A stretch of 40,483 nt of DNA from Actinomycetota bacterium (GCA_030838785.1 JAUZEY010000019.1:1-40483), one strand, 5' to 3'. Positions 1-40,483 are shown, numbered from the stretch's first letter. Translations and numbers: made by a program. Notes: generated from the letters alone by a model not told the origin.

Positions 1-111
1 CCGGACGTGTTGTGAGAGTGCTGGTTGGGCGATGAACATCCGTTCCGCGGCCCGCCCGAAATGTCGTTCCTCGGCTACCGCCATGAAAAACTTGATCTGG
101 CGCAACTCCAT
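1..111 (-). CDS. LysR-family transcriptional regulator, N-terminal fragment (continues beyond left edge)
   Basis: Reverse-strand translation from ATG at 111 gives [37 protein letters not shown], a canonical LysR winged-HTH. It is absent from the ORF track because there is no stop in the window. Confidence 0.6.
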
Positions 112-305
112 CTCAGACCTCTCTCTCGCCCCGCAGCCCCTCGAACGAGCATCGCATCCCAACCCAGCCCAGTCTTCACAGCCAGCAACCATCTCCACAC
201 CCCAGCTCACCGGTACCCCCCACTACCAGGTAGCTGCAAGGCGAGAAACGGCGGATGACGCGGGGCTGTCCACAAGCTTTCGAGCGGGACACGGCTGTCA
301 GCCGG

Positions 306-353
306 GAACTGCGCGGTCGCGTGATGTCAGGCCCCCGAGCGCTCCGGCACACT
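306..353 (+). promoter_or_regulatory. Recurrent 23-nt box + CAnnCT hexamer, copy 1 (upstream of REC/HK/LuxR operon)
   Basis: GAACTGCGCGGTCGCGTGATGTC at 306-328, then CACACT at 348-353 (21 nt after GTGATG). ATG 361 lies 7 nt after the hexamer. Confidence 0.55.
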
Positions 354-360
354 GAAGGAC

Positions 361-996
361 ATGACGCAGCGGCGAAGCGATCCGCGGCGCTGTAGGACCA
401 CGTCGGCAGCGGGCGGGGCTTGCCCTCCCCTAGCCCCCGGCCCGTATCGCCGACGGGGCGGTGTCGAGGGTGTGACCGCGACCGCCCTCGGCACCGCCGA
501 ACCCGCACGACCGCTGCCCCACGAACGGGCGACCGCACAACGCTCTCTCGTAGCCACCCTCCGGGCGATTTTCCTGCTAGCCGGGATGTGTCCGGCGGGA
601 CCGGCTGCGATGCTGACGGTCATGGCCCTGCGCTGCCTTATCGTGGACGACAACGCGGGATTTCTTCGCTCGGCGCGCCTGCTCCTGCAGCGCGAGGGCG
701 TCGACGTCGTGGCTATCGCCTCCGACGGGGACGAGGCGCGGCGGCAAACCGCAGAGTTCAGACCGGACGTGGTGCTGCTCGACGTCGACCTCGGCGCCGA
801 GAGCGGGTTCGAGGTGGCGGGGCGGTTGCACGCCGATCCCGGTCCGTCACCGCCGGATCTGATCATGATCTCGATCCACGGCGAGGAGGACCTGGCCGAT
901 CTGATCGCCGCCAGTCCGGCGGTCGGCTTCATCGGCAAGCCGCACCTGTCAGCCCAGGCGATCCGGGACCTTCTCGACCGGCCTCGAAGAACCTGA
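361..996 (+). CDS. Stand-alone receiver (REC) domain response regulator
   Basis: C-terminal 125 aa are a CheY-like receiver: LIVDDN, phospho-acceptor context VVLLDVDLG, MISIH, GFIGKP. The start is uncertain. ATG 361 fits a leaderless start 7 nt after the CACACT hexamer. ATG 610 or 622 would give a bare REC domain. Confidence 0.8.
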   Translation: MTQRRSDPRRCRTTSAAGGACPPLAPGPYRRRGGVEGVTATALGTAEPARPLPHERATAQRSLVATLRAIFLLAGMCPAGPAAMLTVMALRCLIVDDNAGFLRSARLLLQREGVDVVAIASDGDEARRQTAEFRPDVVLLDVDLGAESGFEVAGRLHADPGPSPPDLIMISIHGEEDLADLIAASPAVGFIGKPHLSAQAIRDLLDRPRRT

Positions 997-1007
997 CCGC
1001 GCCTTCC

Positions 1008-2969
1008 GTGTCCAATGGCGCAGGGGCCGGGAAGGGACTGATCCGCCGGACGGTCGTCGCCGGCGGCGTGCTCGCCCTCGTCGTCGGCATCGCCTTCACG
1101 GTCGTGCTCGTGGCGATCGGCGACCTGCACCACTCGGCGGTGCTGGCCAGTGAATCGAATCGGGTCCTCTCCGCCGGGAACCATCTCGAGCGCCTGGTCA
1201 TCGACCTCGAGACCGGACTGCGGGGGTTCCTCATCACGGGCGAGGAACGCTTTCTCGCTCCCTGGGACGACGCTCAGCGTGCCTTTCCCCAACAGGCCCA
1301 GATGTTCGAGGGGCTGGCCGCCGCCCACGATGCGGGCCAGGGACGCCGGGCGCAACAGATCGCCCAGGCGGGGGTCGCCTACATCAACGAGTACTCGGTT
1401 CCGGCGGTCGAGACGGCGAGGCGGATAGCGGCGGCGGCGCCGCCGCCGACCACCTCGAGGCTCCTGGCGCCGTCACCCCGCCTGATTGCCGTGGCCGACG
1501 AGGGAAAACGGCGCGTCGACGAGCTGCGCCGGCAGTTCGACGCCTTCGCCGGGGTCGAAGACGAGCTCGCCGCGTCGCGCCAGGGGCGCTCGAGCAACGC
1601 CGCCGGACGGGCGACGGGGGCCGCCACGGCGGGCATCGCGGGGTCGGTCCTCCTCGTCGCGCTCTTCACCGACTATCTGACCCGGACGATCGTGCGCCCT
1701 GTCCGCCGGGCGGCGAGCATGGCCGGACGGCTGGCAGGTGGGGACTTCGCCGTGCGACTGCCCGAGACGGGGGCGGCGGAGATCGGCGCGCTGGAGCGCT
1801 CCTTCAACAGCATGGGCAGCTCTCTCCAGACGAGCCACATCGAGCTTCGCCAGCTCCTGGAGGAACAGGCCGCGTTGCGGCGCGTGGCCACCCTGGTGGC
1901 GCGGGCCGTCTCCCCGGCCGAGGTCTTCGAGGCGGTCGCCCGTGAGGTGGCTCGATTGCTGGATGCACCGGCCACCGGGCTGCTCCGCTACGAGACCGAC
2001 CGGACGGCCACCATCGTGGCGCTCGGGGGCGAGCTCGCCCAGGATCTGCCCATCGGCAGTCGCGTCCCGCTCGAAGGGGCCAACGCCGCGACGTCGGTCA
2101 TGCACACAGGCCGCGCCACCCGGGTCGAGAGCTATGAAGACGCGCCCGGTGTCGTCGCCGCCATGGCGCGCCGGCTCGGCCTTCGCTACGGGGTCGCGGC
2201 ACCCATTGCGGTCGAGGGCCGGCTGTGGGGAGTGATCGGTGCTTCCTGGAACCGGCCGGGGCCCCTCCCGGCCGGGATGGAGGGCCGCCTGACCCAGTTC
2301 ACCGATCTCGTCGCCACCGCCGTGGCCAACGCCGCCAACCGCGCCGAGCTCAGCGCCTCGCGGGCCCGGGTCGTCGCCGCCGCCGACGAGACCCGCCGCC
2401 GCATCGAGCGTGATCTGCACGATGGCACGCAACAACGTCTCGTTTCCATGGCGCTCGACCTGCGCAGCGCCGAGGCGGCGGTGCCGCCGGCGCTGGTCGG
2501 GCTCAAGGCGCAGCTGTCCGTGGTGGTCGAGGGCCTGACGGGGACGATGGAGGACCTGCAGGAGATCTCGCGCGGCATTCACCCGGCGATCCTCTCGAAG
2601 GGTGGTCTCGCCGCCGCGCTCCGGACGCTCGCCCGTCACGCCTCCGTTCCGGTCGCCCTCGACGTCCCGGCCGACCTGCCGCTGCCGGAGAGCGTCGAAG
2701 TCGCCGTGTACTACCTGGTATCGGAAGCACTGACGAACGTTGCCCGGCACGCCCACGCCTCCGTGATGCACGTCGGCCTGACCGTCGATGACGATGTCGT
2801 GCAGGTCTGCGTTCGCGACGATGGGGTCGGAGGAGCCCGTCCCGAGCGGGGGTCGGGTCTCATCGGGCTCCGGGACCGCATCGAGGCGCTGGGCGGAACG
2901 ATTGACGTCGCCAGTCCCGAGGGGCAGGGCACCACCCTCCGGGTCAAGATCCCGCTCGGAGCACGGTAA
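1008..2969 (+). CDS. Sensor histidine kinase, CHASE3-HAMP-GAF-HisKA_3-HATPase_c
   Basis: In-frame GTG at 1008, 12 nt after the REC stop. TM helix LALVVGIAFTVVLVAIG. CHASE3-like ERLVIDLETGLRGFLITGEERFLAPW. H-box RRRIERDLHDGTQQRL. N/G boxes EALTNVARHA, DDGVGG, GSGLIGLRDRIEALGG. Confidence 0.9.
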   Translation: MSNGAGAGKGLIRRTVVAGGVLALVVGIAFTVVLVAIGDLHHSAVLASESNRVLSAGNHLERLVIDLETGLRGFLITGEERFLAPWDDAQRAFPQQAQMFEGLAAAHDAGQGRRAQQIAQAGVAYINEYSVPAVETARRIAAAAPPPTTSRLLAPSPRLIAVADEGKRRVDELRRQFDAFAGVEDELAASRQGRSSNAAGRATGAATAGIAGSVLLVALFTDYLTRTIVRPVRRAASMAGRLAGGDFAVRLPETGAAEIGALERSFNSMGSSLQTSHIELRQLLEEQAALRRVATLVARAVSPAEVFEAVAREVARLLDAPATGLLRYETDRTATIVALGGELAQDLPIGSRVPLEGANAATSVMHTGRATRVESYEDAPGVVAAMARRLGLRYGVAAPIAVEGRLWGVIGASWNRPGPLPAGMEGRLTQFTDLVATAVANAANRAELSASRARVVAAADETRRRIERDLHDGTQQRLVSMALDLRSAEAAVPPALVGLKAQLSVVVEGLTGTMEDLQEISRGIHPAILSKGGLAAALRTLARHASVPVALDVPADLPLPESVEVAVYYLVSEALTNVARHAHASVMHVGLTVDDDVVQVCVRDDGVGGARPERGSGLIGLRDRIEALGGTIDVASPEGQGTTLRVKIPLGAR

Positions 2970-3019
2970 ACGTGACGCGCCATTCGGTTCCTGACCCGGC
3001 ACTCTGCCACGATGGGGCC

Positions 3020-3673
3020 ATGAGTATGGGGCGGGTGGTCCTGGCCGACGACGACATCCTCCTCCGGGAAGGGCTAGCGAGCCTGCTCGAGCGCTCGGGC
3101 TACGAGGTGGTGGGCCAGGCCGGTGACGGCACCCAGCTCACGGACCTGGTCCGGAAGCTCCTGCCCGACCTGGTCGTCATCGACATCCGGATGCCGCCCA
3201 CCCACTCCGTCGAAGGCCTGGACGCGGCGCGCCTGATCCGGCAGGAGTTCCCGGAAACCGGGATCCTGGTCCTCTCGGCTCACGTCGAGACGCATCAGGC
3301 CATGGAGCTGCTGGCCGGGGGAAGCCGGATCGGCTACCTGCTCAAGAGCCGGGTCACCGACGTCGAGGAGTTCGTCGACACCCTGGGGCGGATCCTGAAG
3401 GGCGCTTCGATCGTCGATCCGGGTCTGGTCCACGAGCTGGTCAGTGCCCACCGGGTCGACGATCCGCTGGCCCGGCTGTCGGCCCGGGAGCGCGAGGTGC
3501 TGGCGCAGATGGCCGAGGGCCGCTCCAATGCCGGGATCGCCCGCCGGCTCTTCGTCAGCGAAGGGACCGTCGAGAAACACGTACGGAGCATCCTGGCCAA
3601 GCTCGATCTCGAGGAGACGGACGAGGACCACCGCCGTGTCCTCGCCGTCATCGCCTTCCTCGACGCCCACTGA
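3020..3673 (+). CDS. NarL/FixJ (LuxR)-family response regulator
   Basis: ATG 3020 gives MSMGRVVLADDDILLREG. Receiver has DLVVIDIRMPP. C-terminal LuxR HTH LSAREREVLAQMAEGRSNAGIARRLFVSEGTVEKHVRSILAKL. Confidence 0.9.
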   Translation: MSMGRVVLADDDILLREGLASLLERSGYEVVGQAGDGTQLTDLVRKLLPDLVVIDIRMPPTHSVEGLDAARLIRQEFPETGILVLSAHVETHQAMELLAGGSRIGYLLKSRVTDVEEFVDTLGRILKGASIVDPGLVHELVSAHRVDDPLARLSAREREVLAQMAEGRSNAGIARRLFVSEGTVEKHVRSILAKLDLEETDEDHRRVLAVIAFLDAH

Positions 3674-3684
3674 GCCCGTCCGCC

Positions 3685-3748
3685 GAACTGCGCGGTCGCC
3701 GAACTGCGCGGTCGCGTGGTGCGCGGTCGGGGCCGGTTCCCTCAGACT
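3685..3748 (+). promoter_or_regulatory. Recurrent box, copy 2 (5' 16 nt tandemly duplicated) + CAGACT hexamer
   Basis: GAACTGCGCGGTCGCC at 3685-3700, immediately followed by GAACTGCGCGGTCGCGTGGTGCG at 3701-3723. CAGACT at 3743-3748. ATG 3757 lies 8 nt after the hexamer. Confidence 0.5.
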
Positions 3749-3756
3749 GACGCCTC

Positions 3757-4125
3757 ATGGAACGACGACTGGTTCTCGTGCACGAGCGACGCGAGCGCAT
3801 CATCGCCCCCTTGGACCTGGTGTGGGACGAGATCGATTCGCTCGACGGGGCCCGCGCCGCGGCCAGGTTCGAGCTCACCTGGGGTCCGCTCAAGTGGCCC
3901 CTCGACGTGGACGTCACCATGACGCTGACGGCGGTTGGCACGTCGGAGACCCGGCTCGACTGTCGGGGCCACCTGGAGACCCGGCACCGACTCGCCGCCC
4001 CGCTGCGACGCCTGTGCCACGACGTCGTCGAACACCACGTGCGGACTATGGTCCAACGGGTGAAGACCCGGGCCGAGCAGCGCCGGCTAGCGGTGGAATG
4101 TCTGTTGCGCTCTGCTCCCGGCTGA
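3757..4125 (+). CDS. Small hypothetical protein, SRPBCC-like (weak)
   Basis: 122-aa ORF with high GC3. The N-terminus [17 protein letters not shown] resembles the SRPBCC / polyketide-cyclase fold. Box copy 2 lies directly upstream. The last 80 nt overlap the convergent CoA-transferase gene. Confidence 0.45.
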
Positions 4126-6040
4126 GTGCCTCCTTGGCCGCCTGGAGATCGGGATAGACCGTCTGCTCCAGGTGCGCCGGCGCCAGATGGCCGGCCAGTT
4201 GGCGGCGGAAGAAGGCGTTGGTGGAGTGGCGGGTCGAGGAGACGAAGTAGCGCTCCTGGTTATGGGCCACCATGGCGGAGAACGCGTCGGCTGCGGCCGG
4301 CGCGAGGGCGAAGTTGTCGTAGTTCACGATGACCTGGACGCGCTGTCCGATGGCGCCGAAGCGGTCGTCGAAGAAGTCGGTCAGCCGGGCCACGTCGGCC
4401 TCGGAGTCGAGGGTCAGGCCCTCGAAGTTCACGTAGGCGATGTTCTCCCGGGGGTCGTAGCGGACACGGTCCTCGAGCGCCATCGGCGAACCACACCGAA
4501 GCTCCATCGGACCCTCCCGGAAGATCCGGGGATCCATCTCCGCCAGGTCGGGCGCAATGGCCGGCCGGAAGCCCATCTGGGCCAGCACGTCCCGTTCGAG
4601 GTCCACGCCGGGGGCGATCTCGATCAGCTCCAGGCCGGCTTCGGTGAGCCGGAACACCGCCCGCTCGGTGATGTAGTGGACGCTCTGGCAGTGGTCGCGG
4701 GCGTACGGGCCGCTGAACGTCACCTGCCCGACCCGCTCGACGAACTTCAACTCCCGGGACTCCTGCACGATCCGGATGCGACCGTCTTCGACGGCGACCT
4801 TCGCCCGGGCCGCGAACGTCCCCAGGAAGTACACCGAGCGGGCGCTCTGGGTGATGTTGATGAACCCGCCCGCTCCCGCCAGTCGGTTCGCGAAGCGGCT
4901 CACGTTGACGTTGCCCTCGGCATCGATCTCCGCCGCGCCCACGAACGCCTGGTCGAGCCCGCCCCCGTCGTAGAAGTCGAACTGGTACGGCTGGTCGATC
5001 ACCGCCTGGGCATTGGCCACCGCGCCGAAGCTCAGCCCGCTGGCGGGCATGCCGCCGATCCCGCCCGGCTCGACGGTCAGCGTGATCGAGTCGAGGATGC
5101 CCTCTTCGTGGGCCACCGACGCCATGCCTTCGGGGATGCCGATACCGAGGTTCACGACCGAGTTCAGGCGCAGTGACATCGCCGCCCGGCGGGCGATCAC
5201 CTTGCGGGGGGTGAGCGGCAGGGGCGCCAGGGCCGAGGCCGGCAGGGTCACCTCGCCGGAGTAAGCCGCGTTGTAGTCCTCCGAGAAGGTCTGCGGGTGA
5301 TAGTGGGGTGGGGCGACGACCACCGCGTCGACGAGCATCCCGGGCAACACGACGTCGTGGGGGCGGCCGTGGTGCCGCTCCGTGATCCGTTCGACCTGGG
5401 CGATCACCACGCCGTCGGAGTTCCTGGCCGCCTGGGCCATCGACAGCGCCTCCAGGGTGAGGGCCTCGCGCTCCATCGTGATGTTGCCCTCGGGGTCGGC
5501 GGTCGTCCCCCGCACCAGCGCCACGTCGATCGGGAACGTCGGGTAGAACAGGAACTCCTCGCCTTCGACGGTGATCCGCTTGACCACTTCGCCGGTGGCG
5601 CGGGCGTTGAGCCGCCCACCCTCGAGGCGGGGATCGACGAACGTGTGCAGGCCGATCGTGGTCACCAGCCCGGGCCGTCCGGCGGCGATCTCCCGGAACA
5701 GGTGCGAGATCACCCCCTGCGGCAGGCAGTAGGCCTCCAGTCGTTCCGCCCGGGCCAGGGTCCCCAGCTTCGGCACCAGGCCCCAATGCCCGCCGATGAC
5801 TCGGCTCACCATCCCTTCGTGGGCGAAGTGGTTGAGCCCCCGCTCGCCGCCGTCCCCCTGGCCGGCGGCGTAGACCAGCGTCAGATCCCGCGGTGAACTG
5901 GTGGCCAGGAAGCGCTCTTCCAACGCCACCGCCAGCGCCTCGGGAAAGCCGATCCCGACGAAGCCGCTGGTGGCGATGGTGTCGCCGTTGAACACGATCC
6001 GCGCCGCGTCAGCGGCGGAGATGACCTTGTTGCGTCGCAT
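4046..6040 (-). CDS. Family I acyl-CoA:acetate/3-ketoacid CoA-transferase (YdiF/Pct-like, long form)
   Basis: [36 protein letters not shown]..., with both CoA-transferase subunit-like halves in one chain. ATG at 6040; an alternative ATG lies at 6067. Confidence 0.88.
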
Positions 6041-6213
6041 TGCGCCACCGTAGGTAAAGGCGTCCATGTAGGGGCCTGCTCTCAAGCGCGGTCTGGTCCT
6101 GTCCTCTGGCCAGGGCCGTTGGGCCGGTACCCGTGGTCAGATTGGACGGCCGCCAGCACCAAATCGGATGCAGTCGATTCGATAGTCGCAGATGAAAGGG
6201 GGGGCGGATGAGT

Positions 6214-7044
6214 CTAGGCAACCGCCAACATCGAGGCCGGCGCCGCCGCCGTGTGGCGCTTGAGGAAGCGGGCGATCTCCCGATCGGCCCGCGGCTCGTC
6301 GATGAAGTAGAGGTGGCCCGCCTGGGGCTGCAGCCGCAGTTCGGCGCCCGGGATCCTCTCGGCCAGTATCCGGGCATTTTGCGCCGGAATGGCCAGGTCC
6401 TGCTCGCCGTGCACGACCAGGGTGGGGGCGACGATCTGGTCGAGCCGCTCGAAGGTGGAGTGGGTGGCGACCGCGGCCGCCTGGTGCAGGTAGGTGACGG
6501 CATTGGGCGGCGTGCTCAGCCGGCGCTTGATGTTCTCGGCGATCCGCTCGGCGTGGAGCCGGCGCGTCGCCTCGGCGTAGGTGTACGGAACGGCGGCCCA
6601 CTCCGCCTCCTCCGAACCCATCAACCCGGCGCGGGCGAAGAACGTCATCGGGAGCGGCGAGGGCAGGACGGCGTGGCGGCCGCCGGGCGACGTGGCCCCG
6701 AGGACCAGCGCCTCCACACGGTCGGGATGGTGTAGTGCCAGCTCCTGCGCGACCATGCCGCCGAGCGACAGGCCGTACACGTGGGCGCGTTGCTCACCGG
6801 CGGCGTCCAGCACCGCCAGGGCGTCCTCGGCCATCTGCAGCACCGAATAGGGGAGTGCGGCGCGGCTGCTCCGGCCGGTGTCGCGGTTGTCGAAGGCGAT
6901 GACCCGGAAGGAACGGGCCAGGACCGGGATCGTGGACCACCACCCGTCCATCGTCATCCCCTGTCCGGCAATGAGCAGCACAGGCGGTCCGTGACCGGTG
7001 CTTTCCCAATAGAGCTCGACGGATCCGTTGCTGGTGACCGGCAT
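6214..7044 (-). CDS. Alpha/beta-fold hydrolase
   Basis: HGPPVLLIAGQG, nucleophile elbow GLSLGGMVAQ, HGEQD. SD GAGGAGG lies 8 nt before ATG 7044. Confidence 0.85.
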   Translation of the reverse strand: MPVTSNGSVELYWESTGHGPPVLLIAGQGMTMDGWWSTIPVLARSFRVIAFDNRDTGRSSRAALPYSVLQMAEDALAVLDAAGEQRAHVYGLSLGGMVAQELALHHPDRVEALVLGATSPGGRHAVLPSPLPMTFFARAGLMGSEEAEWAAVPYTYAEATRRLHAERIAENIKRRLSTPPNAVTYLHQAAAVATHSTFERLDQIVAPTLVVHGEQDLAIPAQNARILAERIPGAELRLQPQAGHLYFIDEPRADREIARFLKRHTAAAPASMLAVA

Positions 7045-7104
7045 GACTGAGTCCTCCTCGGTTGGTTGGTCACACCAGTGAACGGCGAGGAGGCGTCAGT
7101 TCGG

Positions 7105-7189
7105 GCTGGCCTCTGGTACTGACGCGCCCGTCTGTTCGGTACCCGGCCAGCGGCGCTGGCCTCTCGTACCGGCGAGCCCGTCTGTTCGG
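7105..7189. repeat. Two copies of a 35-nt direct repeat with 50-bp period in a divergent promoter region
   Basis: GCTGGCCTCTGGTACTGACGCGCCCGTCTGTTCGG (7105-7139) and GCTGGCCTCTCGTACCGGCGAGCCCGTCTGTTCGG (7155-7189). Confidence 0.7.
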
Positions 7190-7264
7190 CCAATGCTCGT
7201 GTTCTCCAGGGCGGCTTAGCGTGGTTCACGGCTGGGAGCCACCACATCAACGACTGGAGATCCA

Positions 7265-8143
7265 ATGAGCGTCATCGTCACAGGAGCGTCGGGCAAGCTC
7301 GGGCGTCTGGTTGCCGAGAACCTGATGGACCGTCTCCCGACCGCGGACCTCGTTCTCGTCAGCCGCCATCCCGAGGCGCTGAGGGACTTTGCCGCTCGTG
7401 GGGCGGACGTCCGCTACGGCGACTTCGACGAACCCCTCTCACTGCGGGACGCCTTCGCCGGCGGCGATCGCATGCTGTTGATCAGCACCGACGCCGTCGG
7501 TCGCCGCTTCACCCAGCACCGCGCCGCGATCGACGCGGCCGTCGCCGCCGGAGTCGGTCACGTGGTCTACACGTCGCACCCCCACCCCGTGGCCGGCAAT
7601 CCCCTCGGTCCGGTGGCGGAGGAGCACGGCGAGACGGAGGAGATGCTCCACGAGAGTGGGATCGGGTGGACCGCGCTGCGCTTCGGGACCTTCGCCGAGC
7701 TGCAGGTCCAGCCGGCGGCGCTGGCCGTCGCCGCCGGCCGGCTCGTCACCAACGGCGGCGCCGGACGCATCGTGCCCATCTCACGCCGCGACTGCGCCGA
7801 GGCGGCCGCCATCGTCCTTACCACCAGCGGCCACGGTGGCAGAACCTACGAGATCACGGGTCCCGAGGCCCTGTCCCAGGGCGACCTGGCGGCCCTGTAC
7901 GCCGAGGTGAGCGGCCGTTCGGTGAAGGTAACCCCGATCGGCGACAAGATGCTCGTCATGGGCCTCGTCCTCCACGGGACCCCCCGGCCGGTGGCCCGCG
8001 CCATCGCCGAGTTCGGGCGGGCCGTCCGCGAGGGTTTCTTCGACGTGGTGGATCCCGCGTTCGAAGGCCTCAGCGGACGGCCGCCCATGTCACTGCGGGA
8101 AGTGCTCATCCCGCATCGTGGAGATCTGCTGGAAGTGGCCTGA
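7265..8143 (+). CDS. NmrA-like / atypical SDR NAD(P)H-binding protein
   Basis: MSVIVTGASGKLGRLV Rossmann motif and overall NmrA/QorB-like layout. SD GGAG before the ATG. Confidence 0.85.
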   Translation: MSVIVTGASGKLGRLVAENLMDRLPTADLVLVSRHPEALRDFAARGADVRYGDFDEPLSLRDAFAGGDRMLLISTDAVGRRFTQHRAAIDAAVAAGVGHVVYTSHPHPVAGNPLGPVAEEHGETEEMLHESGIGWTALRFGTFAELQVQPAALAVAAGRLVTNGGAGRIVPISRRDCAEAAAIVLTTSGHGGRTYEITGPEALSQGDLAALYAEVSGRSVKVTPIGDKMLVMGLVLHGTPRPVARAIAEFGRAVREGFFDVVDPAFEGLSGRPPMSLREVLIPHRGDLLEVA

Positions 8144-8156
8144 GAGCCTCGGACCT

Positions 8157-9284
8157 CTAGGGCTTCGGATGACTCACGAAGAAGTCGTACATGGCTCGGG
8201 TCTCGTCCGGGCCCTGGGGGTCCGCGTACTGGGCGCACGTGCAACCGCCGGACCAGGCGTGGCTCATGTCCTGGACGAGCCAGAACTGGGCCAGCTCCTT
8301 GCCATGGCTGTCGACGTAATCGCGCACGGTGTAGGCGTGGCCGTTCGGGACCTGGCCGTTCCGCGTCGTGACGGGCGCGGCGGGGATCGAGCTGTTGCTC
8401 GAGCCGTCGTCGGCCCAGTCGGCGGTGGTCTGCCACTGCCGGATGAGTTGATCGGCATTGACCGCCGGCACGGTGGTGTCCTTGCTGCCGTGGAAGATCA
8501 GGGTCGGCACCACGCGGGCCTGAGTGCCCATGGCCCGGTAGGCCTGCTCGCCGGCCTTCACCGGGTCGACGTAGCTACCCCCGTACTGGAGACCCGATCC
8601 CACGCCGATGGCGCCGAAGAGGTCGGGGTAGGTCGCCCCCATGACGGCTGCCATCGCTCCTCCGGCGGAGAAGCCGGTCACGAAGGTCCGCTTGGTGTCG
8701 ATGCTGTAGTGCTGCTGGGCCCACTGCGTGATCCCGGCGATGATCGACGGCTCACCCGAGCCGCGCTGCATGTCGGTGGGAAGGAACCAGTTCCAGCAGT
8801 GGAGGTAGTTGGCGCTCTGGGGCTGTTCGGGATAGACGACGATGAAGTTGTTCGCCTCGGCCAACTTGTCGAACTGGGTCAGCGAGCGGATGTCGGCGGC
8901 GCTCTCGGTGCATCCGTGCAGGACGACGACCAACGGCACCGGCGTCCCGGCCTTATAGGTCGACGGCACGTAGCCCTGGTAGGAGCGGGTCCCGGCCGAG
9001 TTCGTGAAGTTGCCCGAGAAGTTCCTCGTGACGCCACCCCCGAAGCCCCCGCCGAAGAGCCCCCCGAGGATGTTCGAGAAATCTATTCCGAGGAGGTTCG
9101 GGAGGTTCCCCAGGGAAGGGAGGCTCCCCAAGGAAGGCAGGCTCCCCAAGGAAGGGAGCGGTGGGGTCGTCAACGTGGCGGCCTGGGCGACCTGCGGGAC
9201 CGGCTGCCAGACGACGGTGGTGACTGCCGCCAACAGTGCCGCGAGCGGCACCCACAGGGCAGATCTTCTCTTTGGCGCGCGCAT
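8157..9284 (-). CDS. Secreted PHB-depolymerase-family esterase (LpqC-like)
   Basis: Signal peptide MRAPKRRSALWVPLAALLAAV...AQA. Repeat LPSLGSLPSLGSLPSLGN. Catalytic region VVVLHGCTESA and GFSAGGAMAAVMG. Confidence 0.85.
   Translation of the reverse strand: MRAPKRRSALWVPLAALLAAVTTVVWQPVPQVAQAATLTTPPLPSLGSLPSLGSLPSLGNLPNLLGIDFSNILGGLFGGGFGGGVTRNFSGNFTNSAGTRSYQGYVPSTYKAGTPVPLVVVLHGCTESAADIRSLTQFDKLAEANNFIVVYPEQPQSANYLHCWNWFLPTDMQRGSGEPSIIAGITQWAQQHYSIDTKRTFVTGFSAGGAMAAVMGATYPDLFGAIGVGSGLQYGGSYVDPVKAGEQAYRAMGTQARVVPTLIFHGSKDTTVPAVNADQLIRQWQTTADWADDGSSNSSIPAAPVTTRNGQVPNGHAYTVRDYVDSHGKELAQFWLVQDMSHAWSGGCTCAQYADPQGPDETRAMYDFFVSHPKP
9101..9154 (-). repeat. 3 x 18-nt in-frame tandem repeat (encodes LPSLGS) in the esterase linker
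   Basis: GGAGGTTCCCCAGGGAAG / GGAGGCTCCCCAAGGAAG / GCAGGCTCCCCAAGGAAG on the + strand. Confidence 0.8.
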
Positions 9285-9385
9285 AGCTCGCCTTCCTCTC
9301 CATTACTCAGGGGGGCGTGATGGTCGGGTTCACTTATCTCTTGATAAGCCCAGGACCACGGTAAGTGGCAAGGGGCTCTGGTTCC

Positions 9386-10651
9386 ATGCAGAAGAGCGAG
9401 AAAACACCCTCCGACGTTTGCGACGTTCCCACACCCGCGATGCAGGCCATCGCTCATCGCCTCGACGGCTTCGAGGAGGAGCTGGCGCGGCAGATGGTCG
9501 CTCTCTATCGCCGGGAGATCGTCGACTACCGGGCCGGCGACAGCGGGTTGTCGGCCGACGCCGCCGAGGTGGCCCTGGCCAACTTGAAAGCGCTATTGGC
9601 CAATCTGGAGCGGGGGGAGCCGGTCTCGAAGAGGCAACTGGAGGCGACCCGCATGGGTGCGGCGCGGCGTGTCCACCAGGGCGTGTCGCTGGAGTCGTTC
9701 CTCCATGCCGCCCGGCTGTGGGGCCAGTTCGCCTGGGAGACGCTGCGGGCCGCCGCCCGGCCCGACCATCCGGAGGAGCGCGACGCGGCGCTGGAGATCG
9801 CCGACCGGGTGATACACCACGTCGAGCTGCTCTCCACCGTCGGCGCCCACGCCTACCTCCGGGAGGCGCAGGGCCTTTCCGGCGACGGGCGCGTGCTGCA
9901 ACGGGACCTGCTCGAGACGCTCCTGGGCGGGGAGCGGGACTCCCACCTGGCCCGCCGCCAGGCCGGCTCGCTCGGCCTCCGGCTGGCCGAGAACTACGTC
10001 GTCATCCTGATCCGGCCCCACGAGCTACCGGTGGCCGAGCGGGCGACGATCGGTTGGACCCTCGAGACCGCTCGAACCCATCTTCGCCCGTCCGGTGGTG
10101 GCCTGCTGGTCGGGGCCCGCGACGACGAGGTGGTGGCGTTGTACCCGGTGTCGGAGCCGGCGCAGGTCCACGCGGCCAAGAAGGACGCCGGTTCACTGGC
10201 CGGCGCCGTGACCTCGCGCGGTTGGAGTGTCGGGCTGAGCGGGTGGCACGCCGGGCTGGCCGGCATCGCCCTCGCCTATACGGAGGCGAGGGAGGCGGCG
10301 CAGTTGGCGGCCGGGATGGGAGCCAGCGACCGGGCGGTGGCCCTCGACGAGGTGCTCATCGACCAGATCGCCCGCTTCGCCCCCCACGTCGGCCGGATCC
10401 TCGACGAGACGCTCGAGCCACTGCTCCAGTACGACGTCGCCCACCATTCCGCGCTGGTGCCGACGGTGCGGGCCTACGTCGAGGCGGGATTCAACCTCAC
10501 CCGGAGCGCCGAGGTCCTGCACGTCCACCCCAACACCGTCATGTACCGGCTGCGGCGCGTCAAAGAGCTCAGCGGACGGGATCCCCACGACCCCGACGAC
10601 CTGCTGATCCTGTTCCTCGCCCTGAAGCTGGCCGACGTGAGCCCGCCCTGA
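9386..10651 (+). CDS. PucR/CdaR-family transcriptional regulator
   Basis: C-terminal PucR HTH NLTRSAEVLHVHPNTVMYRLRRVKELSG. ATG 9386; an alternative GTG lies at 9365. Confidence 0.85.
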   Translation: MQKSEKTPSDVCDVPTPAMQAIAHRLDGFEEELARQMVALYRREIVDYRAGDSGLSADAAEVALANLKALLANLERGEPVSKRQLEATRMGAARRVHQGVSLESFLHAARLWGQFAWETLRAAARPDHPEERDAALEIADRVIHHVELLSTVGAHAYLREAQGLSGDGRVLQRDLLETLLGGERDSHLARRQAGSLGLRLAENYVVILIRPHELPVAERATIGWTLETARTHLRPSGGGLLVGARDDEVVALYPVSEPAQVHAAKKDAGSLAGAVTSRGWSVGLSGWHAGLAGIALAYTEAREAAQLAAGMGASDRAVALDEVLIDQIARFAPHVGRILDETLEPLLQYDVAHHSALVPTVRAYVEAGFNLTRSAEVLHVHPNTVMYRLRRVKELSGRDPHDPDDLLILFLALKLADVSPP

Positions 10652-10772
10652 CCCGGGGCTTCACCTGCCTACCCCGACGGAAACCAGGTGAGGACTGTCC
10701 CCGGGGACAGGCCGCCGGGACCCCGGTCGGACGGATCATGGAACCGACAACCTGTGAGAAAAGGAGCAGCGC

Positions 10773-11057
10773 ATGATGCCTCATCGAACGCGTTTGGCAC
10801 TAGTGCTCGGCGTCATGGTGGCCGCCATTTGCCTCCCGATGGAAAGCGCAGGCGCCAGCCTGGCGAACGGCCCGTGTGCCACCGGCGACAGCGGCGGGGA
10901 TGTCGGTGGAACCAATAACAGCGTCTGTCAGGGCAGCGGCCTCTCGTTCATCGCCCCCAGCGTGGGCCAGGTCGCCACGGTGATAGGGCCCACGGTGATC
11001 GGCCCCGCCACCATCGGCAACGCCATCTCGTCAGCGGGGGACGTCGTCGTTCCTTGA
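10773..11057 (+). CDS. Small secreted hydrophobic protein (Cys pair, VIGPTVIGP motif), paralog 1
   Basis: SD AAAGGAG before the ATG. Signal peptide MMPHRTRLALVLGVMVAAICLPMESAGA. Mature part has 2 Cys and ...VATVIGPTVIGPATIGN. Confidence 0.55.
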   Translation: MMPHRTRLALVLGVMVAAICLPMESAGASLANGPCATGDSGGDVGGTNNSVCQGSGLSFIAPSVGQVATVIGPTVIGPATIGNAISSAGDVVVP

Positions 11058-11093
11058 CGCTGGACGACCGAGCGGGAGAAAGGGCACACCACG

Positions 11094-11450
11094 ATGTTCA
11101 GCCGAAAGACCCTGGCCAGCGTCGCCGCCGGCAGCCTGTTCGCCATCGGTGCCACAGGGGCCGGAGCGAGCGCGGCGACCAGAACGAGCACGACGTCGGA
11201 CGGGTGTCCGCCGGCCGCGGCGAGCGGCGCGACGTTCGTGCCCCCCAAGGTGGGGCCGATCAGCGTGGTGATCGGCCCGACGATCATCGACGGAAAGGTC
11301 ATCGACCCCGGGATGAATGTCACCACCCCGGGGGTGACCGCCGACCCGTGCCCGGCCGCCCCGACCGAGGGGTGCTCTCCATGTCCTGGCTGGTCAGGTG
11401 CAACTGGCCAATCGGACGTTGGAGGAGGTGGTCGCCGGATGCGAGGGTGA
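11094..11450 (+). CDS. Small secreted protein ([13 protein letters not shown] motif), paralog 2
   Basis: Signal peptide [27 protein letters not shown]. Shares the GP-I/V-rich motif with its neighbour. The C-terminal ~25 codons have poor GC3, so the end is uncertain. Confidence 0.5.
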
Positions 11451-11544
11451 GAACACAACGGCGGGGAGCGCTTACAAAAGCGTCCACAGAGCAATCGTCC
11501 CGTGGCAGCCCCGGCCGCCGGACTTCAAGGAGGTTCAACGTCAC

Positions 11545-11841
11545 ATGTCGAGACTTCACCGTTTTCTCTGCATCGGAGCTGTCGGCCTGTTCGCCGCTGC
11601 GGTCCCGATCACCGCGGCGAGCGCCGCGACGCCGGCCCCCGGCCCGGGCGGGCCGGGTTCCCCGATCGGCGTCACGACCCCGATCGGCTCCATCGCCCTC
11701 GACCCGGGGGGCGATCTCTCCTGCATGCCGTTCGAGTACAGCCTCGGGCCCTTCGGCCCCCTCGGCCCCTGGGGCCCGTACGGCCCTCTGCACGACAAGG
11801 ACCACCCGGCCTGCTTCGGCGGCGGCCCCAAGTTCAAGTAA
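11545..11841 (+). CDS. Small secreted Pro/Gly-rich protein (Cys pair), paralog 3
   Basis: ATG 11545 preceded by AAGGAGG (11527-11533). Signal peptide MSRLHRFLCIGAVGLFAAAVPITAASA. Mature part contains ...GPFGPLGPWGPYGPL... and 2 Cys. Confidence 0.55.
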   Translation: MSRLHRFLCIGAVGLFAAAVPITAASAATPAPGPGGPGSPIGVTTPIGSIALDPGGDLSCMPFEYSLGPFGPLGPWGPYGPLHDKDHPACFGGGPKFK

Positions 11842-11862
11842 CGCTGCACGGTGGAAAATGCC

Positions 11863-11906
11863 CGCGACGACGCGCGGCGGGGAGAAACCCGCGGCGCGTC
11901 GTCGCG
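11863..11906 (+). terminator. GC-rich hairpin (about 18 bp stem, 1 mismatch, loop GAGAAA) after the small secreted genes
   Basis: Positions 11863-11881 pair with 11888-11906. There is no U-tract, which is common for actinobacterial terminators. Confidence 0.5.
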
Positions 11907-11911
11907 CGGCG

Positions 11912-11958
11912 CAACTACCAACTCGCGTGATGCGCGTCGGGACGACGCCGATCAGGCT
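11912..11958 (+). promoter_or_regulatory. Recurrent box, copy 3 + CAGGCT hexamer (gvp operon promoter candidate)
   Basis: CAACTACCAACTCGCGTGATGCG at 11912-11934 and CAGGCT at 11953-11958. gvpA ATG at 12004 with SD GAAGGAGG. Confidence 0.55.
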
Positions 11959-12003
11959 TGAGAGCGGACGGGCGACCCGGCTACTCCGAAGGAGGTACCG
12001 GCG

Positions 12004-12357
12004 ATGGTCATGGCCACTTCCAGCCAGGGACCCTCGGGAGGCACCCTCACCGAGGTCCTCCAGCTGATCCTCGACCGGGGCGTCGTCATCGACGCCTTCG
12101 TCCGGATATCGCTCGTCGGCATCGAAGTGCTGACGATCGACGCCCGGATCGTCGTGGCCAGCATCGACACCTATCTCCGCTATGCGGAGGCGGTGGGCAG
12201 GATCAACCTCGACACTTCCAAGGCCGGTGTTCCCGAGCTCCTCAAGGCCAGCCAGAACGCATCGGCGATCGGTTCGGCCGTGGAGACGCTCGGCTCCCAG
12301 CTCGGCGGTCTCCTCAGCCAGTCCGTGCTGCGCGGGCCGAAGGAGGGAGAGCGATGA
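12004..12357 (+). CDS. gvpA: Gas vesicle structural protein GvpA
   Basis: [51 protein letters not shown] is the GvpA signature, followed by an actinobacterial-type C-terminal extension. Confidence 0.92.
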
Positions 12358-13172
12358 CTGATTCCTCGCAGACGTCCACCGCCGGCACGGCGTCGCTGCC
12401 GGCCACGAGCCTCTACGTCTACGGGGTGATCCCCGCCGGCGAGACCGGCCGATGGCGGGGCGTGGCCTACATCGGCGGCTCCCTCGGGGAGGTACGGGCC
12501 ATCGAGGCCGGCAACCTGGCCGCCCTGGTCAGCGGCCTACCGCCCGACCGCACCCCCGGCCGGCGGGAGGATCTCGACGCCCACCGGCATGTGCTGGCGC
12601 TGGCGGTCGAGCGCGGCACGGTGGTCCCGCTGCGGTTCGGCATGGTGATGGACGGTGAGGACGTCGTGCGCCGGCGGCTCCTCGACCGGCACCGCCCGGA
12701 GCTCACCGAGCTCCTGCGCAGGGTCGACGGCCGGGTGCAGATGTCCGTGCGGGCCCTCTACGCGGAGGACGCGTTGCTACGCGGTGCCATCGACAGTGAC
12801 CCTGAGATCGCACGCCTCTCGGCCGCGGTTCAGGGGCGCTCGGAGATCGAGTCCCGGCCCGAGCGGATCGCGCTCGGCGAGCGGGTGGCGGCCGCGGTGG
12901 AGGCGCGTCGTCGGCAGGACGAGCAGGTGCTGCTCGATGTGTTGCAGCCGCTGGTGAGCGATCTGCGCGTCGAACCCGGTGAGAGCGAGCGCGTCGCGTT
13001 CAATGCCCAGCTGCTCATCCGCCGCGACCGCCGCGCCGCGCTCGACGAGGCGGTGGGGGAACTCGGGCGGGCGTTGCAGGGCTATCTCGCCCTCCGCTAC
13101 GTCGGCCCGCTGCCGCCGTACTCCTTCTCGCAGCTGGCGCTCGAAGCAGAAGACGAGCGATGGGACTCCTGA
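12354..13172 (+). CDS. gvpF: Gas vesicle protein GvpF/GvpL family (first copy)
   Basis: ATGA start/stop overlap with gvp[11 protein letters not shown]...[14 protein letters not shown]...[20 protein letters not shown] is typical of GvpF/L. Confidence 0.9.
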
Positions 13173-13405
13173 AAGGGGTCGTCTCGTTGCCGTTGGCGCC
13201 GCTGAGCGGTCTCCGCTGGCTGGCCGAGGTGCTGGCCGAAGAGGCCGAGCGGGGGCGCGCCGCGGAGCAGTCGCCGGAGCGGGCCCTCGCCGAACTCGCC
13301 GCCAGGCGGGCGAACGGCGAGATCAGCGACGGGGACGCCGACGCGCTGGAGTACCAGCTCGTGGAGGAGCTGCTCTCCCGGCGCAGCCCGGCGGCGGGGG
13401 CCTGA
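13160..13405 (+). CDS. gvpG: Gas vesicle protein GvpG
   Basis: [30 protein letters not shown]... is a GvpG-type N-terminus. 81 aa; overlaps the gvpF end by 13 nt. Confidence 0.8.
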   Translation: MGLLKGVVSLPLAPLSGLRWLAEVLAEEAERGRAAEQSPERALAELAARRANGEISDGDADALEYQLVEELLSRRSPAAGA

Positions 13406-13701
13406 TGGGGACCTCGACACCGGCGACGTCCACGTCCGGCGACAGCCTCGCCGACATCCTCGAGCGCGTGCTGGACAAAGGGGTCGTCATCGCCGGTGAC
13501 ATCCAGATCAACCTGCTCGACATCGAGCTCCTGACCATCAAGCTGCGCCTGATCGTCGCCTCGATCGACAAGGCCAAGGAGATCGGGATCGACTGGTGGG
13601 AGACGGACCCGGCGCTCAACCGGGCCTCGGGGGAACTGGCGGCCGAAAACCGGAACCTGCGCCAGCGCCTGCACCACCTCGAGAGCGGGCGCAGTGACTG
13701 A
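13405..13701 (+). CDS. gvpJ: Gas vesicle protein GvpJ (GvpA/J family)
   Basis: The ATG shares its A with the TGA stop of gvpG (TGATG, 1-nt overlap). SLADILERVLDKGVVIAGDIQINLLDIELLTIKLRLIVASIDKAKEIGIDWWE. Confidence 0.9.
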   Translation: MGTSTPATSTSGDSLADILERVLDKGVVIAGDIQINLLDIELLTIKLRLIVASIDKAKEIGIDWWETDPALNRASGELAAENRNLRQRLHHLESGRSD

Positions 13702-14458
13702 TGGGCTCGGACTGTGGGTCTACGGCGTGGTGGAAGGCGACGCCGCCGGGCCGACGACGCGCCCGGGGGTCGATCCCGACCACGACGTCGAACTGATCCG
13801 GCACGCCGGGCTGGCCGTCGTCGTCAGCCCGGTCCCGCTGGACGCGTTCGGGGAGCACTCGCTGCCCGAGGCGCTCGAGGACCTGGAACGGCTCGAGACG
13901 CTCGCCCGGGTGCACAACGGCGTGCTCCAGGAGGCGCTGGAACACGGTCCGGTGGTGCCGTTCCGCATCTGCACCATCTTCGGCAGTGTGGCCGGGGTGA
14001 AAGACATGCTGGTCCGTCAGCGCGCCCATCTGACCGCTGTGCTCCAGCATCTGCACGGCAGGGCGGAGTGGGGGGTCAAGGCCTACGTCGTCGGCGGCCC
14101 GGGCGACACCGCGGCCGCCTCGCCGGCGTCGGGGACCGAATACCTGCGCCGCCGGCGCGCCGAGCGCGCCGGGGCGGCGACCGCCCAACGGACGATGGAT
14201 GCGGCTCTCGTACGGCTGCACGGGCGGTTGCGCGAGCGGGCGGCCGACGCGGTGCTCAACCCGCCGCCGCCGACGGAGTTGTCGGGCCGCGCTGGTGCGA
14301 TGGTGCTCAACGCCGCCTACCTCGTCGCCGACGGGGATGCGGACGGCTTCCGCGCCCTGGTCGCCGACCTCGCCGGCCGCCACCGGGCCGACGGCGTGGA
14401 GCTCGAGCTCACCGGTCCCTGGCCCGCGTACCACTTCAGCGAGGCGATGGCGGGATGA
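13694..14458 (+). CDS. gvpL: Gas vesicle protein GvpL/GvpF family (second copy)
   Basis: GTG 13694 overlaps the gvpJ stop. LWVYGVVEG...ELIRHAGLAVVVSPVPL...ARVHNGVLQEALEHGPVVPFRICT. Confidence 0.88.
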   Translation: MTDGLGLWVYGVVEGDAAGPTTRPGVDPDHDVELIRHAGLAVVVSPVPLDAFGEHSLPEALEDLERLETLARVHNGVLQEALEHGPVVPFRICTIFGSVAGVKDMLVRQRAHLTAVLQHLHGRAEWGVKAYVVGGPGDTAAASPASGTEYLRRRRAERAGAATAQRTMDAALVRLHGRLRERAADAVLNPPPPTELSGRAGAMVLNAAYLVADGDADGFRALVADLAGRHRADGVELELTGPWPAYHFSEAMAG

Positions 14459-14961
14459 GCACCAGGCACGAGCACCTGGCCCTGCAGCGCGACGTGGCAC
14501 TCGTCGATATCGTCGACCAGCTGCTCGCCGTCGGCGTCGTGCTCAGCGGTGACATCACGCTCTCACTGGCGGACGTGGATCTCCTGTACCTCCAGCTGAA
14601 GGTCCTGATCACCCCGGCGCCAGGGATGGACCTCCCACCCGTACCCGGAGAATGCGGGCCCGTGCCCGTCCGACGCGCCCCCACGCTGCTCACGACGCCG
14701 GGGCCCATCCCTGCCGAACCGGACAACGTCGGGCGCGGCCTCGTCCAGCTCGTCCTGACCATCGTCGAGCTCCTGCGCCAGTTGATGGAGCGCCAAGCGC
14801 TGCGCCGGGTCGAGGCCGGGGGTCTCGACGACGGGACGGTCGAGCGACTCGGTTCGACGCTCATGGCGCTGGCGGACCGTATGGAGCAGCTCAAGGCCAC
14901 GTTCGGGCTGCGCGACGAGGACATCAACCTGAACCTCGGTCCGCTGGGCCGGCTGCTGTAA
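14455..14961 (+). CDS. gvpK: GvpS-like (GvpA/J-fold) N-terminus fused in frame to GvpK
   Basis: ATGA overlap with gvpL. Residues ~10-60, LVDIVDQLLAVGVVLSGDITLSLADVDLLYLQLKVLI, are GvpS-like. Then a Pro-rich linker, then the GvpK signature LVQLVLTIVELLRQLMERQALRRVEAGGL...INLNLGPLGRLL. No stop codon separates them. An in-frame GTG at 14662 behind GGAG could give a separate GvpK. Confidence 0.85.
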   Translation: MSTRHEHLALQRDVALVDIVDQLLAVGVVLSGDITLSLADVDLLYLQLKVLITPAPGMDLPPVPGECGPVPVRRAPTLLTTPGPIPAEPDNVGRGLVQLVLTIVELLRQLMERQALRRVEAGGLDDGTVERLGSTLMALADRMEQLKATFGLRDEDINLNLGPLGRLL

Positions 14962-14988
14962 GCCGGCTGCTGCTGTAAGCACAGCGCG

Positions 14989-15020
14989 GAACGCCCCGCC
15001 CGTATCCGGGCGGGGCGTTC
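14989..15020. terminator. Perfect 14-bp stem / 4-nt loop hairpin between convergent genes (bidirectional terminator)
   Basis: GAACGCCCCGCCCG-TATC-CGGGCGGGGCGTTC. Confidence 0.7.
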
Positions 15021-15042
15021 ACTGCTCTGCGCCGACAGAGAG

Positions 15043-15249
15043 CTATTTCGAGTTCGACGTTCCCTGGTTCCCTCGCAGCTGGCGAACGTTGTCGGCCAGT
15101 TCCTGCTCGAGTTCACCGAGCTTGTCCACCTGCTCACCGGTCCATTCCGTGCCGGTGCCCACACCGTCGATGAGGCCTGCCAAGCCCTGGATCACCATCT
15201 CCGGACCCATGTTGACGAGGTTTTCGACGTTACCAAGAAGATCGGCCAT
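15043..15249 (-). CDS. 68-aa acidic hypothetical protein
   Basis: Strong SD AAGGAGG 6 nt before ATG 15249. Box copy 4 upstream. MADLLGNVENLVNMGPEMVIQGLAGLIDGVGTGTEWTGEQVDKLGELEQELADNVRQLRG. No family recognised. Confidence 0.55.
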   Translation of the reverse strand: MADLLGNVENLVNMGPEMVIQGLAGLIDGVGTGTEWTGEQVDKLGELEQELADNVRQLRGNQGTSNSK

Positions 15250-15287
15250 GGCGGCCCTCCTTAACGGCTTGCCTGTGGATACACACC

Positions 15288-15334
15288 AGTGTGATCCGCG
15301 GTCGGCCGTACCGCATCACGCGATCGAGTAGTTC
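15288..15334 (-). promoter_or_regulatory. Recurrent box, copy 4 + CACACT hexamer (minus strand)
   Basis: Minus strand GAACTACTCGATCGCGTGATGCG at 15334-15312 and CACACT at 15293-15288. The box overlaps the last codons (N Y S I A stop) of the upstream hydrolase gene. Confidence 0.55.
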
Positions 15335-16254
15335 CGGCGGATCGTCTGCTCGATGACACGGGCGATCCGGCGGGGGCCGGGGCCGGCGCCGAAGACCATC
15401 GTGTAGTGGTTGGTGTTGTCGATCTCCTCGATGCGGGCGTCGGGATGGGCGGCGACGAAGGCGTCGACGACCGGTTCCGGGAGCATGGGGTCGTCGTCGA
15501 AGAGGCCCCGGGGGGCCCGCACGAGATCGAGCGGGGCGCGCACCCGGTCGACGGCCCTCTGGGTGCCCTCGTCGTAGATCATGTCGGTGCAGTCGGCCTC
15601 GACCGCCGCCTCGGACACGACGCACCGCATGTCGCCCGGCCGGCCCGCCACGTCGTAACGGGCGTACGCCTCCACGTCATCGTTCCACTCCTGGAGCAAC
15701 GCCGGGTGCTCCCGCCACAGATCGACGTACTCGTCGATCGACTCGAAGGTCATCCGGAGGCGGGCGACCGAGTGCTCCACCACCTGGGCGAGCAACTCGG
15801 CCGGATCCTGGTCGGCCGGCATGGGGATGTACGGGCCGGCGTCGAGCATGACGAGCGCCGCGACCCGTTCCGGCTGTTCGGCGGCCAGGCGCGCCGCCAC
15901 GTAGGCGCCCATCGAGTGCCCGACGAGGACAGCGCGCTCTACGCCGGCATCGTCGAGCACCGCCAGCAGGTCGGCGACGTGGGCGGCAATGCCGTACGGG
16001 CCGGGCAGGCCCGAGCTCTGTCCCCGTCCCCGGAGGTCGGGCGCCAGCAGGCAGACGCCGGGTACGGTGCCGAGCTCCCGGGCCACCGTCCGGAAGGCCA
16101 TGTGCGAGGACGTGATGCCGTGCACGGCGAGGACGACGGCGTCGGCCAGTCCCGGCGGCGTGCCGGCCCGGGCGACGCGCAGGACGCCGCCGGGGACGCT
16201 CACCTCGCGCAGGGGATGGAACGGCTCGCTCAAAGATTGTGCGGTGGTGATCAT
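15316..16254 (-). CDS. Alpha/beta-fold hydrolase
   Basis: Only the C-terminal 312 aa of the 788-aa track ORF look real: VVLAVHGITSSHMAF, GHSMGAYVAARLA, NHYTMV. ATGA overlap with the upstream gene. Confidence 0.85.
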   Translation of the reverse strand: MITTAQSLSEPFHPLREVSVPGGVLRVARAGTPPGLADAVVLAVHGITSSHMAFRTVARELGTVPGVCLLAPDLRGRGQSSGLPGPYGIAAHVADLLAVLDDAGVERAVLVGHSMGAYVAARLAAEQPERVAALVMLDAGPYIPMPADQDPAELLAQVVEHSVARLRMTFESIDEYVDLWREHPALLQEWNDDVEAYARYDVAGRPGDMRCVVSEAAVEADCTDMIYDEGTQRAVDRVRAPLDLVRAPRGLFDDDPMLPEPVVDAFVAAHPDARIEEIDNTNHYTMVFGAGPGPRRIARVIEQTIRRNYSIA

Positions 16255-17081
16255 CGTGCGCCCTCGGTCAGGGTGCGGCGCAGCACCCAGGCCGCCACCT
16301 CGTGGATCGGCAGTTCGAACTCCTCTTCCGCCCGCGTCCCGATGATCTCGTCGTGGAAGTCGGCCGCCAGGCTCGTGGCCCACTGCTGCAGGTCGTCGCT
16401 GCCCGCCGCGCCGAGGGCGTGGGCGAGCACGGCCCGGGCCAGGGAATGGGTGTCGTCGTCGACGCCGGGCAGGGGCGACAGCACCGAACGGCGCAGCACG
16501 GCCGCCCGCCGCGCCCCGTCGCCCCGCCGCCAGCCGAAGTAGGTCGACTCGGAGCCGCTGGTGAGGTTGAACACCTCGTTTCGCCAGTCGGTGTAGTCCA
16601 TGTCGGGGGCGAGATCGGCCAGCGACACCGCCCGGGCCTGGCCCCGCTCCCGCCGGGCGGCAACGGCGATGTCGCCGGCCTCCAGGCTGTCGACCACGGT
16701 CACCCGCACGCCGGTCCCCACCCGCCTGGACACTGCCGCCGCGGCCAGGGCGCGGAGCGCGTGAATGGCCGCAGGGTCCCAGCCGCGCTCGGCGGCGACG
16801 ATTACGACGGCGGCGTCCGGCGCGAGCAGCGGCGAGACGCGGACCACCGTGTCGATCCGGTGCGCGAGAGACCCGGCGCCGACCGGCTGGGCTCCCGCCG
16901 GCGATGGTGACGCCGTGGTCGGGGCCAGCTGGACGTAGCAGTCCACCGATCGGGGGGGCAGCGAGTCGGCTGCGCCGGGCGTCGGGCCTTCCCACGCCAG
17001 TGTGTCGAAACCTTCGCTCTTGAGCGCCACCGCCACAGCCTGGATGTGGTCGATGGCCCCCGTCACGAGCGCGGTGTTCAA
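16251..17081 (-). CDS. Hypothetical protein (degenerate Rossmann-like N-terminus, unknown C-terminal domain)
   Basis: TTG start at 17081 behind AGGAGG, overlapping the stop of the small secreted gene (TTGA). High GC3. MNTALVTGAIDHIQ... lacks the SDR glycine motif. Confidence 0.6.
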   Translation of the reverse strand: MNTALVTGAIDHIQAVAVALKSEGFDTLAWEGPTPGAADSLPPRSVDCYVQLAPTTASPSPAGAQPVGAGSLAHRIDTVVRVSPLLAPDAAVVIVAAERGWDPAAIHALRALAAAAVSRRVGTGVRVTVVDSLEAGDIAVAARRERGQARAVSLADLAPDMDYTDWRNEVFNLTSGSESTYFGWRRGDGARRAAVLRRSVLSPLPGVDDDTHSLARAVLAHALGAAGSDDLQQWATSLAADFHDEIIGTRAEEEFELPIHEVAAWVLRRTLTEGAR

Positions 17082-17347
17082 CGGCCGACCTCCTGGTGCG
17101 TCGTCGAAGGGGCTTCACACTGGATGACCGTGGTGGTGAACGGGGCGGTCGGTATGACGATGGGGCCGAGCGAGACGAGGCCGTTCCCACAGGTGGCGGT
17201 GATCGTCGTGGTATCGGGGGAGTTCTGCCGCCCGCCGCCGGGTGTCGGGCTGACGGTGACGGCCGCGTCGGCGGGGACGGCGACGCTGAACACGGCGGCG
17301 GCGGCCGCCGCCGCCATGACGCCTCGGAACGTGCTTCTGCGGTGCAT
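17078..17347 (-). CDS. Small secreted protein (Cys pair, LGPIVIPT motif), paralog 4
   Basis: SD GAGGAGG before ATG 17347. Signal peptide ...AAAAAAVFSVAVPADA. Mature part is Thr/Pro/Ile-rich with 2 Cys, resembling the three ORFs at 10.8-11.8 kb. Confidence 0.55.
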   Translation of the reverse strand: MHRRSTFRGVMAAAAAAAVFSVAVPADAAVTVSPTPGGGRQNSPDTTTITATCGNGLVSLGPIVIPTAPFTTTVIQCEAPSTTHQEVGR

Positions 17348-17381
17348 GGCGTGGTGAACCTCCTCGTGGATGGGTTGGCCG

Positions 17382-18200
17382 TCAGACGGTCCGGAAGCGG
17401 CGCGTGGCGAGGGTGGCGGAGATGACGAGGATTCCCACCGACCAGGCGAGCGCGTAGAGCACCGGTCCCTCGGCGGAGCCCGTCCCCTGCGTCAGGGCGC
17501 GGAGGGCGTTGATGACGTGGGTGACCGGTTGGCCGTTGGCGAACGTCCTGAGCCAGCCCGGCATGGTCTCGGTCGAGGTGAACGTCGACGCCGCGAAGAC
17601 GAGGGGGAAGGTGACCACGAAGGCGAGGAGCGTGGCGGCTTCGACGTTGCGGACGACGAGGCCGAGGAGGGTGAAGAGCCACGAGCAGGCGTAGCCGAAG
17701 AGGAGGGCGATCCCGATACCGCCGAGGATCGGAGGGAGCGAGTTGTGGAAGCGGAACCCGACGAGAAGCCCGATGGCGATCATCAGGCCGGTCGTGTAGG
17801 TGAGACGGACCAGATCGGCCAGCGTCCGGGCGGTGAGGATGGCGCCCCGCTGCGTCGGCAGGGACCGGAAGCGGTCGGTGACCCCTTTGGAGAGGTCCTC
17901 GGCGACGCTGACAGCCGAGGATGAGCCGCCGAAGAGCGAGGTCTGCACGATGATCCCCGGGATGAGGAAGTCGACGTAGCTCGGGTAGCCGGCGACGTGG
18001 ATGGAGCCGCCGAACACGTAGCGGAAGAGCAGGACGAACATGACCGGCATGATGGCGGCGGCCACGACGAGCTGGGGTGTGCGGAGGGAGACGAGAAGGT
18101 TGCGGCGGGTCAGCACCAAGGTGTCGGTGATGAAGGCCCGCACACCCTGCGGTCGGACGGTTCGGCGGTTCGCGGCGAGGTCGAAGGCTGCGGTGCTCAT
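17382..18200 (-). CDS. ABC-2 type transporter permease (DrrB-like)
   Basis: Six predicted TM segments. LTRRNLLVSLRTPQLVVAAAIMPVMFVLLFRYVFGG. Confidence 0.9.
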   Translation of the reverse strand: MSTAAFDLAANRRTVRPQGVRAFITDTLVLTRRNLLVSLRTPQLVVAAAIMPVMFVLLFRYVFGGSIHVAGYPSYVDFLIPGIIVQTSLFGGSSSAVSVAEDLSKGVTDRFRSLPTQRGAILTARTLADLVRLTYTTGLMIAIGLLVGFRFHNSLPPILGGIGIALLFGYACSWLFTLLGLVVRNVEAATLLAFVVTFPLVFAASTFTSTETMPGWLRTFANGQPVTHVINALRALTQGTGSAEGPVLYALAWSVGILVISATLATRRFRTV

Positions 18201-18209
18201 GCTGGCTCC

Positions 18210-19196
18210 TCAGGCGGTGGCGGCGGCGGGGGTGATGGTGGGGCGTTGGGGCGTGGTCTGTTGGGTGAGGCTGAGGAAGACGTCGTCGAGTGACGGTCGG
18301 CGGACGCCGAGGTCGTCGACGGAGATGCCGGCCTCCTCGATGCGGCGGGCGGCGGCCAGCAGCGTGTGCACCCGCTCGCCGGTGGGGAGCGTCACGCGTT
18401 GGCCCCGGAGGTCGGCCATGGGCGGGCCGGAGCCGAGCCCGTTGAGGAGGGTGACGAGCCGCTCGACATCGGTCGGGTTGGTGGCCCGGACTTCCACGAC
18501 GTCGCCGCCGAAGCGTTGCTTGAGTTGGTCAGGGCTGCCGGCGGCGATGACGCGGCCGCGTTCGATGACGGCGATGCTGTCGGCGAGCCGGTCGGCTTCT
18601 TCGAGGTACTGGGTGGTCAGCAGCAGCGTGGTGCCCTCCCGGACGAGCTCGTCGATGAAGGCCCACAGCTCGATGCGGGTGCGGGGGTCGAGGCCGGTGG
18701 TGGGTTCGTCCATGATGAGGACCTCGGGGCGGCCGACGAGGCTGGCGCCGAGGTCGAGGCGGCGGCGCATGCCGCCGGAGTAGGTGCCGACACGCCGGTC
18801 GGCGGCCTGGGTGAGCGAGAGCCGCTGCAGGACCTCGTCGGCCCGGTGGTGGGCCAGGAACCGGCTCAGGCCGTAGAGGCGGCCGACCAGTTCGAGGTTC
18901 TCCCGTCCGGTGAGGGTCTCGTCCACGGCGGCGAACTGGCCCGCGAAGCCGATCAGGGAGCGGACCATGCGGGCCCGGCGGACGACGTCGAGCCCGGCGA
19001 TGCCGACGCTACCCTTGTCCGGGGCGAGAAGTGTGGCCAGGATCCGGACGAGCGTCGTCTTGCCCGCCCCGTTCCGGCCCAGCAGGCCCAGGACCGTGCC
19101 CTGCTCGACCTCGAGGTCGACGCCGGCCAGAGCCTGCGTCGACCCGAACGACTTCTCCACACCCTCCACCGTGATGAACCGGTTACTCGCCGACAC
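18210..19196 (-). CDS. ABC transporter ATP-binding protein (DrrA-like)
   Basis: Walker A GRNGAGKTT, signature YSGGMRRRL, Walker B LIMDEPTTGLD. GTG 19196 lies behind GGAAGGAG; the track start at 19223 is also possible. Confidence 0.9.
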   Translation of the reverse strand: MSASNRFITVEGVEKSFGSTQALAGVDLEVEQGTVLGLLGRNGAGKTTLVRILATLLAPDKGSVGIAGLDVVRRARMVRSLIGFAGQFAAVDETLTGRENLELVGRLYGLSRFLAHHRADEVLQRLSLTQAADRRVGTYSGGMRRRLDLGASLVGRPEVLIMDEPTTGLDPRTRIELWAFIDELVREGTTLLLTTQYLEEADRLADSIAVIERGRVIAAGSPDQLKQRFGGDVVEVRATNPTDVERLVTLLNGLGSGPPMADLRGQRVTLPTGERVHTLLAAARRIEEAGISVDDLGVRRPSLDDVFLSLTQQTTPQRPTITPAAATA

Positions 19197-19289
19197 GCCA
19201 ACTCCTTCCGCCATAAGCGTCACAAGGGATTCAGACCCAACCCCGTTCCAGAGGCTTGTCCTCCGGGCCGGGTTCTGCCCGCCGTCACC

Positions 19290-20210
19290 TCAACCGGCCA
19301 CCGTCAGCTCCACCTCGCGAACCGGCATGGACACCGAGCGGGCCACCTGCAGGAACCCGGAAGTGGCGATGCCGGTCTGCTCGGGATGGCTGATGAGGAC
19401 CACCTGACAGGTGGGGGAGGGGGATGCGAGGGGCAGGAACAGCACGCCCGGGGTGGCGTAGCGCCGTTCCGTCGATGCCGGAACCAGCGCCGCGCCGGCG
19501 CCGGCCGCCACCGCCAGCAGGAGGTGCTCCATGCTCGGCTCGGCCACCTCGAACGGCGCGATGGCGACGCCCGCGTCGCGCCAGGCCGTGACCACGGCGT
19601 CGAAGAAGGCCGGGTTCGTGGTGCGGGCCATCATCAGGAGCGGCGTACGTTCCAGCTGGCGCGGGCTGATCGCCGGCGCGCCGGACAGGGGATGGGACTC
19701 GCTCATCGCCACGAGCACGCCCTCGTCACCGAGCGGGGTGACCCGCAGTCCGGTGACGGGTGCGGGGAGGCAGACAACGGCGGCGTCCAGCCGACGGTTG
19801 CGCACCCGCTCGACGAGCTCCAGGGCCGGGCACGTCTCGAGCACGATCTCCACGCCCGGTGTCGCGGTCGCAAAGCGCTCGAGCGCCCGGGGCAACGCCG
19901 CCGGCACGGCATCGGGCAGATGGCCGATCCGCAGCCGGCCGTTCTGGTGGTCCCGGGCGTCGATGACGGCGCTGCGGGCCCGGGCGGCCTGCTCCAGCAC
20001 CCGCCGGCCCTCGACCAGGAGGACCTCTCCGGCGGGAGTCAGGCAGACCCGGTGCTGCGTCCGCTCCAGGAGCTGCACGCCCAGCTCTTCCTCGAGCTTG
20101 CGCACCTGCTGGCTCACGGCCGGCTGCGCGACCCGCAGGCGCTCGGCGGCGCGCCGGAAGTGAAGCTCTTCGGCGACGGCCACGAAGTAGCGGAGATGTC
20201 GGAGTTCCAT
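19290..20210 (-). CDS. LysR-family transcriptional regulator
   Basis: MELRHLRYFVAVAEELHFRRAAERLRVAQPAVSQQVRKLEEELG plus a substrate-binding domain. Confidence 0.9.
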   Translation of the reverse strand: MELRHLRYFVAVAEELHFRRAAERLRVAQPAVSQQVRKLEEELGVQLLERTQHRVCLTPAGEVLLVEGRRVLEQAARARSAVIDARDHQNGRLRIGHLPDAVPAALPRALERFATATPGVEIVLETCPALELVERVRNRRLDAAVVCLPAPVTGLRVTPLGDEGVLVAMSESHPLSGAPAISPRQLERTPLLMMARTTNPAFFDAVVTAWRDAGVAIAPFEVAEPSMEHLLLAVAAGAGAALVPASTERRYATPGVLFLPLASPSPTCQVVLISHPEQTGIATSGFLQVARSVSMPVREVELTVAG

Positions 20211-20211
20211 G

Positions 20212-21609
20212 TCATGCGCCTCCATTGCCGGAGATGGGGGAGAGCCCCGCGCCGTGGGCGACGGCGATCGCTTCGGTGCGGGAGCCGACCTGGAGCTTGG
20301 CCAGGATGTTGGAGACGTGGAACTTGACGGTGCGCTCGCTGATGAAGAGCCGGGCGGCGATGTCGCGGTTGCGCAGCCCGGCGATCATGAGTTCGAGCAC
20401 CTCGCGCTCCCGGTCCCGTAGCTCGGCCAGGCGCCTCGTGGCCGGAGTCTCCGGTGCGGGAGCGAGGTCGTGCAGGGGCAGGACACAGCTGAGCGTGGTG
20501 CCCCACTGCGGGTTGACGTCGAGGTCGACCCGGCCCCGGAGCTCGGCCGCCAAGCGGCGGATGTCGGACAGGCCGCGGTCGAGGCCCGGGGCGGCGTGGT
20601 CGGCACCGACGGCGTTGTCGGCGATGGTGATGAGCAACGCCTGGTCGGTGAGTCGCCACCGGAGGCGGACCTTGTCGGCTCCGGGGCGTTGGATGGCGTT
20701 GAGGGCTGCGCCGCGGGTGATGAGGCGGGCGGCGTGGGCCACGGCGTACGCCACCTGGGCCGACTCGTCGGCGTCGAGATCGGCGACAAGTTGGATCTGG
20801 GCCGCGCCGGCGATGCTGCTGACCTCTTTTTCGATGTCGGTGAAGGCGGCGCCGAGGGCGGCGCGGCCGGAGGCGGCGGTGGTGTCGGAGTCGGCCTGGA
20901 GGTCGAGCAGGGCACGGGAGGCCAGGTCGATGGCTTTGGCCACCCCGGGGGGCGTCGCCTGCGATCCGCCTGCGCTGGCGCTGCGCAACGACAGCAGCAG
21001 CGATGAAAGGGTGGAGGCGTGTCGCCCCCGCAGCTCGAGTCGGATGCGGTCGCGTTCCTGGCTCATGGCCCTGGAGAAGGCCAGGGTTCCCGGCGGCGGG
21101 TCATGGTCGATCGCCCGGACACGGGCGGCGGCGGCCATGGCCACCCGGAGCGCAGCGCGTTCCTGGTCCGGCGTGATGCTCATCCGTAGGTGGTCGCCGA
21201 CGATCAGGGCGGCGATGAACCCGGATGAGCGGGCCACCCAGCCGACCACCCGCAACCCGCCCAGCATGTCGGGCAGGGCCAGCCGGGCCGCCCCCCCGTC
21301 CGCCGCTGGGGGGTCGGCACTGACCATCGGGGTCCAGTCGATGCCGAGCAACCCCTGACGCGCCGCCCGCGGCGCTGCGATCTGAACGGGAAACGTCGGT
21401 GACCCCGGGGTGACCAGCACCAGCGCCGTGTGGGGCAGAACCGGAAGCAGGGCCTTACGGGCCCGCTCTGCCACTGCATCGGCGGGCGCCGTCACCATCT
21501 CGGCCAATGCCTCTTCGGGCAGGCCTACGCCAACCGGAGCGCCGTGGTCGCCGCTGACGGGCGGCCAGTCCCGATATGGCGGTTCCGATGCGATGTAGGC
21601 GTCGCTCAC
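20212..21609 (-). CDS. One-component regulator: GAF-like N-terminus + degenerate HisKA_3/HATPase_c + LuxR HTH (no receiver)
   Basis: C-terminus LRDREREVLELMIAGLRNRDIAARLFISERTVKFHVSNILAKL. Kinase-like core: H-box ERDRIRLELRGRHASTL (His replaced by Arg), N-box GAALNAIQ, DNAVG, and DRGLSDIRRL in place of GSGLxGLR. GTG 21609 behind GGAG; the track start at 21711 lies inside the promoter box. Confidence 0.78.
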   Translation of the reverse strand: MSDAYIASEPPYRDWPPVSGDHGAPVGVGLPEEALAEMVTAPADAVAERARKALLPVLPHTALVLVTPGSPTFPVQIAAPRAARQGLLGIDWTPMVSADPPAADGGAARLALPDMLGGLRVVGWVARSSGFIAALIVGDHLRMSITPDQERAALRVAMAAAARVRAIDHDPPPGTLAFSRAMSQERDRIRLELRGRHASTLSSLLLSLRSASAGGSQATPPGVAKAIDLASRALLDLQADSDTTAASGRAALGAAFTDIEKEVSSIAGAAQIQLVADLDADESAQVAYAVAHAARLITRGAALNAIQRPGADKVRLRWRLTDQALLITIADNAVGADHAAPGLDRGLSDIRRLAAELRGRVDLDVNPQWGTTLSCVLPLHDLAPAPETPATRRLAELRDREREVLELMIAGLRNRDIAARLFISERTVKFHVSNILAKLQVGSRTEAIAVAHGAGLSPISGNGGA

Positions 21610-21656
21610 CGTAACTCCGATTGCTGGTGCCGCCCGGCAGTGATGTGCAGAGGCAT
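21606..21656 (-). CDS. Possible 16-codon upstream ORF coupled to the regulator gene
   Basis: AGGAGG 6 nt before ATG 21656. Encodes MPLHITAGRHQQSELR. Its TGA overlaps the GTG 21609 start (GTGA). Confidence 0.3.
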   Translation of the reverse strand: MPLHITAGRHQQSELR

Positions 21657-21689
21657 GGAAACCTCCTGGGGTCGTGGGATCGTTCCGCC

Positions 21690-21737
21690 AGAGTGCCGGT
21701 GGCGAGACCACGTCGACATCACGCGAGTGTGTAGTCC
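21690..21737 (-). promoter_or_regulatory. Recurrent box, copy 5 + CACTCT hexamer (minus strand)
   Basis: Minus strand GGACTACACACTCGCGTGATGTC at 21737-21715 and CACTCT at 21695-21690. Confidence 0.55.
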
Positions 21738-21813
21738 TCTCGGCAGCACACGCCCCCGGCCGGGTTCCTCACGAGCCCAGAAACTCGGGGGCCTTCACCT
21801 GCTCGCCCGACGG

Positions 21814-21861
21814 ATACTGCGCGGTTGGGGGATGTCGGGCCACCACGCGCTCTGCGACCCT
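21814..21861 (+). promoter_or_regulatory. Recurrent box, copy 6 (more degenerate) + GACCCT hexamer
   Basis: ATACTGCGCGGTTGGGGGATGTC at 21814-21836; its ACTGCGCGGT is identical to copy 1. GACCCT at 21856-21861. ATG 21869 lies 7 nt later. Confidence 0.45.
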
Positions 21862-21868
21862 CGGGAGC

Positions 21869-22177
21869 ATGGACGTGTATCGGGATGGAGACGCGCTCTC
21901 GGACTGGGAGCAAGAGATCCTTGAGGACATGGAGCGCGATTTCGACCTGAGCGACCCGCGCCTCGGCGCGTTCCTCGGCCCGGACGCCATACCGCTCTAT
22001 CTCATCGCCGCCCGACTCGTCGCGACGGAAGCCGCGGTCGCCCTGGCCATGACCGTCTCCTGGGCCGGCACGCTGGCCGGGCTGGCGACGATCGGAAGCT
22101 CGTTCTGGGTAACCTCGCTTCGCGCCGCGCAGGGGCTCCGGTACCGGCCGCCCCGACCGGTCCGTGCTCGATTCTGA
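21869..22177 (+). CDS. DUF3040-like small membrane protein
   Basis: ALSDWEQEILEDMERDFDLSDPRLGAF followed by two hydrophobic helices. Confidence 0.7.
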   Translation: MDVYRDGDALSDWEQEILEDMERDFDLSDPRLGAFLGPDAIPLYLIAARLVATEAAVALAMTVSWAGTLAGLATIGSSFWVTSLRAAQGLRYRPPRPVRARF

Positions 22178-23387
22178 ACTCGCCCTCCTGGGCGGTACCG
22201 ACCCGGTCCTCCTGCCACCCGATCCGCTGGAGGAGGCCCTGGCCGACGCGATCAGCGAGATCGTCGGAGGGATGGTCCCGGGCGGCCCCCGGCTCCGGGA
22301 TCTCCACGGCGTCGTGACCGGCGCCGCCATCGGGACGGCGACGCGATTCCGGGGCGAAGGCGGCGGGATCGGATCAGTGCCCGTCAGCCCCTCGATGCGC
22401 CGGGTCCTGCGCGACTCCCTCGTCGTCGAGGTCCTGGCCCGGTATCAGACGATGCGGGGCAGCGCGGCGACCGGCGACCTCATCGGCGAGACCATCGAAT
22501 ACCTGATCGAGCTCTCGGGCACCCGGCTCGAGTCGCGGGAGGTCACCCACGGCGTCCTCATCACCGACCTCTTCGCCGACGGTTCGCGGCCGCGCTTCGA
22601 CTACCCCGCTGACCTCCGGCCGGCCAAACGGGCACCGCTGCTGTTCGACGGACGGCGCTCGCTGCTCGTCGTCGACGCGCAGGGCCACCCCCGCTTCGAG
22701 CTCCCGCGCCGCCGCCTCGAACTCGCGGGGCGGGGAGTTCCGGGTCACCTCGAGAGCGGCTCGCTGGTCGCCGCCGCCACGGCGCGGCTCGGCGGACTCG
22801 GGTTCTTCCTGGGCGCCGACCGCACCATCTGGACCTTCGTCGACGGGGAGCCGCTGCTGGTCCGTCACAGCGAGCGCTGGACGGCGTTCCCCCTCGAGCT
22901 CACGGCCTTCGTCGCCGAATTGATCGGCGGCGGCCGGGCGGCCGGGATCGTGGTGCGGACGGCCTTCGCCCTCGCCGCCCAGAGGCAGGGCGCGATCCTG
23001 GCCGTCGTCGACGACCCCAAGGCGCTGGACGGCGTCGTCCCCGACAAGGACCGGTACGACCTCCGCCACGGTGTCGGCCGGCGGGCCATGCGCCCCGAGA
23101 CCCGCTTGCACCACCTCATCGACGCCGACGACCTCGACGAGGACACCCTGGCCCGGCTGGCGGGTCTCGACGGAGCGACGATCGTCGATCGTGACGCCGA
23201 GCTGCTGGCCTACGGTGCCGTGGTCAGCAGCTCCGGCGCCCGGAGCGAAGGCGCCCGCACGGCGGCGGCCGCCACCTTGTCGCACACCGCCGACGCCGTG
23301 CTCATGGTGTCGCAGGACGGCGGCATCACCGTCCTGCACGCCGGGTCGGTGGTGGCCACGGTGCTCGGGCGCCGCGCCCCCGACTGA
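22164..23387 (+). CDS. DisA_N (diadenylate cyclase fold) domain protein with an uncharacterised ~270-aa N-terminal region
   Basis: C-terminus GAILAVVDD...LDGATIVD...AYGAVV...GARTAAAATLSHTADAVLMVSQDGGITVLHAG matches the DAC fold. DGA is present, but RHR is replaced by R-T-A. GTG start overlaps the DUF3040 stop by 14 nt. Confidence 0.72.
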   Translation: MLDSELALLGGTDPVLLPPDPLEEALADAISEIVGGMVPGGPRLRDLHGVVTGAAIGTATRFRGEGGGIGSVPVSPSMRRVLRDSLVVEVLARYQTMRGSAATGDLIGETIEYLIELSGTRLESREVTHGVLITDLFADGSRPRFDYPADLRPAKRAPLLFDGRRSLLVVDAQGHPRFELPRRRLELAGRGVPGHLESGSLVAAATARLGGLGFFLGADRTIWTFVDGEPLLVRHSERWTAFPLELTAFVAELIGGGRAAGIVVRTAFALAAQRQGAILAVVDDPKALDGVVPDKDRYDLRHGVGRRAMRPETRLHHLIDADDLDEDTLARLAGLDGATIVDRDAELLAYGAVVSSSGARSEGARTAAAATLSHTADAVLMVSQDGGITVLHAGSVVATVLGRRAPD

Positions 23388-23394
23388 CGCTCGA

Positions 23395-23441
23395 CGACTA
23401 CTCGATCGCGTGATGTCGGCGCCTGTCCTTATGGACATGCT
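23395..23441 (+). promoter_or_regulatory. Recurrent box, copy 7 + CATGCT hexamer
   Basis: CGACTACTCGATCGCGTGATGTC at 23395-23417 and CATGCT at 23436-23441. Confidence 0.55.
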
Positions 23442-23474
23442 CACGATCCAAGGACACGCGAACTGGGAGGTCCC

Positions 23475-23672
23475 ATGACGACCGCTGACCCTACCGGCAC
23501 CATTTCCGGCGACGGAGGGGCCGCAAGCCGCTACGGGCCGCCCCTGCTGCATCTGCGGGGGACGGAATACGGGCTCCGGATCCATGGGTTACGGATGGCT
23601 GCCGATGGGCGGCATGGCGCCGGTGCGGCCGGACAGGCCGACGCCGCCCTGGGCGGGTGCGACCATGGGTAA
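23475..23672 (+). CDS. Possible 65-aa ORF between the promoter box and the SDR gene
   Basis: GGGAGG 5 nt before ATG 23475. The end overlaps SDR ATG 23665 by 8 nt. Gly/Ala-rich, no recognisable family, moderate GC3. Confidence 0.3.
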   Translation: MTTADPTGTISGDGGAASRYGPPLLHLRGTEYGLRIHGLRMAADGRHGAGAAGQADAALGGCDHG

Positions 23673-24402
23673 CCTCGCCTTCGATTTCGACGGGCGGACG
23701 GTCATCGTCACCGGCGCGGCCCGGGGTATCGGCCTGGAGCTGGCCCGCCATTTCCAGCGGGCGGGGGCCGACGTGGTCATGGTGGACTTCGACGGGGACG
23801 TGCTGGCGAAAGCGGCGGCGGAGCTCGGCGTCCGGGGCCTGCAGGCCGACGTCAGTTCGACGGCGGACGTGGAGGCCGTGGTGACCGCCGTCGTCGAGGA
23901 GACCGGGCGCATCGACGTCCTGGTCAACAACGCCGGCATCCTGCGGGACAACGTGCTGTGGAAGCTGACCGACGACGACTGGGAGCGGGTGCTGGCGGTC
24001 CACGCCGGCGGGACGTTCCGCTTCACCCGGGCCTGTGTGCCGCACTTCCGGGCCCAGGAGTACGGCCGGGTCGTGAACGTCACCTCGTATACCGGGCTCC
24101 GGGGCAATTCCGGGCAGGCGAACTATGCGACCGCCAAGGCCGGGATCATCGGCTTCACCAAGACGGCGGCTAAGGAACTGGCCCGCTTCGGCGTGACGGT
24201 CAACGCCATCTCGCCCAACGCCGAGACCCGGATGGTCGAGTCCATCCCTGCGCCGAAGCGGGCGGAGCTGACCGCCGCCATTCCCCTCGGCCGTTTTGCC
24301 GCCCCCCGCGAGATGGCCGCCGCGGTGGCCTTCCTCGCCTCCGAAGAAGCCGGCTACGTGACCGGCGTGGTGCTGCCGGTCGACGGTGGCATGTCGATGT
24401 GA
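23665..24402 (+). CDS. Short-chain dehydrogenase/reductase (FabG-like 3-oxoacyl reductase)
   Basis: TGAARGIG, NNAG, catalytic S...YATAKAG, C-terminal PVDGG. Confidence 0.9.
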   Translation: MGNLAFDFDGRTVIVTGAARGIGLELARHFQRAGADVVMVDFDGDVLAKAAAELGVRGLQADVSSTADVEAVVTAVVEETGRIDVLVNNAGILRDNVLWKLTDDDWERVLAVHAGGTFRFTRACVPHFRAQEYGRVVNVTSYTGLRGNSGQANYATAKAGIIGFTKTAAKELARFGVTVNAISPNAETRMVESIPAPKRAELTAAIPLGRFAAPREMAAAVAFLASEEAGYVTGVVLPVDGGMSM

Positions 24403-24417
24403 AGGCAGGGAGAAACC

Positions 24418-24858
24418 ATGACCGCCGTTGAAGCAACCTGTGCAGAGTGTGGCGTCGTCTGGCTGTCGCCGTGGGACATCGTGGTACGGGTGTGCGTCGA
24501 CCTCCAGTCGAGCGCCTCCTACACCTTCCACTGCCCGGAGTGCGGGCTGCTGGCGGCCAAGCCGGCCAACGACCACATGGTCGACTTCCTCACCTCGATC
24601 GGGGCCTCGCTGGAGGCGTGGTACCTCCCCGAGGAGCTCCGCGAGCCCCGCCCCGACGGCGCCCCGATCAACCACGACGACCTGCTCGACTTCCACCTCC
24701 TGCTCCAGGGCAAGGACTGGTTCGAGCGTCTCGAAGGACTGGTCGCGGGCGGCGACGACCTCAGGGGGCGACCGGAATCTCAACGAGGAGGGTGGTCCCA
24801 GTTCCCGCGGGACTGGCGATCTCGATCGTTCCGCCGAGGGCCTCGATACGGTCTCTGA
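24418..24858 (+). CDS. Hypothetical zinc-ribbon protein (CxxC...CxxC)
   Basis: SD GGGAG before the ATG. CAECG ... CPECG. The last ~98 nt overlap the convergent kinase gene and encode an Arg-rich tail. Confidence 0.5.
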   Translation: MTAVEATCAECGVVWLSPWDIVVRVCVDLQSSASYTFHCPECGLLAAKPANDHMVDFLTSIGASLEAWYLPEELREPRPDGAPINHDDLLDFHLLLQGKDWFERLEGLVAGGDDLRGRPESQRGGWSQFPRDWRSRSFRRGPRYGL

Positions 24859-26749
24859 GGCCGATCAGCCCCGAGCCTTCCCCGGGCACCGCGCCTCCGA
24901 CTCCGTCGTCGTCGACCGACAGACGGAGCACCGCACCCTCCGCCGCGAGGCGCACACGGACCAGAGACGCCCGGGCGTGCTTGGCCACGTTGGTGAGGGC
25001 TTCCGACACGACGTAGTACACCGCCACCTGGACGCTGTCGGGCAGCCGCCGGTCGCCGGACACGTCCAGTTGGACCGGGACGGACGAGCGGCGGGCCAGG
25101 ACCTTGAGAGCGGCCTCCATCCCGCCTTGCGAGAGGATCGCCGGGTGGATGCCCCGGGAGATCTCCTGCAGGTTGTCGACCGCCGCCGCCAGCCCGTCCG
25201 CCGTACTGGCCAACTGCGCTTTGACCTCGACCATCTCGGGCGGCACCGAGGCGTCGGCGGCGCGCAGGTCGAGGGCCAGGGCGACCAGACGTTGCTGCGT
25301 CCCGTCATGGAGATCCCGCTCGATGCGGCGGCGGCTCTCGTCGGCGGCGGCCACGACCCGGGCCCGGGAGGCGGCGAGCTCGACGCGGCTGTCAGCGTTG
25401 GCGATGGCGGTGGCCGCGAGCTCCGTGAACTGGGCGAGCCGCCCCTCGGCGCCCGCCGGCAGTGGCCCCGGGCCGAGCCAGCCGGCGGTCATCACACCCC
25501 AGAGGCGGCCCTGGACGACGATGGGCCCGGCGACGGCGGAGCGAAGGCCAGGTTGGCGGGCCAGGGCGGCGGGGCCGAGGGCACGCTGGACGTCGTCGAG
25601 CCGCGCCGCACGGCCGGTGCGCAACACCGCGGCGACAGCGCCGTTCTCGTCGAGTTCCAGGCGTTCACCGACGAAGCGCCGGCCGAGCTCAGGGAGTTCA
25701 CCCCGCCCCGCCAGGATGGTCGTCGTCCCGTCGGGCTCACAGCGGAGCAGCCTCGTGAGGGGTGCCTCCAGCAGCCAGCCCACCTCACCGCACACCGCGT
25801 CGAAGACCTCGGCCGGCGGGACGGCCCGCGCCACCAGGGTCGCCACCCGCCGCAGGGCGGCCTGCTCCTCGACCAGGAGGCAGAGCTCGTTGTGGCTGGT
25901 CTCCAGCGAGGCGCCCATCGTGTTGAAGGCCCGCTCCAGGACGCCGATCTCGTCCGCCCCGGTCTCGGGGAGGCGAACGGTGAGGTCACCGCCCGCCAGC
26001 CGGCCGGCCATGGCCGCCGCCCGGCGGACGGGCCGGGCGATCGTCCGGGTCAGGTAACCGGTGAAGAGCACGACGAGACCGATCGATCCCGCCACACCGA
26101 CCGTGGTGGCGAAGGTGGCCCGGCCGGCGGCGGAGCGGGCGTGCTGCTGGCGCGTCGAGGCGAGCCCGTCCTCGGACGCCCCGAAGCCGTCGAACTGGGC
26201 GCGGAGCGCGTCGACCCGCCGTTTCCCCTCCTCGGTCACGGCCACGGTCAGGACCGACGCCCGGTCGCGTCGCGCCTGGTCCACGGTCGGTTCGGAGTAC
26301 TCCCGGATGTACGCCCGGGCGGCGTCGGTGATCCCCTGCGCCCGGTGGCACTGCACGGCGTTCCCCCCGGCGGTGAGCCGCTCCAGAACTCCGGCCTGCG
26401 GGGGGAAGCTCCGGCGGGCGGCGTCCCACGGTTCGAGGAAGCGCTCGTCGCCGGTGATGACGAAGCCGCGCTGGCCCGTCTCCAGGTCGATGACCAGCCG
26501 CTCGAGCCGGTTGGCGGCGGCCAGCACCGATTCGGAGTTCCGGGCCCGGACGCCCGACCGGCGTAACTCCGCGATCGTCACGAGGACGACCGTGAACGCC
26601 GTGCCGACGAGGAGGGCGAGCAGGCCGCCGGCGATCACGGTCCGCCGGGTCAGCCCAACCCTCGAGTGCTCCTTGATGGTTCGTCTCTCCCTTAGTACCC
26701 CCGCGTCGCCTGCACCTTGGCAAACCCGACGGGGGCCACGCACGGGCAT
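24761..26749 (-). CDS. Sensor histidine kinase, CHASE3-HAMP-GAF-HisKA_3-HATPase_c (paralog of 1008..2969, no adjacent response regulator)
   Basis: Same domain order and near-identical blocks: ERLVIDLETGQRGFVITGDERFLEPW, RRRIERDLHDGTQQRL, EALTNVAKHA, GSGLIGLRDRIEALGGTIE. Confidence 0.9.
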   Translation of the reverse strand: MPVRGPRRVCQGAGDAGVLRERRTIKEHSRVGLTRRTVIAGGLLALLVGTAFTVVLVTIAELRRSGVRARNSESVLAAANRLERLVIDLETGQRGFVITGDERFLEPWDAARRSFPPQAGVLERLTAGGNAVQCHRAQGITDAARAYIREYSEPTVDQARRDRASVLTVAVTEEGKRRVDALRAQFDGFGASEDGLASTRQQHARSAAGRATFATTVGVAGSIGLVVLFTGYLTRTIARPVRRAAAMAGRLAGGDLTVRLPETGADEIGVLERAFNTMGASLETSHNELCLLVEEQAALRRVATLVARAVPPAEVFDAVCGEVGWLLEAPLTRLLRCEPDGTTTILAGRGELPELGRRFVGERLELDENGAVAAVLRTGRAARLDDVQRALGPAALARQPGLRSAVAGPIVVQGRLWGVMTAGWLGPGPLPAGAEGRLAQFTELAATAIANADSRVELAASRARVVAAADESRRRIERDLHDGTQQRLVALALDLRAADASVPPEMVEVKAQLASTADGLAAAVDNLQEISRGIHPAILSQGGMEAALKVLARRSSVPVQLDVSGDRRLPDSVQVAVYYVVSEALTNVAKHARASLVRVRLAAEGAVLRLSVDDDGVGGAVPGEGSGLIGLRDRIEALGGTIEIASPAGTGTTLLVEIPVAP

Positions 26750-26875
26750 TCCAGGGCCAACTCCGGGCCGGATCTGGTCTTCCCAGCACGGTGTCCCCTC
26801 CGGCCCGGCCGGCTCACAATGCGCCGGAAGCGTGAACCCGCGTTTTCTTGACTGCCACAGGGGATCCGGAGGCCG

Positions 26876-27724
26876 ATGGACGGACAGCGCGCACGAGTGT
26901 TACTCCGTGCTGAACGATTCCGGTTGCAGGAACGACTGAAGGCCCTGGCCGGCGAAGAGGCGACGATTGCGACCCGTATCCGCCAGCAGCTGGCCTCCTT
27001 CGACCGGGCCCAGCACCGGCTGGAGGCGGGGGCGGAGCTCACCGCGGAGGAGTGCCGGCTCGACACCCCGGTGATCTTCTGGGAATGTGAGGGCGTCTCC
27101 ACGAGGAGCGAGGGTCACATGACGGAGTCCATAGCCCTTGGCGTCAACGGGCTCTCCATTCCGCCGGGTACCCACATCTGCGCCTTCTTCCGGGGGATTC
27201 CGGAACGAGACGAGATCATGGTCCCCTTTCTCATGGAGGGCCTCCGCGCCGGAGACAAGTGCACGTGCATCATCGATGACGCAGTGGACGGGGTCCGCAC
27301 CGCCCTCGGGGCGGCACTGGCCCCGTGCGCCGCCGGCGGCCAGCTCCACATCCAGCCCTCGAAGGACGCCTACCTCCGCCGGGGCACGTTCTCCACGCAG
27401 GGCATGCTCGACTTCTGGGAGGAGTCGGTGGGAGCGGCGCTGGGCGAGCAGGGTTTCCCGTTCTCCCGGTCGGTGGGGGATGCGACCTTCACGCTGCGGG
27501 AACTGCCTGACCTCTACGACTTCATGACCTACGAGGCGGAGCTGAACCGGTTCCTGCCCCGCTACCCCCAGGTGATCATGTGCCTCTACGACCTCGACCG
27601 GTTCGGGGGACAGGTCCTGGTCGAAATCCTGAAGACGCACCCGAAGGTGCTCATGGGCTCCACCGTCCTCGACAACCTCTATTACCTCGAGCCCGACGAG
27701 TTCCTGGCCAGCCGGGGACGGTGA
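26876..27724 (+). CDS. MEDS-domain protein (possible sensory/partner-switch component)
   Basis: GTHICAFFRGIPERDEIMVPFLMEGLRAGDKCTCII...VIMCLYDLDRF... is MEDS-like. ATG 26876 behind GGAGG adds an 81-aa coiled-coil-like N-terminus. Alternative ATG 27119 behind GAGGAG. Confidence 0.75.
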   Translation: MDGQRARVLLRAERFRLQERLKALAGEEATIATRIRQQLASFDRAQHRLEAGAELTAEECRLDTPVIFWECEGVSTRSEGHMTESIALGVNGLSIPPGTHICAFFRGIPERDEIMVPFLMEGLRAGDKCTCIIDDAVDGVRTALGAALAPCAAGGQLHIQPSKDAYLRRGTFSTQGMLDFWEESVGAALGEQGFPFSRSVGDATFTLRELPDLYDFMTYEAELNRFLPRYPQVIMCLYDLDRFGGQVLVEILKTHPKVLMGSTVLDNLYYLEPDEFLASRGR

Positions 27725-29382
27725 TCGAGGCCAGCGCCTCCCCGGGCAACATCACCGTCCGGGACCTGCTCTCGTCGCTGCGCGCCCTGCAGGTTCTGTC
27801 GATGGTGATGACGGACAGCGCCGGCGAGGACGAGATCCTCGATCTGGCCGTCTCCTCCGTCCCTTCGCTCAGTCGCTGCCGGGCGGAAGCCGTCTGGCTC
27901 GACGGAGCGTGGCGGTCGGTTCACTCCCTCCGGGGGCGGGTCGGGGCCCGGGCCGACCTCGAGGGCCAGATCGGCCTCCTCGGCCGGGCCGGTGGACCGC
28001 TCCGCTCGGCGGGCCTGGGCTGGATCTGGGCCTTCCCCCTCTCGAGCCGGGGTGGGGCGTCGGGCCACCTGGTGGTCGGCGCTCCGGAGCCGCCGCCCGA
28101 CCACGAGCGGTCGGTGATCCAGGCGCTGGCCCAGCAGACCGGGGTGGCGCTCGCCAATGCCCGCCTGCTGGCCCGGGAGCGGGCCACGGCATCGGAGCTG
28201 CGCACCACGTTGGAGGCCTTCCGTCACAGCATGGACATCCACGACCGGCTCACCCGGGTGGCGGCGGCCGGCGAGGGGTTGGAGGGGATCGTCCGCGCCG
28301 TCCACCAGCTCACCGGCCACCCGGTGGCCATCGAGGACCGGGCCGGGATCCTGCAGGCCTGGGCCGGACCGGACCGGCCCGACCCCTATCCGAGGGACGC
28401 TCCCGCCCGCCGGGAGCGGATGCTCCGCCAGGCGCTGGCCGCCGGGCGGCCGGTTCGGGACGGCGGCCGCCTCCTGGCCCTGGCCCTGTCGCGGGAGGAC
28501 ATCTTCGGCGTCGTCGCCCTCATCGACCCCGGGGGCCTGGCCGGCGAGGCCGAACAGATCGCGCTGGAGCACGGTGCCACGGTCCTGGCCATGGAACTGG
28601 CGCGGCTCCGGAGCGTGGCCGAGACCGAGTTGCGCCTGGGGCGCGATCTCCTCGACGAGCTGCTGGCCGGCCACGACACGCAGGGTGTCCTGAAGCGGGC
28701 CGGGGCGCTCGGCTACGACCTCGACCAGGTCCACCGGGTCGTCGTGGTCGAGGGCCACAGCCGGACCCGCGACGAGGAGTACTTCTTCCATGCCGTGCGG
28801 CGCTGCGCCCGGGACCTGGGCATCGGTTCGCTGCTCGGAGTCCGGGCGGGGGCGGTCGTGATCCTGGCCGACGCCGCCGGGGACTGGGAGCGGCTCCGTT
28901 CCGCCGTCCTCTCCGACGTCGGCCGGGGCAGCTGCCGGCTGGGCGTCGGGGGATGTTACGACTCTATCGGCGACCTGCCCCGTTCCTACCGGGAGGCGCA
29001 GATGGCCCTCAGGACGCAGAAGGCCGCCCGGACGGAGGACCGGGCGACGGTCTTCGACGAGCTCGGTGTCTACCGGGTCCTGGCCGGCGTGGAAGACCCT
29101 GGCACGGTGGAGCGCTACGTCCGTGACTGGCTCGGACCCCTGATCGACTACGACGCCCGCAAGGACTCGGAACTCGTCGTCACCCTCTCCGGCTACCTGG
29201 AATGCGGTGGCAGCTACGACGGCGCGGCCAAGGCGCTGTCGGTGCACCGCAGCACCCTGCGCTACCGGTTGGAGCGCATCCGGGAGGTCCTGGGCCACGA
29301 CCTCGGTGACCCCGACACCCGCTTCAACCTTCAGCTCGCCACCCGGGCCTGGGCCACCCTCCAGGCGATGGGCGAGCCGTAA
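27721..29382 (+). CDS. GAF-containing PucR/CdaR-family transcriptional regulator
   Basis: GTGA overlap with the MEDS stop. C-terminal HTH GSYDGAAKALSVHRSTLRYRLERIREVLG. Confidence 0.85.
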   Translation: MIEASASPGNITVRDLLSSLRALQVLSMVMTDSAGEDEILDLAVSSVPSLSRCRAEAVWLDGAWRSVHSLRGRVGARADLEGQIGLLGRAGGPLRSAGLGWIWAFPLSSRGGASGHLVVGAPEPPPDHERSVIQALAQQTGVALANARLLARERATASELRTTLEAFRHSMDIHDRLTRVAAAGEGLEGIVRAVHQLTGHPVAIEDRAGILQAWAGPDRPDPYPRDAPARRERMLRQALAAGRPVRDGGRLLALALSREDIFGVVALIDPGGLAGEAEQIALEHGATVLAMELARLRSVAETELRLGRDLLDELLAGHDTQGVLKRAGALGYDLDQVHRVVVVEGHSRTRDEEYFFHAVRRCARDLGIGSLLGVRAGAVVILADAAGDWERLRSAVLSDVGRGSCRLGVGGCYDSIGDLPRSYREAQMALRTQKAARTEDRATVFDELGVYRVLAGVEDPGTVERYVRDWLGPLIDYDARKDSELVVTLSGYLECGGSYDGAAKALSVHRSTLRYRLERIREVLGHDLGDPDTRFNLQLATRAWATLQAMGEP

Positions 29383-29397
29383 CCCGCCGGAGCCCGC

Positions 29398-29462
29398 CTG
29401 ACTACCCGATCGCCTGACTACTCGATCGCGTGGTGTGTCCCCGGCGTCGAGGTCTCATGCTT
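29398..29462 (+). promoter_or_regulatory. Recurrent box, copy 8 (5' 16 nt tandemly duplicated) + CATGCT hexamer
   Basis: CTGACTACCCGATCGC at 29398-29413, then CTGACTACTCGATCGCGTGGTGTG ending at 29438. CATGCT at 29457-29462. Confidence 0.5.
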
Positions 29463-29515
29463 TCCGAGAAACCGTGGTGCTTCCGACCGAAGCACCTTCA
29501 CAATCGAGGAGAGTC

Positions 29516-29662
29516 ATGCGAAAGCTTCTTGGCGCACTGGCCGTCGGAGTGCTGGCCATCACGGCGTCCGCACCGGCGGCCCACGCCGCTCCGGCGGCGG
29601 GGGTGGCCCACCACCGCTGTCACCACGGCATCGTGAGCGAAGTCCTCGGCTACCTGTTGTAG
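29516..29662 (+). CDS. 48-aa secreted His-rich peptide
   Basis: GAGGAG before ATG 29516. Signal peptide MRKLLGALAVGVLAITASAPAAHA. Mature part APAAGVAHHRCHHGIVSEVLGYLL. Confidence 0.5.
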   Translation: MRKLLGALAVGVLAITASAPAAHAAPAAGVAHHRCHHGIVSEVLGYLL

Positions 29663-29682
29663 CTCGTGAGAGCACGCGAACC

Positions 29683-29717
29683 CGCCGCTCCGCAGTCATC
29701 TCGGCTGCGGGGCGGCG
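29683..29717. terminator. 13-bp stem hairpin between convergent genes
   Basis: CGCCGCTCCGCAG-(9 nt)-CTGCGGGGCGGCG, with one G-U pair. Confidence 0.5.
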
Positions 29718-29739
29718 AGGAACGTCGAAGGGAATGGGA

Positions 29740-30150
29740 TCAGTAGCCGTTGCCGTCGCAGGTGTCGCCGCGGTGGTCGCCACCGAAGAAGTAGCCATCG
29801 CCGTAGCCATCGCCGTAGCCATCGCCGTAGCCATCGCCGTAGCAATCGTGGGAGCCGTGATCCCCGCCGCGGTAGTCGCCGCCGTGATCCCCGTCGCGGT
29901 GATCCCCGTCGCGGTTATCCCCGTCGCGGTTATCCCCGCCGCGGTGATCCCCGCCGCCGTCGCCCCGGTGGCCGCCGTCGCCCCAGTGATCGCCGCCACT
30001 CCGGTGGCCGCCGCCGCCGTGCCCGCCACCGTGCTCCGCATGGATCTGGCCGGGCCTGCCCACCTGCGGGGTGGCCGTGGAGGCCCCCGCCGGTGACGCC
30101 AGTGTGACGACCAGCGCACCACCGGCCAGGGCAATGAGCATCTTGCGCAT
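29740..30150 (-). CDS. Secreted Gly/Asp/His-rich tandem-repeat protein
   Basis: GAGGAG before ATG 30150. Signal peptide MRKMLIALAGGALVVTLASPAGA. Mature part HAEHGGGHGGGGHRSGGDHWGDGGHRGDGGGDHRGGDNRDGDNRDGDHRDGDHGGDYRGGDHGSHDCYGDGYGDGYGDGYGDGYFFGGDHRGDTCDGNGY. All three minus frames are open, so the strand and frame were chosen on the signal peptide and SD. Confidence 0.6.
   Translation of the reverse strand: MRKMLIALAGGALVVTLASPAGASTATPQVGRPGQIHAEHGGGHGGGGHRSGGDHWGDGGHRGDGGGDHRGGDNRDGDNRDGDHRDGDHGGDYRGGDHGSHDCYGDGYGDGYGDGYGDGYFFGGDHRGDTCDGNGY
29791..29958 (-). repeat. In-frame micro-tandem repeats: 4-5 x 12 nt (GDGY) and 5 x 15 nt (D-H/N-R-D/G-G)
   Basis: GTAGCCATCGCC x4 at 29791-29838, plus a degenerate 5th copy. 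GTGATCCCCGTCGCG-type 15-mers at 29884-29958. Confidence 0.85.
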
Positions 30151-30205
30151 TGGAGCTCCTCTCGTGGATCTGTCGTGCGTTGCTCGTGTCGAGTCGACGG
30201 TCAGG

Positions 30206-30871
30206 TCATCCGTGTCCGGCGTGCCCCCACCACCACCCCTCGGGATCGGCCGGGCGCGGGTGCTGCGCCTGCGGGGGCAGGGGGACGCCGTTGACGTCGA
30301 TGAAGTGCACCTGTTCAGCCCCGAGCCACCGCAGGAGCCGGGCGGCCCGGGCGGCGGTGTCAGGGTCCCCGAGGTGCACGCTGACGAGCACATCCCGCTC
30401 CGCCATCTCCGGCCGGTCGCCCCGGTCCGGACCCCAGTCCTGTTGCCGGGCCAGGCCCGCGCCGCCGACGACGAGTCCGATCGTCGCTCCCGCCAGGCCG
30501 ATGACGGCGGTGGCGAGGAGGACCCGGCCCGGGCGGCTGAAGTCCGAGACGAACAGGTAGGCCCAGGCCAGCCCGGCGACGAGCCCGAGCGCCGTTCCGG
30601 CCGCGCCGAGAGCGAGGGCGGCGATGAACGCCCCCGTGGCCTGCGGTCCCGAGAGGACGCCCCAGCCGTCGCCGGCTTCGTCCCCCATCTCCGCCTCGAG
30701 CTCGATGACCTCGGCGCAGCCCGGCCCGTCGTCGGGCCGGTGCACCGTGATGGCCGCAGAGGGAATGCCGCTGCTGGTCAGGGTGTCGAGGGCGACGAGG
30801 CTGTCGTGCTCCTCGGCGAACGCCGCAATGACGTTGAATCGTGCTCCGAACCCGGTGTCTGTCTCTGACAC
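30206..30871 (-). CDS. Membrane protein with general-stress-protein-like soluble domains and a glycine-zipper TM core
   Basis: GTG 30871 behind GGAGGTGGAG. FNVIAAFAEEHDSLVALDTLTSSGI, central Gly/Ala-rich TM helices, C-terminus PEGWWWGHAGHG. Confidence 0.65.
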   Translation of the reverse strand: MSETDTGFGARFNVIAAFAEEHDSLVALDTLTSSGIPSAAITVHRPDDGPGCAEVIELEAEMGDEAGDGWGVLSGPQATGAFIAALALGAAGTALGLVAGLAWAYLFVSDFSRPGRVLLATAVIGLAGATIGLVVGGAGLARQQDWGPDRGDRPEMAERDVLVSVHLGDPDTAARAARLLRWLGAEQVHFIDVNGVPLPPQAQHPRPADPEGWWWGHAGHG

Positions 30872-30895
30872 GCTCCACCTCCGGTCTCTACCTGC

Positions 30896-30942
30896 AGCCT
30901 GGACCGGGGTGAAGGTGGGTACATCACGCGACCGTGTAGTTC
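30896..30942 (-). promoter_or_regulatory. Recurrent box, copy 9 + CAGGCT hexamer (minus strand)
   Basis: Minus strand GAACTACACGGTCGCGTGATGTA at 30942-30920 and CAGGCT at 30901-30896. Confidence 0.55.
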
Positions 30943-30961
30943 TCGAGGGCTCGTCGACCCG

Positions 30962-32581
30962 TCAGGGCCCGACTTCACCGGTGGAGTGTACGGGCCGGCC
31001 GCCGACCAGGGTCAGGTCGGAACGGATCGCCGGAATCCGTTCCTCCGCCACGCTGAAGTAGTCCGCATTCAACACGGCCAGGTCGGCGCGGGCGCCGGGG
31101 TGCAGGTGGCCGCGGTCCGCCTCCTCGAAACTGAGCCAGGCACTTCCCGCCGTGTACAGGCGCAGCGCCTCCGCCCGGCCGATCAGGTGTACGTCGTCGC
31201 GCCGGCGGACGCCGTCCAGCGACGTGCCGGTGATCAACCACCAGAGGGAGAGCCAGGGGTTGAAGGAGGACGCCCGGCTGGCGTCGGTACCGGCGGCCAG
31301 CGGGATGCCGGCGGCGAGCAGGTCGGCCAGCGGGGGAGTGCTGGCCAGGGCCTCCCTGCCCCACACCGCGGCCGAGGCCGCCGCCTTGAACACCTGGTGA
31401 TCGTCGACCACGACGCCACCGCCGAGAGCACGGAGCCGGCGCACGTTCCGCCGGCTGATCCGGTCGGCGTGCGACAGGGAGAATCGGAGGCCGGCCAACG
31501 GAATCCGCTCGTTCACCGCTTCCCAGCAGTCCAGGATGCGGCTGATCGACTCGTCCGTGATGGCGTGGATGTTCATCGGCCAGCCGCGTTCGGCCGTGCG
31601 GTAGCTGATCCGGCGCAGTTGCTCGGCGGACCCGTCGGAGATAGCGAACTCCTCCAGACCCTCGAAATCGTGGCAGCCGAAGTGCACCACCTCGCCGATG
31701 CCGGCGAAGCGCAGCATCTCGTCGCCGAACCGGGACTGGGCGTGCCGCAGCCAGGCGTCCACTTGGCGGTACTCCTCTCCGGGGTCTACCGCCGACAGCA
31801 GCAGCCGCGTCCGCATCGAGAGCTCCTGGCCCCGCCACAGTTCGAACAGCGCGTCGTAGCGTTCCGGTGCCATGCCGAACCCGCCGGCGTCCACCACGCC
31901 GGTCAGGCCGGTGGCGTGCAGGTCGGCGAACATGGCGGCGGTCGAGCGCTGTTGCCGAGCCGGCTCGAGCGGCGGGATGGCGTCGAGGCAGAACGTGAAC
32001 GCGCCCATACCGTGGATCCGGCCGGTCGGCTCGCCGGTGAGCGGGTCCCGCTCGACGTGACCGCCCGGCGGGTCCCCGGCCAGCTTGTCCAGCCCGGTCT
32101 CGAGCATCGCGGCGGAGTTGAGCACCGCCGACTCGTAGAGAGCCTGGACGTACACCGGATGATCACCGGACACCCCGTCCAGTTCACTCCTGGTCGGCTC
32201 GCGGGCTTCGGTGAACTGGCACGGATGCCAGCCGCCGATGGCCCGGATCCACTCGCCGGGCTGGGCCCGCTCGGCCGCGGCGCGGATGCTGGCCAGGGCG
32301 CTGTCCACGTCGGGAACTCCGGTCCAGTGCAACTCACCGGTCCAGGTCAGGCCGGCTCGTACCGCGTGGATGTGCCCGTCGATCAGGCCGGGGATCACCC
32401 GCCGCCCAGCGAGGTCGATCACCCGCGTTTCGCGTCCGATCAGCTCCCGCAGGCGCTCGTCGGTGCCGTGCGCCAGCACCCGTCCGTCGTGGACGGCGAG
32501 GGCGGTCGGTTCCGGACCGGCCACCGGATCGCCTCCCGTCCAGATCCGGCCGTTGAGGTAGACGTCATCCGCATGAGCCAT
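30962..32581 (-). CDS. Amidohydrolase family 3 protein (YtcJ-like)
   Basis: VIPGLIDGHIHAV metal motif, 539 aa, typical Amidohydro_3 length. Confidence 0.88.
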   Translation of the reverse strand: MAHADDVYLNGRIWTGGDPVAGPEPTALAVHDGRVLAHGTDERLRELIGRETRVIDLAGRRVIPGLIDGHIHAVRAGLTWTGELHWTGVPDVDSALASIRAAAERAQPGEWIRAIGGWHPCQFTEAREPTRSELDGVSGDHPVYVQALYESAVLNSAAMLETGLDKLAGDPPGGHVERDPLTGEPTGRIHGMGAFTFCLDAIPPLEPARQQRSTAAMFADLHATGLTGVVDAGGFGMAPERYDALFELWRGQELSMRTRLLLSAVDPGEEYRQVDAWLRHAQSRFGDEMLRFAGIGEVVHFGCHDFEGLEEFAISDGSAEQLRRISYRTAERGWPMNIHAITDESISRILDCWEAVNERIPLAGLRFSLSHADRISRRNVRRLRALGGGVVVDDHQVFKAAASAAVWGREALASTPPLADLLAAGIPLAAGTDASRASSFNPWLSLWWLITGTSLDGVRRRDDVHLIGRAEALRLYTAGSAWLSFEEADRGHLHPGARADLAVLNADYFSVAEERIPAIRSDLTLVGGRPVHSTGEVGP

Positions 32582-32594
32582 CCGAATTCGCCTC

Positions 32595-33941
32595 TCAGAA
32601 CCGCCTGAACGAGCCGCCGTAGCCCGGACCGGACCAGCCGGCCAGGAGCCGGTCCCGCGATGAGCGGGCGAGTCGCTGCACGGCCCGCATGTCGTGGCCG
32701 ACGATGCGGCCCGCCACCTTCACCGGCCGACCGGCGATGAACACCGTGTCGACGTTGTGGTTGTCCGCCAGCACCACGGCGGCCGGGAGGTTGTTCACCA
32801 GCGAGAGGTTCGGCAGGTCGATGTCGAGGAGGATGAGGTCGGCCTGCTTTCCCGGAGTGAGCGAGCCGATCCGGTCGTCGAGGCCCAGGGTGCGGGCGCC
32901 TTCGATGGTGGCCATCCGCACCACGTCGCGGGCGGTGATGCCCAGCTCGGACAGGGCCTCGCCCCGGGACAGCGCGTCACTGTTGCGGCGGCCCCGCTCG
33001 GCCTCCAGCGTGCCGCGCATCTCCGCGAACAGGCTGCCACCCACCCCGGACACGATGTCCACGCTCAGGCCCGGCTGGATTCCGGCGTCCAGCAACCGCC
33101 CGGTCACCGGGTAACCGTGTCCCATCTGCATTTCGATCCGCGGGGAGATCGACACGTGCCCGCCGCTGTCGGCGATCATTCCGAACTCGGCGTCGGTGCA
33201 GGCGTTGCAGTGGATGTAGATCAGATCCGGCCCGAGCAGGCCGAGCCGGTTCAACTCGGTGACCGACCGCTGCCGTCCGAGCAGGCCGACCCCGATGTGC
33301 ATCGACGCCCGAACGCCGAGATGGCGGGCCAGTTCCAGGTCGACCAGGGTGTCCTCCATCGGCCCGAACTCCGGGCCGTTGCTGGCCACGGCGAAGGTGA
33401 GGAGATCCCCGGTGGAGGAGAAAGACTGTTCGGCGACCCGGATGACGTCCTTGCGGTACCACTCGGCGGGCGGCGGCAGCGGATTGCCGTAGCCGAAGAC
33501 GGCCCGCACGCCGGATTCCCGCAGGGCGCGGACCGCTTCGTCGGCGTGGTCCGGACTGCGCATGATGTGGGCCCAGTCCATGATCGTGGTGATCCCGGCG
33601 TCCAGCGCCTCGATCGCGCCCAGGAAGGTGCCGGCGTACACGTCCTCCGGCGTGAAGCGCGGTCCCAGACCCAGCAGCATGTGCTCGAAGTACTGGCCGA
33701 GCGTCCAGTCGACGGCGAGCTGGCGCAGACAGGACTGCCAGAGGTGGCGGTGGGTGTCGACCAGCCCCGGCATCACGATCCGGTTGGTGGCGTCCACGAC
33801 CTGCGCGTCCTGGACCGGCAGCGACTCGCCGACGGCGACGATCCGGTCGTCCTCGACGAGGACGTCGCCCCGGGGCAGCTCACCGACGTCCGGGTCGACG
33901 CTGAAGACGATGCCGCCCCTGACGAGGGTCCTCGTCGTCAT
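32595..33941 (-). CDS. Amidohydrolase, ATZ/TRZ-type deaminase/chlorohydrolase-like
   Basis: ATG 33941. VMPGLVDTHRHLWQ (HxH motif), ...HCNA..., ...DIVSG.... Confidence 0.88.
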   Translation of the reverse strand: MTTRTLVRGGIVFSVDPDVGELPRGDVLVEDDRIVAVGESLPVQDAQVVDATNRIVMPGLVDTHRHLWQSCLRQLAVDWTLGQYFEHMLLGLGPRFTPEDVYAGTFLGAIEALDAGITTIMDWAHIMRSPDHADEAVRALRESGVRAVFGYGNPLPPPAEWYRKDVIRVAEQSFSSTGDLLTFAVASNGPEFGPMEDTLVDLELARHLGVRASMHIGVGLLGRQRSVTELNRLGLLGPDLIYIHCNACTDAEFGMIADSGGHVSISPRIEMQMGHGYPVTGRLLDAGIQPGLSVDIVSGVGGSLFAEMRGTLEAERGRRNSDALSRGEALSELGITARDVVRMATIEGARTLGLDDRIGSLTPGKQADLILLDIDLPNLSLVNNLPAAVVLADNHNVDTVFIAGRPVKVAGRIVGHDMRAVQRLARSSRDRLLAGWSGPGYGGSFRRF

Positions 33942-33948
33942 TGAGGTC

Positions 33949-35415
33949 TCACCATTGCACCGCGATGTACTTGGACTCGGTGAACTCGAGCAATCCTTCG
34001 TGGCCGCCTTCACGGCCGAGACCGCTCTGCTTCGTGCCGCCGAAGGGCGCGGCGGGATCGGAGACCACCCCCCGGTTCAAGCCCACCATCCCGCAGTCCA
34101 GCGCCTCGGCCACCCGCAGCCCGCGTGTCAGGTCCGACGTGCACACGTAGGACACGAGCCCGTACACGGTGTCGTTGGCCAACTCGATGGCCTCGGCCTC
34201 GGTGTCGAAGGCCACGACCGGCGCCACCGGTCCGAAGATCTCCTCCGACAGCACCGGCGCTCCGGGTGGCACGTCGGCCAGAACCGTGGCGGGATAGAAG
34301 AACCCCTGCCCGTCCACGGGCGATCCGCCGGTGCGGGCCGTGGCCCCCATGTCCATGGTCTCGTCGACCAGCCTGGCTACCTTCTGGCGCGACTCGGCGT
34401 TGACGAGCGGTCCGAGTTGGACACGCTCGTCGAGGCCCGACCCGAGGCGCAGGTCGCCCATCTCGCACGCCAGCCGCCGGGTGAACTGCTCGACCACCGG
34501 CCGCTGGACGTAGAAGCGGTTGGCCGCCGTGCAGGCCTCACCGCCGTTGCGCATCTTGGCCACCATGGCCGCCCGCACGGCCGTGTCGAGATCGGCGTCG
34601 GCGAAGACCAGAAACGGTGCGTTCCCGCCCAGCTCCATCGACGAGGAGACCACCGAGTCGGCCGCCACCGTCAGCAGCCGCCGCCCGACCTCGGTCGATC
34701 CGGTGAAGGACAGCTTGCGGACCCGGAGATCGTCGAGCATGGCCCGCACCACCGGACCGGAACGGCACGACGGCAACACGTTGACCACGCCGGCCGGGAC
34801 ACCGGCCTCGGCCAGGATCTCAGCGATCGCCAGGGCGGTCAGCGGGGTTTCGCTGGCCGGTTTGAGCACCACGGTGCATCCGGCCGCCAGCGCCGGGCCG
34901 ATCTTGCGCGTGGCCATCGCGGCCGGGAAGTTCCACGGCGTCACCAGGACGGAGACGCCGATCGGCTGGCGCATGACCATGATCCGGTTCCGGCCCGACG
35001 GCGCGGTCTGCACACTGCCCAGTCCGCGCACGGCTTCCTCGGCGTACCAACGGAAGAACTCGGCGGCGTAGGCCACCTCCGAGCGGGCGTCGGCCAGGAT
35101 CTTCCCGTTTTCCAGCACGATCAGCACGGCCAGTTGCTCGGCCCGCTCGGTCATCAGCTCGAAGGCGCGGCGCAGGATCTCCGCCCGCGTCCTCGGCGCG
35201 GTGGCCGCCCAGCCCGGCCCTGTTTCGTAGGCGGCCGTCACGGCGGCCAGCCCGTCGTCGACCGAGCCGCTCGCCACGGAGACCAGCTCGGCGCCGGTGG
35301 CCGGGTTCAGCACGGGGATCCGCTGGCCGTCGGTGGCTGGCCGCCAGCTCCCGCCGATGAACAGGTCGATCGGCGTGCTGCGCACCATGGGCTTGAGGTC
35401 GATGACCGCGCTCAC
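33949..35415 (-). CDS. gabD: NAD(P)+-dependent succinate-semialdehyde dehydrogenase (GabD-like aldehyde dehydrogenase)
   Basis: VTPWNFPAAMATRKIGPALAAGCTVVLKPASETP, ELGGNAP and a catalytic-Cys region. GTG 35415 overlaps the E1-beta stop (GTGA); alternative ATG at 35388. The upstream 230 aa of the track ORF are a shadow. Confidence 0.88.
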   Translation of the reverse strand: MSAVIDLKPMVRSTPIDLFIGGSWRPATDGQRIPVLNPATGAELVSVASGSVDDGLAAVTAAYETGPGWAATAPRTRAEILRRAFELMTERAEQLAVLIVLENGKILADARSEVAYAAEFFRWYAEEAVRGLGSVQTAPSGRNRIMVMRQPIGVSVLVTPWNFPAAMATRKIGPALAAGCTVVLKPASETPLTALAIAEILAEAGVPAGVVNVLPSCRSGPVVRAMLDDLRVRKLSFTGSTEVGRRLLTVAADSVVSSSMELGGNAPFLVFADADLDTAVRAAMVAKMRNGGEACTAANRFYVQRPVVEQFTRRLACEMGDLRLGSGLDERVQLGPLVNAESRQKVARLVDETMDMGATARTGGSPVDGQGFFYPATVLADVPPGAPVLSEEIFGPVAPVVAFDTEAEAIELANDTVYGLVSYVCTSDLTRGLRVAEALDCGMVGLNRGVVSDPAAPFGGTKQSGLGREGGHEGLLEFTESKYIAVQW

Positions 35416-36389
35416 TGGTTCATCGCCTTCTCGACGGTGGTCACGATCCGCTCGACCGACGGGATGGCCAGATCCTCCAGGGCGTCGGCGGCGGGGAGCG
35501 GGATGTGGGGGGTGGTGATCCGCACCGGCGCGCCGTCCAGGTCGAAGAAGCTCTCCTCCACCACGATGGAAACCAGCTCGGCCCCCCACCCGCACAGCCG
35601 CGGGTTCTCCTCGACGGTGAACATCCGGCCGGTCCTGGCCACCTCGGCCAGAATGGTGTGGGTGTCCAGCGGCACCAGCGACCGCACGTCGATCACGGTG
35701 CAGTCGATCCCGCCGGCGCCGAGCTGCTCGGCGGCGGCGGTGGCCCGCGGCACCATGTTGCCCAGCGCGACCAGGGTGGCGTGTGCGCCGGAGCGCAGCA
35801 CCCTGGCGCGGCCCAGGGTGTCCACGACCTCCCCGTCCGGCACTTCGCCCTTGGTGGGGTAGAGCGCCTTCTCCTCGAGGAACAGCACCGGATCCGGGTC
35901 GCGGACCGCCGCCGCCATCAGGCCGATGACGTCGGCCGGGGTGGACGGCACGACCACCTTCAGGCCGGGCACCGCCATCGCCCAGTTCTCCACCGACTGG
36001 GAGTGCTGGGCGCCGAACCGGAGTCCGCCGCCGTTGCCGGCCCGGATCACGAGGGGGAAGGAAACCTGCCCGTTGGTCATGTACCGGCTCTTGGCGATCT
36101 CGTTGACCACGATGTCCCAGCACACGGCGAAGAAGTCGCTGAACATGATCTCGGCGATGGGCCGCAGCCCGGTCATGGCCGCGCCCATCGCCGCACCGAG
36201 GATCGCCTGTTCACTGATCGGTGTGTCCCGCACCCGGACCGGGCCGAACTCGTCGAGCAGCCCCGTCGTGCCCTTGAACACACCGCCCGCGGCGGCGACG
36301 TCCTCGCCCAGGAACAGGACGTTGCCGTCCCGGCGCATCTCCTGCGCGATGCCGCGGGCGATCGCCTCGCGGTAGGTCAGTTCCGCCAC
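35412..36389 (-). CDS. 2-oxoacid (pyruvate/acetoin-type) dehydrogenase E1 component, beta subunit
   Basis: MAELTYREAIARGIAQEMRRDGNVLFLGEDV...RVRDTPISEQAILGAAMGAA... Confidence 0.92.
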   Translation of the reverse strand: MAELTYREAIARGIAQEMRRDGNVLFLGEDVAAAGGVFKGTTGLLDEFGPVRVRDTPISEQAILGAAMGAAMTGLRPIAEIMFSDFFAVCWDIVVNEIAKSRYMTNGQVSFPLVIRAGNGGGLRFGAQHSQSVENWAMAVPGLKVVVPSTPADVIGLMAAAVRDPDPVLFLEEKALYPTKGEVPDGEVVDTLGRARVLRSGAHATLVALGNMVPRATAAAEQLGAGGIDCTVIDVRSLVPLDTHTILAEVARTGRMFTVEENPRLCGWGAELVSIVVEESFFDLDGAPVRITTPHIPLPAADALEDLAIPSVERIVTTVEKAMNQ

Positions 36390-37369
36390 GATGAGCCTCC
36401 ATCCGCCCAGACGTCTCTGAACAGCAGGTCTGCACCGGGCGCCGCCCCGGCCTTGGCCTCTTCAGTGGCGGCGTCCACGTCCTCCATGGCCGTCTTCTCG
36501 ATCGCGTCCAGCGCCGCGGCGTCGACTCCTGCGTCGACCAGCCGCTTCCGGTACATGGGGATCGGGTCGCGCGCCAGCCACTCGTCGACCTCGGCCGGCG
36601 GCCGGTACTTGGCCGGATCGGCCCTGGAATGACCGCCGTGCCGATAGGTCAGCGCCTCGATCAGCGTCGGACCCTCGCCGGCGCGGGCCCGGTCCAGCGC
36701 CGCGGTGGCAACCGCGTACATCTCGTCGGCGTCGTTGCCGTCCGCCAGCACGGGTTCCAGCCCGTAGGCCGAGGCACGGTCGGCGGCCGGCCGCGGCACG
36801 GCGGTGACCGTCGAGGTGCGGGTGTACTCCATGTACAGGTTGTTCTCGCAGACGAACACCACCGGCAACCGCCAGATGGCGGCGAAGTTCAGCGCCTCGT
36901 GGAAGGCGCCGATGTTCGTCGTGCCGTCACCGAAGAACGCCACCGCCACCTGGCCGCTGCCGCGGTACTGGGCGCTCCACGCCGCACCGCAGGCGATCGG
37001 CAGGTGGGCGCCGATGATGGCGTACGAACCCATCACGCCGTGCTCGACGCTGGTCAGATGCATCGATCCGCCCTTGCCGGCCATCAGGCCGTTCTCCCGG
37101 CCGAGCAGCTCGGCCAGCACCGGTGCCATCGGCACGCCGCGGGCGAGGGTGTGGGCGTGGCCGCGGTAGGTGGCGAACGTGTAGTCGTCGTGGCGCATCG
37201 CCACGCCGAAGGCCCCAGCAATCGCTTCCTGACCCAGGGAGAGGTGGCTGGTGCCCTTGACGAGGTTCTCCAGGAAGAGGTCGTAGGCCCGCTTCTCGAA
37301 GTAGCGCAGCCGGATCTGCTGGTCGTAGAGGGCCAGCCGCCTCCCCCCGATGTGGCATGCAGCGTCCAT
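36377..37369 (-). CDS. TPP-dependent 2-oxoacid dehydrogenase E1 component, alpha subunit
   Basis: ATG 37369 behind GGAG. GQEAIAGAFG, TPP motif FFGDGTTNIGAFHEALNFAAIWRLPVVFVCENN. Confidence 0.92.
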   Translation of the reverse strand: MDAACHIGGRRLALYDQQIRLRYFEKRAYDLFLENLVKGTSHLSLGQEAIAGAFGVAMRHDDYTFATYRGHAHTLARGVPMAPVLAELLGRENGLMAGKGGSMHLTSVEHGVMGSYAIIGAHLPIACGAAWSAQYRGSGQVAVAFFGDGTTNIGAFHEALNFAAIWRLPVVFVCENNLYMEYTRTSTVTAVPRPAADRASAYGLEPVLADGNDADEMYAVATAALDRARAGEGPTLIEALTYRHGGHSRADPAKYRPPAEVDEWLARDPIPMYRKRLVDAGVDAAALDAIEKTAMEDVDAATEEAKAGAAPGADLLFRDVWADGGSSWRN

Positions 37370-37380
37370 CGTTGCTCCGA

Positions 37381-38679
37381 TCAGTATTCGTTGGCGATGA
37401 AGAGGTCCTGGGCCGGGAACTTGGTGATCACGTGCGCGCCTCGCTCGGTGATCACCACCTCCTCCTCGATCCGGGCGGCGGAGAAACCGTCCGAGGCCGG
37501 GCAGTACGTCTCCAGCGCGAAGACCATGCCGGGCTGGATCTCCACCGGAGCGCACAGGCTGTTGAGCCGGCTGATGATCGGTCGCTCGTGCAGGCCGAGG
37601 CCGAGCCCGTGGCCGAACTGGAGCCCGAAGGCGGCCATCTCATCGGCGAAACCGAACTCGGTGGCGGCGGGCCACAGCCGGGCCACGGCGTCGGTGCCCA
37701 CTCCGGGGCCGACCGCTTCGATGGCGGCGTCCATCCACTGGCGGGCCCTGGCATAGGCGTCCCGCTGCGGCCCCGTCGCGCTGCCAACGCTGAACGTCCG
37801 GTAGTAGCAGGTGCGGTATCCGTTGTAGGACTGGATGATGTCGAAGAAGGCCTGATCGCCGGGCCGGATGATCCGGTCGGAGAAGTTGTGCGGATGGGGG
37901 TTGCACCGTTCGCCCGACACGGCGTTGACGGCCTCGACCTGATCGGAACCCATCTCGTAGAGCCGTTTGTTGGCCAGCGCCACGATCTCGTTCTCCCGCA
38001 CGCCGGGCTTGAGGGCCTCCACGATGTCCTGGTAGACGCCGTCCACCATGGCGGCGGCCTGGGTGAGCAGGGTGATCTCGTCGACGGACTTGATCTGGCG
38101 GGCGTCCAGCATCAACTGCTGCGCGTCGAGCACCTTCAGGCCCTGGCGCTGCATCTCGAACAGGAAGGGCGGCTCGACGATGTCGACACCCACCGGGAGG
38201 TCGGCGAGCCCGGCGTCGCTCAGCAGGCCCTTGAGCTCGCGCACCGCCGACTCCATCAGCCCGACGGCCGGCGCGATCGCGCCCCGGAGGCCCAGCATCC
38301 CGGCTCGGCAGTTCTCCGGGGCCAGCCACGGAGAATAGAGCTGATGGTGCTTGGCCGCCGAGCCGAAGTCCCACAGCACCGGCTCACCGCCGCGGGGCAG
38401 GAGGGCGTAGCGGGTCATCTTGTCGCCGAGCGCCCCGCCGATCCACGTCTGCGTCACATAGCGGATGTTGTAGAAGTCGAACAGCAGGAACGCGCCGCAC
38501 TCGCTCGACTCCAGCGCCGCCCTGGCCCGGCCCAGCCGGTAGTCGCGCAGCCGGCCGAAGTCGACCCGCTGCTCGAAATCCACGCCGCCGTGGCCCGGGG
38601 CGGGCAGGGGAGCGGACCCTGCGCCCGTCCTGGTCTGCGGGCTCGTCCTGGTCTCCACGCTCGGCGTCACCGGCGTCAC
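37381..38679 (-). CDS. M24-family (creatinase / Xaa-Pro peptidase / DddP-like) hydrolase
   Basis: Creatinase-like N-domain plus a pita-bread C-domain: FFDIIQSYNGYRTCYYRTF, FGHGLGLGLHERP, PGMVFALETY, ARIEEEVVIT. Confidence 0.85.
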   Translation of the reverse strand: MTPVTPSVETRTSPQTRTGAGSAPLPAPGHGGVDFEQRVDFGRLRDYRLGRARAALESSECGAFLLFDFYNIRYVTQTWIGGALGDKMTRYALLPRGGEPVLWDFGSAAKHHQLYSPWLAPENCRAGMLGLRGAIAPAVGLMESAVRELKGLLSDAGLADLPVGVDIVEPPFLFEMQRQGLKVLDAQQLMLDARQIKSVDEITLLTQAAAMVDGVYQDIVEALKPGVRENEIVALANKRLYEMGSDQVEAVNAVSGERCNPHPHNFSDRIIRPGDQAFFDIIQSYNGYRTCYYRTFSVGSATGPQRDAYARARQWMDAAIEAVGPGVGTDAVARLWPAATEFGFADEMAAFGLQFGHGLGLGLHERPIISRLNSLCAPVEIQPGMVFALETYCPASDGFSAARIEEEVVITERGAHVITKFPAQDLFIANEY

Positions 38680-39617
38680 CTTCCGTTCAGGCCGTCGTCG
38701 ACCTCGACGTTCTCCGGCCGCAGCTCCAGCCCGGCCCGGCGGGCCTGCTCCAGGATCAGCTCGGCGAAGTCGTTGTCCCGATGTCCGGCCCCGACGGCGG
38801 CGGCGACGATCTGCGCCGTCGTCGAGGCCACCGGCATAGGCGCCTCCAGCTCCCGGGCGGCGGCCAGACCGAGGTCGAAGTCCTTGCGCAGCAACGGCAT
38901 GGTGAACGTCGGCGCGAAATCCAGGTTGACCAGGGCCGGGGTCTTGTACCGGGAGAACTCCGAGCCCAGCACCGAGTTGTTCAGGAACTCCAGGAAGGCG
39001 GCGCGGCTCGCGCCACCCTTCTCGGCCAGCACAGTGATCTCCGCCAGCGACTGGGTCACCACGCCCAGGAACACGTTGTGGCAGATCTTCACGAGGCGGG
39101 CGACTTCGCCCTCGCCGACATAGGTGACCCCGCGGCCGAGCACGCCCAGCAGCGACGCCACGTCGTCGAACACCGGTCGGGGACCGGACACCGCCAGGGT
39201 CAGCTTGCCGGCGCCGACCACCTTCGGGTTGCCGCTGACCGGTGCGGCCAGGAATTCCGTGCCGACCTTGGCTGCGTCGGCCCGAACCTGCGCCGACGCC
39301 TCGGCCGACACGGTGGAGGAGTCCACGAGTACGCCGGGCCCGGTGTCGGCGGTGAGCAGGCCGTCCTCACCCGAGGTCACGGCCAGCAGGTCGGCCGAAG
39401 CGGACACCATGCTGAACACCACGTCCCGGTCGGCCAGTTCGACCGGGCGGTCCACCACCGTCGCGCCGTGCTCGACCAGCGTCTCGGCCTTGGCCCTCGT
39501 CCGGTTGTAGACGGCGACGTCGAAGCCGGCCTCCAGCAGCCGGGTGGCGAGGGCGGCGCCCATCCGTCCCGCACCGATCCAACCGATACGGGTGTCGTCA
39601 CCCACGTTGATCGTCAT
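38676..39617 (-). CDS. 3-hydroxyisobutyrate dehydrogenase-family beta-hydroxyacid dehydrogenase
   Basis: ATG 39617 behind GAGGAGG. IGWIGAGRMGAALATRLLEAGFDVAVYNRT, APVSGNP. Confidence 0.88.
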   Translation of the reverse strand: MTINVGDDTRIGWIGAGRMGAALATRLLEAGFDVAVYNRTRAKAETLVEHGATVVDRPVELADRDVVFSMVSASADLLAVTSGEDGLLTADTGPGVLVDSSTVSAEASAQVRADAAKVGTEFLAAPVSGNPKVVGAGKLTLAVSGPRPVFDDVASLLGVLGRGVTYVGEGEVARLVKICHNVFLGVVTQSLAEITVLAEKGGASRAAFLEFLNNSVLGSEFSRYKTPALVNLDFAPTFTMPLLRKDFDLGLAAARELEAPMPVASTTAQIVAAAVGAGHRDNDFAELILEQARRAGLELRPENVEVDDGLNGR

Positions 39618-39650
39618 CGCCCTCGGCCTCCTCATGGTGGTGGTGGTGTC

Positions 39651-39698
39651 AGGGTGAAGGAACCGAGGTTGGACGGACATCACGCGATCGCGCTGTTG
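39651..39698 (-). promoter_or_regulatory. Recurrent box, copy 10 + CACCCT hexamer (minus strand; catabolic operon promoter candidate)
   Basis: Minus strand CAACAGCGCGATCGCGTGATGTC at 39698-39676 and CACCCT at 39656-39651. Confidence 0.55.
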
Positions 39699-39734
39699 AC
39701 GGCCGGCGGTGCATATGCGGGTTCTCGTTCGGGT

Positions 39735-39757
39735 ATACGAAACTAGTAGTTTCGTAT
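39735..39757. promoter_or_regulatory. Perfect 23-bp palindrome (11-bp arms) in an AT-rich island; operator candidate
   Basis: ATACGAAACTA-G-TAGTTTCGTAT. Overlaps -10-like TATACG and TATTAT, 19 nt upstream of ATG 39776. Confidence 0.6.
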
Positions 39758-39775
39758 TATCAGCGAGGAGGCATC

Positions 39776-40483
39776 ATGGCGCAGCACATAGGGGTCGTCG
39801 GCCTCGGAGTGATGGGCAGCCGTATCGCCGCACGGCTGCTCAACTTCGGCTACACGGTCGTCGGCACGAACCGGACAGAGGCGAGGGCGGCGCCGCTCGT
39901 CGAGCGCGGCCTCGTCTGGTGTGACACGCCGCGCCAGGTGGCCGGCGCGGCGGAGGTCGTCCTGAGCAGCCTGGCCGACGACGCCGCGCTCGAGGCTGTG
40001 GCCACCGGCGAGGACGGAATCCTGGCCGGCCTTCGCCCCGGGATGCTGTACGTCGAGATGAGCACGGTCAGCCCCCAGCTGAGCCAGCGGCTCGCCTGCC
40101 GAGCGCGGGGCCGCGGTGCGGCGATGCTCGACGCGCCCGTCTCGGGCGGCGTGCCCCAGGCGGAGGCAGGCGAACTCACGATCATGGTCGGCGGCTGCGA
40201 GGCAGCCTACGAACGGGTCGGGCCGATCCTGCGCAACCTCGGTTCGGTCGTCCGGGTCGGGGAGAACGGGCAGGGCCTCCTGCTGAAGCTGGCGATCAAC
40301 ATCAGCCTCGCCCAGCAGATGATCGCCTTCGGGGAGGGCGTCCTGCTGGCGGAGCGCGGCGGCATCGACCGCAAGCTGGCCGTCGACGTGATGACCGGCA
40401 GTGTGATCGGATCCCCGCTGCTGAGAGGGCGGGCTCCCCTCGTCGTCGAACCGCCCGAACAGGCCTGGTTCGACATCGCCATG
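39776..40483 (+). CDS. 3-hydroxyisobutyrate dehydrogenase-family NAD(P)-dependent oxidoreductase (partial, runs off right edge)
   Basis: GAGGAGG before ATG 39776. MAQHIGVVGLGVMGSRIAARLLNFGYTVVGTNRT, DAPVSGG. The frame stays open to the window end. Confidence 0.85.
   Translation, partial: MAQHIGVVGLGVMGSRIAARLLNFGYTVVGTNRTEARAAPLVERGLVWCDTPRQVAGAAEVVLSSLADDAALEAVATGEDGILAGLRPGMLYVEMSTVSPQLSQRLACRARGRGAAMLDAPVSGGVPQAEAGELTIMVGGCEAAYERVGPILRNLGSVVRVGENGQGLLLKLAINISLAQQMIAFGEGVLLAERGGIDRKLAVDVMTGSVIGSPLLRGRAPLVVEPPEQAWFDIAM

Follow-up and report, generated by a model that had tools for sequence, protein, structure and literature searches.

The window, the whole 40,483-nt stretch of DNA from an uncultured soil member of the Actinomycetota analysed here, carries ten copies of a 21-nt box (consensus RACTRCnCGRTCGCGTGATGT), each upstream of one of ten operons and associated with a downstream hexamer (Table 1). 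The genes that follow are diverse. The two named earlier as next after the boxes at 21737(-) and 23395(+), coding for the HK-like-LuxR protein and a short-chain dehydrogenase (SDR), do lie downstream, although the first ORFs there are upstream ORFs of 16 and 65 aa.

Table 1. Composite promoters and associated features in the window (23-nt box coordinates; scores in bits from a matrix built from these ten boxes; L numbers are loci compared with the window).
Feature	Position	Hexamer	Strand	Score	Downstream genes and remarks	Orthologous sites
Promoter 1	306-328	CACACT 348-353	+	32.5	REC-HK-RR operon	L041 (MAG BP_132)
Motif 2 composite promoter	570-614 (palindrome TTTCCTGCTAGCCGGGATG 570-588, then 20 nt)	GATGCT 609-614	+		REC gene	L041, L129/L130, L132, L133, L135/L136 (before REC-HK operons)
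REC gene	622-996		+
CHASE3-HAMP-GAF histidine kinase gene	ends 2969		+
NarL-family response regulator gene	3020-3673		+
Partial tandem copy of box 5' part, 16 nt (GAACTGCGCGGTCGCC)	3685-3700		+		adjoins box 3701	missing from L121 orthologous promoter
Promoter 2	3701-3723 (GTGGTG variant)	CAGACT 3743-3748	+	27.1	122-aa protein without Pfam family; ATG 3757, 8 nt past hexamer	L121
Promoter 3	11912-11934	CAGGCT 11953-11958	+	26.4	gas-vesicle operon; Shine-Dalgarno sequence and ATG 12004	L100 7019(-)
Promoter 4	15334-15312	CACACT 15293-15288	-	33.4	68-aa ORF 15249-15043	L100 3524(+)
HK-like-LuxR gene	20212-21609		-		465 aa; best candidate binder of box
Promoter 5	21737-21715	CACTCT 21695-21690	-	30.8	upstream ORF (21656-21606), HK-like-LuxR gene, then LysR and ABC transporter genes	L045 5129(+), L123 2009(+)
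Promoter 6	21814-21836 (diverged, ..GGTTGGGGGATGTC)	GACCCT 21856-21861	+	21.4	DUF3040 gene (apparently leaderless ATG 21869), then gene with below-cutoff DAC-domain match	L045, L123, L120, L141, L137
Promoter 7	23395-23417	CATGCT 23436-23441	+	33.3	conserved upstream ORF (23475-23672), then SDR (23584-24402)	footprint across 6 loci
Partial tandem copy of box 5' part, 16 nt (TGACTACCCGATCGCC)	29399-29414		+	13.3		missing from L078 orthologous promoter
Promoter 8	29415-29437 (GTGGTG variant)	CATGCT 29456-29461	+	29.9	48-aa peptide gene (29516-29662), apparent signal sequence and HHRCHH motif	L078 3520(-)
Promoter 9	30942-30920	CAGGCT 30901-30896	-	33.4	221-aa protein 30871-30206 (hydrophobic segments by eye), then repeat protein	L078 2028(+), L128 659(+)
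Promoter 10	39698-39676	CACCCT 39656-39651	-	30.1	catabolic operon: 3-hydroxyisobutyrate-dehydrogenase-like, M24 peptidase, E1 dehydrogenase, aldehyde dehydrogenase, two amidohydrolases

All ten copies reported in the first-pass annotation were recovered by sequence check and matrix scan; the one placed at 29416-29438 is present but better aligned at 29415-29437, and that at 21814 is a diverged variant (TTGGGGGATG), albeit one kept in the same form in five other loci. The ten boxes score 21.4-33.4 bits, values that are partly circular because the matrix was built from those same sites; the runner-up position in 40 kb is one of the two partial tandem copies (13.3 bits), and everything else falls below 12 bits, including two look-alikes at 9302-9322 and 6168-6187, which stay below 8 bits and are unsupported as sites. 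With up to three mismatches the consensus is found seven times in the window, compared with none in 100 shuffles. Across 41 unique composite sites gathered from the window, MAGs and metagenomes, box positions 2-22 hold about 33 bits, and the flanks and spacer at most about 0.3 bit per position. The box contains an imperfect 18-bp dyad around CGA/TCG, with its best symmetry centre between positions 11 and 12; six to seven of the nine arm pairs are complementary, and two others, C4/A19 and T5/G18, are conserved yet asymmetric. Positions 21-22 (G in 40/40, T in 31/40) are conserved outside the dyad, on the promoter side only.

The hexamer sequences and their spacing stand as first described: in 10/10 window copies CAnnCT (once GACCCT) begins 18 or 19 nt past the 23-mer, that is, 20 or 21 nt past GTGATG. 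A hexamer is present at 40 of the 41 unique sites (offset 18 at 25 sites, offset 19 at 15), with A at position 2 and T at position 6 in 40/40 each; the first base is C in 32, G in 7, A in one and T in none. The strong box without a recognisable hexamer belongs to a single orthologous promoter pair (L129 10603-, L141 3543-). An ATG stands about 6-8 nt past the hexamer at 3757 and 21869, and likewise in four more DUF3040 loci and in L121, where it is 8 nt past CAGACT. With its fixed offset, its invariant A and T and these start codons, CAnnCT behaves as a -10 element, as had been proposed, and the spacing at several genes fits what would be a leaderless geometry. A hexamer that never begins with T is odd for a housekeeping-sigma promoter, and a different holoenzyme is possible.

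The distance from dyad centre to the first base of the hexamer is 30.5 or 31.5 nt at 40/41 sites, which bears out the earlier placement of the box at a class-II activator position; the box centre would lie near -42.5 to -44.5, absolute coordinates that depend on the transcription start we infer from the hexamer. The -35 region had been described as not conserved, but ATGT (box positions 19-22) coincides with -35 to -32, and ATGTCn (positions 19-24) occupies the -35 position, followed by a 17/18-nt spacer and CAnnCT. Both core elements are recognisable but sub-consensus relative to TTGACA and TAnnnT, and the lineage's own housekeeping consensus may differ. The whole geometry fits a promoter made deliberately weak and served from a predicted class-II activator site.

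Beyond the window, further copies of the composite occur in MAGs of Acidimicrobiia and Actinomycetota and in metagenomes from soil. In a scan of 596 Gb of genomes with the box core alone, [C/G]AnnnT was found at the expected distance in 14 of 16 Acidimicrobiia/Actinomycetota MAG matches versus 7 of 100 matches outside those MAGs (Fisher p = 3e-11). By inspection, the box-core matches outside those MAGs look like chance or coding occurrences. Comparison of orthologous loci shows box and hexamer retained before the SDR and DUF3040 genes while the intervening spacer and the DNA further upstream have diverged, and orthologous promoters still have their sites where the lineages share only about 60% protein identity. 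The variant box of promoter 6, its hexamer and an ATG some 6-7 nt on occur in the window, L045, L123, L120 and L141, and in L137 box and hexamer are retained with no ATG at that spot. Each of the ten window sites falls between genes and has the orientation of the gene that follows, as do 14/14 sites in L129, L137, L138 and L141, where gene calls were independent.

At the left end of the window an ATG stands 7 nt past the first hexamer (ATG 361), and the first-pass annotation suggested that the REC-HK-RR operon might regulate itself from this box. ATG 361 is no genuine start: region 361-621 has no coding signature, and REC (MALRCLIVDD) truly starts at ATG 622, separated from promoter 1 by a second promoter. 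Box 306 lies about 260 nt upstream of that second promoter, so a copy cannot always be taken as the one promoter of the gene it precedes. This second promoter, motif 2 (TTTCCWGSTAGCSGGRATG, 570-588), has its hexamer 7 nt before ATG 622 and is the operon's conserved promoter, occurring with this response regulator in each of the six lineages examined that have it and also at loci without a box within 20 kb, and the idea of autoregulation through the box is not upheld. Motif 2 and the box share their centre-to-hexamer distance and their ATG at about -35, and one architecture therefore appears to serve two different regulators. The response regulator probably reads motif 2 rather than the box. 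The last gene of the motif-2 REC-HK operon in L132/L133 codes for a group-3 sigma, and the regulator gene there has a motif-2-like palindrome 8-9 nt upstream of a -10-like hexamer.

A LuxR-type regulator had been suggested as reader of the box, and a LuxR-family protein is indeed the most likely activator. The best candidate is the HK-like-LuxR fusion, which has an N-terminal region of unknown type, a degenerate HisKA_3-like region, a DevS/DosT-like ATPase and a C-terminal LuxR (GerE) helix-turn-helix; in 7/7 box-carrying loci (window, L045, L123, L129, L137, L138 with a weak copy, and L141) the gene encoding it, or the operon, has a box in front, a linkage that is a correlation and from which the protein's role may be proposed. 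All box lineages share one recognition helix in this protein (SERTVKFHVSNILAKL), and Thermoleophilia homologues without the box have two consistent differences in it (E to V, A to Q/H). We note that the helix thus differs by only two residues from homologues at box-less loci. Many other LuxR-, PucR- and LysR-type regulators are encoded nearby.

Several known systems share parts of this arrangement. The lux/tra box is an 18-20 bp dyad for a LuxR/TraR-type helix-turn-helix dimer, centred at about -42.5 and overlapping a poor -35; nearly all of its positions are conserved and regulator genes often lie under their own box. The box described here resembles it in dyad size, predicted centre near -42.5, -35 overlap, dense conservation and a regulator gene behind it, but by eye it agrees with a lux box at about 8/20 positions, chiefly in the central GATCG, its dyad is clearly asymmetric, its -10 is CAnnCT, and the candidate regulator has a histidine-kinase-like sensor rather than an acyl-homoserine-lactone-binding domain. 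DevR/DosR of Mycobacterium tuberculosis and OsdR of Streptomyces recognise the 20-bp Dev box (TTSGGGACTWWAGTCCCSAA); DevR/DosR is a NarL/LuxR-family actinobacterial activator whose promoter-proximal box copy overlaps the -35. Shared with it, besides the probable activator family and the overlap of box and -35, are a multi-operon stress/dormancy-type regulon, a clustered island with GAF-domain kinases and, in HK-like-LuxR, an ATPase like that of DevS/DosT; the candidate binder here differs in being a single-protein kinase-like/HTH fusion. The box is not a Dev box, with no GGGACT/AGTCCC half-sites in the position table by eye. The response regulator at 3020-3673 is not a DosR orthologue, DevR (3c3w) matching at 71.6 bits, below VraR and no better than NarL, and it reached no cut-off against NCBIfam.

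At class-II CRP/FNR promoters the site lies at -41.5 with a non-conserved centre. In both cases the site of an activator, a predicted one here, takes the place of the -35 or overlaps it, and its helical register with the -10 is fixed; the protein family and half-site are different, and the centre of the box, CGRTCG, is conserved. General-stress sigma regulons include that of Bacillus SigB, and Streptomyces SigB is reported to include gas-vesicle genes. The target mix is similar (gas vesicles, a Dps-like protein, SDR, small hydrophilic proteins, hydrolases), but the promoter is not GTTT-N14-17-GGGTAT and has a 21-bp box in place of two short blocks. Rfam gave no matches, and literature searching gave nothing relevant; the box is also unlike any consensus known to us, in line with the first-pass annotation.

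We think it probable, with some reserve, that the copies are activator-dependent promoters made of three parts in fixed register and served by a LuxR-type activator. The imperfect 18-bp dyad (ACTRCnCGR/TCGCGTGAT) would be read by a dimeric helix-turn-helix protein bound with its centre some 42.5-44.5 bp before the transcription start; the end of the box nearest the promoter would supply a crippled -35 (ATGTCn, cf. TTGACA); and the 17/18-bp spacer would lead to a crippled -10 (CAnnCT, cf. TAnnnT). Transcription would then begin about 7 nt past the hexamer, in several cases on the start codon, giving a leaderless mRNA. RNA polymerase would need the bound activator because both core elements are without their first consensus base, and activation would be of class II, as at lux/tra boxes and the promoter-proximal DevR site.

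A dedicated alternative sigma factor is possible, though not likely, as the reader; the core G-R-ATG at about -35, 20/21 nt and SAnnST would then be its signature, with or without a helper protein on the 5' part of the box. In its favour, none of 40 sites has T as first hexamer base, and yet a canonical TTGACA-N17-TACATT-N7-ATG promoter occurs in a box-carrying MAG (L040). The group-3 sigma gene that closes the motif-2 operon in L132/L133 points the same way, as does the recurrence of the same core behind palindromes unrelated to one another, three or more of them in Thermoleophilia loci besides the box and motif 2. However, about 33 bits over 21 contiguous bases far exceeds what sigma region 4 reads, and it is these 21 contiguous positions plus the hexamer that are conserved rather than two short blocks with a fixed spacer. 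Core-only matches outside boxes number 31 versus 16.7 +/- 3.9 expected for the whole pattern, barely above, and drop to about 23 once motif-2 sites and weak boxes are removed; moreover, the spacer is an ordinary 17/18 nt if ATGTCn is the -35. No sigma gene was found in the box island, and 229 kb of box-lineage DNA yielded nothing homologous to the L132/L133 sigma. Were a dedicated sigma nevertheless responsible, the box would define a new promoter class.

That the box is a repressor operator blocking the -35 region we hold to be improbable. It does overlap the -35 position, and the motif-2-like palindrome at the L132/L133 regulator gene is in a repressor-like position, but the register to the hexamer is rigid within 1 nt at 40/41 sites, which a repressor would not need, and the consistently sub-consensus core elements are those of promoters needing help, not silencing; activation rather than repression is thus what the geometry would suggest.

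Binding of the box by the NarL-family response regulator, with autoregulation from copy 306, appears quite improbable. The protein has a LuxR-type helix-turn-helix and a box precedes its operon in the window and in BP_132 (L041), but in six lineages the operon's proximal, apparently leaderless promoter has another palindrome, motif 2; the DNA-binding helix is identical in all six, and one helix is unlikely to read both ACnCGA/TCGnGT and CCnGCT/AGCnGG. Moreover, loci with 77-81% identical regulators are without a box within 20 kb, and in box-carrying L129 and L141 (the latter with a candidate orthologue) no box precedes the adjacent response-regulator gene. A dispersed REP- or MITE-like repeat or a recent-duplication by-product without promoter function, as ten copies in 40 kb and the 16-nt partial tandem duplication at two of them might suggest, is scarcely tenable and already in conflict with the present data: 24/24 sites with gene models lie between genes and point towards the following one, as the directional promoter-linked element first proposed would, nothing is conserved beyond the 23-mer and hexamer, sites are kept between lineages about 60% identical in protein, and Rfam holds no match.

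The box is an undescribed regulon signal with what is most likely a mechanism of an ordinary kind. In relatives its putative targets include an alpha/beta hydrolase, an SDH-type protease, a ferritin/Dps-like protein and asparagine synthase, and together the boxes link a heterogeneous, stress- or dormancy-looking regulon. If HK-like-LuxR reads the box under activator-dependent control, its own gene would be subject to positive autoregulation.

The window (70% G+C), whose nearest relatives are uncultured soil Actinomycetota, contains ten copies of a 23-bp element, here called the box, each followed by a short hexamer. All ten copies proposed in the first-pass annotation were confirmed in the sequence where they had been placed, except that the sixth plus-strand copy, assigned to 29416, is a genuine box that aligns better one base earlier (29415). 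With a matrix derived from the ten copies themselves, they reach 21.4-33.4 bits, which is partly circular, and the best non-box position on either strand of the window reaches 13.3 bits and is a partial tandem copy, with all others below 12 bits and no matches in shuffled sequence; two further sites described as weaker look-alikes score below 8 bits and are discarded. The hexamer, CAnnCT (GACCCT once), was said to lie at a fixed distance, and starts 18 or 19 nt past the 23-mer in every window copy. All ten copies are intergenic and aimed at the following gene, as claimed, and so are 14 of 14 copies on four related contigs whose genes were called independently. Divergent pairs occur with gaps of 4, 10, 15, 33 or 76 nt between the boxes, suggesting that each box serves the side it faces. 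We note that the 5' part of the box is duplicated in tandem over 16 nt at 3685-3700 and 29399-29414, in two independent events; these two sites are also the only ones in the window with GTGGTG replacing GTGATG, and the duplications are absent from the orthologous promoters in related loci L121 and L078.

A control scan of 596 Gb of reference genomes with the box core alone, hexamer not required, returned at least 116 loci. The approximately 100 listed matches in unrelated phyla are mostly coding or chance-like by inspection, and only seven of them have [C/G]AnnnT at the right distance, compared with 14 of the 16 listed matches in Acidimicrobiia or Actinomycetota metagenome-assembled genomes (MAGs; Fisher p = 3e-11 versus the others). 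The full composite was found on 12 contigs in a metagenome scan, and re-scanning all related loci with the matrix recovered further copies missed by the exact pattern. Among the 41 unique pooled sites the hexamer is present in 40, at an offset of 18 (25 sites) or 19 nt (15 sites). Per-position counts show that box positions 2-22 are almost all conserved (~33 bits), and that the spacer and the 15 bases upstream of the box hold almost no information (at most ~0.3 bit per position); within the hexamer A2 and T6 are invariant (40/40 each), C5 is present in 36/40, and position 1 is C in 32, G in seven, A in one and T in none.

The related MAG BP_132 has contigs in synteny with the window, and its boxes stand at the same promoters. 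At the SDR and DUF3040 promoters of distant lineages, where the proteins are ~60-75% identical, box and hexamer are kept and the spacer and upstream DNA have diverged. In six loci the DUF3040 promoter retains a deviant box of its own (..GGTTGGGGGATGTC), a pattern that looks like tuned affinity and not decay. In two related loci, L129 (10581-10603, minus strand) and L141 (3521-3543, minus strand), the orthologous promoters of a gene for a 276-289 aa hypothetical protein have a strong box (28-29.5 bits), with GCGCACATA where SAnnST (S is C or G) is expected.

Box-preceded genes and other features of the window.
Feature	Location	Strand	Remarks
Gas-vesicle operon	window		box-preceded
DUF3040 gene, then gene with below-cutoff DAC-domain match	window		box-preceded
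SDR gene behind conserved 65-aa upstream ORF	window		box-preceded
68-aa protein	window		box-preceded
48-aa peptide, apparent signal sequence and HHRCHH motif	29516-29662		box-preceded
221-aa protein with hydrophobic segments	window		box-preceded
Catabolic operon	window		box-preceded
Kinase-like LuxR, LysR and ABC transporter genes	window		box-preceded
122-aa protein without Pfam family	window		box-preceded
Two-component operon	window		box-preceded
65-aa upstream ORF (core PLLHLRGTEYGLRIHGL)	23475-23672		own Shine-Dalgarno; conserved
16-aa upstream ORF (MPLHITAGRHQQSELR)	21606-21656	-	strong Shine-Dalgarno; also in BP_132
Second composite promoter (motif 2)	570-625		precedes REC start ATG 622, predicted leaderless

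In more distant genomes the box also precedes genes for an alpha/beta hydrolase, an SDH-type serine protease, a ferritin/Dps-like protein, an asparagine synthase, a LysR regulator and a DUF3467 protein, and from the annotations the regulon looks like a stress or dormancy set. The stop of the 65-aa upstream ORF overlaps the SDR ATG (23584) in a different frame; this ORF occurs in L045, L123 and L124 but not in L129 or L120. A perfect 8-bp stem (GGTGCTTC / GAAGCACC) with a 5-nt loop lies at 29476-29496, in the 5' leader of the gene for the 48-aa peptide, and is also seen in L078; no known RNA families were found in the window.

Leaderless mRNAs are common in Actinobacteria, starting on the A of a start codon ~7 nt past the -10, and at 3757 and 21869 the ATG lies 7-8 nt past the hexamer. 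In DUF3040 orthologues at four further loci, with a conserved protein N-terminus, it still lies ~6-7 nt past; the remaining promoters are followed by a Shine-Dalgarno sequence further downstream. From this spacing we infer the transcription start and the role of the hexamer as a -10. The best symmetry axis of the box falls between positions 11 and 12 (after CGR, before TCG), with 6-7 of the 9 arm pairs complementary and two pairs conserved yet asymmetric, and its distance to the hexamer's first base is 30.5 or 31.5 nt; the axis would then sit between about -42.5 and -44.5, according to where exactly transcription starts. ATGTCn (box positions 19-24) then falls on the canonical -35 hexamer with a 17- or 18-nt spacer, and the conservation of G21 and T22 on the promoter side only would fit contact with RNA polymerase. 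The promoter would thus consist of a -35 and a -10, each without its first consensus base, and a dyad at the class-II position, and mechanistically is probably an ordinary class-II activator system. The predicted arrangement is reminiscent of lux/tra-box or promoter-proximal DevR-box promoters, in which a LuxR-family dimer sits at ~-42.5 on a weak core promoter.

A second palindrome, TTTCCTGCTAGCCGGGATG, met at 570-588 while testing core-only promoters, is unlike the box in sequence and shares with it the axis-to-hexamer distance and the ATG at ~-35. It is followed by 20 nt, GATGCT, 7 nt and an ATG that opens a protein beginning MALRCLIVDD, an N-terminus typical of receiver domains. This arrangement, motif 2, precedes REC-HK operons in six lineages, including BP_132, the Acidimicrobiia MAG SMAG_U5006 and four contigs with no box within 20 kb. 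Positions 361-621, previously read as the REC N-terminus, behave as non-coding DNA: G+C by codon position is 0.75/0.71/0.72, showing no bias (REC, 0.76/0.46/0.84), and substitutions relative to BP_132 are even across codon positions at 13/10/13 (REC, 6/5/18). ATG 361 is therefore not a start; ATG 622 is the true REC start, predicted to be leaderless, and the box at 306 forms an additional promoter ~260 nt ahead of the operon's own. In L132 (10682-13880) and L133 (10632-13906) a REC-CHASE3/HAMP/GAF kinase operon also lies behind motif 2, its last gene encoding a group-3 (SigB/F-like) sigma factor that replaces the response regulator, with the regulator gene adjoining and convergent. Within 24761-29382 the window has a second CHASE3-HAMP-GAF histidine kinase gene, a paralogue of the first, whose BP_132 copy it matches at 62% identity (tblastn); it adjoins genes for a MEDS-domain protein and a PucR-type regulator, and none of these is box-preceded.

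Two LuxR-type proteins encoded in the window might read these palindromes. The NarL-type response regulator (3020-3673), rejected as a DosR orthologue, shows 76-93% identity between lineages, keeps its recognition helix unchanged and travels with motif 2. No box was found upstream of its gene in L129 or of the adjacent response-regulator gene in L141, and boxes are absent beside close homologues in L132-L136. Taken together, these observations assign the regulator to motif 2, displacing the earlier suggestion that it regulates itself through the box, and motif 2 is probably its site.

The candidate box reader is the 465-aa kinase-like LuxR protein (20212-21609, minus strand), which combines a LuxR helix-turn-helix with a DevS/DosT-like ATPase domain and a degenerate HisKA_3-like region. 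The phospho-acceptor histidine position, as aligned, is R, S or Q in most members of its family (~460-490 aa proteins in Acidimicrobiia and Thermoleophilia), pointing to a pseudokinase with a fused LuxR helix-turn-helix. A box lies upstream of the gene or its operon in seven of seven box-carrying loci examined, and the gene stands either alone behind a 16-aa upstream ORF or behind a CoA-transferase gene. The recognition helix is identical across box lineages; in Thermoleophilia homologues two helix residues differ, other palindromes occupy the same register, and no box is near the gene in L139, L140, L142 or L143. This correlation is consistent with the assignment, and several other LuxR-, PucR- and LysR-type regulators are encoded nearby. 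The TGA of the 16-aa ORF overlaps the GTG start of the kinase-like LuxR gene (GTGA), suggesting that the two are translationally coupled. The four boxless Thermoleophilia-type loci have a similar neighbourhood (gas-vesicle genes, SDR, hydrolases, PucR and LuxR regulators), in which other palindromes are followed by ATG-N20/21-SAnnnT and the word GGACAGTG-N22-ACGATGG recurs.

A dedicated non-housekeeping sigma factor or special holoenzyme reading the core of the box promoters is possible, though we consider it unlikely. In its favour, the hexamer never begins with T, the same core lies downstream of several unrelated palindromes, and the REC-HK operon of L132/L133 has a group-3 sigma gene at its end; against it, a box of this length and information content is far more than sigma region 4 could read by itself, core-only matches show no clear excess, 229 kb of box-lineage DNA contains no sigma gene of the L132/L133 type, and the spacer is ordinary once ATGTCn is counted as the -35. 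In one box-carrying MAG a leaderless promoter has the canonical form TTGACA-N17-TACATT, which suggests that the housekeeping consensus there is normal, in which case the C at -12 is either a deliberate weakening or the sign of another sigma factor; inference of the lineage housekeeping -10 from putative leaderless genes is noisy and yields single canonical examples only. In its broadest form, equally doubtful, soil Acidimicrobiia and Thermoleophilia would share a promoter grammar of a regulator-specific palindrome, ATG at -35, 20 or 21 nt and SAnnST, used by a dedicated non-housekeeping sigma, with the box and motif 2 as two possible examples.

To our knowledge the box matches no sigma consensus, as first claimed and as found again here, and no description of the motif was found in the literature; the top NCBIfam name met, MadR/MadS, turned out to be an Enterococcus system. 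Membership of the DosR regulon fails on both regulator and box consensus. By eye, an ECF-type reading (GAAC as -35, CGT as -10) fails on its 10-nt spacing, and CRP, LexA, LysR (T-N11-A), SARP and MerR-type readings do not fit the observed half-site or spacer conservation. A methylation site at the central GATC is rejected because box position 11 varies (A/G/C).

The box is real and well defined, and mechanistically unsurprising unless the sigma reading is true. In that event sigma and activator pairs would gate stress or dormancy genes, gas vesicles included, under a master activator of an unusual kind, in which one protein joins a degenerate histidine kinase to a LuxR domain. The fact that the -10 never opens with T offers a handle on possible special-holoenzyme use at such promoters in these lineages. 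We know of nothing reported on how these uncultured soil Actinomycetota control transcription. The cis-element, sharply defined at ~40 bits in total, allows the whole regulon to be delimited in MAGs, links gas-vesicle genes to stress-type functions, and nominates testable regulators, the kinase-like LuxR fusion for the box and the very conserved NarL-type regulator for its sister palindrome; its value is as a map and annotation aid for an uncultured lineage, not as a new principle.
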